This document shows positions 1 to 64,000 of a stretch of 64,000 nt of DNA, one piece after another. The DNA comes from an uncultured Eubacteriales bacterium (GTDB lineage Bacteria; Bacillota; Clostridia; Christensenellales; UBA1242). The DNA lies in the NCBI GenBank assembly GCA_948607205.1, contig CAPERS010000005.1, positions 834 through 64,833 on the forward strand. Reading direction: 5' to 3'. Made by a program: the position numbers and the translations under genes. The stretch's first letter is position 1. Each line of letters begins with the position of its first letter. The notes below the pieces were generated by a model, which worked only from the letters and a program-made list of their open reading frames with translations, searched no databases and had not been told where the DNA came from.

Positions 1-64
1 ATTTTGTCTAAACAATTGATTTTTCGACATTTTTAGATTAATATAGAGATGGAAGAAAACACAA

Positions 65-694
65 ATGACAAAAAAGCACTGGCTGATGGTTTTAATAGCG
101 GTTTTGTTGGCTTTGAGTGTGGTTGCACTCTTGCTGGTTTTTTTGTTGCCTAAAAATGAAAGGCCAATCAGTTTAACTCTTTCTTGTCAAGATGTGATTG
201 TGGATATCAATGAAATCGCGCCGATTGACGTCACTGTCAATATGCCGACTGCAAGGCTGGTTTATGAAATTGAAGACACAACAATTGCCACAATTGAAAA
301 TGGTCAAGTTCGCGGATTGGCCGTTGGAAAGACTGTGCTTATTGTGACCGCAACTTTCAAAGACCAAACAGTTTCAACGCAAGCAATTATAACTGTGCGC
401 GAAAAGAATTTCCGTTTTGAGTTTTATTCCTTACAACATTGTCAAAGCAAAGGACTCACACTTATTTATTCTTCACCTGCAAGTTTTTCATATAGGTTAT
501 ATGACGAGAATGGCGATGTCATTATCAATGCTTCCAATCCAACAATATCGGTGACTGAAGGCATAAGTTATTCTTTGGAATTTGGCAAGATTGTTCTTAG
601 TGGCAAAAAGGATGGTTTTTTGACACTTGAATTTGTTCAGTATAGTTTCAAAGTGTCAATACGGCTTGTGTTTAGTGAAGAGGTGATAAATTAA
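65..694 (+). CDS. membrane-anchored protein with bacterial Ig-like (Big_2-like) domain
   Basis: 209-aa ORF with an N-terminal hydrophobic anchor (WLMVLIAVLLALSVVALLLVFLL). The segment IATIENGQVRGLAVGKTVLIVTATFKDQTVSTQAIITV fits the usual Big_2 Ig-like pattern. A hairpin terminator follows. Function unknown. Confidence 0.5.
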   Translation: MTKKHWLMVLIAVLLALSVVALLLVFLLPKNERPISLTLSCQDVIVDINEIAPIDVTVNMPTARLVYEIEDTTIATIENGQVRGLAVGKTVLIVTATFKDQTVSTQAIITVREKNFRFEFYSLQHCQSKGLTLIYSSPASFSYRLYDENGDVIINASNPTISVTEGISYSLEFGKIVLSGKKDGFLTLEFVQYSFKVSIRLVFSEEVIN

Positions 695-736
695 AAAAAA
701 TCTTCTTTACAGTTAAATTAAAATAGTATAAATTAA

Positions 737-790
737 AAAAGAACTTAAGGCAGGACTTCGTGTTCTGGTGGCTTTAAGTTCTTTTTTTGT
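737..790. terminator. bidirectional intrinsic terminator between convergent genes
   Basis: A-run, stem GAACTTAAGG (741-750) / CTTTAAGTTC (772-781, one mismatch), then a T-run. It lies between the convergent stops at 694 and 833. Confidence 0.5.
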
Positions 791-832
791 AGTTATTTAA
801 TTTTAAGAAAAATATTATAAAGTTTATCAAGT

Positions 833-1549
833 TTATTTCAACAACGCTTCAAGTTTTTTGCATTTGTCTTCCTCCATTGCGGGAACGCCAGAAAGACGAT
901 AAGGAATGCCAAGATTTTTGTATTTAGCCTCGCCCATGGAATGATAGGGCAAGAGTTCAATCTTTTCAATGTTTTTAAGGCGACTTACCATTTCTTTAAG
1001 CAAGAGAACATGTTTTTCGTCGTCATTGATTCCGGGAACAATAACCTGCCTGAGCCACATCTTTTTGTTCATTTTTTGGCAAAGTCCAAGAAACTCAAGA
1101 TAGGTTTTGTTTTCCATGCCAACAAGTTCACGATACTCTTCATTCACGACTGCTTTTATGTCAAGCATGACAAGGTCGACAAGGGAAAGGATTTCTTGAT
1201 ATCTTCCTTCTTTCACTCCAAGTCCAACGCCAGCAGTGTCAAGACATGTGTGTATGCCTTCGTTTTTGCAAAGTGACAGAATTTCAATCAAAAAGTCGGG
1301 TTGAAGAAGTGGCTCGCCACCCGAAAAGGTAACTCCACCGTCTGAGCCGAAATAGTTGGAATATTTCTTTATCTGGTCAAGAAGTTCCTCAGCAGACATT
1401 TCTATTGCACCTTTGCCGATTTTCCAAGTTTCTGGATTGTGGCAATATTGGCATCTGAGTCGACAGCCTTGGAAAAAGACGACGAACCTTATTCCAGGTC
1501 CGTCGACAAGTCCCATTGTTTCTATGCTTGAAATGTTACCTTTTGTCAT
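833..1549 (-). CDS. pflA: pyruvate formate-lyase activating enzyme (radical SAM)
   Basis: 238-aa ORF downstream of pflB on the same strand. It has the CxxxCxxC cluster motif CRLRCQYCHNPETW near the N-terminus, a GGEPLL motif, and a length typical of PFL activase. Confidence 0.9.
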   Translation of the reverse strand: MTKGNISSIETMGLVDGPGIRFVVFFQGCRLRCQYCHNPETWKIGKGAIEMSAEELLDQIKKYSNYFGSDGGVTFSGGEPLLQPDFLIEILSLCKNEGIHTCLDTAGVGLGVKEGRYQEILSLVDLVMLDIKAVVNEEYRELVGMENKTYLEFLGLCQKMNKKMWLRQVIVPGINDDEKHVLLLKEMVSRLKNIEKIELLPYHSMGEAKYKNLGIPYRLSGVPAMEEDKCKKLEALLK

Positions 1550-1595
1550 AGTCTTCCTTAATTGATTTTATCTGAAACAAACTTCGAGATGGTAG

Positions 1596-1782
1596 GGGTC
1601 TAAGACACCAGATCGAATAAAGTTTAGTTTTGATTTCAATCTGTTGATAAAATGTGTCTAAGACACTAGATCGGATTAAGTTTGAATTTGAATTCAATTT
1701 ATTGATAAAACGTGTCTAAGACACCAGATCGGATTAAGTTTGAATTTGAATTCAATCTATTGATAGTAAATGCCTAAGGCAT
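1596..1782. repeat. tandem array of four 13-nt hairpins at an exact 58-nt period (hairpin-repeat family, locus A)
   Basis: Hairpins are GGGTC-TAA-GACAC (1596), GTGTC-TAA-GACAC (1654 and 1712) and ATGCC-TAA-GGCAT (1770). Each unit also carries the palindrome TTGAATTCAA. The array fills the pflB-pflA intercistronic gap, and the last hairpin abuts the pflB stop codon. Confidence 0.85.
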
Positions 1783-4049
1783 TAGCATCCGATGCGCTCA
1801 TGGAAAGTTCTTGAAATAACTTCCTCTTGGTGAGCACGACTAAGTTTGTTGAAGTTTACTGCATAGCCAGAAACTCTGATTGTCAGAGTTGGATATTTGT
1901 CAGGGTTGTTCATTGCGTCAATAAGTTTCTCACGATTGAGGACATTGACATTGATGTGTTGAGCGCCTTGTGTGAAATATCCGTCAAGGATTGAAACAAG
2001 GTTTTTAATTCTGCCTTTCTCGTCCTTTCCAAGTGCTTGTGGCACGATTGAGAATGTGTTTGAAACGCCGTCTTCACAGCAGTCGCAGTATGGAATTTTT
2101 GCAACTGAGTTGAGTGAAGCAAGAGCGCCTGAGCAGTCACGTCCATGCATTGGGTTAGCACCTGGTGCGAATGGTGTGCCAGCTTTTCTTCCGTCAGGAG
2201 TGTTTCCTGTCTTCTTGCCATACATAACGTTTGATGTGATTGTGAGAGCAGAGAGTGTGTGTTTTGCTCCACGGTAGAGTTTGTTCTTTCTGAGGCTTTC
2301 AATGAAGTGTTTAACGATTTCAACAGCAATTTGGTCAACTCTGTCGTCATCATTGCCATATTTTGGATAGTCGCCTTCGATTGTGAAGTCAACAGCAATT
2401 CCGTTCTCGTTGCGGATTGGAGAAACCTTTGCATATTTGATTGCAGAGAGTGAGTCGGCTGCAACTGAAAGACCTGCCATTCCGAAAGCCATAAGTCTGT
2501 CAACAACTGTGTCATGAAGTGCCATTTGTCCTGCTTCGTATGCGTATTTGTCGTGCATATAGTGGATAATGTTCATTGCGTCAACATAAGTTTTGGCAAC
2601 TTTATCAAGTGTTGTAAAGTATGATTTTTTAACTTTTTCATAGTCAAGCACTTTGCCTGGCATTTTTGCAACGCCTTTGACAACAAGTTTGCCACTCTTT
2701 TCATCGTGACCTTCGTTGATAGAATAAAGAAGAGTTTTTGCAAGGTTGCATCTTGCGCCGAAGAATTGCATTTGTTTGCCAACTTTCATTGCTGAAACGC
2801 AACATGCGATTGCATAGTCGTTGCCATACATTGGGCGCATAACATCATCACTTTCATATTGAATAGAGTCGGTGAGAATTGAAATTTTTGCGCAGTATGC
2901 TTTGAATTTTTCAGGCAATTTTGTTGACCAAAGCACTGTGAGGTTTGGCTCTGGTGATGAGTCAAGATTGATAAGTGTGTGGAGATAACGGAAAGAGTTC
3001 TTTGTTACGAGGCTCTTTTTGTCGTCAGCCATTCCGCCAATACTTTCAGTAACCCAAGTTGGGTCGCCGGCAAAGATTTCGTCATAGTCAGGTGTTCTGA
3101 GGTGACGAACAAGACGAAGTTTGATGATGAATTGGTCGATAAGTTCTTGTGCTTCAATTTCAGTAAGTGCGCCAGATTTCAAATCTCTTTCAATATAGAT
3201 GTCAAGGAAAGTTGAAGTTCTGCCCAAACTCATTGCCGCGCCGTTGTTTTCCTTAACTGATGCAAGGTAACCAAAGTATAACCATTGAACAGCCTCTTTT
3301 GCATTCTTTGCAGGTTTTGAAATGTCAAATCCATAGCCTTTTGCCATATCTTTGATTGCGCCGAGCGCTCTGATTTGCTCAGAAACTTCCTCTCTGTGAC
3401 GGATGCCTTCCTCAGTTGTCACATCAAGCATACTTGGCAAAAGCATGTCAGCTTTTTTCTGTTCAATAAGTTTGTCAATTCCGTAAAGGGCAACTCTGCG
3501 ATAGTCACCAATGATTCTTCCTCTGCCATAAGCATCTGGAAGACCAGTCAAAAGACCAGCCGAACGCGCTGCACGAATGTCAGGAGTGTAAGCATCAAAA
3601 ACACCATCATTGTGTGTTTTTCTTGTGCCAGAAGTGAAGATGTCTTCAATTCTCTTGTCCATGTGTTTTCCGTATGCTTCAAGCGCTTGCTTTGCAGTTC
3701 TGATTCCGCCGAAAGGATTGACAATTCTTTTGAGTGGTTTGTCAGTTTGAAGACCGAACACAACTTCGTTCTTCCTGTCAATGTATCCTGCTTTGAAAGT
3801 GTTGATTCCAGACACTGCTTTGAGTTCAACGTCAAGAAGGCCTTTCTTGCGTTCAAGTGCAAGGAGTTTCATGCACTTGTCCCAAACCTTTTGTGTTTTG
3901 TCGGTGATAGGTGCCAAGAAATCATCCCCGCCTTTATATTCAGTATAGTTTGCAAGAATGAAGTCGCTGACGTTGATGGAATTTTTCCAAGTCTCGCCTT
4001 TAAAACCTTCCCAAGCATTTATTTCTTTTATTTCAACTTTGTTTTTCAC
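1782..4049 (-). CDS. pflB: formate C-acetyltransferase (pyruvate formate-lyase)
   Basis: Catalytic Cys pair ([10 protein letters not shown]) and C-terminal glycyl-radical motif ([11 protein letters not shown]); about 755 aa. The ORF track starts at 4076, but AAAGGAG lies 7 nt before the in-frame GTG at 4049, so 4049 is the likelier start. Confidence 0.95.
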
Positions 4050-4150
4050 TTTTTTTCTCCTTTTAAATTTGCACATTCAGTATAACACAAATTTATTCTC
4101 TCTCCAAATAAATATGAAAGAAAAAACAGTTTTGCAATTAAAATCTAATA

Positions 4151-4179
4151 TTGACATCTATCTTTAATTATGATATACT
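4151..4179 (+). promoter_or_regulatory. sigma-70-type promoter (TTGACA-N17-TATACT, TG-extended)
   Basis: TTGACA at 4151-4156, a 17-nt spacer ending in TGA, and TATACT at 4174-4179, about 19 nt upstream of ATG 4198. Confidence 0.6.
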
Positions 4180-4197
4180 TTTAAAAATGGAGTGATT

Positions 4198-5562
4198 ATG
4201 AAGAAAAACATAGAAATAGAAAAACTTCCATATTGCGTTCAAGAAGGTTTAGAATGCTTTAAAGGTTTGATTTCTGATGAAGAAAAACAAGAACTTGTAA
4301 ATTTGTATTACTATAGTCAGAAATATACAAAAGATGCATTGATTAAAAAACAACAATTCTACGAAAAACTTTTAAACTATTCGTTAAGGGCTGAACCTAT
4401 AGCCGACTGGGTATATACAAGACTGGAACCAGTTTTAAAAGAATTTGATGAAAAACATCAATATTTTGAAGATAAGCTAGAAGAAAACACTTTAGGTGGT
4501 GGTTTATTATACACTGGAGATTTATCTAAATTTTTGAAGATGTTAGAACTTGAAACCATTTATTCAAGCCAAGTAAGTATACATTCTCTGTCAAAAAATA
4601 TTGGTTACTGTGAAGAAGAAAGTGATAATGTGCCAAGATTCTTTTTTAAAGACTTTATCCATGCATGTTTAAATGATGTTGAAAATTTAAAAAAATTGAC
4701 AACCACACAAATACAAGAGAAGTTAGCCTACTTAAAAAATGAAAAGGTTTTGCTTGAGGAACTTTTAACAGAAAGTGAAAAATTTCTGCAAAAATATGGC
4801 AAGAAGAGCAGTTATTGCCTTTCTGAAATGCATATGGCAGAACGTAAGTTTACCTGGGATTATGAATATTATAACAAGAAAGACTACATTGCACCTAAAA
4901 CAAAAGAATTTTTAGAAGAATTTATAGACGAGAGTGTGCCTGACATGATGGAGGCCGTAATGCTTTGTCCGCCTCTTCTTGGACCAATGGCTGCGATATT
5001 TCTTTTTATGGAATTTTCAATTGGAACGACAATAACTTTGCTAAAAGACACTTTAATAGAACCTTCTAAAGCTATTAAAAAGATAATCACTGAAAAGAAA
5101 TATCTTAAACAAAAAGAAAAGTTTGACCCAGATGAACTAATAGAAGACTTTAAGAAATGTCTTCGTATAAAATTAGATTTAAGTAATTCTTCTGATGAAA
5201 TCACTAATCGAATACGTGCTCTAAACAGAGTGATTGGAGCGTGTGAATTGCATTTAAAAGAGGAAGAGTTTGGCTTAATTAAAATTCCACAACATCAAAG
5301 AGTTTTCAAAATGCCAAGCAAAAAGTTTAGTCGTGCTTTGAGTCATTCAAAAAGAGAAGATAGATGGGTGATGCCTAAAAATTTGTGTCTGCCTCATATA
5401 TTCTATAAAAAAGAGGTTGCAAAAACTATCGATAAAGAGGTTCGGTTTTGGAATGAAGCTCCTGCAACATTTTTTAGTAAAGTTAGATATTATAATTATA
5501 ATATTGAAACTGCAAGAAAGAAGAAAGTTATAAATTTAGAGCAAGAGAAAGAGACAATGTAA
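4198..5562 (+). CDS. hypothetical protein, no family recognised (orphan, AT-rich)
   Basis: GGAG lies 5 nt before ATG 4198 (the track start 4192 is a GTG two codons upstream). The gene has its own promoter and hairpin terminator. It has one hydrophobic segment (MLCPPLLGPMAAIFLFMEFSIGTTITLL). TTA/ATA-rich codon usage differs from its neighbours by eye. Confidence 0.6.
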   Translation: MKKNIEIEKLPYCVQEGLECFKGLISDEEKQELVNLYYYSQKYTKDALIKKQQFYEKLLNYSLRAEPIADWVYTRLEPVLKEFDEKHQYFEDKLEENTLGGGLLYTGDLSKFLKMLELETIYSSQVSIHSLSKNIGYCEEESDNVPRFFFKDFIHACLNDVENLKKLTTTQIQEKLAYLKNEKVLLEELLTESEKFLQKYGKKSSYCLSEMHMAERKFTWDYEYYNKKDYIAPKTKEFLEEFIDESVPDMMEAVMLCPPLLGPMAAIFLFMEFSIGTTITLLKDTLIEPSKAIKKIITEKKYLKQKEKFDPDELIEDFKKCLRIKLDLSNSSDEITNRIRALNRVIGACELHLKEEEFGLIKIPQHQRVFKMPSKKFSRALSHSKREDRWVMPKNLCLPHIFYKKEVAKTIDKEVRFWNEAPATFFSKVRYYNYNIETARKKKVINLEQEKETM

Positions 5563-5585
5563 ATCTCGTGTGAAAAACTTTAACA

Positions 5586-5617
5586 AAAAAAGAAGGATAT
5601 CATATCCTTCTTTTTTT
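5586..5617. terminator. bidirectional intrinsic terminator
   Basis: AAAAAAA-GAAGGATAT/ATATCCTTC-TTTTTTT, between the convergent stops at 5562 and 5695. Confidence 0.7.
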
Positions 5618-5694
5618 ACATATTGCATTTTCGCTTTTAATAAGTAATATAAAAATTTAACAAATCACAATAAGTTTTTTATATTTTTAAAAGT

Positions 5695-6693
5695 CTAATC
5701 TTCCCACTGAGAAACCATTTCAATGAGTTTTGAACTGGCTGTCACTTTTTCAGTTTGTTCATTTTGAGTTTCAAACTTTTCGGTTGACTTAGTTTCAGTT
5801 TCAATTTCTTCTGTCATTTCAGTTTCTTCTGAAATTTGGTCAGGCATTTCATTTCGTTTGTCTGATGTTTCTGTCATTGCTGTTTCAACTTCACTTTTCT
5901 TTATTTCAGTTTGAGTGCCTGCACTCTCAATTGCTTCTTGGTTTATCACTTTGTTTTCTTCTTTGCGTTCATTGTTTACTGAAGGAATTTTGCTTTCGCT
6001 TGCCAAAGTTTGACTTTCTTTTTGAGCGTCATCAATTGCTTTTTCGTTTTTATCTGAATTTTGCTCTTTCACTCTTTCTTGTGCATTAGTTGTGTTTTCA
6101 TCTTGTTGACTTTCTTTGTCGCCATCATTTCCAGAGCCTGAAATGTCTTTGTCTGGTTGTGGTTCATTATCTTCTTCGTTTTCTTTTATTTCAGTTTGCT
6201 TTTCTTCGCTTTTTTCAATTTCAACTTCAATCTTGTCTTTTTCCACATGTTCAACGTCTGTCAAGAAATCATAAATCTCGTCAAAAGTGTTGTCAAGGTC
6301 AAGATAATAGCATCTGCCGTCAAATTTGCCATTGTTGCCACGAATAACATTCACGCCATAAGAGTTTGGCTGAATGTGAATAAGAAGTTGGTCAAAGTCC
6401 ATTCCACTTGCTGATACAGTTTTGCCATAGTCAAACTTGACCCAATAACCCTCTTTGAAATCTTCCATTGTCAACTTGTGAATTGCCACAGCAAACGCTG
6501 GCATTTGACGAGAGCCTGAAATTGCCTCAACAAAAATCTCGTCAAAGCGAGTCTGGTCACTTTCACTAACAAAAAATTCTTCACCGTCTTTATAGAATTG
6601 AACCACATTAGCCTCACTGAAAACATCTGGCATGACACCTGCCTGAGCAACAAACATAACAGGAACTGCCATCAATAAAAAAAGAAATTTCAT
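5695..6693 (-). CDS. secreted protein with acidic low-complexity C-terminal tail
   Basis: 332-aa ORF with a GGAGG RBS and a signal-peptide-like N-terminus (MKFLFLLMAVPVMFVAQAG). An N-terminal part of about 150 aa is followed by about 170 aa of E/K/T/Q-rich low complexity. Confidence 0.6.
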   Translation of the reverse strand: MKFLFLLMAVPVMFVAQAGVMPDVFSEANVVQFYKDGEEFFVSESDQTRFDEIFVEAISGSRQMPAFAVAIHKLTMEDFKEGYWVKFDYGKTVSASGMDFDQLLIHIQPNSYGVNVIRGNNGKFDGRCYYLDLDNTFDEIYDFLTDVEHVEKDKIEVEIEKSEEKQTEIKENEEDNEPQPDKDISGSGNDGDKESQQDENTTNAQERVKEQNSDKNEKAIDDAQKESQTLASESKIPSVNNERKEENKVINQEAIESAGTQTEIKKSEVETAMTETSDKRNEMPDQISEETEMTEEIETETKSTEKFETQNEQTEKVTASSKLIEMVSQWED

Positions 6694-7000
6694 TTCTCAA
6701 CCTCCATTTTACAAAATAGTGTGTTAAAAAGCAAAGGTTTTATGCAAAATGAAGTTTTTTATTTTTAAAACGGACACCTCCTTTGAAAATAATTTTTAAA
6801 TTATATGAATTTGTAAAATATAGTTATGGCAAATTACTTAGTTTTTTTTATTTTATTTTACCCTAACAACTACGATTTTTAAGAAATCAGTAATGATTAT
6901 TGTTATGGTTAAATTGTTAGATGAGTTTTTATATAAAAATAACTATTCATTTAACAAATAAAAAAATCTTGCTAAGGTTTTTGCGAGTAAGGAGGAACAA

Positions 7001-7237
7001 ATGACAAACATGGAAATCTTTGTGAAAAATGTGAAAGAATTTATGGAAAAAGGAGGAATTGATGGAAAGACACTTGCAAATAATTCTAAATTATCATATA
7101 AAACGGTTTGTGATATTTTGAACGGAAAAAGGAAAGATGTTCAATTTGATACTATTATAAGTTTATCAATTGGTCTTGGATTATGTCCAGCCGAACTTTT
7201 CGATACCGCTTTTAAAAAAAATAGAAATATCGATTAG
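7001..7237 (+). CDS. XRE (Cro/C1) family helix-turn-helix transcriptional regulator
   Basis: 78 aa, with AAGGAGG 5 nt upstream and an HTH pattern KTLANNSKLSYKTVCDILNGKR. Confidence 0.7.
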   Translation: MTNMEIFVKNVKEFMEKGGIDGKTLANNSKLSYKTVCDILNGKRKDVQFDTIISLSIGLGLCPAELFDTAFKKNRNID

Positions 7238-7293
7238 TTCAATTTTGATTAATAACATTTTGCTTATTTCAAATTTTATGTTAAAATATAGCC

Positions 7294-7632
7294 ATGCTGA
7301 AAATTGTTAATTTAAAAGAGTTCTCGCCGACTGTTGACTATGCGCTTGCGCTTGTTGAAATTGAAATCGAAAGAGCAAAGTTTGACGGCACGGTTGCAAT
7401 CAAGGTTTTGCACGGTTATGGTTCGCACGGCAAGGGTGGAGCTATTTTGTTGGAACTTAGAAAAAGATTAAGATTGCTCAAAAAAGGTAGCAAAATAAAA
7501 AACTATATTTCAGGTGACAAGTGGAATATCTTTGACAAAGACGCGCTCGATGCGCTCAGTCGCGACAAGACAATTTTTGGTGATGAAGATTTGAATAAGG
7601 CAAATCCAGGAATAACAATAATAATTCTGTGA
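7294..7632 (+). CDS. small Smr-domain-like protein
   Basis: 112 aa. AIKVLHGYGSHGKGGAILLELRKRLRLL and the C-terminal NPGITIIIL resemble the Smr (MutS2 C-terminal) domain pattern. The stop overlaps the next ORF. Confidence 0.5.
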   Translation: MLKIVNLKEFSPTVDYALALVEIEIERAKFDGTVAIKVLHGYGSHGKGGAILLELRKRLRLLKKGSKIKNYISGDKWNIFDKDALDALSRDKTIFGDEDLNKANPGITIIIL

Positions 7633-7679
7633 AGTTAAACTCAAAAAATAAATTTCCTATTATATTAGAAAGAGGCAAG

Positions 7680-8516
7680 ATGAGGTGTTATGACTGCCCA
7701 CGAATGTGTGGTGTTGACCGTGAGAGTGCAAAAGGTTTTTGCGGTGAAAAAAGCAAAATTCGTGTTGCAAAGATAATTGAAAATTTTATGTGGGAAGAGC
7801 CATATGTGAGCGGACAAAAAGGCACGCTTGCAATCTTTTTTTCAGGTTGCTCTTTGAGATGTGAGTTTTGTCAAAATTATGAAATTTCGCATATCAGCAA
7901 GGGTGATGAATTCTCGCTATCTGAGTTTGCAAAACTGCTTCAAAGTTTTGACTATTCAAAGTTTGACACTGTTGATTTTATCACGCCGACACATTTTTCG
8001 TCAGCACTTTATGAGGCTCTTTCAATTTTCAAGCCACCTGTTCCTGTTGTTTGGAACACAAGTGGTTATGAGCGAACACAAACGCTTCAAAAACTTTTGC
8101 CTTGCGTCGATGTCTTTCTCTTTGACCTCAAATTCTTTTCGGCAGAACTTTCCAAAAGGCTGGCAAAGGCGGAGGACTATTTTTCTGTCGCCTCAGAAGC
8201 TGTCAAGTTTGCTATTAATGCCAAGCCTAACATTATCGAAAACAATATAATGAAACAAGGCGTTATTGTCAGGCATTTGGTTTTGCCGGATGAGGTTAAA
8301 GACAGTTTTAAAGTTTTAGATTTCCTAGCCGAATGCGGAAAGCCAGTTATAAGTCTTATGCAACAGTTCACACCAACTGGAAGAGGTGAGAAAAACAGAA
8401 AACTCAATCGGCTTGAATTTAAGTCAGTGCTGGCGCACGCTGAAAAACTTGGGCTAACGCAAGGGTTTTATCAAAGCGAAGGTTGCGCCGACCAAACTTT
8501 CATACCAAAGTTTTAA
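7680..8516 (+). CDS. radical SAM protein, PFL-activase-like (PflX-type)
   Basis: CxxxCxxC motif CSLRCEFCQNYEIS. The N-terminus MRCYDCPRMCGVDRESAKGFCG is typical of this family. The ORF track starts at GTG 7629 (overlapping the Smr stop), but ATG 7680 preceded by AGAAAGAGG fits family N-termini better. Confidence 0.8.
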   Translation: MRCYDCPRMCGVDRESAKGFCGEKSKIRVAKIIENFMWEEPYVSGQKGTLAIFFSGCSLRCEFCQNYEISHISKGDEFSLSEFAKLLQSFDYSKFDTVDFITPTHFSSALYEALSIFKPPVPVVWNTSGYERTQTLQKLLPCVDVFLFDLKFFSAELSKRLAKAEDYFSVASEAVKFAINAKPNIIENNIMKQGVIVRHLVLPDEVKDSFKVLDFLAECGKPVISLMQQFTPTGRGEKNRKLNRLEFKSVLAHAEKLGLTQGFYQSEGCADQTFIPKF

Positions 8517-8570
8517 TATGTTTGACATTTGTTAAAAAAATGGTTACAATAATTTAAAAGTGAGGAAAGC

Positions 8571-8873
8571 ATGGGTGCATATTCAAGTTATTTAAAGAAA
8601 AAACTTAACAGGTCACGCGTTATGGGCATGATTGCCAGCATGATTGCCATAGTTTTGGTTGTGCTATACTTTCTTGGTATTGCTGACCAATGGTTTTCTG
8701 TTATCAACATTTCCTATCTGCTCGGCATGGCTTTTTCAAGCAATGTGACATGTCAAGATATCAAAATTGGTTCACCATGGCAAAAATTTAATGCTGCGCT
8801 CTCTGTGTTTTTCTATCTTTTTGCAATAGCGCTCATGATTTATGCTTTTGTCTGTGGCGGAATATCTTTTTAA
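8571..8873 (+). CDS. small integral membrane protein
   Basis: 100 aa with about three hydrophobic helices and a GAGGAAAG RBS. No family recognised. Confidence 0.5.
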   Translation: MGAYSSYLKKKLNRSRVMGMIASMIAIVLVVLYFLGIADQWFSVINISYLLGMAFSSNVTCQDIKIGSPWQKFNAALSVFFYLFAIALMIYAFVCGGISF

Positions 8874-8985
8874 GCACTTGAAAAGTTTATAATAAAGGTT
8901 ATTAATTTTAAAAAACTTAGCAACAAAAATGCTAAGTTTTTATATTTACAAGAAACGATAATTAAAGTGATATAATTTACAAAAC

Positions 8986-10353
8986 TTATTTTCTGTATGC
9001 TTCTATGCGGTGGATATATGACTTGGTTCGGTCCATTCCGCGAAAGGTTTGTTTGAATGATGAGGTGGCGGTGTCGTAGGTGTAAATTCCAGTGTAAGAA
9101 GGTTGAACTTTTGAAATCTTTGGAACGACTGAAACTTTGAAAAATGCAATGGTAGAACAAGTCATGTTGGACGTTACGATTGTGTAGTCTGTTCTAAGGC
9201 GGTTTTCAAGAGGCATATCAATAAGTCCTTGAACACCGTTGACAACGGCATAAAGGCGAAGATAACTGTAATCGGCAAAATTAAATGGCAATGTGTCAGT
9301 TCCACCAATGCCATCTGTGAAGCCGTGGTTGATGTTTGCGTCAGTGCTGTCTTTGTCATACAGAAGGTCATAGCTAACAAGATTGTTAACAGACGTTGTC
9401 AAGGATGAAAGTTTCTTTTCAATCTCAGCCATTCTTGTTGCATTGGCAGTGTTCTGAGTTGTTATTGTTTCAATGCTTGATGAGTAACTGTTGACTTTCA
9501 AATTGATTGCCGTCAAACTTGACTTGGTGGAATCAATTTGGCTTTGAAATGAGTTGACTGTGGTTTGAAGGGAGGCGAACTCTGAAGGAATGTCTTTGAC
9601 GTCGTTGAATGCATTTTCAATTGTGCTGAACTTTGAACTCATGGCGTCAACGGAATCTGAAAGAACTTTGACATTTTGATTTATTGCGGTCATGCTTGCA
9701 CGAGTTGAATCGAGAGTGTTTGAAAGTGTCGAATATGAATTTTCTAGGGAGACAATTGCCTCACTGTTTGTGTTGGCAGTAAGGGCTATATTGGTCATGC
9801 TTGAACGCGTCGATTCAAGAGTTGTTGAAAGCGTTTCGATATTGTCAAGATTCTTATATATATTTCTTTCATTTTCTAAAACTGCTTTATTAGTGTTGGC
9901 TATAGAATTTTCAATTGATTTAAACATCTCAAACTGTTCATTCAGAGTGTTATATATTGTATCTTTGTTATCCTTCAATGTCTCAATTTCTTGAGTATGT
10001 GTTGAAAGCATAGTTGTGTTTTCGTCAACAAAATATTTCAGGCTGTCAATGTCGAGAGTCATCTGTTCCAGCGATAAAGAAATTTTTTTCATATCACTTG
10101 TCAGTTTGTCAATATAATAACTGTTCGAGTTAGCAAGTGATTCAACATCATTAAGTCTTTCAAAAACAGTGAGGATATTGTTGTGGGTGTCTTTGACTTT
10201 GTCAGCAAGTTCGCTAAGTTTTTTGACAATGTCACTTCCTCCAACGCTCGCCAAAATTTCCTCTTTAAGTTTTGGCAATTGCTTTTTGACTAAATGCCAA
10301 ATCTCCTTTTCAATTTGCTCTATTGCGCTTGCAATCATATCTAAATTTTGCAT
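8986..10353 (-). CDS. coiled-coil fibre-like protein with globular C-terminal domain
   Basis: 455 aa with an AAAGGAG RBS and no signal peptide. About 320 aa are Ser/Thr/Asn-rich heptad-like sequence with a threefold motif (STRSSMTNIAL / STRASMTAINQNV / STKSSLTAINLKV). A beta-rich C-terminal domain of about 130 aa follows. A bidirectional hairpin terminator lies at about 8911-8945. Confidence 0.6.
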   Translation of the reverse strand: MQNLDMIASAIEQIEKEIWHLVKKQLPKLKEEILASVGGSDIVKKLSELADKVKDTHNNILTVFERLNDVESLANSNSYYIDKLTSDMKKISLSLEQMTLDIDSLKYFVDENTTMLSTHTQEIETLKDNKDTIYNTLNEQFEMFKSIENSIANTNKAVLENERNIYKNLDNIETLSTTLESTRSSMTNIALTANTNSEAIVSLENSYSTLSNTLDSTRASMTAINQNVKVLSDSVDAMSSKFSTIENAFNDVKDIPSEFASLQTTVNSFQSQIDSTKSSLTAINLKVNSYSSSIETITTQNTANATRMAEIEKKLSSLTTSVNNLVSYDLLYDKDSTDANINHGFTDGIGGTDTLPFNFADYSYLRLYAVVNGVQGLIDMPLENRLRTDYTIVTSNMTCSTIAFFKVSVVPKISKVQPSYTGIYTYDTATSSFKQTFRGMDRTKSYIHRIEAYRK

Positions 10354-10419
10354 AAAAAAACTCCTTTGCCAACATTTTACAAAGGATGTTTCTTGTTTTC
10401 AACATTCACTGCCATATTT

Positions 10420-11034
10420 TTATTTCATTTCACCACTTTTTGATTTTTTTGTCTTGCTTTTCTTGATAAAAACAACTGCCAATATGATTGTGACAAGGGC
10501 AATGATGATTGTTATCGCGGTGATAAGTGCACTGCTGATACCATATGCTTTGATGTCTTTGGTCGCAATAAGTCCATAGAAAAGTGAGCCGTTGTCTAGC
10601 ACAAATGATATTGCTGTCATCTTCTCTTTTCCGTCAAAACCACCATAGATAAAAATCTCTTGACCTTGTTTAACTTTATGCCCAGATTCTGTGCCGTCAA
10701 CATTAAAAATTTTGCTCTCAGTTGCAATAACTGTTCCGTTGAACACTGGATAAACATCTTGACCGCTTTTGTTTGATGTGACATAAAATTTGAAAACATA
10801 TCCTTCACTTTCTTCGTTTTCGACTTTGAAAAAGTCACCTTTTTCTTCAATAAATGTCAGTTTGTCACCATGGTGAAAGACAACTGGTTTTCCGTCGGTG
10901 TCTGTCACTATTGAAGAAAAATCAGCAGTCTGATAAAGCGTGCAGACGGTTGAAATAACCGATAAAGTTTCGCCAGAAGAAGTTGGCGACATAAAAGTCA
11001 ATAAAGATAGAACAGCGCATAAAAGAAATTTCAT
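10420..11034 (-). CDS. SH3b-domain protein with signal peptide and C-terminal membrane anchor
   Basis: Signal-like MKFLLCAVLSLLTFMSP from ATG 11034. Two SH3_3-like segments are present (e.g. LYQTADFSSIVTDTDGKPVVFHHGDKLTFIEEKGDFFKV). There is a C-terminal TM followed by a KKSK tail. No SD precedes the ATG, and the track start 11073 is a TTG inside the -35 box. Confidence 0.6.
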   Translation of the reverse strand: MKFLLCAVLSLLTFMSPTSSGETLSVISTVCTLYQTADFSSIVTDTDGKPVVFHHGDKLTFIEEKGDFFKVENEESEGYVFKFYVTSNKSGQDVYPVFNGTVIATESKIFNVDGTESGHKVKQGQEIFIYGGFDGKEKMTAISFVLDNGSLFYGLIATKDIKAYGISSALITAITIIIALVTIILAVVFIKKSKTKKSKSGEMK

Positions 11035-11040
11035 ATTTTT

Positions 11041-11069
11041 ATTATCAATTTTTTTGGCAGTTTTGTCAA
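11041..11069 (-). promoter_or_regulatory. promoter-like TTGACA-N17-GATAAT ending 6 nt before the SH3b ATG (possible leaderless mRNA)
   Basis: The minus strand reads TTGACAaaactgccaaaaaaattGATAATaaaaatATG. Confidence 0.4.
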
Positions 11070-11120
11070 GCAATTTTTAATTCTAAAAAGGTAGTATTTT
11101 TCTAAAAAAACTTAAAGCTG

Positions 11121-11225
11121 TGTGGATAACTGTCCTTGAAATGTGGATAACTTGGCGCTTGAATGTGGATAATTCGCTTGAATTTGTGGATTTCTGCCTA
11201 ATTGCTGTGGATAAAATGTGGATAA
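11121..11225. promoter_or_regulatory. DnaA-box cluster (5 perfect and 1 near-perfect box, same orientation)
   Basis: TGTGGATAA (complement of TTATCCACA) occurs at 11121, 11142, 11164, 11206 and 11217, and TGTGGATTT at 11185. Confidence 0.8.
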
Positions 11226-11229
11226 GTAT

Positions 11230-11254
11230 AAAAACGCCAAAAAATTTGGCGTAG
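11230..11254 (-). terminator. intrinsic terminator of the HD/PnuC operon
   Basis: Minus strand ACGCCAAA-TTT-TTTGGCGT followed by TTTT; 43 nt downstream of the stop at 11295. Confidence 0.5.
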
Positions 11255-11294
11255 TTGACTTTTTTAAAGAGAATAAAGTTTTCGTTTATTAGGT

Positions 11295-12041
11295 TTAAAG
11301 CAGTTCTATATATTTTTTCTTCAAGTCAACAACTGCATTTTTGAAAAATTGTTTATCTTTTTTGTTTAGATATTGTGAAAAGGTTTCGAACATAATGTCG
11401 ATATAGTTGTTATTTAAAACCTCTTCGCGTAAGAAATTGTAGGTGAGGTTATAGCAACCTGAAATGCGAATCAAGCACCTATCAAGTTTTGTTATCGGTG
11501 TGAACCAAGTAAGTGGTTTGAAATCAATAAAGTCTTGATATATCTGTTCAGTCACGCCATCCTTGTCAACGAGAATTGGCTGTGCGCCATTTGCAGTTGT
11601 TATGATGTTTGAAAAAGTGTCGGCATTTTTGATAAGTTCAACAAACAAAAGGCAATCTTTATCGTTTTCAGTGTATGGCTTGTTGTGAAATTTGGCGCAA
11701 GTTTTTAAAACCTCGAATCTCTTTTTGCTTAAGTATAATTTTTTATAGTCCCAGCCAGATAAAATTTCAAAAGATTTATCGCCATGGTCAACGCTTTTAT
11801 TGTCGTCATAAGTTTGAAATTCTTCCCACTGTTTGAATCTCCCAATGTCATGCAAGAGTCCAACGAGATATGCGAAATGCCTATCCTTTTCGCATAAACC
11901 AAGTTTGCATGCAATTTTGAAAGATGTGGTTGCAACATCGAAACTGTGAATAATTTTACGAAGTATATTTGAATTTTCAGTGTCAAAATTGTTGACAAAA
12001 TCCCAAAAAATTTTGTTATAATCTTGTATTATAAGTTTCAT
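11295..12041 (-). CDS. HD-domain phosphohydrolase
   Basis: 248 aa. H...HD signature (IIHSFDVA ... LVGLLHDIGRF) and a later DHGD. Confidence 0.75.
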   Translation of the reverse strand: MKLIIQDYNKIFWDFVNNFDTENSNILRKIIHSFDVATTSFKIACKLGLCEKDRHFAYLVGLLHDIGRFKQWEEFQTYDDNKSVDHGDKSFEILSGWDYKKLYLSKKRFEVLKTCAKFHNKPYTENDKDCLLFVELIKNADTFSNIITTANGAQPILVDKDGVTEQIYQDFIDFKPLTWFTPITKLDRCLIRISGCYNLTYNFLREEVLNNNYIDIMFETFSQYLNKKDKQFFKNAVVDLKKKYIELL

Positions 12042-12049
12042 ATTTCTCC

Positions 12050-12793
12050 TCAGTTTTCCTCTTTATTGTTTTCGATTAATACCTTTTCGCCAGTTTGATT
12101 TTTATTGCCAATGTTTTGCTTTCTTTCTTGAATTTTCCAGTGAATAAAGCCGTAGATATCATTGATAAGAAAGATTCCAAAAGATAATGCGGTTGGCAAG
12201 AATGCAATTCCTGAATTTATCACAACCATCGTCCACAGCACAATGAGAATTATGTCGTTTGCAACAAATGCAAGAGCATAGTAACTGCAACGGCGAAGTA
12301 TGAGATATGACGCAACGACAGATGTGATAAGTGAAAGGGTGCTTATTATAAGTTCACTGGTGTTAAGCGCACGTAAAAGAAAATAGAATGCCACAGTTGC
12401 ACAGATTGCGCCAATAAAAAGATAAAGATATTCAATACCTTTAATTTTGTTCACCTGAACAGTGCTGGTGTTTTCTTTATTTTTGTTTCTAAGCCAAGAC
12501 ACGATTGATGCGACTGCGATAGGAATCATCAGTCCGATATATATTATCGCCTCACCATAATAATGCTGAAGAACTGATATGATTGAATAGATTATGTTGT
12601 AAGCGATATTGATAAAAGGCGCAAAAACGAGTCCTTTTGCAACGGTCATAACTGACACTACGCCAACGAGTGAAACAACATATGAAAACCAGTTGCGGTC
12701 TGGCGTGAATGCGAAACAAAGACTCAGTCCAATCAAACTTAAAGCCAAAAATACAATTTCGAACCAGTTCCAGTTTTTTAAAAATTTTTTCAT
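12050..12793 (-). CDS. pnuC: PnuC-like nicotinamide riboside transporter
   Basis: 247 aa with about 7 hydrophobic helices, an N-terminal NWNWFE motif, and an overall pattern remembered from the PnuC family. Not verified by search. Confidence 0.6.
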   Translation of the reverse strand: MKKFLKNWNWFEIVFLALSLIGLSLCFAFTPDRNWFSYVVSLVGVVSVMTVAKGLVFAPFINIAYNIIYSIISVLQHYYGEAIIYIGLMIPIAVASIVSWLRNKNKENTSTVQVNKIKGIEYLYLFIGAICATVAFYFLLRALNTSELIISTLSLITSVVASYLILRRCSYYALAFVANDIILIVLWTMVVINSGIAFLPTALSFGIFLINDIYGFIHWKIQERKQNIGNKNQTGEKVLIENNKEEN

Positions 12794-12801
12794 ATTTTCA
12801 C

Positions 12802-13308
12802 CTATAACAGATTATATGCTTTGAGCGCATCAAGCAAAAACTTTCCGTCTGGAATGATAAGTTGTTTGTATTTTGGTTTTGAAAACTCCTCGATAAAAAC
12901 TGAAAAATTGTCTTTCACTTGGCTGACAAATTCGGCAGTGTTACCCCTGTCATAAAGCCTTTTTTCAATCCATTTCCAACCAGATAGATTTGGACGAGCA
13001 ATCATGTATTCAATTCCATGCTCATCAAAGAATTGAAAAATCTCTTGATTTTTAAGTCGCGGATGGCTTAACTGTATAAGGACAATGTCATACTTGTCTT
13101 TTTGCGTCAAAATTTCATCAATATAGTTTTGAGGCCAAGCAGGGTTGAGAACACGATTTTTGTTGCCCTTTCTTTCTTCTTCGGTCATGCCTGCAACGCC
13201 ATTTTCAAGCCACTTGAAATATGTCGATTCAAGGTCCAACACGTTTGTATAATTTTTTCCAACGTATGACTTTCCAACGCCAGCAAATGCTGCAATAATC
13301 TTTCCCAT
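12802..13308 (-). CDS. P-loop NTPase / small kinase-like protein
   Basis: 168 aa with Walker A AFAGVGKS at the N-terminus. It lies 8 nt upstream of pnuC on the same strand. Confidence 0.5.
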   Translation of the reverse strand: MGKIIAAFAGVGKSYVGKNYTNVLDLESTYFKWLENGVAGMTEEERKGNKNRVLNPAWPQNYIDEILTQKDKYDIVLIQLSHPRLKNQEIFQFFDEHGIEYMIARPNLSGWKWIEKRLYDRGNTAEFVSQVKDNFSVFIEEFSKPKYKQLIIPDGKFLLDALKAYNLL

Positions 13309-13371
13309 TTTTCCTCCTTATTTTCAATATAATAAATCAACCAAAGTTTTGTCAATTTTTTTAATTTAGTT

Positions 13372-14226
13372 TTATTGTTTTGCAATAGTATTGTCATAAG
13401 CATAGCAGGTCACTTTGCGCTTGCTGATTTTTTCAAGACAGTCCACAATCCCAGCAATGTTGGATTTCTTGCTTAAAATTGAGTTTGACAGGTTTTCATA
13501 TTTTTCGTTGTAAAATCCAATGAAATACTTTTCGCAATTCAGACTTTGAGGAAACATTTTGATGTCTTGCTGGCTGTCACCACCAACGATAACCATGTGT
13601 GGCTGTTCTTTAACATGCTTTTTCAAAAACAGTTCAATGAATCTGCCTTTGTTTAATAAGAAATTTTTTATGTCAATTCCGTGACCATATTTGTCATCAT
13701 AAACTTCAAAGTCAAGTTCAGTCATGTTGTTTTTGCAATAATCAAGAAAACTGAAAGACTTTTCATCGAACTGCTCGAACTCGATATTGAAATAGCTTTG
13801 GTAAAGTTTGTTCATTTCATAACCAAATTTTTCAGTTGCAAGTTTTAATTTCTGCCATTGTGCTTTTGTGAGAGGATGATTGAAATTTTTGTGAATGCAG
13901 TTTGACTTGTCAAGCGTAAATGCACCATATTCATATGCAAAACCAACTAAGATATCTTCTCTTCCTATCTCGCAAAAAGCGTTTGAAAGAATGTTAAATC
14001 TTGTTTTGGCTTGAAATTCGTTTGTTCCAGAAACGATCATCAGTTTGACTTTTGCCGAATTTCTTTTTTCAAGTTTATCGATTGCACTTGCAAATTTTTT
14101 GAAATTGTCTTTTGAGATTTTGCCGTTTTTCACGAGTTCGTTGATTGTCATGCTCCAATCTAAAAATATATAAATTGTTTTATCTTTCATAAAAGCAAGT
14201 ATAAAAAATTGACAAACTTTTGTCAA
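13372..14226 (-). CDS. HAD-superfamily (Cof-like) protein with degenerate motif I
   Basis: IFLDWSMT sits in place of DxDxT, with SGT (motif II) and GGDSQQD (motif IV-like). The true start may be the internal MKDKTIYIF. Confidence 0.4.
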   Translation of the reverse strand: MTKVCQFFILAFMKDKTIYIFLDWSMTINELVKNGKISKDNFKKFASAIDKLEKRNSAKVKLMIVSGTNEFQAKTRFNILSNAFCEIGREDILVGFAYEYGAFTLDKSNCIHKNFNHPLTKAQWQKLKLATEKFGYEMNKLYQSYFNIEFEQFDEKSFSFLDYCKNNMTELDFEVYDDKYGHGIDIKNFLLNKGRFIELFLKKHVKEQPHMVIVGGDSQQDIKMFPQSLNCEKYFIGFYNEKYENLSNSILSKKSNIAGIVDCLEKISKRKVTCYAYDNTIAKQ

Positions 14227-14265
14227 CTGAATTTGTTTGTTAAAACTTTAATATTAAATTTGCCA

Positions 14266-14296
14266 TAGAAAAAAGCATACCTCAGTTGATATGCTT
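14266..14296 (-). terminator. intrinsic terminator of the four-gene cassette
   Basis: Stem AGCATA/TATGCT with TTTTTT on the minus strand, 25 nt after the stop at 14321. Confidence 0.6.
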
Positions 14297-14320
14297 TTAA
14301 TAAAGTGAAATTTTTATTTA

Positions 14321-14785
14321 TTACATCCAATATCTATCTGTTGTTTCATTCCAAATATCTTTCAAAAAAGCATTGCCTATTTTTGCTTTTTCTTTAAAAT
14401 CATTTTTTGTTTCAAAGGTTTGAGAATTTGTCGTGTTGGCTTCAAACATTTCAATTACATTTTTCTTATCATTATTTGAAGTTAAAACAACTCCATAATA
14501 AGTTCCCTTATATTCAAACCGCATTTCGCTGTAACAAAATAAGGCTTCAATAAATTCGTCTATATTAGGCTCAAAAGGTTTCTTTTCTTTATAAAGTTGC
14601 TTAGCCCTATTTAAAGAAATTAAATTCGAATATATAACTTTATCTGGAAATTCGCTATACATTTTTCCATTATACCAGCCGCAATTAGAACATTCGCCTT
14701 GGTCATAGATGTCTGCCATATATCTATGACCGCAAACTGCACATCTCTTTTTAAAAATGTTATCATATATATTTTTATTCGTCAT
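14321..14785 (-). CDS. zinc-ribbon (CxxC...CxxC) protein, immunity-like
   Basis: AAAGGAG lies 6 nt before ATG 14785 (the track start 14803 is a TTG). The N-terminal zinc-ribbon pattern is CAVCGHRY...CSNCGW. The C-terminal domain of about 90 aa is unrecognised. Confidence 0.5.
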   Translation of the reverse strand: MTNKNIYDNIFKKRCAVCGHRYMADIYDQGECSNCGWYNGKMYSEFPDKVIYSNLISLNRAKQLYKEKKPFEPNIDEFIEALFCYSEMRFEYKGTYYGVVLTSNNDKKNVIEMFEANTTNSQTFETKNDFKEKAKIGNAFLKDIWNETTDRYWM

Positions 14786-14796
14786 TTTTACTCCTT

Positions 14797-15111
14797 TTAA
14801 CAATATGATGAATTAGTATCTTCGTTATTCGGACCTATATAAAGAGGTCTAGAATCTTTTTTAGACCAATCCCAATAGTGGTCGTGAGGATATTTATGTG
14901 GTTTTTTGGGATTTTCGTTTTTATGCTTCCAGTCTCTATCCCAGAGGTTTTCACCATTTGGTCCATACCATCTTTGTTGTATTAATTCATTTGGATTATC
15001 AATATCATACATATCTGTCCTTGTATTTGGGTTTCCATATGAACCTGGGATATTTCGTCCTACTTTTCCAAATATTTGCTTAATACCACCACTTGGTTTA
15101 CACATTCCCAT
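14797..15111 (-). CDS. small His/Trp/Pro/Asn-rich protein, toxin-module-like
   Basis: 104 aa. The ATG overlaps the upstream stop (TAATG). The motif RWYGPNGENLWDRDWKHKNENPKKPHKYPHDHYWDW is reminiscent of C-terminal modules of polymorphic toxins. This comes from memory only. Confidence 0.45.
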   Translation of the reverse strand: MGMCKPSGGIKQIFGKVGRNIPGSYGNPNTRTDMYDIDNPNELIQQRWYGPNGENLWDRDWKHKNENPKKPHKYPHDHYWDWSKKDSRPLYIGPNNEDTNSSYC

Positions 15112-15929
15112 TATAGCACCTCCTGTGGCAAAAGTTCAAACGGTTTTGAGGTTGTTTTTCCACCAATTCCTGTAAGTTTGAATTTTAATTGTTTTCCAAC
15201 CAAATTTTTTACTTTAAAGTCTGTTTTGAACAGTCCTGCGGTGTGATATTTTGTTTCTATCTTTATTTCATCCAAAAACCATTCAATTTTGTCGACGAAC
15301 AAAGATTTTACTTGTAATGTTCCTTGATAATTATCAACTTCAATTGAAACAATTTTTGGCGCGCCTATTAAGTTGTTATTTCTTTTTATTTCGAATAAAC
15401 TTTTCGTATCTTCGAATGAAAGTTCATTCCAACCAACATTTTCATAAGGATTTTTTATTAGTGGAATATTGTTTTGTTTTATTTCGATATCATTTCCACC
15501 AAAATTTTCTAAGCGGGCAATAATTTTCCAACGTAGAACTTTATTTCTTTCTTCATAATTGATTAAAGACTTGTTGAGGTGAGAAGCGAACTGCATTTCT
15601 GAGCAGTTATTCACTTTTATAAAATGCTCTTGTGCTTCTTCGCCAAATCCAAGCCGGACTGAATTTTTAAAATGTTTAACGCCATGACAACGTGAACAAA
15701 TGGCAATAATATTTTTTAAAGTTTGTGTTTCCTTTTTTATATCAAAATCCCATTCTTCATGAACATCAAGTTCTTCCGTTTTATTTCCACAAATTTCACA
15801 TCTTCCATTGGCTCTTTTTAATGCAACTTCACGAAGTTTGTTCCAATCTTTCTTAGATAAAGTCTTACTAAAATCATTGTTCCAAGCGCCTTTTGGGAGC
15901 ATGCTTATTGTTAGTTTTAATTCTTCCAT
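15111..15929 (-). CDS. HNH/zinc-finger nuclease-like N-terminal domain fused to an unknown beta-rich domain
   Basis: CEICGNKTEELDVHEEWDFD ... ICSRCHGVKHF (CxxC...H...CxxCH). AGGAG RBS in the 9-nt gap after the upstream gene. Confidence 0.6.
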   Translation of the reverse strand: MEELKLTISMLPKGAWNNDFSKTLSKKDWNKLREVALKRANGRCEICGNKTEELDVHEEWDFDIKKETQTLKNIIAICSRCHGVKHFKNSVRLGFGEEAQEHFIKVNNCSEMQFASHLNKSLINYEERNKVLRWKIIARLENFGGNDIEIKQNNIPLIKNPYENVGWNELSFEDTKSLFEIKRNNNLIGAPKIVSIEVDNYQGTLQVKSLFVDKIEWFLDEIKIETKYHTAGLFKTDFKVKNLVGKQLKFKLTGIGGKTTSKPFELLPQEVL

Positions 15930-15938
15930 GTTTTGCTC

Positions 15939-16676
15939 CTAGACTTCTGGATAAAGTTCACCAGCGAAATATTTTCTTGTAAACTCTTCAAATCCTATTT
16001 TTTTTATTAATTCTTCACTATTAAATGGGTCTATTGATTTTATATTGCCCTTCATTTCTGAAAAAGGTGTGCCATAGCAAATTATTGCACTTGGTTTGAT
16101 TTTTTTCATCATGATTTCATAGCCTTCCATAAAGCCTTTTTTATTATCCTCTCTTGTATATGTCGAAACTGCAACAACAGAACCTTTTTCCACACCATCA
16201 CAAAAGAAATCAAAACAATCATAGGAACCCCAAGAGATTGTGGGAATTACTAACATACCTTGTTTTTGCCAAAAAGCACCGCACCAACGATTTTTGAAAA
16301 CACTATCAATTTGCTTAGCAAGTGGCATATCTTTATAGGTGCTAAATTCTGGGGTTAATAATGCATAATATTGGTCAAGTTTTTCAAGCGCAATTTCTGG
16401 TTTTTCATATACATTTTCAAAATTCCAATCATAAGTAAAAAAATGAATAGTTTTAGATTTATTGTCATTATCTTCTTTTTTTGTTTTAAGATAACTTAAC
16501 AATTCAATTTTATCTATATCTATATTTTGTTTCTTAATAAGTGGCATTCCATATTTTCCACATTTTTCAAACTCATTTCTTACAAGTTTTTGTTTTTTTT
16601 TTCGCTTTTCATCATCAGAGTCGAATTTGTTGTCGTCATTAGAAAAAAGCGAACTTAATTGTTCGTTTTTTATCAT
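15939..16676 (-). CDS. DUF4417-like protein
   Basis: IHFFTYDWNFE ... LLTPEFSTYKDMPLAKQIDSVFKNRWCGAFWQKQGMLVIPTISW matches my recollection of the DUF4417 signature. Not verified. Confidence 0.55.
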   Translation of the reverse strand: MIKNEQLSSLFSNDDNKFDSDDEKRKKKQKLVRNEFEKCGKYGMPLIKKQNIDIDKIELLSYLKTKKEDNDNKSKTIHFFTYDWNFENVYEKPEIALEKLDQYYALLTPEFSTYKDMPLAKQIDSVFKNRWCGAFWQKQGMLVIPTISWGSYDCFDFFCDGVEKGSVVAVSTYTREDNKKGFMEGYEIMMKKIKPSAIICYGTPFSEMKGNIKSIDPFNSEELIKKIGFEEFTRKYFAGELYPEV

Positions 16677-16794
16677 TGTAATCTCCTTTTTTTGTTTTTT
16701 GGTTACGCAAAGAGAATACCATTCAAAAATTTATATTTTCAAGTTTTACTGCCAAAATCTTGTGATAATTGCCGAGTTTGTCAAATAAAATATC

Positions 16795-17505
16795 ATGATG
16801 AAAATAAAATTTCTAACAATCAAGAAAAAGGCAATTGTTGCCGGATTATTATCGATTTTGCTTATTGCAGGTGCAGTGCTGGCGCTGTATTTGTCAAGAC
16901 CTGCAAGTTATCCAAAGCCAGAGTTTTCGGTGTGTATTGATGCAGGGCATGGTGGTCGTGATGGGGGCGCAGAAGGAAAGGTAACTGGTGTCACAGAAAG
17001 TCGGCTCAATCTTGAATTTGCTCAAACTCTTCGTGAGATGTGTCAAAGTTTTGGTTTTGGAGTTGTCATGACGAGGAGTGATATGAACGGATTATACTCG
17101 CCAACTGCAACAAACAAAAAGCGAAGTGAAATGGAAAAGCGAAAGGAAATCATTGACAAAAGCGGTGCGGATGCTGTTATCAGCATTCACATGAACAGTT
17201 TTGCTTTGTCATCTGCGCATGGAGCATATGTTTTTTATGGTGCTGGCAATGAAAAGGGTTTTAGTCTTGCCAAAAGCATTCAGACTTCACTTTGTCGCGA
17301 TTTTGAGTCAGCAAGAAAGACGGTGAGTGTTGGCGATTATTATGTTCTCAACTGTCATGAAAAAGCAGGAGTGCTGGTTGAATGTGGGTTTTTATCTAAT
17401 GCAGAAGAAGAGAGATTGCTCTGCGATAAGGAATATCAAAGAAAGATGTGCTATTCCATTCTCGTTGGGCTTATTGATTATTTCTCCATGAACGAGTCAA
17501 ACTGA
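16795..17505 (+). CDS. cwlD: N-acetylmuramoyl-L-alanine amidase (Amidase_3), CwlD-like
   Basis: N-terminal anchor, IDAGHGGRDGGAEG, VISIHMNSF, LVECGFLSN. The size and single TM resemble the germination-specific CwlD. Confidence 0.75.
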   Translation: MMKIKFLTIKKKAIVAGLLSILLIAGAVLALYLSRPASYPKPEFSVCIDAGHGGRDGGAEGKVTGVTESRLNLEFAQTLREMCQSFGFGVVMTRSDMNGLYSPTATNKKRSEMEKRKEIIDKSGADAVISIHMNSFALSSAHGAYVFYGAGNEKGFSLAKSIQTSLCRDFESARKTVSVGDYYVLNCHEKAGVLVECGFLSNAEEERLLCDKEYQRKMCYSILVGLIDYFSMNESN

Positions 17506-17572
17506 AAAAGTTTAATTTTGCTGGACTTGTGATAAAATTTCGAGTATAATCAAGAACATACGGAGGAAGTTT

Positions 17573-18130
17573 ATGTTAGTGATAATTTCAGGCGTCAGCG
17601 GTGTTGGCAAAAACACTGTTATCAGTGAAATTATGAATAGGCGAGACAATGTCAAGTTTTTCAATTCTGGCACAACACGCGAAAGGAGACCATTTGAAAA
17701 AGATGGCGAGCCATACATTTTTATGAGCAAAGATGAGTTTTTAAAGCGTCAAAAAAATGAAGAATTTTTTGAAACGCAAGAGGTGCACGGAAACTTTTAT
17801 GGCATTCTATACAAAAGCCTTGAAGAAGCGATAAAAAATGAGAAGATTTTCTATGTGCGCGACATTGACGTCTATGGAAATGTTAGGCTCAAAAACTATA
17901 TGAATGGCAAAGGCAGATGTCTTTCAATCTTTCTTGATGCGCCTGATGAAGTTATTAAATCAAGACTTATCGGCAGAGGAGAAAGCGAAGAAAGGGCAAA
18001 TGTGCGCATGTCGCGTGCGCAAATGGAAAGAGAGCATTTGCACGAGTATGACTATGTCATTGAAAACATCGACCTTGAAAAAACGGTGAGTAAAGTTTTG
18101 GATATTTTTGACGAGGCAAAAAATCAATAA
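17573..18130 (+). CDS. gmk: guanylate kinase
   Basis: P-loop ISGVSGVGKNT. GTTRERRPFEKDGEPYIFM and EVHGNFYG are typical of Gmk. Confidence 0.85.
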   Translation: MLVIISGVSGVGKNTVISEIMNRRDNVKFFNSGTTRERRPFEKDGEPYIFMSKDEFLKRQKNEEFFETQEVHGNFYGILYKSLEEAIKNEKIFYVRDIDVYGNVRLKNYMNGKGRCLSIFLDAPDEVIKSRLIGRGESEERANVRMSRAQMEREHLHEYDYVIENIDLEKTVSKVLDIFDEAKNQ

Positions 18131-18249
18131 TGTTTTTCTACTATCATTATGATAAAATTATGATATTTTCAGCATAAAGGGACAAATTTCTTTTAGGCTG
18201 ATTTTTTTTAAAATTGTATAATTTTTATATCTAAAATTGGAGAAAAGAT

Positions 18250-20538
18250 ATGAGAATTAATAACAAAGTCTATCACCTTTTGATGTTCGTGCTTTTTTGC
18301 GCACTCTTTTTCGTTTTGCAGTTTGCAAGTGTGGGCGGACATGTTTATCCTTTTGCCTATGCAATGCTTTTCGCTCTTGCTTGGGCAAATCAAAAAGTTT
18401 GGCTTATTTGTCCGGCATATATCATATCTGCCATCGCCAAGTCTTGCACCTTTGAAAGCGCAATAAATGCGGTGGTTGTGTGCGTTATGCTGGCACTGCC
18501 ATATTACATACATATCGTCACCAAAAAGAATATGAAAAAGTGGGAACTTGGAATATATGCCGTTCTCAGTCAAGTTTCAGCAATAGTCTTTTCAGTGCTT
18601 GGTGGAGTGCATCCAGCAATCATCGTTTCAGATGTGGTGATTGCAGTGCTTTTTCTCTATGCGTCAATCACAATCTTCGAGCCAATCATCATTCGTGGCT
18701 TTGCCTATAAACTCACAAGCCTTGAACTCGTCTGCGGTGGCGTTGTTCTTATGGCAATAAGCAACGGACTTTCAGGCTTTTCGCTTTTCGGCTTTTCTTT
18801 CTTAAAACTCTTTGTGGCGTTTGCTCTTCTTTCAATTTCCTACACCTCCAAAACATCCTATACAACGCTGATTGCAGGCGTCATGGGTCTGGGCACACTG
18901 GTCGCCTCAAACAATCCACTGTATATCGCACCTTTCATGCTGTGGGCGTTGTCAATTGTGGCGTTTAAATCAATGAAAAGGATTTATCCTTTCGTTGCAA
19001 TCATTGTTGCCGAAGTTGTGATTGGGTTCTATTTCAGACTGTATTTAACCTTTGGCATCCTTGAAGTTGCACCTCTTCTGCTCGGTGCGCTCATCTTCCT
19101 CTTCCTGCCAAAGAAGTGGTATGACAACCTTGCTGTTCTTCTTTCTTCTGGTTCTGATAGGTTGGCTGTCAAAAATATGGTCAATCGCAACCGTGAAGTT
19201 TTATATCGAAGGCTTAACAACTTGTCCGAAGTTTTTTACGAGATGAATGGTGTCTTTAAAAAACTTATCAAGGAAGAAATGAGCGCGGAAGAAGTGACCA
19301 GCCTTTTGTTTGAAGAGGTGCGTGATGGAATATGCAAAAACTGTCCTGAATACAAGCACTGCCACAGAACATTCTCAGCCGACACGAAAAAAATGTTTTC
19401 TGAGCTTATAACCATTGCCATGGAGCGCGGAAGAATAACTCTTCTCGACTTTCCAAGTTACCTAACATCTCGCTGTGGACGAGTAAACAATTTGATAAGT
19501 GAAATTAATACCCTGACAAAACAATACAAAAACTATGCAAACCTTGTTGGCAACATTGACAATTCAAAGCTTCTCATATCCGACCAACTTGGTGGCATGG
19601 CTCAAATCATGAAATCGCTTGCTGGCGAAGTTGACAGCCTTGTGTCATTCAATTCATCACAAGAAAACAAAATCATCGACGAACTGGCATACAACAATAT
19701 CATCTGCACTGACGCGGTGGTTTATGATAAAGACGCGCGAACAGTTATGGCAAGCCTCGTTGTTCGCAGTGAAGACGCGTCAAGACCAAAACTCAATCAA
19801 GTCGTTTCCAAAGTCTGCGGAAACAAAATGTCAGCCTATGAGGTCTATCCGTCAACGCGCGCAGGTCTTGTCAATGTCAACCTCAAAACATCTCCGCGCT
19901 ATGACGCAATCTTTGGCGTGGCAAGTCAGGCAAAGACTGGCACGTCAGCCTCTGGTGACACGCACAGCGTGATACGGCTTGACGGTGATAGGTTTATGTT
20001 CGCGCTCTGCGACGGTATGGGCAGTGGCGAAAAAGCCAGTGAAAAAAGTGAAACGGCAATAGGTCTGATTGAAAACTTCTATAAAGCAGGCTTTGACAAT
20101 GATATAATCCTCTCCTCAGTCAACCGCCTACTCAATCTTGAAAAAGACGACATCTTCTCAACCATTGACATCTGCGTAGTCGACCTTAAAAACGGAATTG
20201 CAGACATTGTCAAAATGGGCGCGCCGTCTTCATATATTCGTGGCGAGGATGAGTGCAAAATTATCGAAGGTGGAGCGCTTCCAGTTGGCGTGCTTCAAGA
20301 GGCAAAAGCGCAGACACAAAAGATTGTCATTAATGGTCAAGATTTCATTATCATTTGCAGTGACGGAATCAGTGACAGCTATGGCTCTGACGGTGAGTTT
20401 AAAGACTTCATCCTCACAATCAAAACTTCAAACCCACAAGAGTTTGCTGATAAGATTATCGAAAAAGCACTCGCGAACAATAATGGCTATGCAGTTGACG
20501 ATATGACAGTCCTCGTTGTGAAAATTTTTGAAAGTTAG
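18250..20538 (+). CDS. spoIIE: stage II sporulation protein E (PP2C phosphatase)
   Basis: 762 aa with about 10 N-terminal TM helices and a C-terminal PP2C domain (SGDTHSV...CDGMGSGEKA...SDGISD). GGAG RBS present. Confidence 0.9.
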   Translation: MRINNKVYHLLMFVLFCALFFVLQFASVGGHVYPFAYAMLFALAWANQKVWLICPAYIISAIAKSCTFESAINAVVVCVMLALPYYIHIVTKKNMKKWELGIYAVLSQVSAIVFSVLGGVHPAIIVSDVVIAVLFLYASITIFEPIIIRGFAYKLTSLELVCGGVVLMAISNGLSGFSLFGFSFLKLFVAFALLSISYTSKTSYTTLIAGVMGLGTLVASNNPLYIAPFMLWALSIVAFKSMKRIYPFVAIIVAEVVIGFYFRLYLTFGILEVAPLLLGALIFLFLPKKWYDNLAVLLSSGSDRLAVKNMVNRNREVLYRRLNNLSEVFYEMNGVFKKLIKEEMSAEEVTSLLFEEVRDGICKNCPEYKHCHRTFSADTKKMFSELITIAMERGRITLLDFPSYLTSRCGRVNNLISEINTLTKQYKNYANLVGNIDNSKLLISDQLGGMAQIMKSLAGEVDSLVSFNSSQENKIIDELAYNNIICTDAVVYDKDARTVMASLVVRSEDASRPKLNQVVSKVCGNKMSAYEVYPSTRAGLVNVNLKTSPRYDAIFGVASQAKTGTSASGDTHSVIRLDGDRFMFALCDGMGSGEKASEKSETAIGLIENFYKAGFDNDIILSSVNRLLNLEKDDIFSTIDICVVDLKNGIADIVKMGAPSSYIRGEDECKIIEGGALPVGVLQEAKAQTQKIVINGQDFIIICSDGISDSYGSDGEFKDFILTIKTSNPQEFADKIIEKALANNNGYAVDDMTVLVVKIFES

Positions 20539-20570
20539 AAAAAACCACCTAAACATAGGTGGCTTTTTTT
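20539..20570 (+). terminator. intrinsic terminator of spoIIE
   Basis: AAAAAACCACCTA-aaca-TAGGTGGC followed by TTTTTTT. Confidence 0.8.
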
Positions 20571-20713
20571 AATACGATTTATGTTTACACTTTTTTTGTT
20601 TCTTGCTGAAATTTTTTAAAAATGTATACACAATAGGTAAATGTTAAGATCAAATTGTATGTTAAAATAATTAAGACAGCAAGAATGTTTGCCAAGTCTT
20701 AAAAGGAAAGATT

Positions 20714-20965
20714 ATGAAACAAACAAAAATATTAAATAATAATTGCGAAAATTATGTTCAACATTATTATTATAATAAAAATTTAAAAAGTTTTTTTACT
20801 ACAAACAGTGGCCATTGCAAAAAGTTTAAAAAGAATTGTGATTGTTGTTCTGATTTTGTTGTGCAAGCAAAAAGTTCAGAAGAAACTGAAATTTCAATTC
20901 ATCAACAACTTTCTCGCATTTTAAATATTTTAAATTTCATTATCAAATTGTTTGATAAAGAATAG
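20714..20965 (+). CDS. small Cys-rich hypothetical protein
   Basis: 83 aa with an AAGGAAAG RBS and a terminator at 20994-21023. It contains a CDCCSD motif. No family recognised. Confidence 0.35.
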   Translation: MKQTKILNNNCENYVQHYYYNKNLKSFFTTNSGHCKKFKKNCDCCSDFVVQAKSSEETEISIHQQLSRILNILNFIIKLFDKE

Positions 20966-21043
20966 TAGTAAAATATTTAATAAGGTTGCTATTAAAAAAT
21001 AGCAGAAATTCTGCTATTTTTTCTTTCTGTTAAAATTAATCTT

Positions 21044-22372
21044 TTATTTCACAACCTCGATTGAATATGCGGTTGGGACATTTTCAATTTTTACCTTATC
21101 TGAAATTTCAACACCTGCAATAGCATAAACTTCATTTCCGCTTGCAAGAACTGGAAGAGTTCCGCGTTGGCGCTGAGGAATTTTCTTGTCAATCAGATAA
21201 CTTTTAAGTTTTTTGCTTCCGCCACCAAACTTTTCAAACATATCTCCGTCTTGACGAAATCTCCAAGTTGCATCTTTTGGCACTTTGCGATAGTCAAGAA
21301 TCAGCACATTTTCGCGTGGTGTGAAATCTTTGACGCGTCTGACAATCACTTTGCCAAAGCCTTTAACTTCAAACTCACCACACTTGAAAGGTTGGTCAAG
21401 GGTTGTTTCTTCTTCGTGGCGGTTGGCGATTGTGAGATAGTCATATTCTTTCACTGCATACGCCTCAAAAGGCAGATAGATTCTTTTGCCGTTTGCACCA
21501 TTGACGGCAAGGTCTTTGATTGCCATAATGTGCTTTCTTTCGATATCATAAGTGATTCCAATACGCTTGAAAGTTTTGAAAAGCATACGCACTACAACTG
21601 GATTTTCGTAAAGGAAATATGAAGTTGGGATGCGGGCAATCTTGCCGTCAATCATGACAGCGTCAGCATAAGTGTGAGCGTTTATGTATTCATCATCTTC
21701 CTTGATTGCCTGAGCGAAATTGTTTATGCTTTCAACTGCTTTTGGCCAGCGCTTTGTCACCTCTTTCATAAGCACATTGCGAACAAAGTTGCGGTTGTAT
21801 GAATTATCGTCATTTGTGTAGTCATCGTTATAGTCAATTCGGTTGAGGGCGATGTATTCCATAATCTCTTCTTTGCTTGTTGTCAGCATTGGGCGAATGT
21901 AAATTCCGTCGCGAATTGGTTCCATTCCTTTTGCGCCTGAAACGCCAGAGCCACGGAAGATGTGCATAAGGATTGTTTCGGCTTGGTCTTGCATATGATG
22001 TGCGAGTGCAATCTTGTCAACAAGTCCTTTTTTGATAAGCGCCTTGAAAACGCCATAGCGACCATCTCTTGCAGCAGTTTCAAGAGAAACGCCTCTTTCT
22101 TTGGCAAGTTTTGGCGCGTCAATGCGGAATTTATAGAACCTCACGCCAAGTTCTCTCGCTTTGGCACGCACAAGGTCTGAGTCCATATATGAATTTTCTC
22201 TTATGCCATGGTCGACATGAATGGCAACCACTTCAATGTCAAACTTGTTTTGGTTCTCAGCGAGATAGTTGAGAAGTGCCATTGAGTCGCTTCCGCCACT
22301 TACGCCAACACCAACACAATCGCCAGCTTTAAACATTTTGTTTTCTTTGATAAACTCTTCAATTCTTTCCAT
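21044..22372 (-). CDS. tilS: tRNA(Ile)-lysidine synthetase
   Basis: PP-loop VGVSGGSDSMALL; about 442 aa. GGAG lies 8 nt before the second ATG (MERIEEF, 22372), so the track start 22390 is less likely. Confidence 0.9.
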   Translation of the reverse strand: MERIEEFIKENKMFKAGDCVGVGVSGGSDSMALLNYLAENQNKFDIEVVAIHVDHGIRENSYMDSDLVRAKARELGVRFYKFRIDAPKLAKERGVSLETAARDGRYGVFKALIKKGLVDKIALAHHMQDQAETILMHIFRGSGVSGAKGMEPIRDGIYIRPMLTTSKEEIMEYIALNRIDYNDDYTNDDNSYNRNFVRNVLMKEVTKRWPKAVESINNFAQAIKEDDEYINAHTYADAVMIDGKIARIPTSYFLYENPVVVRMLFKTFKRIGITYDIERKHIMAIKDLAVNGANGKRIYLPFEAYAVKEYDYLTIANRHEEETTLDQPFKCGEFEVKGFGKVIVRRVKDFTPRENVLILDYRKVPKDATWRFRQDGDMFEKFGGGSKKLKSYLIDKKIPQRQRGTLPVLASGNEVYAIAGVEISDKVKIENVPTAYSIEVVK

Positions 22373-22565
22373 ATCACATTCTCCATACATTTAGCGCACA
22401 AAATGCGCTAAGTTCAATACAAAGATAGATTATACAACAAAAAAATATTTTCCGCAATAGCAAAAAAGAAAAAAATACCAAAATTTTGCTTTTTTATTTG
22501 AAAAATAAAGACAATTCAATAAATTTAATAATATTTCAAAGCACTTTAAATTTCGCAATAACGTA

Positions 22566-23400
22566 GCATAAACACAAAAAACAGCGAATGTCTTCGCTGT
22601 TTTTTCATACTAATATCGTGTAGTCAATTTTGATTGAGAAAGTGTCATCGTTGAATTCATAAGTTGAAGAGAAGTTCTCTCCCTCGATTGTGATGATTTC
22701 TGTGTTTATTGCCTCGTTGAATATCTCTTTGACATATTCAAAGTCATAGCCATACATTTCAAGTTCTTCGATGTTAAATGTTAGTGTGTAAGTTACATTT
22801 TCAATATCTTTATCATATAACGTCTCAACTTCGACACAAGTCATCATAAAGAAAAAGTCTTTAAGTGACAAAATTTCATTCTCAATTTCAATATAGAAAG
22901 TTGAAAAGTCAGGTCCTTCAGGTTCAACTGGCTCTGTTGGTTCAGTAGGAACTTCTGGCTCTTCAGGTTTTTCAGGTTCAGTTGGCAGTTCGGGTTCAGT
23001 TGGTTTTTCTGCATCATCAGGAACTTCAGGTTGCTCTGGAAGTTCTGGTTTTGTTGTGTCATTATCATCTGGAAGGTTTGGTTCATCTGGAATTACAATT
23101 GAATTATCGTCGTCACCACTTGGATTTTTATTTGGGTCGTCGTAACCCTCACTGTTTCCCGGCAAAAAGGAATCTGGATTGTCACGGAAGTATAGCCCTG
23201 TTCCAATGCCAACACCTGTTAAAATGATTATGGCAAGCATGATGCAAGCAAAAATTTTCCCTTTCATAACCAATAAAACCCTTTTTCTTTTTGACATAAT
23301 ATTACAAAATTCGACAAGACAAATTGTAAAAGTTTTCAACCCCAAAAGTCAAATGAATTAGCAATATTTTTTAAAAACAATTTAATATTTTTTGGATTTT
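22566..23400. repeat. left arm of a large inverted repeat of about 840 bp
   Basis: Reverse-complement match to 26844-27690. The 5' UTR, first ~75 codons, last ~30 codons and terminator are near-identical, while the middle has diverged. Confidence 0.85.
22605..23267 (-). CDS. membrane-anchored Pro/Glu-rich protein, paralog A
   Basis: Start at MKGKIFACIML (as in paralog B). It has a TM anchor, a PE(L/V/I)P-rich spacer and a C-terminal domain of about 95 aa ending FSIKIDYTILV. Confidence 0.7.
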   Translation of the reverse strand: MKGKIFACIMLAIIILTGVGIGTGLYFRDNPDSFLPGNSEGYDDPNKNPSGDDDNSIVIPDEPNLPDDNDTTKPELPEQPEVPDDAEKPTEPELPTEPEKPEEPEVPTEPTEPVEPEGPDFSTFYIEIENEILSLKDFFFMMTCVEVETLYDKDIENVTYTLTFNIEELEMYGYDFEYVKEIFNEAINTEIITIEGENFSSTYEFNDDTFSIKIDYTILV

Positions 23401-23586
23401 TTATTTTTTTTGGTTGATTTTACACAATAAGTGAGTATTCTTACGCTTTATTTCTCTTGTTTAGATTTATTTATCATGTCCGAAATATTTTATTGTTCAA
23501 ATTTAATCATAAATTTGAAATAGCGCTAAGCGACAAAAGGTGAGTATAATAAAAACAAAAAAATCACTCGGATAGAGTGACTCCTC

Positions 23587-23783
23587 TGGTAGAGATGAGT
23601 GGACTCGTTATGCGTAGCATGGCCGAGCACGCACACTTTCTCGACAGCTCCGACACCGACCCCCACCTTAGAAGAACCTGCCTTACGGCAGAACCTTAGC
23701 ACTGACTTTGTTCGCTGCGCAGGAACACCCTGATGCAAAGTTTCACTTTGCGTGTCACTTCGTGCCACAAGGTGGGGCAGGAT
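23587..23783 (-). ncRNA. unclassified GC-rich structured RNA with a tRNA-Ile-like 3' module
   Basis: The 3' end ...GAGTCCACTCATCTCTACCA is identical to the tRNA-Ile T-arm, acceptor and CCA, and TAAGGTGGGGGTCGGTG is also shared. Predicted structure includes a long-range 9-bp helix (23661-23669 with 23769-23777), a CTGCC-GTAA-GGCAG hairpin and a 7-bp GCAAAGT/ACTTTGC hairpin. A hairpin plus T-run terminator lies at 23551-23581. Confidence 0.5.
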
Positions 23784-23813
23784 AAAAAAATCCACTCAAA
23801 ATGAGTGAATCTC

Positions 23814-23890
23814 TGGTAGAGATGAGTGGACTCGAACCACCGACCCCCACCTTATCAGGGTGGTGCTCTAACCAGCTGAGCTACATCTCT
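23814..23890 (-). tRNA. tRNA-Ile (anticodon GAU), CCA encoded
   Basis: The minus strand AGAGATGTAGCTCAGCTGGTTAGAGCACCACCCTGATAAGGTGGGGGTCGGTGGTTCGAGTCCACTCATCTCTACCA folds as a cloverleaf. The anticodon loop is CTGATAA. A hairpin plus T-run follows at 23784-23810. Confidence 0.95.
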
Positions 23891-23964
23891 ATATATTGCG
23901 CAAACTTATCTTGTTGTTAAAGAGGGATATGTTTCAACAAGTTCTCTTAGTTAACGCATTATGA

Positions 23965-23993
23965 ATTATACATAATATCACAGCCATTGTCAA
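23965..23993 (-). promoter_or_regulatory. perfect consensus sigma-70 promoter (TTGACA-N17-TATAAT) upstream of tRNA-Ile
   Basis: The minus strand reads TTGACAatggctgtgatattatgTATAAT, about 70 nt upstream of the mature tRNA 5' end. Confidence 0.7.
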
Positions 23994-24074
23994 CTGTTTT
24001 TATGAAAATTATTAATAAATTTGTAACAAAACCATAAATCAAAAAAAGCTACTTTTGTAGATAGGCTTTTAATT

Positions 24075-24776
24075 TTATTTCAATCGTTCGATGATTAATT
24101 CTTTAACACAAAGAGTATTCTTATCGGAGATGTTTTCAAAAATAACTTGGGCGAGCTCTTTTGGATTCATAAAAGTGTTTGACTTTTCCTTTGAAACATA
24201 GTGTCGGTTTTCTGTCCAAAAAGTAGTATCAATTCCGCCTGGAAAAATGTTTATCAATTTCAATTTGGTGTTTGACATTTCTTTTTTAAGCGCTTCCATA
24301 AATCCTCGTGCGCCCCATTTACCTGCGCAATATGCAGTTTCATTTGCATTTCCCTGTATGCCAGCAGTGCTCATAACTGTTGCAATAGTTCCATCTTCTT
24401 TCATTAAAGGCAAAGCGTTTGAAGTAATTAAAATTGTGCCAATCAAAGATGCTGACAGAACTTCATCAATAATCTTTCGAGTGTTTTCTGTGACTTTGCA
24501 AAATCTTCCAACGCCAGCATTGTTAATAAGCATTCCTATTTTAAACTTGTTTTGTTTCAGCTTGTCAAACACTGTCTTAACAAAATTTTCATTGCTGATG
24601 TCGCCAGCAAAAGCCATAACTTGATTGTTTGTTGTTTTGGATATATCTTTCTTAACTTTCTCCAATTCTGTTTGGTTGCGTGCAATTAAACATAAGTTTG
24701 TTTTTTGTGCAAAAAGAAAAGCGAGTTCTTTTCCCAGTCCTTTTGAAGCACCTGTAATAACACTAATTTCTTTCAT
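24075..24776 (-). CDS. short-chain dehydrogenase/reductase (SDR) family oxidoreductase
   Basis: VITGASKGLG (TGxxxGxG) and YCAGK (YxxxK). AGGAGGG RBS lies before MKEISV at 24776, so the track start 24860 is unlikely. Confidence 0.85.
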   Translation of the reverse strand: MKEISVITGASKGLGKELAFLFAQKTNLCLIARNQTELEKVKKDISKTTNNQVMAFAGDISNENFVKTVFDKLKQNKFKIGMLINNAGVGRFCKVTENTRKIIDEVLSASLIGTILITSNALPLMKEDGTIATVMSTAGIQGNANETAYCAGKWGARGFMEALKKEMSNTKLKLINIFPGGIDTTFWTENRHYVSKEKSNTFMNPKELAQVIFENISDKNTLCVKELIIERLK

Positions 24777-25003
24777 TTTCCCTCCTAATGTGCATAGTTG
24801 CGTTCTGCCGAATTCAGTTATATTTGTTAATATAATAGAGTTTAGCGGATACAAATGCATTTCGTGCGTTTATTTCAGTTCAAATATAAGTATAATCGGG
24901 GGGATTTGTCAAGTGAATTTTGAAATTTAAAGAAATAAATTACATTTTTTGATATGCAAAAAAAAGACAGAGAGTTTTCTGTCTTTTTTAAAATAGTTTT
25001 TAA

Positions 25004-25852
25004 TTACTCTTTTTCAAAGAATGCAATTCCAAGTCCGTTTGGCCCAATATGTGTGCCGATTGTGCTTCCAAGAAGATATGGTTCAAGTTTGTCAGTTTCG
25101 CCTTTCCAAAGTTCAGCGTTCTTTTCGATAAAGCTGTTCATCATTGTGTCATCAGTTCCTGAATACACAATTCCAAATGGCATATCGTGGTCAATGTTGC
25201 GCTTTGATGCAATGCCTGCAAGTGTTGCAAGTGCTTTCTTTGCGCCGATTGCCTTGCTGATATTTTTGATTTCACCGCCAATGAATTCTATGATTGGCTT
25301 GATTGAAAGCATTTCACCAGCGATTGCAGTGACTGCCGAAATGCGACCGCCTTTTTTGAGATATTTGAGTGTGTCAAGCATGGCGAGGAAGGTTATTTTT
25401 GACTTTTTCTTTTCAAGTTTTTCAAAAATCTCTTTTGCTGAGAGATTTTGATTTGCAAGTTTGAGAGCATATCTGCAAAGCACCTTTTCGCCAAGACTGG
25501 CGTTCAGGCTGTCAACCACAAAGATTTTTCCTTCAAATTTTTCAGACGCTTGAACTGCACTTCTGTATGTTCCAGAAAGGAAAGAAGAGATTGTTATCAC
25601 AACCGCTTCATCTCCAGCAGAAACAACTTTCTCAAATTCTTCTTCAAAGCGGTAAGGATTGATTTGCGTGGTCTTTGGAAGCTCATTGCAAGTTGGCAAA
25701 ATTTTCCAAAACTCTTCATGAGAAAGGTCGAGTCCGTCAAGATATTCTTTGTCCGCGATTTGCACTTGCATTGGAATGAAATTGACGCCAAGTCTTTCTG
25801 CTTCTTTTTGGTCAATGTCACTTGCTGAATCAATGATAATTTTAACTGCCAT
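25004..25852 (-). CDS. DegV family fatty-acid-binding protein
   Basis: 282 aa. The N-terminus MAVKIIIDSASDI and the overall pattern are typical of DegV. AGGAGG RBS present. Confidence 0.9.
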   Translation of the reverse strand: MAVKIIIDSASDIDQKEAERLGVNFIPMQVQIADKEYLDGLDLSHEEFWKILPTCNELPKTTQINPYRFEEEFEKVVSAGDEAVVITISSFLSGTYRSAVQASEKFEGKIFVVDSLNASLGEKVLCRYALKLANQNLSAKEIFEKLEKKKSKITFLAMLDTLKYLKKGGRISAVTAIAGEMLSIKPIIEFIGGEIKNISKAIGAKKALATLAGIASKRNIDHDMPFGIVYSGTDDTMMNSFIEKNAELWKGETDKLEPYLLGSTIGTHIGPNGLGIAFFEKE

Positions 25853-26029
25853 AATTTCCTCCTAAGGCTTATTTATTTTATGTTAAAAGTTGAAACTTTA
25901 CCTTTATATGATAACATAACTTAATAAAATAAACAAACTTTATTTCAACATTCAGCAAAAACAGCTAAAATGAGTTTCAAAAATAATTAAATTGGCGTTG
26001 ATTCAAGAAAAATTGTTAGTTCAACATTC

Positions 26030-26734
26030 CTACAAAGTTGCAAACTTAACACGTGCTCTTGCCTGAATTGTCACTTTGCCAACCATATCTTGACTTTCAA
26101 GACTGCTGTCATAATAGCGATACAAACTTGAAGAATAATAAACGCTTTCCTCTTCCAAGCCAATTATTTGAATTGATTCATGCCCAAAAACTTTTTTAGC
26201 TTTTGCTTTGGCATTTTCAATCGCGTTTGAAAGTGTTGTGTTATATAGTTCTTCTTCGTTGGAAATTCCATATTTTATGCTTTGCACATTTGTCACGCCA
26301 ACTTCAGTCACGCCATCGATAGTGGTTTTAATCTGTGCAATGTCATCAGTTTTGTAAGTGAAAGTAAGGTTGGAATAATATCCAATCAAACTTTTTCCGC
26401 ACGTATAATCATAGTTCGGATGAGATGAATAGCCTTCAACTATAATATTCTCACGCAAAACTCCGTTCCCAGTCAAAGATTCAACAGCTTTGTCAAAAAT
26501 AGCAAAAGTCTTATCTTTGGCGCTTGAAACATCAGAGTCAAGGTTCTCAATTGTCAAAGTCACATCCGCATAGTCAGGCGAAACCTCTGTTTGTGCTTTG
26601 CCAATTATGCTTATGCAAAAATTCTCATCCTCTGCAAGTGCTTCTGTTTGCACTGGTGTCGTTACGAGCGGAACTGCAATAAGCGCAGGCACTGCAAGCA
26701 ACGATACAATTGTTGGTATTAAATGTTTTTTCAT
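26030..26734 (-). CDS. SIMPL (DUF541) domain secreted protein
   Basis: Signal peptide. The GKAQTEVSPDYADVTLTIE start and the ...VTIQARARVKF end are typical of the SIMPL/BP26 family. Confidence 0.75.
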   Translation of the reverse strand: MKKHLIPTIVSLLAVPALIAVPLVTTPVQTEALAEDENFCISIIGKAQTEVSPDYADVTLTIENLDSDVSSAKDKTFAIFDKAVESLTGNGVLRENIIVEGYSSHPNYDYTCGKSLIGYYSNLTFTYKTDDIAQIKTTIDGVTEVGVTNVQSIKYGISNEEELYNTTLSNAIENAKAKAKKVFGHESIQIIGLEEESVYYSSSLYRYYDSSLESQDMVGKVTIQARARVKFATL

Positions 26735-26843
26735 GTTTCAAATCCTCCGATTGTTAGAATTTGACAAAATTAAAATATTATTTATCTATGACAAAACAAG
26801 TCAAACTTTGGCATAAAATACATAACTTCTTAGGTTTTTCGAT

Positions 26844-27690
26844 AAAAATCCAAAAAATATTAAATTGTTTTTAAAAAATGTTGCTAATTCATTTGACTTT
26901 TGGGGTTGAAAACTTTTACAATTTGTTTTGTCGAATTTTGTAATATTATGTCAAAAAGAAAAGGGTCTTATTGGTTATGAAAGGGAAAATTTTCGCTTGC
27001 ATCATGCTTGCCGTAATCATTTTAACTGGTGTAGGCATTGGAACAGGGCTATACTTCCGTGACAATCCAGATTCCTTTTTGCCGGGAAACAGTGAGGGTT
27101 ACGACGACCCAAATAAAAATCCAAGTGGTGACAATGACAATTCAATAATAATACCAGATGAACCAAACCTTCCAGATGACAATGACACAACAAAACCTGA
27201 ACTTCCTGAGGAGCCAGAAACTCCTGAAATTCCTGATGATACAGAAAAGCCAACTGAACCCGAAATCCCAGAGGAACCAGAAATACCAGAAGAGCCAGAA
27301 CTTCCTACTGAACCAGTTGAACCTACTGAACCTGAAGGACCTGACTTTTCAACTTTCTATGTTGAAATTGAGAATGAGATAGTTCGCCTTGTTGACTTTT
27401 TGTATATGATGACAAGTATTGAAATGGGAGTAAGTGTCATTGAAACAAGCGTCATTAAAGAAAACGAATTTGTTTCTTACACAATTTCATTTATTGAAGA
27501 AGAGATGTATGACTTTGAAATTGTTAAAGGGTATTTCAATGATGCAGTATCCATAGGCACAATCACAATCGAGGGCGAGAACTTTTCTTCAACATATGAA
27601 TTCAACGATGACAACTTCTCAATCAAGATTGATTACACAATAACGGTATAGAAAAACAGCGTAAATCTTCGCTGTTTTTTGTGTTTATGC
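26844..27690. repeat. right arm of a large inverted repeat of about 840 bp
   Basis: Reverse-complement match to 22566-23400, including the promoter-proximal UTR and the terminator AAAAACAGCG...CGCTGTTTTTT. Confidence 0.85.
26977..27651 (+). CDS. membrane-anchored Pro/Glu-rich protein, paralog B
   Basis: ATG 26977 (MKGKIFACIML). Same architecture as paralog A, ending FSIKIDYTITV. Two tandem terminators follow (27653-27683 and 27701-27731). Confidence 0.7.
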   Translation: MKGKIFACIMLAVIILTGVGIGTGLYFRDNPDSFLPGNSEGYDDPNKNPSGDNDNSIIIPDEPNLPDDNDTTKPELPEEPETPEIPDDTEKPTEPEIPEEPEIPEEPELPTEPVEPTEPEGPDFSTFYVEIENEIVRLVDFLYMMTSIEMGVSVIETSVIKENEFVSYTISFIEEEMYDFEIVKGYFNDAVSIGTITIEGENFSSTYEFNDDNFSIKIDYTITV

Positions 27691-27710
27691 CGTAATTAAT
27701 AAAAATATCA

Positions 27711-27973
27711 CTAATTTTTAGTGATATTTTTTGAATCAATAAGTTCTAGTATCTGATTTGAAAGTCTTATGATAGTATTCATTTTCCAAGACATAGACGC
27801 GTCTATGAAATCAGTCTTTTTCTCAGGTGTATAGAACTTACACTTAGTGCAACTTTTTCTAACTTGTGAGCGCAAGCAGTGACCGCAATTTAATCTGAAA
27901 ACATCTGCATATCAGGTCGATAAATAAAGTGCTGTTTAAAAAATTTGCAATCGTTCCTTTGTTCCTCTAACAT
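27711..27973 (-). pseudogene. possible frameshifted small Cys-rich ORF
   Basis: AGGAGGA RBS plus ATG 27973 gives a 27-aa ORF (MLEEQRNDCKFFKQHFIYRPDMQMFSD) stopping at 27890. A second frame continues across a TTTT run with LNCGHCLRSQVRKSCTKCKFY... to 27711. Confidence 0.3.
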
Positions 27974-28302
27974 TTTTTCCTCCTTTTTATAAAAAATAGC
28001 ATGTTTTTTTATAACGTTACCCCGAAATATAGGGGTATAACGACGCAAATAGGATAGCACTTTATTTATCAAAATCTAATTCACTTTTTGTAATAGTGCA
28101 AAAGGGGAATATTTAAAGGTTTTGAAAAAGAGAAACCTGAAGAGAAAAAAGAAATAGGCGACAAAATCCAAACACCAAAAGTTAAACCTAACAAGATTTT
28201 CTTTGACTGATAAAAAAGCAACGCCACTGTTGCTTTTTTTGTGCCAGATGAACATGCTTGACCTAACATGGTTAATATTCAGGAAAAAATTATAGAAAAA
28301 AA

Positions 28303-28459
28303 GCGCATAATGCGCATAAAAAGTGCATTATGCACTTGCTTGACCGAACACGATTTTTATTTAGGAAAAATTTTAGACAAAAAGTGTCTAAGACACCGGA
28401 CCGACCAAATAAAGCAAATATTTAGATAAAATTTTTAGATAATAAGTGCTTAAAGCACT
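28303..28459. repeat. hairpin-repeat family, locus B (four hairpins upstream of typA)
   Basis: GCGCA-TAA-TGCGC (28303), GTGCA-TTA-TGCAC (28323), GTGTC-TAA-GACAC (28384), AGTGCT-TAA-AGCACT (28445). Spacing is about 61 nt. Flanking motifs TTGACCGAAC / GGACCGAC and TTTAGA(C/T)AA are shared. Confidence 0.8.
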
Positions 28460-28512
28460 TGTATTTTTGAAGATAATGTGGTAAAATGTTTTAGTTAAAA
28501 AGGAAGAAAGAA

Positions 28513-30345
28513 ATGACAAACGAAAAAATCAGAAATATTGCAATTATTGCCCATGTAGACCATGGTAAAACAAGCCTCGTTGACGCACTACTCAAACAAG
28601 GTAGCGTTTTCCGCGATAACCAAGCGGTCGAAGATAGAGTTATGGATAGTAACGCTATCGAAAGAGAAAGAGGAATCACTATCCTTTCAAAAAACTGCTC
28701 ATGCATGTATAACGGCGTAAAAATCAATGTTGTCGACACACCAGGACACGCTGACTTCGGTGGTGAAGTTGAACGTGTGCTCAAAATGGTTGACGGCGTT
28801 CTTCTTGTTGTTGATGCCTATGAAGGTCCAATGCCTCAAACTCGTTTCGTGCTTGAAAGAGCGCTCGGACTTGGACTTAAAGTTGTTGTGGTTGTCAACA
28901 AGATTGATAGACCGGACGCACGTATAAACGAAGTTATTGACGAAGTGCTTGAACTTTTCCTTGACCTCGATGCTGATGAAGAGCAACTCAACTCTCCATT
29001 CGTTTTTGCATCTGCAAGAAATGGAATTGCTTCAACTGACAAAAACACTGTTGGCACAGATATGAGTCCACTTTTTGAAACTATCCTTGCACATATTCCA
29101 GCGCCACAAGGCGAAGATAATGGCAAAGCACAAGTGCTTGTGTCTTCTGCTGAACATAACGAATATGTCGGCAAACTTGCTGTCGGAAAAATTAATCGCG
29201 GAACACTTAAAGTTGGTCAAAGCGTAACTCTTTGCAACTTCCACGATGAGAGCAAAAAATTTCGCTCAAAAATTGTGAGTTTGTTTGTGTTTGAAGGTCT
29301 TAAAAAAGTTCCTGTTGAAAGTGCAACTGTTGGCGAAATTGTCTGCATTGCAGGTCTTGAAAATGTCAACATTGGCGACACAATCTGTGACGCTGAACAA
29401 GTTGAGCCAATCGAGTTTGTCAAGATTGCAGAACCTTCTGTTGAGATGACTTTTATGGTTAATGACAGTCCATTCGCTGGCAAGGAAGGCAAGTTTGTGA
29501 CTTCTCGTCACATTCGTGAAAGACTCTATAAAGAAGCGGTGAAAGACTTGTCACTTAAAGTTAGTGACGGCGAAACTGCTGAAAAATTCAAGGTGTGCGG
29601 TCGTGGAGAAATGCACCTTTCAATCCTTATCGAAAACATGAGAAGAGATGGCTATGAATTCCAAGTGAGCATGCCAAAAGTTCTCATCAAAGAAATTGAC
29701 GGCAAAAAATGTGAGCCAATTGACAGGCTTTTCCTTGACGTTCCTGAAAACTGCACAGGCGTTGTTATGCAAAAAATGGGCGTTAGAAAAGGCGAACTCC
29801 TTGGCATGACGCCTCACGGAAGTCGTATGAAAATGGAGTTTCTTATTCCATCACGTGGACTTTTCGGTTTCAAAAGTGAACTTCTCACTGACACAAAAGG
29901 CGAAGGCGTTATAAACTCAGTTTTTGAAGAATATCAGCCATGGAAGGGCGAAATCAATCGCCGTGAATTTGGCTCACTTATCGCACACGAAAGTGGAGAG
30001 TCAATCGTTTATGGTCTTTTCAATGCGCAAGAGCGCGGTGACCTCTTTATCGGCGCTGGCGTGCCGGTTTATGCTGGAATGGTTGTTGGTCAAAACCCAA
30101 AAGGTGACGACATTGTTGTCAATGTCTGCAAAAGAAAGCACCTTTCAAACTGCCGTTCTTCTGGCGCTGACGAAGCACTCAGACTCACTCCACCAAAAAG
30201 AATGAGCCTTGAAGACGCAATTGAATTCTTGGCTGACGACGAAATTTTGGAAGTGACTCCAAAAAGTATGCGCATCAGAAAGATTATCCTCGACCACAAT
30301 ATGCGCATCCGTGAACGCGGAAAAATCATGAGAGGAGAAATTTAA
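28513..30345 (+). CDS. typA: translational GTPase TypA/BipA
   Basis: AIIAHVDHGKTSL (G1), DTPGHADF (G3), NKIDR (G4); 610 aa. GGAAG-rich RBS present. Confidence 0.95.
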   Translation: MTNEKIRNIAIIAHVDHGKTSLVDALLKQGSVFRDNQAVEDRVMDSNAIERERGITILSKNCSCMYNGVKINVVDTPGHADFGGEVERVLKMVDGVLLVVDAYEGPMPQTRFVLERALGLGLKVVVVVNKIDRPDARINEVIDEVLELFLDLDADEEQLNSPFVFASARNGIASTDKNTVGTDMSPLFETILAHIPAPQGEDNGKAQVLVSSAEHNEYVGKLAVGKINRGTLKVGQSVTLCNFHDESKKFRSKIVSLFVFEGLKKVPVESATVGEIVCIAGLENVNIGDTICDAEQVEPIEFVKIAEPSVEMTFMVNDSPFAGKEGKFVTSRHIRERLYKEAVKDLSLKVSDGETAEKFKVCGRGEMHLSILIENMRRDGYEFQVSMPKVLIKEIDGKKCEPIDRLFLDVPENCTGVVMQKMGVRKGELLGMTPHGSRMKMEFLIPSRGLFGFKSELLTDTKGEGVINSVFEEYQPWKGEINRREFGSLIAHESGESIVYGLFNAQERGDLFIGAGVPVYAGMVVGQNPKGDDIVVNVCKRKHLSNCRSSGADEALRLTPPKRMSLEDAIEFLADDEILEVTPKSMRIRKIILDHNMRIRERGKIMRGEI

Positions 30346-30346
30346 T

Positions 30347-30607
30347 TTGAACCCAAAACAGAGCAGAGATTTAAGAAAGAATTACAAAAGACTTATGATA
30401 TTTTTGATATCTTTCTTTGTCTTTGCTCTTATTGTTTGTTATCTTCTTATGCGCACAGGCATCTCGCCAATTCTTAACGGTTTCATTATTATCGTTTTAG
30501 CCTGCATTTTCTACTTGTTATTTTTGTTTATTTGTGCTAAAATTGATAAAAGAAAGGAAGAGCGCATGAAAGATGAAGAAACCAAAGACCCTTTCATAAA
30601 GCATTGA
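30347..30607 (+). CDS. small two-TM membrane protein, possibly YlaH-like
   Basis: 86 aa with a TTG start 1 nt after the typA stop. The position mirrors ylaG(typA)-ylaH in Bacillus subtilis. Sequence similarity was not verified. Confidence 0.4.
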   Translation: MNPKQSRDLRKNYKRLMIFLISFFVFALIVCYLLMRTGISPILNGFIIIVLACIFYLLFLFICAKIDKRKEERMKDEETKDPFIKH

Positions 30608-30691
30608 ATGCTGTTAACAGATTTTAAAATGCAATCAATGCAATGCTTGACCGAACGAAGTATATTAATGAATACAGATTATAGACTGAAA

Positions 30692-30797
30692 GCGCATAGT
30701 GCGTATAAAAAGTGCCTGAGGCACAGTGCATGATGCACTTGACCGAATGAGAAATGTATTTGGAACAAAGTTTATAGATAATAAGCGGATAATCCGC
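30692..30797. repeat. hairpin-repeat family, locus C (four hairpins upstream of dnaB)
   Basis: GCGCA-TAG-TGCGT (30692), GTGCC-TGA-GGCAC (30712), GTGCA-TGA-TGCAC (30726), GCGGA-TAA-TCCGC (30785). TTGACCGAA motifs occur at 30646 and 30739. Confidence 0.8.
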
Positions 30798-30811
30798 AAT
30801 GGGAGGATAGA

Positions 30812-32245
30812 ATGAGCGAATTTAAGATTATGCCACATAACTTGGAAGCTGAGCAGGCACTGCTTGGCTGTGTTTTGATTGACGTTCAAATCCAAGCAGA
30901 TATTCTTGCTCTTATTGACCCTGTGGATTTTTATTCTGAATCTCATCAAAATATCTTCAAAGCAATGCAAGCGGTTTACACAAAAAATATCCCAGTTGAC
31001 TTCGTAACTCTCGCCGATAACCTTGAAAAAAGCGGAACCTTAGAAAAGGTTGGTGGACTTGAATACATAACCATTCTTTCAAACTCAGTTCCTTCGGCTG
31101 TTAACTATAAGTTCTACCTCGACATTGTCAAAGCAGACTCAATCAAAAGAAAACTTATTAAAAGCGGACAGGAAATAATCGAAAAAGCCTATTCGGCAGA
31201 AGATAAACAAGAAGTTTTGAACTTTGCTGAAAAGTCGGTTTTTGATATCGCTGATAAACAAGGCTCATCTTCACTTGAACATGTCGGCAAGCCGGGTGGT
31301 GCAATCAAACAGGTTATCGACAAGTTCGACACAATCGCAAATGACCCAACTTCGCTTAGAGGAATTCCAACAGGCTTTAAAGAATATGACGCCATGACAA
31401 ATGGTCTTCAAAACAGTGACCTTGTTCTTCTTGCAGCGCGTCCAGGTGTTGGAAAAACCTCTTTTGCAATGAATATTATTGTAAATTCTGCCATTAAACA
31501 TGGCAAAAAATGCGCAGTGTTCTCACTTGAAATGTCAAGAGCTCAACTTATGCAAAGGGCAATCTGTTCGCTTGCAAAAGTCAGTATGGCGAAAGCGCTT
31601 AACGGAACAATGGGGCCAGAAGAATGGAATCGCATTTGGTCAGCAACAAAACAGCTTGAACAAAGTTCAATATATATAGACGACTCATCAATGACAACCC
31701 CATCTTCGCTTATATCAAAGTGTCGTCAACTTAAAGCCAAGGAAGGTCTTGACATAATTATGGTTGACTATATCCAACTTATGTCATCTGGAAAGTCAAG
31801 AGTTGAAAGCAGACAAAACGAAGTTTCTGAAATTTCAAGAAATCTCAAAATTGCAGCGAAAGAACTTAATGTTCCGGTCATCGCACTTAGCCAGCTTTCT
31901 CGTTCTGTTGAACAGCGACAAGGCGACCATAGACCTGTTCCTTCAGATCTTCGTGATTCTGGTGCGATTGAGCAGGACGCAGACATAATTTTGTTCTTGT
32001 ATAATCCTGAGAAATATAACGACGTTCCGCAAGAGGACGAGCCAGGAACAATTGAACTTATCGTTTCAAAGCATAGAAATGGTCGAACAGGAACGGTTAA
32101 ACTTCGCTGGATAGGCGAGTATACCACATTTGTTAACCTTGATGAACGTGTCAATGTGCGTGAAACTCAAAGAGTTCAAAGCAAAGATGTGACAGAAACA
32201 CCAGTTGAGAAAATTGACAATGATGTTTTTGGCGATGATGAATAG
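30812..32245 (+). CDS. dnaB: replicative DNA helicase
   Basis: N-terminal PHNLEAEQALLGCVL, Walker A AARPGVGKTSFAMN, and a RecA-like C-terminal domain; 477 aa. GGGAGG RBS present. Confidence 0.95.
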   Translation: MSEFKIMPHNLEAEQALLGCVLIDVQIQADILALIDPVDFYSESHQNIFKAMQAVYTKNIPVDFVTLADNLEKSGTLEKVGGLEYITILSNSVPSAVNYKFYLDIVKADSIKRKLIKSGQEIIEKAYSAEDKQEVLNFAEKSVFDIADKQGSSSLEHVGKPGGAIKQVIDKFDTIANDPTSLRGIPTGFKEYDAMTNGLQNSDLVLLAARPGVGKTSFAMNIIVNSAIKHGKKCAVFSLEMSRAQLMQRAICSLAKVSMAKALNGTMGPEEWNRIWSATKQLEQSSIYIDDSSMTTPSSLISKCRQLKAKEGLDIIMVDYIQLMSSGKSRVESRQNEVSEISRNLKIAAKELNVPVIALSQLSRSVEQRQGDHRPVPSDLRDSGAIEQDADIILFLYNPEKYNDVPQEDEPGTIELIVSKHRNGRTGTVKLRWIGEYTTFVNLDERVNVRETQRVQSKDVTETPVEKIDNDVFGDDE

Positions 32246-32253
32246 GAGGGAAA

Positions 32254-33195
32254 ATGACTGAAAGAAAAATGTTTAACAAAAAATGGCTTGTTGCGCTTTC
32301 AATTTTGGTGCTTGTGGCAATAACAGTGACAATGGTTGTTGTGTTCTTGCCAAAGAAGACAGACAAGGCAATTGAAAAAATTTATCAAAATGAAAGCACA
32401 ATGTTTCTTCAATCAGAAAATGAGAAAACCTTGTATAACTCATTTGTTGATAAACTTGATGTTGTTCCTTCTTATAGAGGCGAGGCAAATTTTGCAAAAA
32501 CAATCTCAGAAACAATGCACGATGTTGTTCTGTTTTATAAAGATAGCCTTCTGTATGCAGAAAGCGACGGAACTTTCCAAGATAACTATGGCAAGATTGT
32601 CAACGGAATTGACAGAGCAAATGATAGCAAAAATCGCATGAATAACATGCTTGGTGAAATTGAAGAAAAAATTGAGGCTGGCTCAATCAGCAACTTAAGA
32701 ACTGCTTGGCGTGATTATAGAAGGGAATTTGTTGTTTATTTGAATGAATATTCAACAGCAATCGAAGGAATGAGCGCTGTGTATCAAAACAGCCTTCCAA
32801 AAGGTGTAAGACAAAATCAATTCACCTATGACGTTCTTGATTCAGTTAACTACTTTCTTGACTATATCATTGAAGACTATCAATACATGGTCAATGTTGA
32901 TGTGCGTGACAATGCAACAACAAGCACATTTGCGGGCGGAGTTAAAATTGAAAAATTTGAAAACTTTGTTGAAAAATATTTGAATAACAAAACAATCATA
33001 TCTTCTGTTGAATATTCTTCATCTTTGCAAAGTGACATGACCAAAATCAAATCGTTTAAAGAACTTTACAAAGCAAACTTGGGCGATGTGATAAAAAGCA
33101 TTAAGGCCGATTATGGTTTTGCAGGAATTTCTCAAGATACGCAAGGCCTTCTTGATACAGTAAAAACTTTTCTTAATGGAGGGTGCAGAGCATGA
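32254..33195 (+). CDS. membrane-anchored hypothetical protein
   Basis: 313 aa with AGGAGGG in the 8-nt gap after dnaB. There is a single N-terminal TM (WLVALSILVLVAITVTMVVVFL) and the rest appears helical. No family recognised. Confidence 0.55.
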   Translation: MTERKMFNKKWLVALSILVLVAITVTMVVVFLPKKTDKAIEKIYQNESTMFLQSENEKTLYNSFVDKLDVVPSYRGEANFAKTISETMHDVVLFYKDSLLYAESDGTFQDNYGKIVNGIDRANDSKNRMNNMLGEIEEKIEAGSISNLRTAWRDYRREFVVYLNEYSTAIEGMSAVYQNSLPKGVRQNQFTYDVLDSVNYFLDYIIEDYQYMVNVDVRDNATTSTFAGGVKIEKFENFVEKYLNNKTIISSVEYSSSLQSDMTKIKSFKELYKANLGDVIKSIKADYGFAGISQDTQGLLDTVKTFLNGGCRA

Positions 33196-34268
33196 AAAAA
33201 AGAAATTTTTTTAAAATTGCAATGGCTGGAATAATGGTTTGTTCAGGTTTTGCACTAGTTGCTTGCGGTGGCTCTCAAGATGACCAAAGCGCTTTCAAAA
33301 AAATGGATTCTTTAGTGGAAGAAATGAAAGCAAATTCTTCAAGTGACTCTGATAACAGTAAACTTTTCAGAACTGGCAACGTTTATAACTTGTCATCAGA
33401 ATTCATTTTGTCTTCTTTCAACTTGACTGAAGATAAAACATATCAAGCACTTTTTGCCCTTCCTATGAATTATATTTCTTCACATTATAACATTCTTAAA
33501 GATGTTGAAGCAAAAAAAGACCTCACAAACGAAGATAGACAAGCAATCAATCAATTGAAAACAGACATTGACGCAATGCAAAGCGAATATAACAAACTCA
33601 ACTTGCAATATCAAAGACTTAAAACCTTTCCAAACGCGTCAGGTCATGAAATAATCTATCAAGGCGAACTTCAAGAATATCGCTATAAAACAACAGATAT
33701 TGTTGGCACAACATATAAAGTTGCACTTTCACTTGCCAATGTTGAAGAAGAAGTTTTATCTTTCTACACTGGTAAAGTAACAAAGAGCAAACTCGAAGTT
33801 CAAGATTCAGTTGAAATCAGAGATTATTTTTCACTTTTTGTTGGTCAAGATTATTATACTCTTCTTCTTAAAAACAGCAAATCTTCAAACCTTTCTGAAA
33901 GCGTGGAAATAATTGAAAACGCAAACAATGACTTCGAAAGTTTTGTTAAGGAAATCTGCGTGCCAACAGAATTGAAAGTGCTTTCATCTGGCTCTTCTGG
34001 CGGAACAACTGTTGCTTACAATTCAAAAGTTGATAACCTTTTGAAAGTTAATGGCTTAATCAAAAATGATAGAGAAATTATGACAAGAGCAACAAATGAG
34101 TTTTCTTTCTATAACTTCATGCTTTCTTACAGTGGCGATGAAAAATTCAACATTGATAATATTAAAGACTTGAAAAATTATGAAGATATTCATGTTCACG
34201 CAATAGAAGACTATTTCTCAATCATTCTTAAAGGTTACACAAATAATATCAAAAGCGTTATTATTTAA
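33192..34268 (+). CDS. lipoprotein, function unknown
   Basis: ATG 33192 overlaps the upstream stop (ATGA). GGAGGG lies 8 nt upstream. Lipobox in MKKRNFFKIAMAGIMVCSGFALVACGG. Confidence 0.6.
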   Translation: MKKRNFFKIAMAGIMVCSGFALVACGGSQDDQSAFKKMDSLVEEMKANSSSDSDNSKLFRTGNVYNLSSEFILSSFNLTEDKTYQALFALPMNYISSHYNILKDVEAKKDLTNEDRQAINQLKTDIDAMQSEYNKLNLQYQRLKTFPNASGHEIIYQGELQEYRYKTTDIVGTTYKVALSLANVEEEVLSFYTGKVTKSKLEVQDSVEIRDYFSLFVGQDYYTLLLKNSKSSNLSESVEIIENANNDFESFVKEICVPTELKVLSSGSSGGTTVAYNSKVDNLLKVNGLIKNDREIMTRATNEFSFYNFMLSYSGDEKFNIDNIKDLKNYEDIHVHAIEDYFSIILKGYTNNIKSVII

Positions 34269-34335
34269 GTGCATTTGGTGCTTAAAAAACATAAAAACAG
34301 TTAAGAGCTATTGGCTTCAAAATACGCAATATGTT

Positions 34336-34364
34336 TTGACATTTGCGTTTTTTTGTGTCATAAT
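34336..34364 (+). promoter_or_regulatory. promoter TTGACA-N17-CATAAT for gltX, overlapping the upstream terminator hairpin
   Basis: TTGACA at 34336-34341 and CATAAT at 34359-34364. The hairpin ACGCAA...TTGCGT plus T-run (34324-34354) terminates the lipoprotein gene. Confidence 0.5.
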
Positions 34365-34407
34365 ATCATGAAACAAAATTTGTTTATTTAAATAATTAGG
34401 AGAAATT

Positions 34408-36042
34408 ATGGACTATAAAAAAATTGCTAATTTGCTTTATCCAGAAGTGACAACCACACCTGAGGAAATTTTTGCACGCTATCCAAAGAGAAACTTGAAA
34501 GAAAGTCAAGTTGTTTCTCGTTTTGCGCCAAGCCCAACAGGCTATATGCATATCGGCAACTTTTTTCAGATGTTTATAAGTTATAATCTCACGCGTGTAA
34601 GCGATGGCGTGTTTTTTCTGCGTGTTGAAGACACTGATTCCAAGCGCGAAAAAGAACAAGCAAAGGAAGTTGTGTTTGAAATTTTAAACAAATTTGGCAT
34701 CAAGTTTGACGAATATCAAACATTGGAGGGTAAAGATATTGGCGCTTATGGACCTTATGTTCAAAGCCAACGCACTGAAATATATAAGGTCTTTGCAAAA
34801 AAACTTGTTGCAGAGGGCAAGGCATTTCCATGTTTTTGCAAAAAGACAGAGGGCAAAGAGGACGTCCTCAAACTTCGCGAAAACAAATTTCAGGAGGATG
34901 ACGAAAAAGAATATGACCCATGCCGCGATTTAAGTTATGAAGAAGTTAAAGCACATATTGATAATGGTGAGCCTTTTGCAATCAGACTTAAAACCAAAAA
35001 CACTGGTAAAGAACGTGTGAAATTCTATGACCTCATCAAAGGCGAAATCGAAGCTAAAGCAAACGCTAAAGATTTTGTTATTTTGAAAAACGATGGCATT
35101 CCGCCATATGCTTTTGCGCATGCAATAGACGACACTCTCATGGGCACAACAATCGTGGTGCGTGGCGAAGACTATATTGGCTCAACTCCAATGCATATTG
35201 AACTCTTTGATGCTCTTGGCTTTAAGCCAACAACATATTGCCATAATCCGCTTATCTGCAAGATTGGCGACAACGGAAACAAACGCAAAATCTCAAAACG
35301 CTATGACCCAGAAGCTGATATGCGTTTCTATTTTGAAAAAGGTTATCTCACTCGCTCAGTGCTTGAATATCTTCTTAATATCATCAATTCAGGCTTTGAA
35401 ATGTGGCGGGCAAACAATCCTGAGAAAGATTGGTGCGAATTTAAATTTGGCATAAATGATATCACAGCCGTTTCGCCAATTTTTGACCTGGTCAAACTCA
35501 ATGACATTTCAAAAAACCTGATAAGCAGGTTAAGCGGAGAAGAACTCTATCAAAATTGGCTTGCTTGGGCAGAGGAATATAACAAATTTCTTGCTGAATA
35601 TTTGGTTGCAAACAAAAATTTTGCTGTTTCAATGCTTAAAATTGACAGAGAATGTGAAAAACCACGAAAAGATATTTTCAATATGAGCATGATTGAAGAA
35701 TATTTTTCTTATATGTTAAAAAAGCCTAACCTCGATGAAGTTTGCGAGCAAGACAGAGAAAAGTTCAATGAGTTTATGGAGGCATACGAGCAAGCATTTA
35801 TTTTTCCATCGTCAAATGAAGAATGGTTCAACCTTGTCAAAGAGGTTGCGGGACAACTTGGTTATGCGACTGATAATAAAGCATATAAGGCAAATCCAGA
35901 AGCGTATAAGGGCAATGTTGCCAAGGCATGCGAGTTTGTTCGCATTGCGATAACTGGTCGCAAAAACTCTCCAACTCTTTTTGAAATAATCAAAGTTTTG
36001 GGTGAAAAAGAAGTTAAAGAAAGAATAAAAGTCAAGGCGTAA
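34408..36042 (+). CDS. gltX: glutamate--tRNA ligase (class I)
   Basis: RFAPSPTGYMHIGN (HIGH) and KISKR (KMSKS); 544 aa. AGGAG RBS present. Confidence 0.85.
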   Translation: MDYKKIANLLYPEVTTTPEEIFARYPKRNLKESQVVSRFAPSPTGYMHIGNFFQMFISYNLTRVSDGVFFLRVEDTDSKREKEQAKEVVFEILNKFGIKFDEYQTLEGKDIGAYGPYVQSQRTEIYKVFAKKLVAEGKAFPCFCKKTEGKEDVLKLRENKFQEDDEKEYDPCRDLSYEEVKAHIDNGEPFAIRLKTKNTGKERVKFYDLIKGEIEAKANAKDFVILKNDGIPPYAFAHAIDDTLMGTTIVVRGEDYIGSTPMHIELFDALGFKPTTYCHNPLICKIGDNGNKRKISKRYDPEADMRFYFEKGYLTRSVLEYLLNIINSGFEMWRANNPEKDWCEFKFGINDITAVSPIFDLVKLNDISKNLISRLSGEELYQNWLAWAEEYNKFLAEYLVANKNFAVSMLKIDRECEKPRKDIFNMSMIEEYFSYMLKKPNLDEVCEQDREKFNEFMEAYEQAFIFPSSNEEWFNLVKEVAGQLGYATDNKAYKANPEAYKGNVAKACEFVRIAITGRKNSPTLFEIIKVLGEKEVKERIKVKA

Positions 36043-36056
36043 AACCTTGATTTTTT
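36032..36056 (+). terminator. intrinsic terminator overlapping the gltX stop
   Basis: TCAAGG-cgtaaaa-CCTTGA followed by TTTTTT. Confidence 0.7.
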
Positions 36057-36060
36057 CTGT

Positions 36061-36142
36061 TTAGGGACGCAAGAACAACACGAACGAAGTGAGGGTTTTC
36101 TTTAGGGACGCAAGAACAACACGAACGAAGTGAGGGTTTTCT
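36061..36142. repeat. perfect tandem duplication, 2 x 41 bp
   Basis: TTAGGGACGCAAGAACAACACGAACGAAGTGAGGGTTTTCT occurs at 36061-36101 and again at 36102-36142 with no mismatch. Confidence 0.9.
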
Positions 36143-36172
36143 TATAATTTGAGATTGTCTATTGACAACAAT

Positions 36173-36481
36173 CTATGTTGGAGTTATAATATTTTCAGAA
36201 CACACTTGATAAGTTTTGATAAAGGTTACGCCTTCTCGCTCTAGCATAGTCTTTTGCATATCCCTGCCTCCAAAGGCAAATGAAGGTGAAAGACTGCCGT
36301 CAGAAAAGACAACTCGGTGACATGGAACTATGTTTTTATATGGATTTTGGTGTAAAGCGCGTCCAACGCGTCTTGCGAGATGACGGTTTCCGAGTGCGGT
36401 TGCAATTTTTCCATAAGTTGTAACTTTTCCTTTAGGCACACCAATGACAATTTTATAAACCTGTTCGTCGAATTCATTCAT
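36173..36481 (-). CDS. MGMT-family methylated-DNA--protein-cysteine methyltransferase domain protein
   Basis: 102 aa with the active-site motif IVPCHRVV. It is a stand-alone C-terminal (DNA-binding/acceptor) domain. Confidence 0.85.
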   Translation of the reverse strand: MNEFDEQVYKIVIGVPKGKVTTYGKIATALGNRHLARRVGRALHQNPYKNIVPCHRVVFSDGSLSPSFAFGGRDMQKTMLEREGVTFIKTYQVCSENIITPT

Positions 36482-36612
36482 ATATTCATCATAAAGAAAA
36501 ATAGGCTAATTGTCAAATAAAAAATTAAAAATAAAATTTAACTCAAAAAGAGTTTTGTTTAAAGCATTAAATAGGTGTTATCAAATAATGGTGACTTTGC
36601 ATATAAAATTAT

Positions 36613-36810
36613 ATGGAAAAGTGCATTTTTGATTTCAGTGCCAAAGAACTGGTGGCTTTGGCGGGCAGTCTGGCAATAGCGATGAGCGAAAAGTTTGATG
36701 ATGAAACAATTTGTTCCATCAAACTTTTTTTATCCACTTTGCAGTCCAACCTCAATCTGATTGAGTTTCATGATAAAGGTTGCAGAAAAAGAAGGGGAAT
36801 AATAAAATGA
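36613..36810 (+). CDS. small hypothetical protein translationally coupled to the sigma-like gene
   Basis: 65 aa. Its stop overlaps the sigma-gene ATG (ATGA at 36807-36810). The SD is weak. Contains an ELVALAGSLAIAMSEKF helix. Confidence 0.4.
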   Translation: MEKCIFDFSAKELVALAGSLAIAMSEKFDDETICSIKLFLSTLQSNLNLIEFHDKGCRKRRGIIK

Positions 36811-38021
36811 ATTCAAAACCTAAATTAAACAGTGAAGAAAATTCAAAACTCATCGTTGCCGCACGAGAACAATTTAAAGCCAGCAATGGTAAAGACCAAA
36901 CATTAATGCAAGAGGCCATCCAAAGAAACTGGGGCCTTGTTATTTTTATAAGCAAAAAGTTTCAGCCAACTTTGAAAAGTTTAAACATACCAGAGGATGA
37001 CGTGGCTTCTGAAATGCTAGATAAACTTTATAAATGTATATTGACATATGACGAAACAAGAGTCAAATTTTCAACATTTGCAGGAATATGTCTTGAAAAT
37101 ACTGTAAAAATGGTTATCAGAAAAGAAAAAAATCGAAAACAAGTTGAAAGTTTAGAAAAACTCAAGTTCACAAGAAACGATGATGAAATGAGTTTAATTG
37201 AAGTGCTTGAAAATAAACAAGTCAGACCTATTGAAGAAAACGCTTTATCTTCATTAAACAGCAAAAGAATTGTTGAATGTTTGCCCATTATATTCAGTAA
37301 AAGTGACTATAAATTGATTCAAATGCGTGGGAATAACCTTAGACAATTGGAAATTGGTAAAAAATTGGGTATTAGCCGTTCTTATGTGTCACGAAAGCTT
37401 GTAAGGATAAACAATCTTTTAAATAAAATTATGCTTTTTGAAGATGTTCGTGATATTGATGCTTTTAACAAAGACAAAAATTTTTCGGAAGGTCAAATTA
37501 AAGAAAATAAAGCGCTATATAATATTGCAAGACATATATATTCAGATAGGCAAATTGATTTTGATATGTGCTTTTCATATATAAGTTATGATTATCGCCA
37601 ACTTGGAATGAATAAAAAAGCTGAGAAACTGTTTGGAGAGAAAGCTCAATATGTTTTAAAACTTTTGGCAAAATTCGAAGATGTCAATTTTAAATATATT
37701 GAAAATAAAGAAAATCAAGGAATTATTCATGTTCCACATGAAGAGGAGAATATTAATAAAAAATTGACAAGATTTACACAAATTTTAAATTTATATAAAA
37801 CACATAAAATAAAAGATTTCAAAGGTTGCTCTCTTCGTGATTTAATAATTATGTCGCAATTTAATAAAACTCTAAAAAAGCCTATAGAAGATTATATTCA
37901 AAAAAACAAAAATGAAACTTCTGTTAAGCATGTGTTAGCAGTAATAAAACATGCTGAAAGAGAAATTGAAAAAGAGAGTTTGGCTCCAAACAGTTCTGTC
38001 GATAATATAATTAATTTATAA
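36807..38021 (+). CDS. sigma-70 family (sporulation-type) sigma factor with a C-terminal extension of about 190 aa
   Basis: Region 2-like: NWGLVIFISKKF...DDVASEMLDKLYKCILTYDETRVKFSTFAGICLENTVKMVIRKEK. Region 4.2-like: QLEIGKKLGISRSYVSRKLVRINNLL. The last ~190 aa are unrecognised. The gene is AT-rich. Confidence 0.65.
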   Translation: MNSKPKLNSEENSKLIVAAREQFKASNGKDQTLMQEAIQRNWGLVIFISKKFQPTLKSLNIPEDDVASEMLDKLYKCILTYDETRVKFSTFAGICLENTVKMVIRKEKNRKQVESLEKLKFTRNDDEMSLIEVLENKQVRPIEENALSSLNSKRIVECLPIIFSKSDYKLIQMRGNNLRQLEIGKKLGISRSYVSRKLVRINNLLNKIMLFEDVRDIDAFNKDKNFSEGQIKENKALYNIARHIYSDRQIDFDMCFSYISYDYRQLGMNKKAEKLFGEKAQYVLKLLAKFEDVNFKYIENKENQGIIHVPHEEENINKKLTRFTQILNLYKTHKIKDFKGCSLRDLIIMSQFNKTLKKPIEDYIQKNKNETSVKHVLAVIKHAEREIEKESLAPNSSVDNIINL

Positions 38022-38046
38022 AATATCACATTAAAAAAGTAAAATT

Positions 38047-38082
38047 CATCAAAAAACAGGCAAATTTGCCTGTTTTTTGATG
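38047..38082. terminator. bidirectional terminator (perfect 18-bp-arm palindrome)
   Basis: CATCAAAAAACAGGCAAA/TTTGCCTGTTTTTTGATG, between the convergent stops at 38021 and 38104. Confidence 0.8.
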
Positions 38083-38103
38083 AAAAACTGAAAATTATTT
38101 GTT

Positions 38104-39597
38104 TTAGAACAGCGGTTTTGTCATGGTTTTTGGGATTTCGATATCAAGCATTTTTAATATTGTTGGCGCGATATTTGCAATTGAGCCATTCTTTAAAAGT
38201 TTAACTTTTCGTTTCTCGCTGACAAAAATGCATGGAACGGGATTTGTTGTATGTGTTGTTATTTTGTTGCCTTTTTCGTCAAACATAAGTTCGGCATTTC
38301 CATGGTCAGCAGTGATAATGCATTCTCCACCTGCCATAAGTGTTGCAAGCGCAAGAGCATAGGCCTGCTTTTCAACACAAGCGATGGCTTCTTTGGTTGC
38401 ATTGAAATTTCCGGTGTGGCCAATCATGTCTGGGTTTGAATAATTCACTAAAATAAAATCATATTTTGCTGATGCTATTGCGTCCAAAGTTTTTTCTGTT
38501 ATTTCAATTGCGCGCATTTTTGGATAATCTGAAAAGTCTTGAACGTCAATGCTGTCAATCAAAACCCTTTCTTCATTCTTGTATGGCTTTTCAATGCCTC
38601 CATTAAAGAAGAATGTGACGTGCGCGTATTTTGTGGTTTCAGCAATATGAAATTGTTTTAGGTTGTTTTGTGAAATTATCGCCGAAAGATTATCTTCAAT
38701 CTCTTCTGGCGGATAAAGTGTGTTGAGTGAGGTGAAATCGACAGAATATTCCTTCATTGGCGAGAAAAGAAGATTGTTGAATTGCTTTGTTTTAAACTCT
38801 TTAAATTGCTTATCGGTGATTGCTCTTGTCATTTCAATTGCTCTGTCAGAGCGATAGTTGAAAAAGATAACACTGTCGCCGTCCTTTATCACGCCTTCTT
38901 TTTCAATTAATGCAGGTTCAATAAACTCGTCATAAACTCCATTTTCATAACTTTTCAAAATATATTCTTTTGCAGTTAAATTTTGCAAATTTTCACCAAA
39001 AACAAAGGTTTTGTATGCTTTTTCAACTCTTTCAAAGCGCTTTTCTCTGTCCATTGCAAAAACTCGACCTGAAACTGATGCAATTTTCGCATTGGTATTT
39101 TCAATTTTCGCATTGAGTTTTTCTATAAATTTGATGCCGTCTTTGATTCCAGTATCTCTGCCATCCATAAAAGCATGAATGAAAATGTTTTTTATTTGAT
39201 AATCTTTTGCATAATCTAAAATTGCAAACAGGTGACTTATATTGGAGTGAATTCCGCCGTCAGAAAGCAAGCCCATTATATGAAGATTTTTTCCTTCTGC
39301 ATGCTTTAACGCTTTTATAAGTGCAGGATTCTTCCCAAATTGACCTGTTTTAACGTCATCGTCAATTTTCATTAAGTCTTGAAGAATGACTCTTCCGCCT
39401 CCAAGCGTCAAATGCCCAACTTCTGAATTTCCCATTTGACCTTCTGGCAGCCCAACTCTTGATCCGCTCGCTTCAAGAGTTGTGTGTGGATATTTTTTTA
39501 ATAACTTGTCAAGGTTTGGTGTTCCTGCAGAATATATAGCATTACCATTTTTTTCTTTTCTAAGTCCGAATCCGTCTAAAATTATAAGTGTAACCAT
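38104..39597 (-). CDS. gpmI: 2,3-bisphosphoglycerate-independent phosphoglycerate mutase
   Basis: 497 aa. N-terminal LIILDGFG and catalytic-Ser motif GNSEVGHLTLGGGR. GGAG RBS present. Confidence 0.95.
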   Translation of the reverse strand: MVTLIILDGFGLRKEKNGNAIYSAGTPNLDKLLKKYPHTTLEASGSRVGLPEGQMGNSEVGHLTLGGGRVILQDLMKIDDDVKTGQFGKNPALIKALKHAEGKNLHIMGLLSDGGIHSNISHLFAILDYAKDYQIKNIFIHAFMDGRDTGIKDGIKFIEKLNAKIENTNAKIASVSGRVFAMDREKRFERVEKAYKTFVFGENLQNLTAKEYILKSYENGVYDEFIEPALIEKEGVIKDGDSVIFFNYRSDRAIEMTRAITDKQFKEFKTKQFNNLLFSPMKEYSVDFTSLNTLYPPEEIEDNLSAIISQNNLKQFHIAETTKYAHVTFFFNGGIEKPYKNEERVLIDSIDVQDFSDYPKMRAIEITEKTLDAIASAKYDFILVNYSNPDMIGHTGNFNATKEAIACVEKQAYALALATLMAGGECIITADHGNAELMFDEKGNKITTHTTNPVPCIFVSEKRKVKLLKNGSIANIAPTILKMLDIEIPKTMTKPLF

Positions 39598-39748
39598 TTT
39601 TTACTCTCCTTTTTTAAGATATTTAAAACATCTTATTGACTTTATTTTTTTTATTAAAACCTTTAAAAAAATATATTTTTTTCAATATTTTAAGCAATTT
39701 TAACTGATAATTTATTCATTTTTGAAATGTTTTCTAAAAATTATTTTA

Positions 39749-40474
39749 TCATTCCTTATCGAGCAGGTTGTATCTTTCAGTGTGAATAAGCGCGTTGAAA
39801 AGTTTATCTTTTGCGCCAGGATATTTTTGTTCAAGATTTGTCAAAAAGTTTTTCGCATTTTCTCGTTCGGTATGTTTGTCAGCAGGGCAAATGTTTTTGA
39901 CAATTGGATAATCTTTTGAAACCCTTTCAATATCTTTTTCTTCACAGAATATGAGAGGGCGAATGGAATGAAGGTCAATTCTTGAAAGATAACTTTTTGG
40001 CTTGAATGACGAAAGTCTGCCTTCGAAAAACAAACTCATCACAAAAGTTTCAATAAAGTCATCTTTGTGATGACCAAGCGCAACTTTGTTGCAACCAAGT
40101 GATTTGGCTTTGCTGTTTAAAAGTCCTCTTCTCATGTTTGCGCAAAGCGAACAAGGATTTTTTTCTTTTTTTATTTCAAAAACAACTTCAAAAACATTGG
40201 ATTGTTCAATATAAAATTCAACTTCGAGTTTCTCGCAAAAGTCAGACAACTTTGAATAATCGGTCTTTCCGTTCGTTAGGTCAACGCTCACAGCGACAAG
40301 TTCAAACTTTTTTGGACAAAATCTTTGATAGGCTTTGAGCGCGCTCAATAGTGTCAAACTGTCTTTTCCTCCAGACAGCCCAACGCAAATTTTATCGCCT
40401 TCTTCTATCAAGTTATACTTTTCGCAAGCCTTTCTTAAAACACTTAAAACTTTTTGCATAATTTTCCTTTTCAT
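39749..40474 (-). CDS. ttcA: tRNA 2-thiocytidine synthase-like PP-loop ATPase (TtcA family)
   Basis: PP-loop GLSGGKDS, with Cys motifs CSLCANMRRG and ICPADKH; 241 aa. Confidence 0.8.
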   Translation of the reverse strand: MKRKIMQKVLSVLRKACEKYNLIEEGDKICVGLSGGKDSLTLLSALKAYQRFCPKKFELVAVSVDLTNGKTDYSKLSDFCEKLEVEFYIEQSNVFEVVFEIKKEKNPCSLCANMRRGLLNSKAKSLGCNKVALGHHKDDFIETFVMSLFFEGRLSSFKPKSYLSRIDLHSIRPLIFCEEKDIERVSKDYPIVKNICPADKHTERENAKNFLTNLEQKYPGAKDKLFNALIHTERYNLLDKE

Positions 40475-40910
40475 TGAAATTATATCAAAAAGTTAAAATA
40501 AATGCAATTTTTTATTAAAAATATATTAAAAAACATTAAATTATTTTTTTTATTTTATTTTTTAATTGTTTTTTAAATATTGAAAAAAAATAAAATTAAT
40601 TTATTTATCAAAATAATTAATTTAAAATAAAATCAAAATAAAATCAAATTTTAACAAAATTAATTTAAAAATAAATTATAATTAAAATTTTGCTTAAAAT
40701 ACATTAATTTTTATTGTTTTTTGCAAAAATTAATAAAAAAGTGATAAAAAAACAGTAAAACGCGTTTAATTTTTAAATAAATTAACAAATATTTTTAAAT
40801 TATTTTTTAATTAATAAAATATTAAAAATTTAATAAAAATTAAAACTCAAAATAAATGTAAAAAAATAATTAATTAAATATTAAAATATATATATTTTAT
40901 CTCAATTAAT

Positions 40911-40939
40911 TTGACAATTTTTGCTAGGATTTGTATACT
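40911..40939 (+). promoter_or_regulatory. promoter TTGACA-N17-TATACT for the giant gene
   Basis: TTGACA at 40911-40916, a 17-nt spacer, and TATACT at 40934-40939, about 88 nt before ATG 41027. Confidence 0.6.
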
Positions 40940-41026
40940 TTTTATAAGGTTCGAATCTTTTATAATAAATTCGACATTTTATGTTTAATATCGTGCAAAA
41001 TGAGAGATATTAAACAAGGAGGAAAA

Positions 41027-44000
41027 ATGAAAAAGTTTTTTGTTGGACTTTTGAGCATATTCATGATATGCGGTGGAATTATTCTTGCCTCTTGTGGCGA
41101 GAGCAAAGTTTCATTGTCTATCGACCAGACTTACAAAGAAATCGTTGTGCTTGATGAAGATAACATTGAGCCTGTTTTTGTCACATGTGTGGTTAACGGC
41201 GTTGACAACGGCAAAGTCAGTGTTTCGTCAAGTCAGAACAGTATTGTTTCTGCAAGCGTTGAATATAATTCTTCCTCAAATCAAAACATCATCAGTTTGA
41301 TTGCTGGAGATATGGAAGGCACAGCAACAGTCACTGTCACAACTCTTGACCAAACTGTTAAAGAAACGATAACTGTTTTTGTTCATGGCGAAGTTACAGG
41401 CATGAGTGAAAAAGTTTACACAAACGGTCAAAGTCAACTTTATGCAATTCGTGGAGGACAGCGCACACTTAATGCAAATGAACTTATTGATTTTGAAACC
41501 ACTCTTAACACTTCAAGAAAAGATATTTCTTGGAAGTTGAAAGAAGAAGACCAATACATAACTCTTGATGGCAATGTTCTTTCAATCGACGAAAATTATA
41601 AAGCAGGAGTGAGTGAGCCAAAGTTGACTCTCACTGCCACTTCAATTTTCAATCCTGACATCAGCGAAGATATAACTTTAACAATTCTTGACAAGATTGA
41701 CACAAGTTCGGTTAATCTTGCTTTTGCATTTAATAGAACAATGGACTACACCAACATTTTCTCGCAAAATGAAAACGGTGATATTGTCAAAGAAAAAATT
41801 CTCTTGACTTCAAACAGAGAAGCCGACCCTGACAACAAAACGGCATACATTCGCATAATTTTTGCTGATTGTGAAAAATATTCAATTGAGCCGGTCATTT
41901 CATATAAAAACACAAATGCTGACGTTGGTCAAATTTCTATTCTTAGTGACTCAAATCAAGAAAGTGGTGTGCGTTATTTCATAGCAGAAGGCAAAGACAA
42001 TGCAAATATAACAGCAAACGCGTCTTTCAAAATTGGTCATAAAGAATTTGCTTATTCAGTGTCAACCGACTTCTTTGAAATTGGCTCTTATGAAAAAATA
42101 GACAAAATCAAAATTTTTGACGAAAATGGATTTGAAATTAAAGCAACTCAAAGCATTTATAATTCATATTCACTCGATAAATCTCTCGGTCAAGAATTTG
42201 AAGTTGCGCTTTTGCCAACGACTGTGCAAGGTTACACTGGTCAATACAACCTTGAACTTCAAGTTAACGACCTCTCTTATGTCGGAAAGCCTGCGCCAAT
42301 TGAAATGCACTATATCGACGAAGACGGCTATGCCAGAGTTCTCAATTTCGGACATGGTGAGAATAAGTCAGACGTGACAAATATCAAAGTTATTTTCAAA
42401 TCAATCAGCATTTCGTCAAAGCAAGTTTACATTCGTGCTGTAAATGATATTCCAGAATCACTTTTGTCAACTTTGACTTTCAATTCAGAAGACAACAAAA
42501 AAGTTAAAACCTCAGTTGAACTTAACCTTCAAAGAGCGCCAACATCACTTGTTTTTGAAGATAAAAATCAAAAGAATATCTATTTTTCAAGCGCTTATGG
42601 TGCAGAGAAAACTCTCTCAAAAGAATTCAAAGTTTTTGGACAAACTTCATTGACTGGTCTGTCAGTTGTATACAGCAATGCTTTTGTGGACAGCCCTGTG
42701 CTTGTTCAAACAGGAAGCAGTTTAGACGAAGGCGTTAACTATAAAGGTGAGCCTTATGTTCAGTTCAGAGTTTCTTTTGACCTGCTTTCAAGCGGTCTTG
42801 GTCAAACTCGCAATGGCGAATATAGAATCGTTCACACAAACGGCATTTCAAGTGATGCATTTGACCTTAATGTTCTTCTTCCTTTGACAGACGCCTATCT
42901 CAAAATTGATAACCTGACTTCATATAACGCAGTCGTAGGTCACAGAAACGAAGGCAATCTCTTTGACGCAAACGGAACAGCTCTTCCAAACAAATCAAAT
43001 TCATTGAGTTTTATAATGCTCAAAAATGGAGCAACTTTGCCATTTGCTCTTCAAACAAACTCTGTAAATCTTGGCAATGGCAGTGTTTCAAGCGTGCTTG
43101 AAAGTGCAGAGTTTCGTTTCGTTGATGAAGAAAAAGAAAACGAACTTTCGCAAGAAGATTATCAAAATCTTATCGCTAACTTTGAAAATGCGTCAAGAGA
43201 AAGCAATGTCGTATCAATAAATTCACTTGGAAACACACTCTCTTCTCATGCAACTGGAACGACTTATATCCTTATCAAATTCAAAGGCAAGTCAATCGGT
43301 GAAGACGGAATCGAAGATGTGACTTTCTATCGTGTCGTCAAAGTTGAAAGTTTTGTTGCCCCAGCAACTCTCAAACCAAACGTTTCCAGCGTTGAGGTTT
43401 ATGCTGAAAACTCAGTTAGTGAAGATGACCAATCAACTGAAAAAACTGTGATAATAAACTTTGCTCAAAATGGAGTGACTTACAAAGAGCCAACAAACTT
43501 TATTTTTGAATATGACCCAAATGCGAAAGATGATGAAAATAAGAATTTACATTTCACAAATAATGGTGCTTCAATAAATTTTGGCAATTTCAGCATTGAT
43601 AACATCACAATATTTGATTCATACATGAGTTTTGTTGTGCGCGGCATAAGCACAAATGGTCAAACTGCATTCAACAAAAACTTGTCAATCGCTTATGTCT
43701 ATAAAGATGAAAACAAAAACGCATATATCGCACTTGAAAACAGCATTGACATAACTGTCAAAAACGCTGACAGAATTGAACGTGTGACTTGGGAAAGTTT
43801 TAACGAGGACGGAATTTATTTCGACCTTAGCGACAATGGCGACAATTCACAAATCATCGTGACCTCAGTTTCACCAACAAATGCAAGAAACAAAGACCTT
43901 AAATTTATCGCAGTCAATGAATCAGGAAACATCGACAACAGTTTTGTCAAGTTTTCACAAGTGGACTCTGGAAGTGATGTTGTCACTTTGAACGCTCAAA

Positions 44001-47000
44001 CGGGCAGAACAGGCAAAATCTATATCTTGCCAAAAGATGCAATCAACAATGAAAGAATTTATTTCTATGACGGATTTGATACTGGTGATGACGGCAACAA
44101 AGTCTATGACAATCACAAAAAGTCAATCATGCTTGCAGATATTGGCAAGGAATTTGAAAATATTAAAAATTATTTCTTTATCAATAACAACAAAGAAGAA
44201 ATTAAACTTTCAAACATTATTGTTGAAATCCCAGTGACGATTGCAGACGGCGAAAGTTTTGACACCGCTTACAGAATTTATAGCGAATCTCAACTCAGTT
44301 CTTTCAATCCAAAGAAGTTCTATACTTTTATGAACAATGTGACCATAAGTCAAGATACTGCTGTAAAAATAAAGACATTAGGAACTTTCGAAGGTGGAAT
44401 TCAAGGTGCAACACCTCAAACAACTATTGTTTTTGAAGGCTCAAATATTATCGGAATCAATAACGGAACAATTCGCAACATCACTTTTGCAGGAACAGTT
44501 AATGGCAGTTCTGGCTTTGTGGCAACAACAAACAACGGAACAATGCAAAATGTGACAGTTGACGTGACAACTAATGAAAATGGTTATATCTACAGTTCAC
44601 TTAACGCTTTAGTTGACAATAATGGCGCAGGCGGACTTGTTGGACTTAATGGCGTAAGCGGAACAATTGAAAATTGTGCAGTGCTTGGGCTTAATATTGC
44701 ATCAAACGATAAAGATTCTGATTTATCAATCGCAGGCGGACTTGTTGGAACAAACAAAGGAACAATCTTATCTTCAAGAGTTGAATTTTATAACTTCAAT
44801 AACGCAGTTCGAAACACAATTTCTGCACAAAAGGTTGCTGGTCTTGCTTACGCAAATAATGGCAGAATCGAAAGCTCTTTTGCTTACAACTATTCAAGCG
44901 AAAATGTTTTAAATGGTGACTCAAAAGCACTTGTTTATTCTGCTGGCGACAGTTCAATTTTGACTCTATCTTTTGCATCAGTTGGTGTTGCGTTAAATCA
45001 TGATGATGATAGTTCGATAAAACTCACAAACGGATATGTCAAATATTCAAAAGCAAAAGAAGACGGAACTGGAAATGAGGAAATAATTGACTATTATGAC
45101 GAAGACGGTTTTATACGTCATATTAATGATTCAAATTTTGACACTAGTATTGCAAACAATGAAAACTTTGTAGTTTCAGGCGAAGAAGGATTTTTAGCCT
45201 ATGTCAATAATGGGGAAGCGCATTTGAAAGATGTTTTCCAAGACAGAGTTTTAACAGAAGGCGAGATTGAAAATTTAAATCCACAAACTCACGAAGTTAA
45301 TGGGTTCTATAAAACTTTAAGTGTTTCGCAAAATAGTGCAATAGGATTTTTCTATAAAGTTGAAGATTTGACTTTGACAGCAAAAGAGAAAAATGAACTT
45401 GATGGCTATAACAGAGTTTCACTTGACGAATTTGTTGGTGACAGTTCTGGAATTGTTGCAATTTCAGACAATGCTTATGTTGCAAACATTATTGGAAATG
45501 AAATTGTTTTCACAGGCGTTGGAAACGCGACTATCACACTTGTTTCAAAACAAAATTATCAATTGAAAAAAGATATAAACATCGAAGTTGTTTATTCATT
45601 GTCAAAACTTAAAGCCTCATATAACTTCGGTGGAAAGTCAGTTGAAATTTTGAAAGGTCAAACTCATAACTTGCAAACAGGAGCAACTCGCTCTATAACT
45701 TACACATTTGACAAAAATATAATCAGACTTGGTGCGTCAGCGAAAGCGTTCAATCTTGTTGAAAACAATGTGAACCTTAGAAACAATGAATATATTTTAA
45801 CAACTCCTCGCGTTCTGACAATCACTGAAAATAATATTGTAAGCGGTAGGTCAATTGAAGTTAATCCAATCTTGTCTGGAAGAGAAGATGATAATGATTT
45901 TTCATCATATCAAAGTGCAATCAACGCTGAGTTTGGTCATAACTTTAAATTGTCAACATATCAAGGCGCTCTTGACCTGCGCTATTCACTTGATAAGGTT
46001 GACATTTCACCGGCAGTGACAGGTTCAATCAAAGCCGTTCTCACAACTTCAAATGAGGAAGATACAATTGCTCCTATTGTCAGATTGGGAGATGTCGCAC
46101 TTGACATTTATCAAGAAGAAGATGGCAGTTACACAGCATCATATTCAAAAGGTGAAAATGAACGCTTGAAAATTTCTGTTTCACGATTAAGCAGAAAAGA
46201 AATTTCAGGCAATAAATATGAAATTGAATTCTTGATTGAGATTTCAGTTCATGAAAATTATAAGTGGGCAGTTTCAAACGCAGAGAAATACGATGTGACA
46301 TTCTATTCACTAGGAAAAACTGTCAGTGACAGTTTTGATTTGACGGTATCGCCTCAAGCTTTCAATTATATCGATGTCAACAACTATAAGGTTGAGCATA
46401 TAACTTCTGCAAACATTCAAGGTGTTAACAAAGATATTTACCATATCGAAAACAAAGCATCGTCAGTTCTTGCACCTGGAAATAACTCAATTTTGAAAGT
46501 CAATATCAATCCTCAGTTTGCAAACTATCACCACTTGAAAATTTCATACACTGGCGAACAAACTTTGAACGCAGTTGTTATGAAGAAAATGGTGGCAAAA
46601 AATGCTGATGATGAAAATGCGACTGAGTTCTATGAAAACACTGTGACAAGTGGCGTAGAAAACTTTGGCAATGTGATGATTGTCACTCCAAGTCTTGACG
46701 ATAGAAAAACTGGCAACATGTTCTTCAACATTTGGATAAATCAATCAGTCAATGTCAACAACACAAATCTCACATTTGATATCACTTTCTTCGATGAAAA
46801 TGACAATCCAATCACAAGCGTCAAGAGTTTTATCAGAGTTTCATACCTGCAAGAGCCAAACATCACAGTCAATGGTCAAAGAGAACTTTCTTTTGTTGCA
46901 AAAGGCGAAACAGCGAAAGGTAAGTTGTATTTCGACGCAGACCAAACAGTAAGCACAAATCCAATCATGATTGAGGATGCAAAAGGCATTCGTGTTGTGA

Positions 47001-50000
47001 ATCAAAGAGAGGTTGAGTCTGACATTGCAGGCAGAAGACTTATCGAATTTGATGTTGTTGTTGAACTCGATGCTGAAGCAATCGGCGGAAACAATGCAGT
47101 TAAGCTTTCTGCAAACGTAAAAGGTGAAGTTCAACAAAAAACTGCATATAACACAATGACAATCGTTGACCTTGCAATCAACACAAACCCTCAGTCAATC
47201 AAACTCGAAGGTTCTGATTCAGACACATTGCAAGCATATGTTGGCGTTGGAAAAATGCTTAAGTTTAACTATACTTTCATGCCAGAAGAATATAGTTATG
47301 ACCTCAGTGACGGCGCTCAAATTGAAGCGGTGAGAAAACTTCAACAAAAAAGAAATGAGTTTTCTTCTTCTGGGCTTTATATTGAAGGTAACGAAGGCAA
47401 ATCATATTACAGCATAAACTATAACTCAAATCACACACAAGAAAAACCACTCGCACAAAGAATTGACTATTTCAATGAAGAAACTGGCGGATGGTCAAGT
47501 ATTCTCAACACTGAATCTAATACCTTTGTTTCTTCGGTTAATGGATTGTTCACAATCAGCATGAATGCTGACGCAAGTGGAAATTATAGAGAAAATCAAC
47601 TTCTGATAACCGGTCTTAAGGAAACAAGCGAAAACAGTTCAGTCAGAATGAGAATGACAACATATATTAACTATGCAGGTCAAACCTTGCCAATTGTTAA
47701 AGAGTTCAATGTCGCAGTCAGTGAATATTCAGATGAAGACCTTCCTATAAGAGTCACAAATGAACAAGAATTTTTGAAAATGGCTGAAGGCAAAGAGCAA
47801 AACTATATCCTTGCAAATGATATAACTCTTAAAAATTATTCACCATTAAACACTGAAAATATCGCAAGTCTTGATGGAAACGGACATGTTATCAACATTG
47901 AATCTTTCAAAACAGAAAAAGAAAACGCTTCTCAAAACACACTTCAACTTGCACTATTTAATAATGTAACATCAAACACAACTTTAAAGAATGTCGTTGT
48001 CAATGTCTATAACGCAGGCAGACAAATCCTTGCAGACATTGATGACTATTCAAGTTTTGAAATTGCAGGTTTTGCAATCAGCAACGCTGGAATCATCACA
48101 AACTGCTCGGTTGTTGCTTTCAACTCAGAGCGTCAAGAAGGTGAAGATATCAGTCCTGTTGGAACTTATGGCTTGAATGTCACTTACATCAAAGGAACAG
48201 GAACTTCATCACCTCAATACTTGACTGACGGAAGCAATTGGTCAAGCCAAGTTGCAGGCTTTGCAATCAGAAACACAGGAAGTATCACCAATTCCAAAGT
48301 GGGAGGCGATAGCGTTTATCTTATCGGAAATAAATATACTTCTGACCTTAATGACGGCGACCCAAGATATACTTTAAACATTGTTCAACTTGAATATTTC
48401 AATATCAAAGGTCAAGGCAATATGTCAGGTTTTGTGCTTGACAACTCAGGATATATTTCTGCATCAAGCGTTAAAAACCTTTCAATGAACAACCAATCAG
48501 AAGCACCACAATTCTACACAGCAGGCTTCGTTGGAAACAACACAAGTTCAATTATTACTTCTTATGTGGAAGGCGTTAAAAGTAACGATGACCGCGACTC
48601 TTACAAATTCTGCAGAATGGGCTCGATGATTCAATCAAAAATGGGCGTTGTCAGCGGATTTGCTTATCAAACATCAGAAAGCGCAACAATAAAGGACAGT
48701 TATTCAAACATCGGAATCGCAAACAGTGATGTTCAAGAAGAAACCTATCTCGCATCAGGCTTTATCTATATAAATAAAGGAAGTTTATATAACTGCTATT
48801 CATCTTCACAAATTCAAAATCAAACTTACTCTCAAATGAACTTCTCTGGCGTTGACTCAAACGGAAATCTTTTGAACACCGACGGAAGTTATGAAAACTG
48901 TTATTATTATAACCCAGCCTACACAGAAGTTGGTGACAGTGGCGAGCCAACTGAATCAAGTTTTAAAACTGGTGCAGGTCAATTGCGCGATGTAACAAAA
49001 CAAGGCTCTTTCTATGGCTTTGCAATTGGCGGAGAAACAAGCACAAACACAATTTGGAGAATGACACTAAATGAAGGCATCAAACTTGTTGAGCCAGATA
49101 TGCTTTCATTCTCACACAGATACTATCAAGTTCTGTCAAATCAAGAAGATGTCGAAAAAGACGAACAAAAATATATCCTTCCATATGCAACAATCATGCT
49201 TGACGGCGATATAAGAGATATGTCTTATGGCTCGATTTATAATCCAATCATCATCAGAACTCCACAAGAATTTTTGGATGTCACAGGCGTAAGCAAGTCT
49301 TCAAGCATCAATGAAAAAGTTGATGCGAAGGCAGTTAAAGGTGTTTATCGCTTGGTTTCAAACCTTGACTTCAATGAACTTGCATCAAGTGAAGAACAAG
49401 TGAATGGAATTGACATTCCTTCAACAAGAAAATCACTCACAGGTATCATATATGGCAATGGTTTCACAATTTCAAACATTAACCTTGCAGGAAGTCAACA
49501 ACGCGAAACTTTTGCTTATGGTCTTTTCGGTGCAATTGAAAGCGTTAAAAACAGCAGTGGAAATATTGAACTTGAAGCGATGATTTTGAATCTCAACCTC
49601 ACAATCTCAAAAGTTATCAACAATAAAGCGTCAGCAGTTGGCGCTCTTGCAGGATTTGTTCGTGACGCAAGCGTTGTCAATGTCAACCTATCATTTAATG
49701 ATAATGCTTCAGTTGAAGGCTCAAACTTTGTTGGTGGCGTTGTCGGCTTTGCGTTCGCAAACAGCACACTCAAAAATCTTACAACAGAAAACACAAAGGT
49801 GGTTGCAAGCCGACGTGTGAGCGACAACACCGAACCTCTTAATGCAGAAAGTTTGGCAACTCTTAGAAACAGCAATGAATTTAAATCTATAACAACAAGC
49901 CTTTATTCAAACCTCGGACAAACTGAAATTGACAACCTTATCAAAAAGGTTGAAAAAATGTCATTTGCAGGTGGTATAGTCGGCTTTGTGGACATATTTG

Positions 50001-53000
50001 AAGGCAATGGCAACGACGCATATTATTCAGAAACAGACTTCACCAAGTCAAAAGATTTCTTGACTTACAATGTTGTAAGCATCAAAGCAGAGGGTCCAAC
50101 ATTTGTTCAAGCAGGTGTTGCAGGCGGACTTATCGGGCTTTCTGGATGCAACACTTCTGTCAAAGACGCACAGCTTATCATTGACGGAACAATGTCAGAC
50201 AATCAAACTCATATCGTTTCAATCAAACATTATGCCGGTGCAATCATTGGTCAGTCATTCGGCACACTTTCTCAACTTGTTGCAACCCATGATGCACAAA
50301 CTCAAAGAACAATTCAAACAAACATGGGCAGATATTATAATGGCAAAAGTTTTGATAAGTCACTTGAACGTGGCGCAATTGATTTGTTCAGTTCAATAAG
50401 CGGAGAATATAACCGCATTGCAGTGGGCGGACTTGTTGGCTATGTTGGAAGCGGTTCAATGAACCTTTCTTATTCAAACCTTAACGCAGTTGACCTTGAA
50501 GCAAATTATGCAGGTGGTCTTATCGGAGAAATCGACATTCATGAAAATGTTCAAGCATATAAGTCAACAAACGGCACAGTTCAAGGTTATGAAAGTAAGT
50601 ATATCATCAATCAATCATACGCAAGCGGTGATGTTCGTGGAAAAATTGCTGCTGGAGGTATAATCGGCAAACTTAACGAATGCAGTGATACAAAAGAAAA
50701 GGCAGGTGTTGCACTTCATGCTGTCAACTCTGTCAACTTCTTCTCAGTTTATAACTATCAAACAGGCGAAAATTTTGTGGATATTGACAGGGATAATGAC
50801 ATCTTCTCATCGAACAATGTCTATGCCTTTGTCGGTGAATTTGCTAAAAAATCAAACGCGGTAAATTTGCCAAATACAGACGCTGATGGAAACATTGTTG
50901 AAGACCTCAGCCCTTGGCTTTCACTTGTGATTGAAACAACAAGTGAAGTTGATAACGAAGGAAATGAAACCCAATCTCAAGGCGCAACAGTCAGCAGAAT
51001 TTATCGCTACTTCACAAACGCCAGTCAAGGCGAACAAGTGGAAAAAATTGATGTTGCACCAAAATTTGCTCCAAATGTTGATAGTGAATTGATTATAGAA
51101 GTGAAAGAAGATGAAGAAGGAAACAAAGACAAACTTTCATACTTGACAAAGACAGAAGAACCTGAAAAATATACAGACATCAAAACAGGAAAGTCTTTCA
51201 CTCAAGGCTCTTTCCTCAGCAATTCTTTCTGGTCAAAAGATAACTGGGTTCATGAAGACACAACTCTTTTCCCAACCTTGAAATATACTGACGCTTTCGG
51301 CTATTTCATTTATCTCGACCAGTTCAACATCGGCACCGTTATCAAAACCATGAGAGAAAACAGTAATGTTGAAGTTGTTGTCAGAGGAAGAAAATATAAA
51401 GATAACGACCAAGAAATTGGCGATATTAACATGATTGAATATTTCCAAACTCTAGGAACCTTTAAGCAAATTCAAAATTTCGCAGGCACAATAAGAAGTT
51501 TAAAAAACACTTCAAGTTCTTCAGGTGAACTTGTCAAGATTATTCTTGACAGACCGCTTTTTGAAAGCACATCATCGGGCTTCACTCTTAAAGACACTGT
51601 GATAAGTTTTGAAAACAGGAAAGTTAATGAAGAAGTTACAAGTGACAATATATTTAAAGCAGGTAATAGTTTTTCAGGTGCATTTGCCAATGGAACAATG
51701 ACTGAAGCGGTTATCTCAAATGTGAGATTTGAATTCAAAAATGCAGGAATGAAATTGACTGGCGAAAACGTTGGTCTTATCGCTCCTGAAATTAGTAGTT
51801 CAAATATTTCAAACACTGAAATTTTAATCGACAATTCTGACACAGACAAATCTGACACGAAACCATTTAGCAACGACTCTTTCTTGTCAGTTTCTTTGGA
51901 AACAAAAAATGTTGGACTTTTCGCTGGCGTTCTAAGACAAATTTCAGCCGTTCGCCAAATGAATTTCTCAATGAACTCAATTAAGGTTGCTGACGTAGAA
52001 AACTTTAACAAAAATAATCCCTTTATTGCTTTCAATAGTTCATCAGTTAATATTGCTGAAAGTGTTTCAGTTGGCTCAATGATTGGTCGTGCTGAATTTG
52101 AAAAAAATAATTCTGGCAACAAACAAGCATTCAGCATTGCTTTGCAAAGCCTCTCAACAACTCCAACCTTCAAGTTCTCGGCTCCAGGGAATCTGTTTAA
52201 AACCTTAAATGTTGGCGGCATGATTGGAACACTTGGCACAAGTGTCAATTTGAGTGTAAACGCAAACTTTGACACTGATACAGTTTTTGTCAATAGTGAA
52301 CTTATAGTTACAAGTCCAAGTAAGTCAAAAACAACTTCCCTTAATTATGGCGGAATTGTTGGCTACATCGAAAACACAGGTTCAGTAGTTTCAATTTCAA
52401 ACGATGGAAAAAGCACTGCAAGTGTTAACACCAAAATTACTTCAATATTAAATAAAAATAACAATGTTTGGAAAGAAGTAAACTATGGTGGACTTGTCGG
52501 AAAATCTGAAAGACAAGTTGGTGTCAAAAACTTTAAAACATATAATGTGACAAATGGAGAATTAAGTAAAGATATTCTTAAACTTGCCCAAGAAAATCTT
52601 TCATACACGACAGATCCAATTGAAGCAAATTCAATCAACTATGGTGGATATGTTGGCGACGGCACAATAGTAAACATTGAAACTCAAAAAGAATGCGCTA
52701 TAGAATTCGATAATGCTTCAAACGAACAAGTTAACATCATTTCGCTTAAGGCCGATACAGTCAATGCAGGTGGTCTGGTTGGTCAGGCGCAAACAGTAAG
52801 CATGAGCGGAAATGGCAGAATCAAAGTTATTGATTCTTTCAATGTTTCAAATTTGGAAACAACCTCTTCTTCAACAAAAGCGGGAGAAACAACGAACTCA
52901 ATAGCCAACGTTGGTGGATTTGTTGGTTCGGCATCAAATGTGAATTTCACTTCAAGCAGAAGCAATGTCAGCAGATATGACGGTCACATCCTTCTTGACA

Positions 53001-56000
53001 CAACATCTTCAATCAATGCCGGTGGTATTGTTGGAAGAGTTGTGAATGAAGGCTCAACAAACAATTCAGCAAACGGCTCTGCAACTTTGGATTGGCTTTC
53101 ATTCGGTGGAGATATCAGACTTTCAAATAAATCATCAGACATAAAAATAGGTGGAACTGCAGGTTATATTTCTGTAAACAGAATTGATATGCATAACAAC
53201 TATAACTACGGCGACGTCTTTGTTGCAAAAGAAATCACTTCAATATCTGAATACTTCTTTGGTGGACTTATTGGTCAAACCGATACGACAAATTTGACAG
53301 AGGCTGAAATTAATTCTAACTATAGTTTAGTAACTCATAACAGTGATATCATAACCAAAGATAATAATGCAAACATTCATGCTTTGTTTGGAACGCAAGT
53401 TGCTAAAGAAAAAAGCGACAGTGGAAATATTCAAGTATCTTCAAACTTCTATAACCATGGCGTTACTCTCACAACCGATAACCAAGGCATTGATATGGGT
53501 TATATGTCAGCATATAACAATGACGGCAGATATGGATATGGAATTAAGAAAGAGAACACTAGTGTAGTTGATTTAGGATATAACACTGACAGTAATATTG
53601 TAACAGTGATTAAAGGTGTGCTTGGCGATAACGTTGAAGAAGGTTCAAAACTTAAACCAAAATCATTGACTTCAATGGAAACTACAATTGAAAAAGCAAA
53701 ACTTTCATCAGATACTTCAGTTAAGTATTATCATATCCCTTCAGACAACAGTGGCTCTACAACATTTGATTGGCAGTCTGACTCTTCTCACTCTTACGAA
53801 CTTACAAACGTTGCAATAATAGGCGATGCCAACACTATCGTTCTTAAAGGTTTTAAAGACAATTTCATAAGCAAAATGTCTGGCTATTCATACATTTCTG
53901 ACCTTGTTGTCAATATTGAAAACATGGTTGTCGGCGAAAATACCTCAGACAAAAAAATTGTCGGTGGTCTTGTTGGACAAATGGAAGGTGGAAACATTTT
54001 CGCTGTCGGCATAGACGGAAAAATTGAACTAGCAGGCTCAGGAACTTCCACAGTCGGTGGAATTGTCGGAAAAATGACTCGAGGCACAATCAGTGACAGT
54101 TACAGCGTCGCTGACATCCTCTATCGCGCTGGCCAAAATGAAGACAATTATGGAAACATGTCCGGAATAGTTGGTCAAGGAGATGAAACTACCAGCAAAA
54201 ACATTTACGGCACTTTCAGTGGTGGTTCGCTCACAAGTTATATCGACGCAAACCTTCACGCATTCGCAGGTGGCGAAAACATCTCAATTGACAATTCATA
54301 CACTTACACCTATCTCGACTGGAACGACCATACAGATGGTACTGCGGATATTTCAAACAAACTTGATATTTGTGCATCCAACACATTTGGAGAAAACTTT
54401 GTCTTTGATACAAATGCAATAAACAGTAAAACGAATGGTGAAATAAATTATGGGAACCTTGAGGGATGTTTGGGTGATAATTGGGGTAGTAAGAGTATAA
54501 ATTATTATTTCAACTTTGGATATCCAACACGCACAGGCTTCAACTATCTCAAACCATCTTCGTTGTTTAGTTATGAAACTGACTCTGATAGAACAAAAAC
54601 TTTAGAAATAAAGACTGGGAATGAAAAATTATCAGATAATAAAAATACAGCAGAACTCTATGGATATACTTATAAACGCTTGTCAGTTAAAGACACACTC
54701 GCTGTAACTTCAACAAAAAGCCAAAATAATAATTATGCATATGGCATACCAAATGCATCAATATTTGAAAATATAAGTGACAAGAATTTAGATTCAAATA
54801 TCAAAATGCTTACTCTGCTTAATGATATTGATTTGTCCAATACAAGCATAGAATCATGGAATCCTTTTACAATCAAGATAGATAATAATAAAATCAGACA
54901 AAACTTTGATGGAAATGGACACACATTGCATAACTTCCAAAACACAATTTTTGAAAGTTTGGAAGGTGGAATGGTAACCAACTTACGTATCACAAATGAC
55001 GCAGTCAAAGATTTGTCCGCACCACTTCTTGTATCAGAACTCAACGGCACAACCGTTTCAAACCTTACTCTTTCAGGAAGAATAACTGGAAATGCAACTG
55101 GCAATTTAGGTGCTGTGGCAAATACTGCGACTGGCTCAACTACCTTAACTGCTGTAACAAATATGGTTAATATCGCTGTTGATGCTACAGCTGATTTACG
55201 AGTTGGTGGACTTGTAGGTAAAGTTGATAAAGAAAGCGAATTAACAATTAACTATTCATCAAACTATGCACCAATAGAGGTTGCAAATAATAATGATGTT
55301 AACAAAACAACTGATAATATAAATAATATAGAAAGAGAAGTATGTGTATTTATTTTTACAGGTGGTCTGGTAGGAAATAACTCGGGAACTACTTATATTT
55401 ATAACTCATACAACGCTAATGCAGTCATAAATGGTTATAGAAGTTCAGTGTCTGGAAAGACTGAGGGTAAATCTGCAGATTATAAAACAGGTGGACTGGT
55501 TGGTAGTAATAGTAAACAATTAAAAGTTTATAATTCTTATAACTCAGGTATTGTTAAATCAGGCAATAAAAATGTTACAGGAAAAGATGATAGGCCTTCT
55601 TCAGGGGTGTTGATAAGAGGTTCAGCACATCAATGTTCTTTTGCAGGCGGACTTGTTGGGTTTACCAATGACGCAAGTAATAGTGATGATGGAACTATTG
55701 TAAACAACTGCTTCAATGAAGGTTCAATCGAAGCATTGGGAACAGACCCTGTGACAGAGTATGATTTGCAGATTGAAGAAGTTGAAATAACGGAAGGGCC
55801 ATTGGGCGGATATAAGAATACAATAATAAAATCTGCAACACTATATCAGACAGACATTTGCAAAACTAATGTCTATGCTTATGATATAGGATACAATGTT
55901 ACAAGTATTGAAAGCAGTTCTGGAAAAAATAACATTGTTAGAAACGGCACGAGTCTAAATGGTAAACAAATATTATCAGTTGTTGAAATAGGTGATGAAT

Positions 56001-59000
56001 ATTGTGGTATTAAAAGCGTTGAGAAAAATAATGGTCGTTGGTCTTATGGAGAAACAGATGGAGATGGGACATACAAAAACTCTATGCAAACATATTTTGA
56101 AAGTTATTATACAAGACTGAGTAGTTTAAGTTTAGAAAGTGGAAAACAGTCATCAACCAATCTCGATAGGGCAGGCGTTTTTAAAAATCAAGGAGTTGAA
56201 GAAAAAGACATTGCTATAAAAAATAGCGAAGGAATAGTTAATTTAATAAAAGGAATTTGTTCAATAGATAAGCAAAATATTCCAGTTTCAATTGTATATA
56301 AAGTTCCTTATCAAAATTTTGTTCAGGTAATAGTTCCTGGTGCAGATAAGTCACTTGATTATTTGAATCTTGCGAAAATAGAGAATGTTTATTATGGATT
56401 TTATGCAAATCAAGAACTTTTGCAAATTAACTTCAAAGATGGGTTTATAGATGGTAAATATGAAAGCGATAAGTTTTCAGGTGAAAAAAATTATGAAGGT
56501 TATAAATCAGCGTTTGATTATTATAATAAAGGGGATAATTTATCTAATACTGACAAAGAAAATAGAAATTCTGAAGATGATAAAAATGTAAAGCAACAAT
56601 GTAAATATGAAACTAATTCACAAGGCGTTAATAAAACAACTATAAAAGGCGAAGCCTATAATTTAGTTTCGAATGGACCAAATGCATCTGCAGCATTAAC
56701 AGCTGGAAATACAACTTTGACTTTTGAAATAGATATTAGCTCTATTGGAAGTCTAAAAGATTTAACTCTTGATAGTGTTAAGTTATATAAAGAACAAGGT
56801 AATGAATACTTAGGTGAATTTAAAGACACTTCTTCCATTGTAAGCCAATCGGAAAAAAGTTCAACAATAAGCATTAAAGTGACTGCAGTTTTAGAAGAAG
56901 GAAGTTATGACGTAGAAGCGAGGGTTACATTCATAAAAACAACCAATTTGGAATTAAATAATTTAACAGGTTCATTAATTTATGATGATGTTGAAGAATC
57001 GAATACTGCGGGTCTTTTTGGAATATATGTAGGAGAATCTTTATCAGAATATATTGGTGAAGGGCTTAATCTAACTTGGAATGATGGTGATAAAGAATCG
57101 TCAAATATTATTCATGTAAGAAAAAATAATAAAGATTACTATATGGTTTATGATAGCAGTAGCAAAGTTTTATATTTTGCACCTGGGGCAAAACTTAATG
57201 GAGAACCTATAAACGAAGTTGTTGATGAATACACTAAGGACGTATTTAAGAGTATGTTTAGTGGCAACTGCGAGATAGTTAAAACTATTTCAGGCACTGC
57301 TACACAAAATATTACAGGCGAAAATGTTGATAAAAATATATCAAAAAATCATCAACTTGAAAGCGAAATAGAATATGAATTTGATGCTACTAGTGTAGGA
57401 GATGGCGCTATTAAAGCAATTTCTTATGAAAAAGATGGTGAAGATTTAATTATCAATCTTCAAGCAACAAATGAAGCCAAATTTGGTGGGTTTAATGCAA
57501 AATATATTTTTGGATTGAATCAGACAATAGAAAATAGTGATGGAGAAATTTCAAACCAATATATTCCGTTGTTAAGTAATGATGGCTATGGAAAGACGGC
57601 ATTTGATTCAGATTGGCAGATATTAAATGCTCAAGGTGATGTTGTGGTTGCCTTAACAGAAAATTCAACAAGTGAAAACTTTGGATTACGCTTTGTTGGA
57701 AAGGCAGATGAGTTTGCTGACGGAACAGAGATAAATGAAATTTTAGAAAGTCTTGATATTTTAAAATCAGTTAAGTATGCACCAGTAATAAATTTAGATA
57801 GTCAATATATTAATTATGAAGAGACAACTGACGACGGACTAAAACTGATTGTTAACATTTCTAAAAATGTTGATGAAAGAAGTATAATTGTTGGTAACGA
57901 ACATTACGAATTTGTTGATGGAAATATTCTACCTCTCAATAGAGATGATTTAATAAGTGTTTCGTTTGGAGGAGTAGAAATATTTGAAGGCTATGATATA
58001 AATTTCAAAATGCAAGAAAAAATTTCTTCTTATGATATTGATATAACTTTAGTAGGAGAAACTTCTGAACATGCAAAATTATTTGTTAATGGTGAAACGA
58101 TTGAAGGTGATTTATTATCTGGCTTGAAATATTTAAAAGAAGGTATAGAAGTTTCTGAAATTGAAAACCTTATGCTTGATATATTTGGTCAAGTTAAGTA
58201 TATAACTATTTCTAAACCTAATATTGATTCAATAGAAGGTAAACCAGAAGGGGATGTTAATTTAATTTTAACTGGCGCGACTTTAAATTTTGTAAATGAT
58301 GGAGATAAGTACACTGTCGAGTATATTTATGACGAAGAAAATCAAGAGTTTAAAGTGGCTAATATTAGGGCAATAATTAAAAACTGTTTTGGAGAAAATG
58401 GAATTGAAAATGATTTTTCATTTACAATAGAAAAGAAAGATGACGATTATATTTATGTTTCAAGCGAAACATTTGGAGATTTTTTAAGGTTTAAAGATGG
58501 GAAGTTTGAAAAAGCAATAATTTCAGGAGCTGATTCTGAAGTGGTAACATGGGAAGATGTAAATGGAAATTCTACAGATTTCATGCTTACAATTACAAAA
58601 ATTGATGAGAATGATGTTGAAGAAGTTGTAACATGGAAGTTAAAGATAGATTTAGATAAAATTCCAAATTTTGATAATTTCAAAATTCAAGATTCTAATA
58701 TTTATACGAATTTTGAATTAGATACGGATGATGAAAAACAATCTAAGTTTAATTGGGATATAAATGGTCAGAATTCAAAAAATATAGACTTGTTAAAAGA
58801 TATTGCTTTTTCATTAGAAGAAGGTCAAACTATAATCAATAATAATTCAAAAGTTCAAGTTAATGAAAATGGGCAAATAGAAAAGATAGACGCAAGTGAA
58901 TTAAAAAAATTGAATAATAATTTTTCTATTTCAATAACTGAAAAAACAGATCCTTTAAGTGTCACAATTAAAAAAACAGGTCAAGGAGAAACCTGCTACA

Positions 59001-60052
59001 ATATTATATTAATAGAAGATATTATAGTTGAAACTGCAAGTGAGGCAACTCAAAATATAAATATTTCAGGAAATGGAAAAAATATCATTTTTATCAACAA
59101 TGAGAATGCGTTATTTAGCAACGGCGATAATAAATATATTAATAACGTTAGTATTTTGGGAGTTGTAAAAAATGAGTCTTTCTTGACATCAAAAAATAAA
59201 TATTACAATGTTTCAACTTATGGAATAGTTTCTGAAAAAGAAACAGGTTGTATCATTAATAACGAAAATACCGAAATACAATGCCTAAATAATTTCATAT
59301 CGGTGGAAACAAAGGCAGGAAAAGATATAACGTTAGCAACAAGTGTTATTTCACCTGATAATATTATGGTAAAATCTTATGGTTCCTTGTTTGCTGGTGA
59401 TGGAGAAGATGGAGAATCTTGGGGTAAGAGCAAAGATAAACAATCAGGAAAAGTAGAAAAGGGAAATGACGGCGGAGATATTGTATTACAAGGCATTGAT
59501 TTATTAGGACTTATAAAAGTAGGCATTGGAGGTAAAGGTGGATTTGGATATGCTGGTAGTTTAAATGATGCTGGTTTCAGAAATGATAATAATATAATAG
59601 ATGCAAGTTCATCATTATCAATCATGACTCAGGAAGATGGAGAAAATGGGAAAAATGGTCTATTATTAAGTTCTAAAAATCATAGCACAACATTGATTAG
59701 AACTGAAGGTGCAAAGAGAATAAAATTTATTTCAGGCATTGATAGGGGGGCATTTAATATAAAAGTTGGAACTTATGTTAAAATAGAGGTTCCGGGGATA
59801 GGAGAACTACTCCATTCAGGTTATGGTTTTGGTGTAGACGTAAAAGTCTGGCCTTTGAATACAATTGTCAAAACTTCATTCACTAATACTTTTGGTAATA
59901 AAACAAAATTCAGAGGTAATGTAAAAAGTGAGTATGGAAATTATGGAAACTTTACTATTTATACTTTAAGTAACAACGCTGACATATTAAAAAATATCTT
60001 CTCCAACATGTCTTATGGAACTTGGGATGGAGTCACTTGGAAAGCAAATTAA
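41027..60052 (+). CDS. giant (6,341-aa) surface lipoprotein with Ig-like modules and GLUG-like repeat clusters
   Basis: Uninterrupted 19,026-nt ORF. AGGAGG lies 5 nt before ATG 41027, and the track start 40931 sits inside the promoter. Lipobox in MKKFFVGLLSIFMICGGIILASCGES. Many GG[LIV][VI]G-x-N-x-G-x-I-x-N repeats and [LF]DGNGH motifs are present. Confidence 0.9.
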   Translation: MKKFFVGLLSIFMICGGIILASCGESKVSLSIDQTYKEIVVLDEDNIEPVFVTCVVNGVDNGKVSVSSSQNSIVSASVEYNSSSNQNIISLIAGDMEGTATVTVTTLDQTVKETITVFVHGEVTGMSEKVYTNGQSQLYAIRGGQRTLNANELIDFETTLNTSRKDISWKLKEEDQYITLDGNVLSIDENYKAGVSEPKLTLTATSIFNPDISEDITLTILDKIDTSSVNLAFAFNRTMDYTNIFSQNENGDIVKEKILLTSNREADPDNKTAYIRIIFADCEKYSIEPVISYKNTNADVGQISILSDSNQESGVRYFIAEGKDNANITANASFKIGHKEFAYSVSTDFFEIGSYEKIDKIKIFDENGFEIKATQSIYNSYSLDKSLGQEFEVALLPTTVQGYTGQYNLELQVNDLSYVGKPAPIEMHYIDEDGYARVLNFGHGENKSDVTNIKVIFKSISISSKQVYIRAVNDIPESLLSTLTFNSEDNKKVKTSVELNLQRAPTSLVFEDKNQKNIYFSSAYGAEKTLSKEFKVFGQTSLTGLSVVYSNAFVDSPVLVQTGSSLDEGVNYKGEPYVQFRVSFDLLSSGLGQTRNGEYRIVHTNGISSDAFDLNVLLPLTDAYLKIDNLTSYNAVVGHRNEGNLFDANGTALPNKSNSLSFIMLKNGATLPFALQTNSVNLGNGSVSSVLESAEFRFVDEEKENELSQEDYQNLIANFENASRESNVVSINSLGNTLSSHATGTTYILIKFKGKSIGEDGIEDVTFYRVVKVESFVAPATLKPNVSSVEVYAENSVSEDDQSTEKTVIINFAQNGVTYKEPTNFIFEYDPNAKDDENKNLHFTNNGASINFGNFSIDNITIFDSYMSFVVRGISTNGQTAFNKNLSIAYVYKDENKNAYIALENSIDITVKNADRIERVTWESFNEDGIYFDLSDNGDNSQIIVTSVSPTNARNKDLKFIAVNESGNIDNSFVKFSQVDSGSDVVTLNAQTGRTGKIYILPKDAINNERIYFYDGFDTGDDGNKVYDNHKKSIMLADIGKEFENIKNYFFINNNKEEIKLSNIIVEIPVTIADGESFDTAYRIYSESQLSSFNPKKFYTFMNNVTISQDTAVKIKTLGTFEGGIQGATPQTTIVFEGSNIIGINNGTIRNITFAGTVNGSSGFVATTNNGTMQNVTVDVTTNENGYIYSSLNALVDNNGAGGLVGLNGVSGTIENCAVLGLNIASNDKDSDLSIAGGLVGTNKGTILSSRVEFYNFNNAVRNTISAQKVAGLAYANNGRIESSFAYNYSSENVLNGDSKALVYSAGDSSILTLSFASVGVALNHDDDSSIKLTNGYVKYSKAKEDGTGNEEIIDYYDEDGFIRHINDSNFDTSIANNENFVVSGEEGFLAYVNNGEAHLKDVFQDRVLTEGEIENLNPQTHEVNGFYKTLSVSQNSAIGFFYKVEDLTLTAKEKNELDGYNRVSLDEFVGDSSGIVAISDNAYVANIIGNEIVFTGVGNATITLVSKQNYQLKKDINIEVVYSLSKLKASYNFGGKSVEILKGQTHNLQTGATRSITYTFDKNIIRLGASAKAFNLVENNVNLRNNEYILTTPRVLTITENNIVSGRSIEVNPILSGREDDNDFSSYQSAINAEFGHNFKLSTYQGALDLRYSLDKVDISPAVTGSIKAVLTTSNEEDTIAPIVRLGDVALDIYQEEDGSYTASYSKGENERLKISVSRLSRKEISGNKYEIEFLIEISVHENYKWAVSNAEKYDVTFYSLGKTVSDSFDLTVSPQAFNYIDVNNYKVEHITSANIQGVNKDIYHIENKASSVLAPGNNSILKVNINPQFANYHHLKISYTGEQTLNAVVMKKMVAKNADDENATEFYENTVTSGVENFGNVMIVTPSLDDRKTGNMFFNIWINQSVNVNNTNLTFDITFFDENDNPITSVKSFIRVSYLQEPNITVNGQRELSFVAKGETAKGKLYFDADQTVSTNPIMIEDAKGIRVVNQREVESDIAGRRLIEFDVVVELDAEAIGGNNAVKLSANVKGEVQQKTAYNTMTIVDLAINTNPQSIKLEGSDSDTLQAYVGVGKMLKFNYTFMPEEYSYDLSDGAQIEAVRKLQQKRNEFSSSGLYIEGNEGKSYYSINYNSNHTQEKPLAQRIDYFNEETGGWSSILNTESNTFVSSVNGLFTISMNADASGNYRENQLLITGLKETSENSSVRMRMTTYINYAGQTLPIVKEFNVAVSEYSDEDLPIRVTNEQEFLKMAEGKEQNYILANDITLKNYSPLNTENIASLDGNGHVINIESFKTEKENASQNTLQLALFNNVTSNTTLKNVVVNVYNAGRQILADIDDYSSFEIAGFAISNAGIITNCSVVAFNSERQEGEDISPVGTYGLNVTYIKGTGTSSPQYLTDGSNWSSQVAGFAIRNTGSITNSKVGGDSVYLIGNKYTSDLNDGDPRYTLNIVQLEYFNIKGQGNMSGFVLDNSGYISASSVKNLSMNNQSEAPQFYTAGFVGNNTSSIITSYVEGVKSNDDRDSYKFCRMGSMIQSKMGVVSGFAYQTSESATIKDSYSNIGIANSDVQEETYLASGFIYINKGSLYNCYSSSQIQNQTYSQMNFSGVDSNGNLLNTDGSYENCYYYNPAYTEVGDSGEPTESSFKTGAGQLRDVTKQGSFYGFAIGGETSTNTIWRMTLNEGIKLVEPDMLSFSHRYYQVLSNQEDVEKDEQKYILPYATIMLDGDIRDMSYGSIYNPIIIRTPQEFLDVTGVSKSSSINEKVDAKAVKGVYRLVSNLDFNELASSEEQVNGIDIPSTRKSLTGIIYGNGFTISNINLAGSQQRETFAYGLFGAIESVKNSSGNIELEAMILNLNLTISKVINNKASAVGALAGFVRDASVVNVNLSFNDNASVEGSNFVGGVVGFAFANSTLKNLTTENTKVVASRRVSDNTEPLNAESLATLRNSNEFKSITTSLYSNLGQTEIDNLIKKVEKMSFAGGIVGFVDIFEGNGNDAYYSETDFTKSKDFLTYNVVSIKAEGPTFVQAGVAGGLIGLSGCNTSVKDAQLIIDGTMSDNQTHIVSIKHYAGAIIGQSFGTLSQLVATHDAQTQRTIQTNMGRYYNGKSFDKSLERGAIDLFSSISGEYNRIAVGGLVGYVGSGSMNLSYSNLNAVDLEANYAGGLIGEIDIHENVQAYKSTNGTVQGYESKYIINQSYASGDVRGKIAAGGIIGKLNECSDTKEKAGVALHAVNSVNFFSVYNYQTGENFVDIDRDNDIFSSNNVYAFVGEFAKKSNAVNLPNTDADGNIVEDLSPWLSLVIETTSEVDNEGNETQSQGATVSRIYRYFTNASQGEQVEKIDVAPKFAPNVDSELIIEVKEDEEGNKDKLSYLTKTEEPEKYTDIKTGKSFTQGSFLSNSFWSKDNWVHEDTTLFPTLKYTDAFGYFIYLDQFNIGTVIKTMRENSNVEVVVRGRKYKDNDQEIGDINMIEYFQTLGTFKQIQNFAGTIRSLKNTSSSSGELVKIILDRPLFESTSSGFTLKDTVISFENRKVNEEVTSDNIFKAGNSFSGAFANGTMTEAVISNVRFEFKNAGMKLTGENVGLIAPEISSSNISNTEILIDNSDTDKSDTKPFSNDSFLSVSLETKNVGLFAGVLRQISAVRQMNFSMNSIKVADVENFNKNNPFIAFNSSSVNIAESVSVGSMIGRAEFEKNNSGNKQAFSIALQSLSTTPTFKFSAPGNLFKTLNVGGMIGTLGTSVNLSVNANFDTDTVFVNSELIVTSPSKSKTTSLNYGGIVGYIENTGSVVSISNDGKSTASVNTKITSILNKNNNVWKEVNYGGLVGKSERQVGVKNFKTYNVTNGELSKDILKLAQENLSYTTDPIEANSINYGGYVGDGTIVNIETQKECAIEFDNASNEQVNIISLKADTVNAGGLVGQAQTVSMSGNGRIKVIDSFNVSNLETTSSSTKAGETTNSIANVGGFVGSASNVNFTSSRSNVSRYDGHILLDTTSSINAGGIVGRVVNEGSTNNSANGSATLDWLSFGGDIRLSNKSSDIKIGGTAGYISVNRIDMHNNYNYGDVFVAKEITSISEYFFGGLIGQTDTTNLTEAEINSNYSLVTHNSDIITKDNNANIHALFGTQVAKEKSDSGNIQVSSNFYNHGVTLTTDNQGIDMGYMSAYNNDGRYGYGIKKENTSVVDLGYNTDSNIVTVIKGVLGDNVEEGSKLKPKSLTSMETTIEKAKLSSDTSVKYYHIPSDNSGSTTFDWQSDSSHSYELTNVAIIGDANTIVLKGFKDNFISKMSGYSYISDLVVNIENMVVGENTSDKKIVGGLVGQMEGGNIFAVGIDGKIELAGSGTSTVGGIVGKMTRGTISDSYSVADILYRAGQNEDNYGNMSGIVGQGDETTSKNIYGTFSGGSLTSYIDANLHAFAGGENISIDNSYTYTYLDWNDHTDGTADISNKLDICASNTFGENFVFDTNAINSKTNGEINYGNLEGCLGDNWGSKSINYYFNFGYPTRTGFNYLKPSSLFSYETDSDRTKTLEIKTGNEKLSDNKNTAELYGYTYKRLSVKDTLAVTSTKSQNNNYAYGIPNASIFENISDKNLDSNIKMLTLLNDIDLSNTSIESWNPFTIKIDNNKIRQNFDGNGHTLHNFQNTIFESLEGGMVTNLRITNDAVKDLSAPLLVSELNGTTVSNLTLSGRITGNATGNLGAVANTATGSTTLTAVTNMVNIAVDATADLRVGGLVGKVDKESELTINYSSNYAPIEVANNNDVNKTTDNINNIEREVCVFIFTGGLVGNNSGTTYIYNSYNANAVINGYRSSVSGKTEGKSADYKTGGLVGSNSKQLKVYNSYNSGIVKSGNKNVTGKDDRPSSGVLIRGSAHQCSFAGGLVGFTNDASNSDDGTIVNNCFNEGSIEALGTDPVTEYDLQIEEVEITEGPLGGYKNTIIKSATLYQTDICKTNVYAYDIGYNVTSIESSSGKNNIVRNGTSLNGKQILSVVEIGDEYCGIKSVEKNNGRWSYGETDGDGTYKNSMQTYFESYYTRLSSLSLESGKQSSTNLDRAGVFKNQGVEEKDIAIKNSEGIVNLIKGICSIDKQNIPVSIVYKVPYQNFVQVIVPGADKSLDYLNLAKIENVYYGFYANQELLQINFKDGFIDGKYESDKFSGEKNYEGYKSAFDYYNKGDNLSNTDKENRNSEDDKNVKQQCKYETNSQGVNKTTIKGEAYNLVSNGPNASAALTAGNTTLTFEIDISSIGSLKDLTLDSVKLYKEQGNEYLGEFKDTSSIVSQSEKSSTISIKVTAVLEEGSYDVEARVTFIKTTNLELNNLTGSLIYDDVEESNTAGLFGIYVGESLSEYIGEGLNLTWNDGDKESSNIIHVRKNNKDYYMVYDSSSKVLYFAPGAKLNGEPINEVVDEYTKDVFKSMFSGNCEIVKTISGTATQNITGENVDKNISKNHQLESEIEYEFDATSVGDGAIKAISYEKDGEDLIINLQATNEAKFGGFNAKYIFGLNQTIENSDGEISNQYIPLLSNDGYGKTAFDSDWQILNAQGDVVVALTENSTSENFGLRFVGKADEFADGTEINEILESLDILKSVKYAPVINLDSQYINYEETTDDGLKLIVNISKNVDERSIIVGNEHYEFVDGNILPLNRDDLISVSFGGVEIFEGYDINFKMQEKISSYDIDITLVGETSEHAKLFVNGETIEGDLLSGLKYLKEGIEVSEIENLMLDIFGQVKYITISKPNIDSIEGKPEGDVNLILTGATLNFVNDGDKYTVEYIYDEENQEFKVANIRAIIKNCFGENGIENDFSFTIEKKDDDYIYVSSETFGDFLRFKDGKFEKAIISGADSEVVTWEDVNGNSTDFMLTITKIDENDVEEVVTWKLKIDLDKIPNFDNFKIQDSNIYTNFELDTDDEKQSKFNWDINGQNSKNIDLLKDIAFSLEEGQTIINNNSKVQVNENGQIEKIDASELKKLNNNFSISITEKTDPLSVTIKKTGQGETCYNIILIEDIIVETASEATQNINISGNGKNIIFINNENALFSNGDNKYINNVSILGVVKNESFLTSKNKYYNVSTYGIVSEKETGCIINNENTEIQCLNNFISVETKAGKDITLATSVISPDNIMVKSYGSLFAGDGEDGESWGKSKDKQSGKVEKGNDGGDIVLQGIDLLGLIKVGIGGKGGFGYAGSLNDAGFRNDNNIIDASSSLSIMTQEDGENGKNGLLLSSKNHSTTLIRTEGAKRIKFISGIDRGAFNIKVGTYVKIEVPGIGELLHSGYGFGVDVKVWPLNTIVKTSFTNTFGNKTKFRGNVKSEYGNYGNFTIYTLSNNADILKNIFSNMSYGTWDGVTWKAN

Positions 60053-60322
60053 TTATTATAAGTATTTCAATTAAAGTAAAATATGTCAAAATTATACAAA
60101 TTTCGACATAAAACGACGGGAGGGGATGAGTTGTTTCAAAAAAAGTTATAAAAAGTTTTGAAACAACTCCAATTTCCTTTGTCGAAAAAGGTTGGATATG
60201 CTAAAATATTATCGATAAAATTCCAAACTGAGATGATTGATTAAAACTTCAGTCAAAAACTTATATTCAAAAGACAAAATTTTTATTCAAAAAGTCAAAT
60301 TTAAACAAAAGGAGAAAAGGTC

Positions 60323-61018
60323 ATGAAGGACGAGAAAAATATCCATGCTGGGCATCGTGGTAGGCTTTTGGATACAATATACAAAGCTGGAATTGAAGCT
60401 GTTAGCGAGATACAAGCAATGGAATTTATTCTCACATATATCTTTCCTCGAGGGGATGTCAATCCGCTTGCGCACAGACTCCTTGACAAATTTGGCAGTA
60501 TAGCAAATGTTTTGGAGGCTGACCTTACTGAACTTGTCACCGTTCATGGAATAGGTGAGCGGGCTGGTAAAATGATAAATGAACTCACTGATATATTTTA
60601 CTTATATGCAACTTGCAAACGCACTAAGCGTGAAAATATGTCAGAATACAGTGCTGTTTATGATTACACTGAGCAGTTATTAAGATTCAAAAATGTGGAA
60701 GAGTTTTATATTGTTGGACTGGATAGCATGAAAAATGTTGTCGGAAGGCGAAAACTTGCTTCTGGAACAATCAATATGGTTGGAATAACTCCACTTCAAG
60801 TCTCAAGTTTTTTGTCGTCAACTCACTCTGCAATGGTTTTTATAACCCATAATCATCCAGGCGGAAAGGCTGAGCCTTCAGGGCAAGACTTGGAAGCGAC
60901 AAAATATATGCAAGACTTATTTAAGACTTTGGGAGTTCTCTATATTGACCACATTTTGATTGGCGCTGACGGAGTTTACTCCTTTGGCAAGAATAAAAAA
61001 GTGCGAGAGTTTTTCTAA
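60323..61018 (+). CDS. radC: RadC-family JAB-domain protein
   Basis: 231 aa with an N-terminal HhH-like region and the JAMM-like motif ITHNHPGGKAEPSGQD. GGAG RBS present. A terminator lies at about 61019-61050. Confidence 0.85.
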   Translation: MKDEKNIHAGHRGRLLDTIYKAGIEAVSEIQAMEFILTYIFPRGDVNPLAHRLLDKFGSIANVLEADLTELVTVHGIGERAGKMINELTDIFYLYATCKRTKRENMSEYSAVYDYTEQLLRFKNVEEFYIVGLDSMKNVVGRRKLASGTINMVGITPLQVSSFLSSTHSAMVFITHNHPGGKAEPSGQDLEATKYMQDLFKTLGVLYIDHILIGADGVYSFGKNKKVREFF

Positions 61019-61109
61019 AAAAAAGTGAACAAAGTTTGTTCGCTTTTTTTTGTTGTTTTATAATTAATTTTTTTTGATATATATATTTTGATTTAAATGC
61101 TTATTACCG

Positions 61110-61472
61110 TTAAATAATAAGTTTTGCAAGCAAAGAACCGATAAAACTTGAAATTATAACGCTTAAAAGCAAAAGCAGATAAACCCCAACGGGAATAGTG
61201 TTGGTATTTTTCTTTTGCTGCGATTTATTTTCAAGTGCTTTATATCCATAAGGCAAAACGCATAAACAAAAAACGCCATCGTCATCATACTTAATTGAAA
61301 TGCAATCAGAATGTTCAAGAAAGGTCAAAATGTTTTTCAGCCCATCATAGTCGACTTTAAATTTTTCTGGCATGGCCGAAATAATATCACGAGATTCAAC
61401 GATTTTATATCCGCCATTTTTGCACTCTTTGACCAAAATTTTCAAAACAATAAGTGATTTTGCATCTAACAT
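61110..61472 (-). CDS. winged-helix-like N-terminal domain protein with C-terminal TM anchor (paralog 1)
   Basis: 120 aa: a soluble domain of about 85 aa, a basic linker, then the TM IPVGVYLLLLLSVIISSFIGSLLA. Same architecture as 61598-61960. Confidence 0.5.
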   Translation of the reverse strand: MLDAKSLIVLKILVKECKNGGYKIVESRDIISAMPEKFKVDYDGLKNILTFLEHSDCISIKYDDDGVFCLCVLPYGYKALENKSQQKKNTNTIPVGVYLLLLLSVIISSFIGSLLAKLII

Positions 61473-61597
61473 TTGTTAAATGTTTGGCAAAAAGATAAAA
61501 AATATACCTAAGTTAAATTTGTTTTTTGGTGTAAAAAAGCGATAAATCGGAAAAAATATTTAAAAATAACTGTATTTTATGGAGGCGTCAAGCGGGC

Positions 61598-61960
61598 ATG
61601 GCAAGCCGAAAAGAAAAACTTGTGATGACTTATTTGTGCAAAGTGTGTTCTGGAAAGAAGACTCAACTTGTTTCGCCCAATGAAATTGCTGAGGCGCTTT
61701 CAAACAAGGCAGTATTATCAATTGCTGAGATTGATGAAATTCTCACTTCGCTTTCTATGGATAACTATCTTGATTTCGTGGTATCTGACTCTAAAAACGG
61801 TTATTATTATTGCGTTAATCTCAAAAAAAAAGGCATATCATATATCGCCGACAGCAAAAAATCACGTAAGGCGCTCGGACTGCTAGTTCTTCGCAGTATT
61901 TTTCTTGCAACGGTCAGCTTTGTTTTTGGTGTTATCCTAAAAGCAATATTCAGAGGGTGA
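61598..61960 (+). CDS. winged-helix-like N-terminal domain protein with C-terminal TM anchor (paralog 2)
   Basis: 120 aa, transcribed divergently from paralog 1. TM: LGLLVLRSIFLATVSFVFGVIL. Confidence 0.5.
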   Translation: MASRKEKLVMTYLCKVCSGKKTQLVSPNEIAEALSNKAVLSIAEIDEILTSLSMDNYLDFVVSDSKNGYYYCVNLKKKGISYIADSKKSRKALGLLVLRSIFLATVSFVFGVILKAIFRG

Positions 61961-62007
61961 AATTTATTTAAGAATAAAAAAAAGAACAGGTGTATGCCTG
62001 TTCTTTG

Positions 62008-63963
62008 TTAATTTTTAAGCTGTTTCCTAAGTTCTTGAATTTGCGTGCGAAGTTCGATTGCTCGCTCAAAATCAAGTGTTGAGGATGCAATCTTCATCAT
62101 GGCTGTCAGTTTTTCAATCTCTTTTGGGATTTCCTCTTTTTTGAGTTTTCCTTCTGAAACTTTCTTGGTTATTTCAAGTGTGTTTGAAATAGGCTTAATG
62201 ATTGTTTTTGGTGTTATATTATGTTCCTTGTTGAACGCATCTTGAAGCGCACGACGTTTCTCAGTTGTTTCAATTGCGCGTTTCATAGAATCTGTGATTG
62301 TGTCAGCAAACATGATAACTCTTCCGTTTGCATTTCGCGCTGCGCGTCCGATTGTTTGAATAAGTGCACCTTCACTGCGAAGGAATCCTTCCTTATCGGC
62401 GTCGAGTATGCAAACAAGTTCCACTTCGGGCATATCAAGACCTTCACGCAAAAGGTTGATTCCCACAAGGATATCAAACTCGCCACTGCGCAGTCCGTTG
62501 ATAATTTCCACACGTTCCATTGTGTCAATTTCAGAGTGCATATACTTGGTTTTGAAATCATGCTCTTGCAGATAGATAGTCAGGCTTTCCGCCATTTTTT
62601 TTGTGAGAGTTGTCACAAGCACACGACTGCCTTTTTCAATAACCTTTTTCGCTTCAACCATAAGTTCTTCAATTTGATTGGTGATAGGCTTGATTTCAAT
62701 GATTGGGTCAAGAAGCCCAGTTGGACGAATCACTTGCTCGACAACTTGACCTGCACGCGAAAGCTCATACTTGGCTGGCGTTGCAGAAACATAGACAACT
62801 TGTCCGAGTTTGGAATTGAATTCCTCAAAAGTCAAAGGTCTGTTGTCGCGCGCCGCTTCCAAACGAAAACCATAGTCGACCAACGAGTTTTTTCGCGCAC
62901 GGTCACCGTTATACATCGCCCTAACTTGTGGCAAAGTCATGTGGCTTTCGTCAATAATGGTCAAAAAGCCTTTTGGGAAATAGTCAATAAGAGTGTATGG
63001 CGCTTCGCCAGGCATGCGACCATCAAAATAACGAGAGTAATTTTCAATTCCACTGCAATAGCCCACTTCGCGCATCATTTCCATGTCATAGGCAACTCGC
63101 TGACCAATGCGCTCAGCTTCAATAAGTTTTTCTTGCGATTTGAAATTGTCGACCGCAATTTCTCGGTCATTTTCAATTTGTTTGAGTGCATTTTCCATAC
63201 GCTCTCTGCCAACAGCATAATGTGTTGCTGGATAAATCGCCACATGCTTTAGTGAATTGACCGCTTTGCCAGTGACCGAGTCAAGCTCATATATCTTGTC
63301 AATCTCATCGCCAAAAAACTCAACTCGAACGGCAAGTTCGGACTGGTTGGCTGGAAAGATATCCAGAGTGTCACCCTTAACACGAAAGGTTGAACGCTTG
63401 AAATCAATGTCGTTGCGTGTGTATTGTATGCCAATAAGCCGTGCAATCACTTCATCACGGTCAATGATGTCGCCTTCGCGCAAGGAAATGTGCAAGTTGT
63501 AATATTCCTCAGGATTGCCTAAACCATAAATACATGAAACTGACGCAACAATGATAACATCATCGCGCTCCAAAATGGAAGAAGTCGCAGACGAGCGAAG
63601 TTTATCAATCTCGTCATTGATTGCCATATCTTTTTCGATATATGTGTCTGACGAAACAATGTATGCCTCTGGTTGATAGTAGTCATAATATGACACAAAA
63701 TATTCCACACGATTATGCGGAAAAAACTCGCGAAACTCATTGCATAACTGTGCCGCCAAAGTCTTGTTGTGCGCAATCACAAGTGTAGGTCGTTTTACTC
63801 GTTCAATAATGTTTGCCATAGTGAAAGTTTTGCCTGAACCTGTCACGCCTAACAACACCTGCTCTTTGAGCCCATCCTCAATGCCTTCCACAAGTTTGTC
63901 TATCGCTTGTGGCTGGTCGCCCGATGGACTGTATTTTGAAACTAACTTAAATTCATGCTCCAT
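62008..63963 (-). CDS. uvrB: excinuclease ABC subunit B
   Basis: 651 aa with Walker [11 protein letters not shown], helicase motifs and a C-terminal UVR domain ([18 protein letters not shown]). Confidence 0.95.
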
Positions 63964-64000
63964 ATATATAATTTTACCACAATTTTAAATAAAGACAACA

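Follow-up and report, generated by a model that had tools for sequence, protein, structure and literature searches.

In the 64-kb window analyzed here (the whole stretch of DNA, 64,000 nucleotides), an intact tRNA-Ile(GAU) gene on the minus strand is directly followed by an element of about 228 nt that is composed partly of pieces of the same tRNA. The initial annotation had described a perfect promoter upstream of a solo tRNA-Ile. Indeed, the promoter agrees with the sigma-70-type consensus at 12/12 positions, and ARAGORN and an Rfam scan detect no tRNA or Rfam match besides tRNA-Ile(GAU) in the 64-kb window, which places the gene outside any rRNA operon. The acceptor stem of this tRNA (AGAGAUG/CAUCUCU) is unusual. 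Promoter and leader are 99% identical in a close relative (locus L050), and the identical tRNA 3′ end is present in at least 119 species-representative loci. The features of the locus are, from the promoter onward:

23965–23993, minus strand: sigma-70-type consensus promoter, TTGACA-N17-TATAAT (12/12 matches)
23814–23890, minus strand: tRNA-Ile(GAU), intact (ARAGORN; Rfam tRNA, 71.4 bits)
23862–23845, minus strand: anticodon arm of the tRNA-Ile, CACCCTGATAAGGTGGGG
23784–23813, minus strand: terminator 1, hairpin TTCACTC-ATTTT-GAGTGGA followed by T7
23769–23777, minus strand: CCCCACCTT, reverse complement of the tRNA segment AAGGTGGGG and 5′ strand of the closing helix P1 (from folds)
23752–23768, minus strand: hairpin a, GTGGCAC-GAA-GTGACAC, with one G-A mismatch (family covariation)
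23735–23751, minus strand: hairpin b, GCAAAGT-GAA-ACTTTGC (family covariation)
23726–23734, minus strand: ATCAGGGTG, reverse complement of the tRNA segment CACCCTGAT (5′ strand of the anticodon stem plus loop)
23720–23732, minus strand: hairpin c, CAGG-GTGTT-CCTG (from folds)
23692–23719, minus strand: linker with an AGCGAA motif
23678–23691, minus strand: hairpin d, CTGCC-GTAA-GGCAG (minimum-free-energy fold)
23654–23670, minus strand: TAAGGTGGGGGTCGGTG, exact tRNA copy (anticodon loop through T-stem 5′ strand), and 3′ strand of P1
23608–23653, minus strand: 46-nt T-loop replacement (insert family i), in place of the T-loop GTT
23587–23607, minus strand: CGAGTCCACTCATCTCTACCA, identical to the 3′ end of the tRNA with its CCA
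23556–23586, minus strand: terminator 2, hairpin followed by T7, a diverged copy of terminator 1
23547–23533 and 23438–23424 (within 23424–23547), minus strand: ATACTCACCTTTTGT and ATACTCACTTATTGT, possible decayed starts of further units (repeat)

The element had been noticed for its GC content, which amounts to 0.45–0.53 compared to 0.22–0.30 in the flanks. The tRNA repeats reported earlier were found as exact identities of 24 nt (23584–23607 = 23811–23834) and 17 nt (23654–23670 = 23838–23854), far above chance expectation in a region of 800 nt. The identity begins at U36/A37 in the anticodon loop, and TAAGGTGGGGGTCGGTG is read here as the start of a displaced, older 3′ fragment of the tRNA. 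Within this fragment the T loop has been exchanged for a 46-nt insertion, as the initial annotation had also seen; homologues of the insert occur in five other loci (L050, L027, L087, L077 and L103), where its second hairpin varies each time, and the structure of the window's insert alone is not significant (z −0.46). In two further loci (L247 and L071) the 3′-end piece of the unit matches the local tRNA variant, CAAGCCAACCA. An acceptor 5′ strand and a D arm are absent, and a similar hairpin plus T-run closes both the tRNA and the GC-rich element, all in agreement with the first description. The weak candidates ATACTCACCTTTTGT and ATACTCACTTATTGT might be decayed starts of additional units, since the distant copies in other arrays decay as well.

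A scan of species-representative genomes yielded 47 homologues of the unit, distributed over 39 loci in Christensenellales-like Clostridia of the gut, and every copy found lies behind tRNA-Ile or a tRNA-Ile fragment. Among 65 informative species loci, the unit adjoins the tRNA terminator in 24 and lies further downstream in one more, so that about 38% carry a unit. Its start is located 35–60 nt past the tRNA end in most loci, and 5–15 nt past a T-run. All 47 copies have a common five-part architecture despite very different hairpin sequences. Each unit contains an inverted anticodon-arm copy with two hairpins between its halves CCCCACCTT and ATCAGGGTG, a direct anticodon-arm copy with further hairpins between CACCCTG and ATAAGGTGGGG, the rest of the tRNA 3′ part, in which a structured replacement of the T loop may be present or absent, and CCA and a terminator. 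The 5′ domain of the unit is antisense to the tRNA anticodon arm apart from its insert, and the covariance model of the unit also matches the antisense of every tRNA anticodon arm. The inverted copy split by two hairpins is the key feature, and it had been overlooked before. The linker motif AGCGAA occurs in 7 of 39 units (the window's and six others). Arrays of two or three units are often seen, in which the tRNA-proximal copies are consistently intact, distant copies are degraded and near-identical tandem copies are present.

This family has no counterpart in the collections searched. No Rfam family matches the unit in the cmscan check that had been proposed for it: a gathering-score scan returned tRNA only, and the best other match at E<10, to HPnc0260, is driven by the antisense tRNA segment and reaches 50 bits against a threshold of 59. 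Literature searches for an equivalent yielded nothing beyond work of a general kind, on tRNA fragments, attC sites and template switching. The hairpin cassettes behind tRNA-Ile are an undescribed family in many uncultured gut Clostridia. A blastn comparison with phage and plasmid collections gave no match to the family, and the tRNA 3′ end is present in no IMG/VR contig. A phage or plasmid origin was rejected on these grounds; the 120 viral matches to a loose unit pattern are noise because none contains the P1 3′ strand, and matches to the T-loop-insert pattern fall in coding DNA only. The unit is no dispersed MITE, since the covariance model finds no second copy in the 64-kb window and an unbiased metagenome scan with an internal 21-mer gave only tRNA-Ile-linked loci. 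A group I intron or a split tRNA was discarded because inserts of about 95 and 46 nt are not long enough and there is neither a 5′ exon nor an Rfam match.

Three of the helices proposed in the initial annotation, the 9-bp closing helix CCCCACCTT/AAGGTGGGG (P1) and the hairpins b and d, are part of the minimum-free-energy fold (core z about −3) and recur family-wide. The fourth, a long-range pairing of GGCAC/TGAC with GTCA/GTGCT, does not survive the sequence changes of the close homologue L071, and across the family this stretch forms the local hairpin a instead. In hairpin a both-side changes occur at 7/7 pairs (44 distinct sequences), and in hairpin b likewise at 7/7 pairs, with 99.7% of cells paired. 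Taken together, 98.5% of the cells of both hairpins are paired, compared to 26–51% in slid controls. The covariation looked for on the earlier advice is strong, with compensatory changes at 14/14 pairs. Hairpin c corresponds in relatives to CAGGGTG..CACCCTG, in which the inverted arm is paired to the direct arm copy, and hairpin d retains its pairing with altered letters (CTTTTGC/GCAAAAG in L066, CTGT/ACAG in L050).

Such a pattern may indicate a structured sRNA, derived from the tRNA-Ile 3′ trailer by read-through of terminator 1 and acting in trans, a reading that we hold to be possible but doubtful. Its fold would combine a five-way junction (P1, a, b, c, d) with a T-arm-derived domain and a CCA tail, and the sRNA might be a decoy or sponge for tRNA-Ile-binding factors or a mobile-element immunity-type RNA, the anticodon- and T-loop expansions being ordinary growth of RNA structure. 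Besides the compensatory changes, the median folding z of the unit cores (−5.2), the perfect promoter, the terminator of its own in every unit, the placement of inserts exactly in RNA loops, the GNRA loops of hairpin d (GUAA, GCAA, GAAA) and the ratio of wobble pairs to A-C mismatches (7 versus 3) are in line with this proposal. Metatranscriptome contigs of the L023 type, which are unstranded and may contain DNA, span tRNA, terminator and unit, with a unit depth of about 12 compared to 2.8 in the flanks in run X22 and of 52–105 compared to 18–33 in run X46. We attribute this RNA to transcription that starts at the strong tRNA promoter and passes the terminator. As to the variant found in the window, nothing but the tRNA is present in the RNA runs that have words in common with the window.

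Several properties fit an RNA less well. The unit lacks a promoter of its own, and its folding energy has no sense/antisense bias, both DNA strands being able to fold. Hairpin pairs are Watson-Crick in 97% of cases and G-U in only 7 of 595 (1.2%); 76 of 165 predicted loops (46%) have 3 nt and only four are GNRA. Watson-Crick-only stems, the abundance of 3-nt loops and the absence of any strand bias make us lean to a selected structure that acts as DNA rather than RNA. Presence in only about 38% of species loci, near-identical tandem copies next to decaying distant ones, linkage of the body to the preceding and not the following terminator, and identity across unrelated flanks, which resembles horizontal transfer, also speak against an sRNA. 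With a frequently destroyed T loop and an acceptor 3′ strand without partner, the unit is no tRNA mimic; that suggestion of the initial annotation is not convincing, as the acceptor 5′ strand and D arm are missing too. Its description as a novel tRNA-derived structured sRNA stands as far as novelty, structure, 47 homologues and strong covariation are concerned, but is not sufficient alone. A natural 'three-quarter tRNA' RNA from the tRNA trailer, similar to an external guide sequence, is less likely than the attC-like site considered below.

tRNA genes are classic landing sites of genomic islands, and the fragments left behind are usually treated as inert bookmarks. The tRNA-Ile studied here serves as an integration site for elements that encode a tyrosine integrase or the MobL relaxase; the integrase family is found in 16 loci and MobL in eight. 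The attR-type junctions at this tRNA are situated in the anticodon loop and the T loop. The integrase-bearing elements themselves have ordinary AT-rich arms and no unit, and the unit is no deletion derivative of integrase/MobL elements, as their AT-rich ends with direct arm repeats differ from the unit body. Neither an integrase nor a relaxase/MobL gene occurs within the 64-kb window or beside most units, and neither excised circles nor precise empty sites were seen. The window does contain a tRNA with a downstream repeat of its 3′ part starting from the anticodon loop, the arrangement of an attL/attR pair, but the cargo is lacking: only 143 nt without a real ORF separate the tRNA end from the first repeat.

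The loci also show signs of mobility. In loci of 4.5–8 kb, the only DNA that can be aligned between species consists of tRNA, terminator, hairpin body (U) and the next tRNA piece. Units are 91–99% identical between species in flanks that are unalignable or just 73–80% identical. Similarity of body U goes along more closely with that of the preceding terminator (mean identity 0.75) than with that of the one that follows (0.59), in 20 pairs versus 3, and in L071 the terminator-1 type precedes the same body as in the window. In L050 the leader is 99% identical, yet the 5′ domain of the unit has been swapped, and strain-level rearrangement is visible in metagenome contigs. The unit family is conserved and mosaic, with apparent horizontal exchange.

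Whether such fragments could be inert scars of repeated integration and excision, with no structure under selection, has to be weighed at this point. The anticodon and T arms are self-complementary, and local errors of fold-back or template switching within them would then create and perfect the inverted repeats, and covariation would be a mutational by-product. Template switching in replication can indeed create and maintain perfect hairpins and yield compensatory changes in a single step (PMC8794818), and the ends of islands are typically marked by displaced tRNA fragments (PMC4383910). The hot spot with its many displaced fragments, the decay of distant copies and the perfect Watson-Crick stems with minimal loops and no strand bias are in accordance with scars. 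However, neutral scars would hardly keep one five-part architecture in 47 copies with very different hairpin sequences, 91–99% identity between species despite diverged flanks, or consistently intact copies nearest to the tRNA, and we regard scars as quite unlikely. The decayed att-site remnant of the initial annotation is borne out in part: displaced 3′ fragments do lie at an integration hot spot, but they belong to a conserved mosaic family and not to a decayed singleton.

A further reading is a cis-acting leader, attenuator or insulator that would govern downstream genes such as ORF246 or tilS, either by T-box-like sensing of tRNA-Ile through the anticodon-arm complement or by mere stacking of terminators. 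AUCA (an Ile codon plus purine) within the 9-nt anticodon-arm complement, the terminator at the unit end and the presence in the window, 1.2 kb downstream, of tilS, the gene for a tRNA-Ile-modifying enzyme, would be compatible with such a role. But the downstream genes differ wholly between loci, AUC is not kept in type-B units (CUCAGG or GCCAGG), the complementary segment is already paired inside the unit, neither T-box nor any other Rfam family matches, and the unit bears a CCA end itself, unlike a T-box leader, which bears its complement. A functional link to tilS was dismissed: the loci of tilS orthologues at 77–87% identity (L003–L007) have no tRNA-Ile or unit, and the tilS segment of the window is inverted. 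Control in cis is very improbable.

We favor, with a probability of roughly 0.4, insertion of a small mobile cassette into tRNA-Ile, by which the 3′ part of the gene is restored, and folding of this cassette in such a way that the anticodon-arm duplex is rebuilt. Positions 23813–23556 would be part of a non-autonomous DNA cassette system with the tRNA-Ile(GAU) gene as insertion site. The moving unit would comprise the tRNA 3′ part from anticodon loop to CCA, the terminator and body U. Recombination into the resident tRNA 3′ part would restore the tRNA and displace the old 3′ fragment downstream, which in the window would be 23670–23587, now with a T-loop replacement; repeated rounds would build arrays whose older, distant copies decay. 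In body U, hairpins a and b interrupt an inverted copy of the 18-nt anticodon arm, and hairpin d interrupts the direct copy further on. Upon single-strand folding or palindrome extrusion, both arm copies may pair and rebuild the anticodon-arm duplex, that is, the symmetric core site of integrases that target tRNA anticodon loops, with the hairpins branching from its centre. The same logic would apply to integron attC sites and the forked hairpin of CTX phage. Insertion might proceed by a recombinase provided in trans or by Campbell-type homologous recombination, and the fold might serve as recombination site; both points are inferred.

Some observations do not sit easily with the cassette. As double-stranded DNA, its core copies are interrupted by 17–60 bp and would therefore not function as an ordinary att site. 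The cassette model assigns no specific role to hairpins a, b and d or to the structured T-loop replacements, which counts against it, as do the metatranscriptome depth at or above that of the flanks, some GNRA loops and the slight wobble excess, all of which fit an RNA role. So do the absence of integrase or relaxase genes from the window and from the surroundings of most units, the fact that circles and empty sites were not seen, and the lack of a unit in the integrase-bearing elements. Integrases that target tRNA genes are not known to act on folded single strands, and the literature searched revealed none that does. The most specific form of the proposal, in which the units are folded single-strand or cruciform attC-like sites that rebuild the tRNA-Ile attB core and a tyrosine recombinase in trans inserts tRNA-restoring cassettes one after another, is rather unlikely. 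If it holds true, a tRNA gene would take the place of attI in an integron-like cassette platform of Gram-positive gut anaerobes.

A precedent is found in attC sites, including integrase-less attC clusters, which consist of R″-L″/L′-R′ boxes, a central spacer and a variable terminal structure (PMC2727003). Both systems form arrays of short imperfect palindromes in which only the terminal and inner inverted boxes are conserved in sequence, while the rest of the structure is kept by compensatory change. Folding of attC lays R″-L″ on L′-R′, and folding of the units may do so with the equivalent boxes, which mimics a double-stranded core whose centre is irregular and whose terminal structure varies; attC arrays grow from a fixed double-stranded site, as those of the units would. 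In contrast to attC, the boxes of the units are halves of the tRNA-Ile anticodon arm and not RYYYAAC/GTTRRRY, the central spacer gives rise to large hairpins in either strand, and the cassettes have no conserved ORF but only a tRNA 3′ part and a terminator. Moreover, no IntI-type integrase or attI/Pc platform lies beside the units, and the hosts are Clostridia. The forked hairpin of CTX-phage attP(+) is a XerCD substrate. As proposed for the units, it carries two inverted copies of the host site on a single strand, separated by about 90 nt, which fold so as to mimic the target, and the uncleaved inverted arm stays beside the junction after integration; the target of the unit is, however, a tRNA gene and not dif, no phage genome is attached, and the centre is made of extruded hairpins rather than a bulge.

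tRNA islands mapped by Islander likewise present an intact regenerated tRNA followed by direct repeats of its 3′ part (PMC4383910). The fragment boundaries of the unit in the anticodon and T loop coincide with the usual crossover locations of integrases (PMC4383910), and the same tRNA hosts integrase-bearing elements in other genomes. Unlike these islands, the 'island' between tRNA and fragment measures about 130–160 bp, without integrase or any gene, and the body is conserved and hairpin-rich with an inverted anticodon arm, the fragments carrying structured T-loop replacements.

Among RNAs, the units resemble tmRNA, YrlA Y-RNA-like RNAs and 3′ETS sRNAs in their tRNA-derived T arm, acceptor 3′ strand and CCA, in apparent transcription downstream of a tRNA and in new helices at loop positions. 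They differ by the lack of an acceptor 5′ strand and D arm, the frequently replaced T loop and a multicopy, mosaic and patchy occurrence. ARAGORN and Rfam detect no tmRNA in the window, and a cloverleaf cannot be drawn for the unit, in which the anticodon and T loops are replaced; ARAGORN and cmscan call only the upstream tRNA. With REP/BIME, pneumococcal BOX and Correia elements they share short, modular, often tandem hairpin units of intergenic location and mosaic modules, but the units are not dispersed and each contains tRNA sequence in both orientations.

At this locus, tRNA fragments are tied to a conserved, structured and horizontally shared body of about 110–150 nt that carries the target site both ways. 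Should the fold prove to be a recombination substrate, structure-specific recombination of single strands would no longer be confined to integrons and Xer/dif-exploiting phages like CTX but would include tRNA-targeting integrases of Firmicutes, and the growth of hot spots would be explained. If the product is an RNA, a new class of tRNA-trailer RNA would exist in abundant uncultured gut Clostridia. In either case, units of this type are prone to be miscalled as ORFs or tRNA pseudogenes: the 89-aa ORF called in the window has no Pfam match and is interrupted by stop codons in homologous units, and is thus spurious, as already suspected in the initial annotation.

The perfect promoter, the intact solo tRNA-Ile(GAU) and the GC-rich stretch behind it, all described in the initial annotation, are borne out by our analysis. 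The window locus is organized as follows:

23993-23965, minus strand: consensus promoter, 12/12 matches
23890-23814, minus strand: intact tRNA-Ile(GAU), the sole tRNA or Rfam match in 64 kb
directly after the tRNA, minus strand: terminator 1, a hairpin followed by T7
23670-23654, minus strand: exact tRNA repeat of 17 nt
23607-23584, minus strand: exact tRNA repeat of 24 nt

The GC content of the element stretch is 0.45-0.53 compared to 0.22-0.30 in the flanks. Between the two tRNA repeats, 46 nt stand in place of the T-loop GTT, and a second terminator, similar to the first, closes the element. The 228-nt element folds with a z-score of -2.9, and this fold includes the 9-bp closing helix (P1), the 7-bp GAA hairpin and the GUAA hairpin proposed earlier; the long-range GGCAC/TGAC pairing is the sole part of that observation to fail. 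Its 123-nt core reaches a z-score of about -3.1 as RNA, and either strand gives -3.2 to -3.8 when folded as DNA. The element has no Rfam family at gathering score or E<10, and Rfam and literature searches returned no description of such units. The 89-aa ORF, rightly suspected to be spurious, lacks a Pfam match, and homologous units carry stop codons within it. The acceptor stem of the tRNA (23814-23890), AGAGAUG/CAUCUCU (A1-U72), is unusual.

With the last 20 nt of tRNA-Ile as query against a database of one genome per species, at least 119 loci were found, all from uncultured gut Clostridia labeled Christensenella, Onthoplasma, Caccovivens or Eubacteriales. The tRNA 3' end is present two or three times in 24 loci, with copies 113-430 nt apart in 22 of them. 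These loci share the order tRNA, terminator, spacer of 5-15 nt and unit, the latter composed, from 5' to 3', of:

part 1: CCCCACCTT
parts 2-3: hairpin a, then hairpin b
part 4: (A)TCAGGGTG
part 5: hairpin c, short
part 6: variable region with hairpin d at its end
part 7: (A)TAAGGTGGGGGTCGGTG
part 8: normal T loop or a replacement of 25-110 nt
parts 9-10: GAGTCCACTCATCTCTACCA, then terminator

A covariance model built on the 5' domain detects 47 units in 39 loci. Sixty-five loci have an intact tRNA together with 150 nt or more of sequence downstream. The unit adjoins the tRNA terminator in 24 of these, mostly beginning 35-60 nt past the tRNA end, and lies further downstream in one more; a tyrosine integrase takes its place in eight, and 32 have neither. 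Units often occur in arrays, with degraded copies at the far ends. In the window, direct repeats ATACTCACCTTTTGT and ATACTCACTTATTGT (23424-23547, 109 nt apart) look like unit starts, perhaps those of additional, decayed units. At the far array ends of seven loci a minimal 'type C' unit is seen, CCCACC(GAG..)ATGAGCGAAGCGAATTTAAGG..CACTCATCTCTACCA; it contains GCGAAGC, an exceptionally stable DNA mini-hairpin. Upstream of the units in three loci lies a separate long hairpin module, CCTAACCTTTATATCGTG..CACGATATAAGGTAGG, that is similar to the closing helix P1 but differs from it in sequence. A tRNA-Ala(UGC) shares the locus in 36 of 120 cases, directly upstream of tRNA-Ile where checked (locus L032).

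The same tRNA serves as a hot spot of integration. Sixteen loci carry a 450-aa tyrosine integrase family (Pfam Phage_integrase), which in 15 loci lies 150-2000 nt beyond the tRNA, with a MobL relaxase alongside in eight. Both the anticodon loop (..CTGATAAGG) and the T loop contain attR-type junctions. The arms of these elements are AT-rich and ordinary, with direct repeats, and no unit is present in them; integrase and relaxase are both absent from the 64-kb window. The arm-type repeats are sequences such as TTGACATCA or TTGTTGCAAAT, and integrative mobilizable elements that encode this integrase and the MobL relaxase and use this tRNA as attachment site occur in ten loci and others.

The 5'-domain model also matches the antisense of every tRNA-Ile anticodon arm, and CCCCACCTTATCAGGGTG is the reverse complement of CACCCTGATAAGGTGGGG. 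The 5' domain is therefore an inverted anticodon-arm copy in which hairpins a and b split TT from ATCAG. Next comes a direct copy, CACCCTG ... ATAAGGTGGGG, which hairpin d divides and which continues into the remainder of the tRNA 3' part. In the predicted fold each inverted half pairs with a direct one, in helices P1 and c, and this rebuilds the 18-bp anticodon-arm duplex with hairpins a, b and d branching off its center. We propose, with a probability of roughly 0.4, that the unit is a small mobile cassette, comprising tRNA 3' part, terminator and body, whose fold rebuilds an integrase-type core site, and class it among the elements and fragments integrating at tRNA genes. The cassette would recombine into the 3' part of the tRNA-Ile gene, thereby restoring the gene and displacing the older 3' fragment; we infer both the rebuilding of the core site by the folded body and the identity of the recombinase. 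The unit body can be likened to the forked hairpin of phage CTX, used by XerCD, whose fold rebuilds the core site. In integron attC sites the core site is rebuilt by the fold much as proposed for the unit body (PMC2727003). That the units constitute an integron-like single-strand cassette system at a tRNA gene is unlikely. Of the decayed att-site remnant suggested in the initial annotation, the displaced tRNA fragments stand, but the unit is not a decayed singleton.

Cassette insertion would explain the exact tRNA repeats, the arrays with decayed far copies, the linkage of body and preceding terminator, the 3' ends matching the local tRNA and the spread of units between genomes. In 23 inter-locus pairs with bodies at least 85% identical, mean identity is 0.75 over the preceding 45 nt and 0.59 over the following 40 nt, the preceding side being favored in 20 pairs and the following side in three; the body is linked to the preceding, not the following, terminator. 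In several species pairs, tRNA, terminator, body and next tRNA piece are the only alignable DNA in 4.5-8 kb, with 91-99% identity; flanks, where alignable, show 73-80%. In L050, a close relative, the leader is 99% identical and hairpins a and b are different, and related metagenome strains have another arrangement again. Where the acceptor stem differs (loci L247 and L071), the unit 3' end matches the local tRNA variant; the sister stem UGGCUUG/CAAGCCA is found in L247, and in L071 the unit 3' end implies it. Units are absent from the IMG/VR viral contigs and the phage and plasmid collections searched, the covariance model reveals no second unit elsewhere in the 64-kb window, and an internal 21-mer, used in an unbiased scan of metagenomes, gave tRNA-Ile-linked loci only. 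The T-loop inserts of displaced fragments (25-110 nt) form at least five sequence families, some with their own covarying hairpins, and are seen in the window (23608-23653) and ten further loci; their origin is accounted for by none of the explanations.

Several results speak for conserved structure in hairpins a and b. Across 44 distinct sequences, 98.5% of cells are paired, both-sided changes occur at 14/14 pairs and double changes amount to 191 cells versus 49 in shuffles, with merely 26-51% of cells paired in slid controls, in an alignment whose fitting to the model somewhat favors the structure. The median folding z-score of unit cores is -5.2, and pairing is kept despite sequence change in hairpin d and in the second hairpin of T-loop insert family i. 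The helices are nevertheless unlike typical RNA helices, since G-U pairs are few (7 of 595 cells, with three A-C and six other mismatches), sense and antisense fold alike (the mean difference is 0.5 kcal/mol, and the sense strand is the more stable in 17 of 39), and predicted loops have 3 nt in 76 of 165 cases (29 of GNA type) and are GNRA in just four. Template switching in replication can produce such stems and make them perfect in a single step (PMC8794818), and covariation alone is thus no proof of RNA function. Inert scars shaped by this process are, in our view, quite improbable.

Of the tRNA-derived sRNA suggested in the initial annotation, the conserved structured body stands, but the element is no convincing tRNA mimic. 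For the window's own variant, RNA runs contain the tRNA alone. In the case of the unit type of locus L023, metatranscriptome contigs span everything between the tRNA leader and the terminator and continue into the unit, which has a depth of about 12 versus 2.8 in flanking genes (run X22) and of 52-105 versus 18-33 (run X46). Because these contigs are unstranded assemblies that may include DNA, they likely point to read-through co-transcription, not to a discrete RNA. A structured sRNA made by read-through is a serious, if doubtful, rival of the mobile cassette. A cis-regulatory leader is highly improbable.

The window comes from an uncultured, spore-forming member of the Clostridia that lives in the mouse gut. 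Genes for a short-chain dehydrogenase and DegV lie upstream of the tRNA and element, and a low-complexity membrane ORF and tilS downstream. A link to tilS was rejected as incidental adjacency, loci with tilS orthologues (77-87% identity) lacking tRNA and element. Compared with the relative L003, in which spoIIE and tilS point the same way, the tilS segment of the window (21039-22498) is inverted; part of the tilS 3' end recurs in L003 as an inverted 163-nt copy (6317-6479), which could mediate such an inversion. The 246-codon ORF at 22605-23345, without a match in Pfam, encodes a membrane anchor at its N terminus and then a low-complexity region rich in Pro, Glu and Thr; a promoter-like site is present at 23352-23323.

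Follow-up and report, generated by a model that had tools for sequence, protein, structure and literature searches.

Proteins of the CdiA/filamentous-haemagglutinin type combine a long beta-helix stalk and a conserved body with a polymorphic C-terminal domain, and they recombine at sharp boundaries. Giant adhesins of Gram-positive bacteria of the Ebh type are anchored through an LPXTG motif or otherwise C-terminally and consist of helical bundles or Ig-type repeats, and strains of the single species Clostridioides difficile differ widely in the exposed part encoded by the slpA S-layer cassette, whose alleles are swapped by recombination. As far as the account in PMC12863079 goes, Giant1-5 of Apilactobacillus kunkeei are surface proteins of 3,000-8,000 aa with beta-solenoid modules, the solenoid being located at the N-terminal end, and are subject to intragenic recombination. 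Here we describe a protein of similar dimensions, encoded by a gene that takes up 30% of the window, as we refer to the whole 64-kb stretch of DNA that was analysed.

The earlier note on this DNA had reported a single uninterrupted open reading frame of 19,026 nt starting from an ATG backed by a ribosome binding site, and this is what is found, with a Shine-Dalgarno sequence AAGGAGG ahead of the start codon (Table 1). As the DNA of the gene has a G+C content of only 30-38%, an open frame of 19 kb cannot be due to chance. A collapsed or chimeric assembly, against which the note had advised to check, was rejected because the gene contains no DNA repeats, whether tandem or direct, and because six independent assemblies carry it intact, with either the identical 6,341-aa protein or an allele of 6,335 aa unbroken; in a low-coverage assembly, L019, an 8-nt deletion splits the gene. 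The frame is a real gene and not an artefact. It remains open upstream as far as a TTG at 40931 that falls within the promoter-like site, and public gene callers place the start 9 codons 5' of ATG 41027, as in the public protein P0002, which begins MRDIKQGGK-M and otherwise equals the product of the window. We favour ATG 41027 on the basis of the N-termini of the family and the conserved Shine-Dalgarno sequence.

Table 1. Features of the giant gene and its flanks, in window coordinates.
Feature	Position	Strand	Remarks
Promoter-like site	40911..40939	+	TTGACA 40911-40916, 17-nt spacer, TATACT 40934-40939; read from sequence
Conserved leader, ~80 nt	40946..41026	+	Hairpins 40951-40974 and 40982-41016, then AAGGAGG 41016-41022
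Giant protein CDS	41027..60052	+	6,341 aa plus stop; ATG 41027, stop codon 60050-60052; frame unbroken
Predicted lipoprotein signal peptide	41027..41095	+	MKK, 17-aa hydrophobic core, lipobox L-A-S-C with Cys23
Membrane-proximal region, aa 24-1074	41096..44248	+	No recognised domain; colinear conservation in ~90-110 relatives
Beta-helix module M1, aa 1075-1400	44249..45226	+	AGGLVGLNG, AGGLVGTNKG; hhalign to M2 98.5% (E 2e-15), to M6 97.8%
Spacer X1, aa 1401-2235	45227..47731	+	No Pfam/PDB match; unrelated to other parts (hhalign)
Beta-helix module M2, aa 2236-2730	47732..49216	+	Begins LDGNGHVI; best-conserved part of the protein
Beta-helix module M3, aa 2731-3300	49217..50926	+	Begins YGNGFTI; seven GG[LIV][VI]G coils
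Beta-helix module M4, aa 3440-4230	51344..53716	+	Seven GG.(V/I)G coils; hhalign to M3 97.5%, to M6 95.9%
Beta-helix module M5, aa 4231-4570	53717..54736	+	hhalign to M6 93.8%, to M1 86.4%
Beta-helix module M6, aa 4571-4990	54737..55996	+	Begins FDGNGHTL; hhalign to M3 98.5%; last family-conserved part
Divergent block 1, aa 4580-5320	54764..56985	+	Alleles A and B 47% identical in protein; left edge approximate
Fast-evolving C-terminal region, aa 4991-6341	55997..60049	+	Aligned beyond the core only by P0003
Divergent block 2, aa ~5760-6323	58300..59995	+	~55% nucleotide identity (by eye), many indels
Degenerate seventh module (ISGNGKNI) and Gly-rich motif	58964..60049	+	hhalign to M6 64%, E 6e-5
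Terminator-like hairpin	60128..60169	+	A/T-rich stem of ~14 bp, 76 nt past the stop; read from sequence

Both promoter hexamers are retained in eight aligned orthologous loci whose giant proteins are 30-45% identical to that of the window, and the site probably acts as a promoter. The leader that follows shows a mean column identity of 79% in the alignment; RNAalifold finds compensatory changes in 5 of 17 pairs, and the single sequence folds with -13.7 kcal/mol (z -1.96). A search of Rfam with the leader returned no match, so that a known RNA element was rejected, as was an invertible promoter, since the flanking inverted repeats are A/T-rich low-complexity matches only and the orientation is constant in all loci. 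Note that a scan for consensus terminators, which requires G+C-rich stems, reported none near the gene. The giant protein may well be highly expressed.

The protein belongs to an unnamed family that was found in a single clade of uncultured gut Clostridia only. Significant matches to the window protein were absent from Pfam and NCBIfam, sequence and profile searches of the PDB with all parts of the protein yielded no credible match, and every named family member bears the label 'hypothetical protein', in agreement with the view that no described family accommodates it. Nor was there a significant sequence match to a characterised adhesin or protease family. In word-indexed searches, residues 2200-3299 retrieved one partial protein and the C-terminal 1,450 aa nothing, and the family emerged only from an exhaustive search of 1.84 billion representatives with aa 2200-3299 as the query, which returned 206 matches at E<=1e-3. 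Among the best 150 of these 206, more than 100 are proteins of 5,000-7,682 aa that align at the same position. The search for orthologues that had been proposed thus uncovered giant relatives in more than 100 clusters at 50% identity, with lengths of 5,000-7,700 aa. At least 57 species-level MAGs encode the conserved module, all of them from uncultured gut Clostridia, and the carrier clade is represented in gut samples of mouse, deer, rabbit and human. The gene is single-copy in the clade and, where checked, resides at a fixed locus in the order iPGM, PP-loop gene, giant gene and RadC, with iPGM and the PP-loop gene upstream even where the giant protein is only 30% identical.

The N-terminus of the product reads MKKFFVGLLSIFMICGGIILASCGES, in which MKK is followed by FFVGLLSIFMICGGIIL and then by A-S-C23. 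The n-region is thus basic, the core is hydrophobic, and a lipobox of the form [LVI][ASTVI][GAS]C lies inside the first ~35 residues. The canonical L-A-S-C motif, from which a lipid anchor had been predicted, recurs as a lipobox at the same position in at least 101 of 115 full-length relatives when these are searched with a regular expression, and the remaining ones are mostly start-site miscalls. An LPxTG motif is absent from the whole protein and the only hydrophobic stretch is found at aa 1-26, so that the C-terminal LPXTG, hydrophobic segment and basic tail of a sortase anchor are lacking and the absence of a C-terminal transmembrane segment, likewise claimed before, is borne out. The conservation of the lipobox across the family and the lack of any alternative anchor signal support the prediction of a lipoprotein anchor, and the giant protein is probably lipidated and exposed at the cell surface.

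The first ~1,100 aa had been taken for Ig-like modules, an assignment that the profile searches did not confirm. For aa 24-1074, no significant Pfam match and no PDB profile match was obtained, hhalign detected no relationship to the rest of the protein, and over aa 24-1,100 the window sequence matches no Ig-like family. Among 33 N-terminal segments from the window and its orthologues, weak and isolated Pfam matches were observed for Big_1 (E 0.021) and Invasin_D4 (E 0.061), and T2SS-T3SS_pil_N was matched in four members, with a best value of 1.7e-4. The six clusters described as GLUG-like correspond to six mutually homologous modules (hhalign 90-98.5%), and the repeat and DGNGH-type motifs quoted for them are all in place, at aa 1202, 2283, 2809, 4628 and 4779. 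The pattern G[GA][LIVFM][VIAL]G occurs 23 times in the protein, in clusters. BLASTP at E<=1e-3 revealed no internal repeats; the homology of the modules is visible at the profile level only. M2 is ~47-56% identical across eight locus orthologues and contains 170 columns that are invariant in nine sequences, many of them polar or aromatic and including YENCYYYN as well as D, N, R, E and W. This conservation extends far beyond the need of a mere spacer, and M2 may thus have an activity. Near the C-terminal end of the chain, a Gly-rich motif, SLFAGDG..G...GG.I...GL(I/L)KVG.GG.GGFG (~59384-59560), is found again in both alleles and in distant orthologues, and a PDB search with the degenerate seventh module and this Gly-rich region came back empty.

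The Pfam GLUG profile was matched at E<=1 by 23 of 30 module segments from the window and its orthologues, with a best value of 5.1e-9. The window's own copies score 10.5-12.4 bits (E 0.23-0.95), below the Pfam gathering threshold of 20.5 bits, and the family is thus related to GLUG, with the sequence of the window falling under the threshold. In an AlphaFold model, modules 2-3 form a right-handed parallel beta-helix (pLDDT 84.7, pTM 0.88), with three short strands per coil and a pLDDT mostly >85 in M2; the confidently modelled part comprises 1,095 of the 6,341 residues, and a single-sequence prediction of aa 2200-3299 reached a pLDDT of 30. Using the model of modules 2-3, Foldseek retrieved 3n6z with E 1.2e-4 and 6xja_P with E 8.2e-4, both at probability 1.00, in a top group formed by 3n6z and the IgA1 proteases 6xja and 7uvk (E 1e-4 to 3.5e-2, probability 0.97-1.00), followed by pectate lyases, the binding region of an L. 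reuteri SRRP and phage tailspikes. Matches in a viral library are right-handed beta-helix proteins as well. As modelled, modules 2-3 thus have the right-handed parallel beta-helix of GLUG-bearing domains and most closely resemble those of IgA1 proteases, in line with the GLUG-like reading of the repeats.

A beta-helix raises the question of catalysis, and the alternative that survives best is that of a cell-surface carbohydrate-active enzyme, in which one or more of the beta-helix modules, above all M2, would cut polysaccharides, for instance mucin glycans, pectin-like polymers from the diet or the wall of another cell, while the rest of the protein positions the enzyme. Pectate, alginate and fucoidan lyases have the same fold, as do polygalacturonases and phage depolymerase tailspikes (Foldseek E 0.016-0.5), and the best-conserved part of the protein is M2, whose invariant residues are often polar or aromatic. 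However, no lyase, hydrolase or Beta_helix family of Pfam is matched in sequence, enzymes in the PDB are not matched by profile, and the Foldseek probabilities of 0.08-0.82 compare with 1.00 for the non-catalytic domain of the IgA1 proteases. We consider the enzyme unlikely.

Toward the C-terminus the family loses its coherence. Similarity to 80 relatives ends at aa 4,902-4,994, and only the closest relative, P0003, aligns further, up to aa 5684; each relative has a tail of its own, of 1,300-2,000 aa. The repeat-free C-terminal part of ~1,430 aa that the earlier note had set apart begins where family-wide similarity ends, at aa ~4,905-4,990, and it is the variable and recombining part of the protein, a property that was beyond the reach of that note. 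The C-terminal region has a G+C content of 0.29-0.30 and a GC skew of +0.3, the core 0.36 and about 0. It is devoid of Pfam, PHROG and PDB matches, and neither the last 1,362 aa of the window protein nor six relatives yielded a Pfam or PHROG domain.

Within the species, two mosaic alleles with sharp junctions are found, allele A in the window and in assembly L015, and allele B in L014, L017, L019, L020 and L021. Their proteins are 99% identical over aa 1-521 and 100% identical over aa ~3100-3520, and differences of ~10% set in near aa 3520. The right junction of block 1 at ~56985 is abrupt, with 100% nucleotide identity beyond it, and block 2 is bordered by identical DNA, the final ~55 nt differing at three positions only. 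Over the last 662 aa the alleles are 39% identical overall and far less so inside block 2. Some blocks are thus 99-100% identical and the two distal ones only 30-47%, and the downstream RadC is identical between the loci of both alleles.

Divergent alleles of this kind are also expected of an S-layer-like main structural coat, an abundant protein with a strain-variable exposed part, which is next in standing and likewise improbable. Its single-copy gene at a fixed locus in the clade, the near-consensus promoter, the perfect Shine-Dalgarno sequence, the conserved leader with a hairpin near the 5' end and the strain alleles delimited by sharp recombination junctions would all suit a coat protein, but SLH, CWB2 or other wall-binding domains are absent from all parts of the protein in Pfam searches, and a 6,341-aa chain on a single lipid anchor is ill-suited as the subunit of a two-dimensional lattice. 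A contact-dependent polymorphic effector like CdiA, Rhs or WapA, whose conserved beta-helix stalk would deliver a variable, toxic C-terminal domain to neighbouring cells, is very unlikely. The conserved, beta-helix-rich body with its variable C-terminus, the sharp within-species transitions from identical to divergent DNA and the near-identity of the alleles over their last ~55 nt conform to such a system. Nevertheless, the variable blocks are very long (~740 and ~565 aa), and the alleles do not carry unrelated domains but agree in architecture, at 30-47% identity. Pfam and PHROG searches of the C-terminal part reveal no toxin domain and no known pre-toxin motif was recognised, and the gene that follows is RadC, the same in both alleles, in place of an allele-specific, small immunity-like gene. 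An IgA1-protease-like enzyme of peptidase family M26 that holds immunoglobulin with its GLUG beta-helices is scarcely credible: the structural matches are led by IgA1 proteases and by a 'putative IgA1 protease' of Bacteroides ovatus, and Peptidase_M26_N appeared once among the scanned module segments (E 0.075), but Peptidase_M26_C is unmatched, HExxH and HxxEH are absent throughout the protein, and HExxH occurs in only four relatives, at unrelated positions, so that the protease was rejected.

The reading that we prefer, and hold to be somewhat better than an even bet, is that of a giant surface fibril or adhesin that is anchored by a lipid and recombines at its distal tip, a single-copy member of a family at a fixed locus. 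The gene would be transcribed alone, from its near-consensus promoter, and its message would have a strong Shine-Dalgarno sequence after the conserved, structured leader; the preprotein would be exported via Sec. Lgt would then lipidate Cys23 and signal peptidase II cut before it, leaving the lipidated N-terminus held in the outer leaflet of the cell membrane. The first ~4,970, conserved residues may form a long stalk of ~1,050 aa of undescribed domains followed by the six GLUG-type right-handed beta-helix modules with their spacers, which would carry the remainder of the protein through and past the cell wall. The last ~1,350 residues would constitute the exposed, ligand-contacting and antigenic end that evolves rapidly between species and exchanges blocks by homologous recombination within a species. 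Pfam recognised no adhesin, lectin or carbohydrate-binding domain; adhesion is the activity that we infer, and selection the presumed cause of the variation, with relaxed constraint together with recombination as the alternative. A bolder version of the fibril is doubtful: an undescribed organelle of the envelope, core to the clade and highly expressed, in which a lipid-anchored fibril of >6,000 aa exposes a swappable docking end of ~1,350 aa and M2 contributes a new activity. If true, the distal end would determine the docking target of the cell, for example host mucus, IgA or, for a cell that lives attached or as an episymbiont, another microbe, and an exchange of tip alleles would switch specificity at the strain level, much as in phage tail fibres with their receptor-binding tips.

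As a predicted lipoprotein the giant would be of unusual size. Its family, which occurs in 57 or more species-level genomes, is essentially without Pfam coverage. The family alignment permits good structure models and could seed a Pfam or NCBIfam entry. Two very unlike distal alleles in otherwise near-identical genomes offer a concrete way into differences between strains in attachment or immune recognition, and they can serve as a marker for tracking strains in metagenomes.

Among known systems, the M26 IgA1 proteases and BACOVA_03286 (PDB 6XJA/6XJB, 7UVK, 3N6Z; PF07581) share the right-handed beta-helix and its GG[LIV][VI]G-x-N-x-G-x-I coils with the giant, which differs from the M26 enzymes in lacking an M26 catalytic domain or HExxH, in having six or seven modules per chain instead of one, in its lipobox anchor, and in repeats that, in the window, stay below the Pfam threshold. 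With CdiA and filamentous haemagglutinin it has in common the stalk, the conserved body, the variable C-terminus and the sharp recombination boundaries. Unlike CdiA, it is devoid of a two-partner secretion signal, a toxin domain and an immunity gene, and its variable blocks are 5-10 times longer and still homologous between alleles; in addition, SpoIIE is encoded in the window, so that the lineage appears to be of Gram-positive type and spore-forming, unlike the hosts of CdiA. The C. difficile slpA cassette likewise displays divergent alleles of an exposed part on a near-identical genomic background, but the proteins are unrelated, the giant having no CWB2 domains and a predicted lipid anchor. 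To judge from the part of PMC12863079 that bears on them, Giant1-5 resemble the window protein as very large Bacillota surface proteins from small genomes with beta-solenoids and intragenic recombination, whereas the giant is predicted to be anchored by its N-terminus and varies at its C-terminal end. It has no sequence similarity to Giant1-5 or to serine-rich repeat proteins, it lacks a serine-rich repeat region, and it is encoded by one gene and not by a cluster of five; its fold is weakly similar to the serine-rich repeat protein binding region 5NXK (Foldseek E 0.03). Finally, the Ebh-type giants are modular, extended surface proteins of several thousand residues as well, but in the window protein, which has neither LPxTG nor a C-terminal membrane segment and whose modules are beta-helices, the predicted N-terminal lipid would give the chain a polarity opposite to that of classical Gram-positive giant adhesins.

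The earlier note had read one giant gene in the window, and the ORF scan bears this out: a single unbroken plus-strand frame runs from TTG 40931, which falls within the promoter-like site, to 60052, and comprises 6,341 codons from ATG 41027, with a Shine-Dalgarno sequence (AAGGAGG, 41016-41022) ending 4 nt before. The motifs quoted for the protein were all recovered in place, and neither LPXTG nor a C-terminal transmembrane segment is present, aa 1-26 being the sole hydrophobic stretch. The public protein P0002 matches every one of these 6,341 residues and differs only in its upstream start, ATG 41000, chosen by public gene callers and adding MRDIKQGGK. We kept 41027 because the relatives begin with MKKF... 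and, among the orthologous loci aligned, the Shine-Dalgarno sequence lies in DNA that does not vary. The gene is not an assembly artefact: it lacks direct DNA repeats, whether tandem or dispersed, on which an assembly might collapse and, searching by exact sequence for its neighbours iPGM and RadC, we located it intact beside both in six independent assemblies (GCA_948664835.1, ERZ14864678, SRR14253259, ERR4096668, ERZ14864677 and ERZ15143663; 6,350 or 6,344 called residues, equal to 6,341 or 6,335 from ATG 41027).

We further compared window 40911-41026 with its equivalents in the orthologous loci L001 and L003-L009. Conservation of the DNA extends over both promoter hexamers, a leader of 80 nt that forms two hairpins, and the Shine-Dalgarno sequence, although the giant proteins of these loci are only 30-45% identical. 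The 5'-side hairpin shows compensatory changes, and the second, GTTTAATAT/ATATTAAAC, is an invariant 9-bp inverted repeat that ends at the Shine-Dalgarno sequence and might stabilise the mRNA, control translation or serve as an operator for a protein. Rfam gave no match for the leader. Note that the intergenic ~435 bp upstream of the promoter (40475-40910) are almost all A and T; they show no sign of an invertible promoter, inverted-repeat matches being of low complexity only. Downstream of the gene, an A/T-rich hairpin (60128-60169) may terminate the transcript.

Features of the giant protein, its two alleles and selected genes (window positions in nt, protein positions in aa)
Feature	Position	Strand	Remark
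Promoter-like site	TTGACA 40911-16, TATACT 40934-39	+	17-nt spacing
Signal peptide	aa 1-23		lipobox, Cys23
N-proximal region	aa 24-1074		no recognised domain
M1	aa 1075-1400		beta-helix module
X1	aa 1401-2235		spacer, no recognised domain
M2	aa 2236-2730		beta-helix module, best conserved
M3	aa 2731-3300		beta-helix module
X2	aa 3301-3439		short spacer
M4	aa 3440-4230		beta-helix module
M5	aa 4231-4570		beta-helix module
M6	aa 4571-4990		beta-helix module; family-wide conservation ends here
C-terminal region	aa 4991-6341		fast-evolving; final 360 aa weakly M6-like
Allele A vs B	aa 1-521		99% identity
Allele A vs B	aa ~3100-3520		100% identity
Allele A vs B	aa ~3520-4580		about 90%, mosaic
Allele A vs B	aa 4580-5320		47% identity
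Allele A vs B	~56985 to ~58058		100% nucleotide identity after abrupt junction
Allele A vs B	~58059-58145		short patch, single-base differences
Allele A vs B	~58300-59995 (aa ~5760-6323)		about 55% nucleotide identity (by eye), many indels
Allele A vs B	last ~55 nt		nearly identical, 3 differences
Pyruvate formate-lyase with activating enzyme	833-4076	-	
SpoIIE	18250-20538	+	

The six GLUG-like clusters reported earlier correspond to six mutually homologous modules, M1-M6: when family alignments were compared as profiles, hhalign gave probabilities of 90-98.5% and E-values down to 2e-15. A self-comparison by BLASTP detected no internal repeats. In the profile comparison the final 360 aa show a weak likeness to M6 (64%, E 6e-5), and neither the 1,050 aa at the N-terminus nor the spacer X1 resembles any other part of the protein. 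Pfam GLUG was found at E<=1 in 23 of 30 module segments from the window and its orthologues (best 5e-9), the window's own copies reaching only E 0.23-0.95. For Ig-like families, the segments scanned across aa 24-1,100 gave isolated weak Pfam matches only, and PDB profile searches were empty. An AlphaFold2 model of aa 2216-3310, built from a 28-sequence family alignment (pLDDT 84.7, pTM 0.88), predicts three short strands per coil, the pattern of a parallel beta-helix. Its nearest Foldseek neighbours are BACOVA_03286 (3n6z, E 1e-4) and the IgA1 proteases 6xja and 7uvk, followed by pectate, alginate and fucoidan lyases, the binding region of an L. reuteri SRRP and phage tailspikes; matches in a viral library are right-handed beta-helix proteins, one labelled 'putative IgA1 protease'.

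Sequence searches of Pfam, NCBIfam and PDB with the giant protein returned nothing significant, in agreement with its proposed position outside described families. The search for orthologues revealed a large family of similar-length relatives: an exhaustive query of 1.84 billion representatives with aa 2200-3299 retrieved 206 proteins at E<=1e-3, and, of the best 150, more than 100 measure 5,000-7,682 aa and have the matching segment at an equivalent relative position. A genome scan placed the best-conserved module in 57 species-level MAGs, one MAG each, all uncultured; the few source names on record are all 'hypothetical protein'. Of 115 full-length members, at least 101 keep the lipobox, which supports the predicted N-terminal lipid anchor.

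The distal end behaves differently from the remainder. In BLASTP against 150 relatives, 80 are colinear from aa 1 to aa 4,902-4,994, and beyond that point only the closest relative, P0003, still aligns, up to aa 5,684. Each relative has a distinct tail of 1,300-2,000 aa, the tails forming several similarity groups. Where family similarity ends the DNA composition shifts, to a G+C of 0.29-0.30 and a GC skew of about +0.3 (56001-60000); elsewhere in the gene the values are 0.36 and about 0. No recognised domain was found in the tail. Near the C-terminus (59384-59560) lies a Gly-rich motif, NYG..(F/I)AGDG..G...GG.I...G(I/L)(L/I)K.GDGGNGG, with no Pfam or PDB match; it is common to both alleles (L014 for B) and the distant orthologues L001, L005-L007 and L009, even though the sequence around it cannot be aligned among them. 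In the species itself, eight loci with identical RadC carry the gene in two alleles, A in the window and L015 and B in five other loci. The divergent blocks share one architecture between the alleles; rather than unrelated cassettes, they are alleles of long standing or imports from related species. In the B locus L019 (5.7x coverage), an 8-nt deletion relative to L014, at about 6480-6490 (window ~56.87 kb), splits the gene into products of 5,272 and 991 aa, which may reflect a genuine truncation or a mistake in the assembly.

On the best-supported reading the protein is probably a lipid-anchored surface fibril or adhesin, where lipidation, surface exposure and adhesion are what we infer. A conserved stalk of ~4,970 residues, combining six GLUG-type beta-helices with undescribed domains, would carry a tip that evolves fast and recombines, and selection presumably lies behind the tip variation. 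A surface polysaccharide-degrading enzyme, to which the beta-helix fold and the high degree of conservation in module 2 would be suited, is unlikely; Pfam and PDB sequence searches matched no such family. An S-layer-like coat is, by a shade, more doubtful still: expression signals read from the sequence are strong and allelic variation would fit, but a wall-binding domain is missing. We consider a contact-dependent polymorphic effector improbable in spite of the variable C-terminus and the sharp junctions, as there is neither a toxin domain nor an immunity gene and the alleles are still homologous. An IgA1-protease-like enzyme is very improbable, the catalytic-motif test having failed: HExxH is absent from the protein, so that M26 protease identity is excluded.

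The giant gene sits among housekeeping genes (gltX, iPGM, PP-loop ATPase, RadC, UvrB, DnaB, BipA, TilS, SpoIIE and pyruvate formate-lyase). Relatives with giant proteins only ~30% identical retain this succession of iPGM, PP-loop gene and giant gene, and in one of them RadC and UvrB continue it. BipA shares 82-87% identity with proteins from MAGs of uncultured Clostridia, sampled from the gut of mouse, deer, rabbit and human; among cultured organisms Anaerocaecibacter muris (family Pumilibacteraceae) comes closest, at 76%. Pyruvate formate-lyase, its activating enzyme and SpoIIE are consistent with a spore-forming anaerobe belonging to the Bacillota. Of the two PP-loop genes, the longer (21044-22390, minus strand) has a TilS C-terminal domain, and the shorter (39749-40474, minus strand; 241 aa, PP-loop only) lies head-to-head with the giant gene, an arrangement kept in the distant loci L005 and L006. 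A 413-aa ORF at 36780-38021 (plus strand) has as sole match a weak, below-threshold Sigma70_r2 (E 2.8e-4), and public gene callers place 404-aa and 65-aa genes over this stretch on the opposite strand. Between RadC and UvrB, two 120-aa ORFs (61110-61472, minus; 61598-61960, plus) without Pfam matches vary among conspecific assemblies in spacing and called length, 120 or 160 aa (L014-L021, 10788-11651). Upstream of RadC, 60251-60299 holds an imperfect 21-nt tandem repeat of 2.3 copies.

The general kind is known, namely giant modular surface proteins with beta-solenoid modules that diversify by intragenic recombination, and the closest published analogue found is Giant1-5 of Apilactobacillus kunkeei (PMC12863079). 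The Clostridia giants described in a giant-gene survey preprint (10.1101/2023.11.21.568195) carry other domains, and neither 'GLUG' nor 'lipoprotein' occurs in its text. What differs here is the polarity, reversed by the predicted N-terminal lipid anchor, together with six or seven GLUG-type modules per chain, ~3,200 residues without recognisable relatives beyond the protein's own family, a gene that one uncultured gut clade keeps as a single copy at a fixed locus, and a distal end that exists in two alleles.
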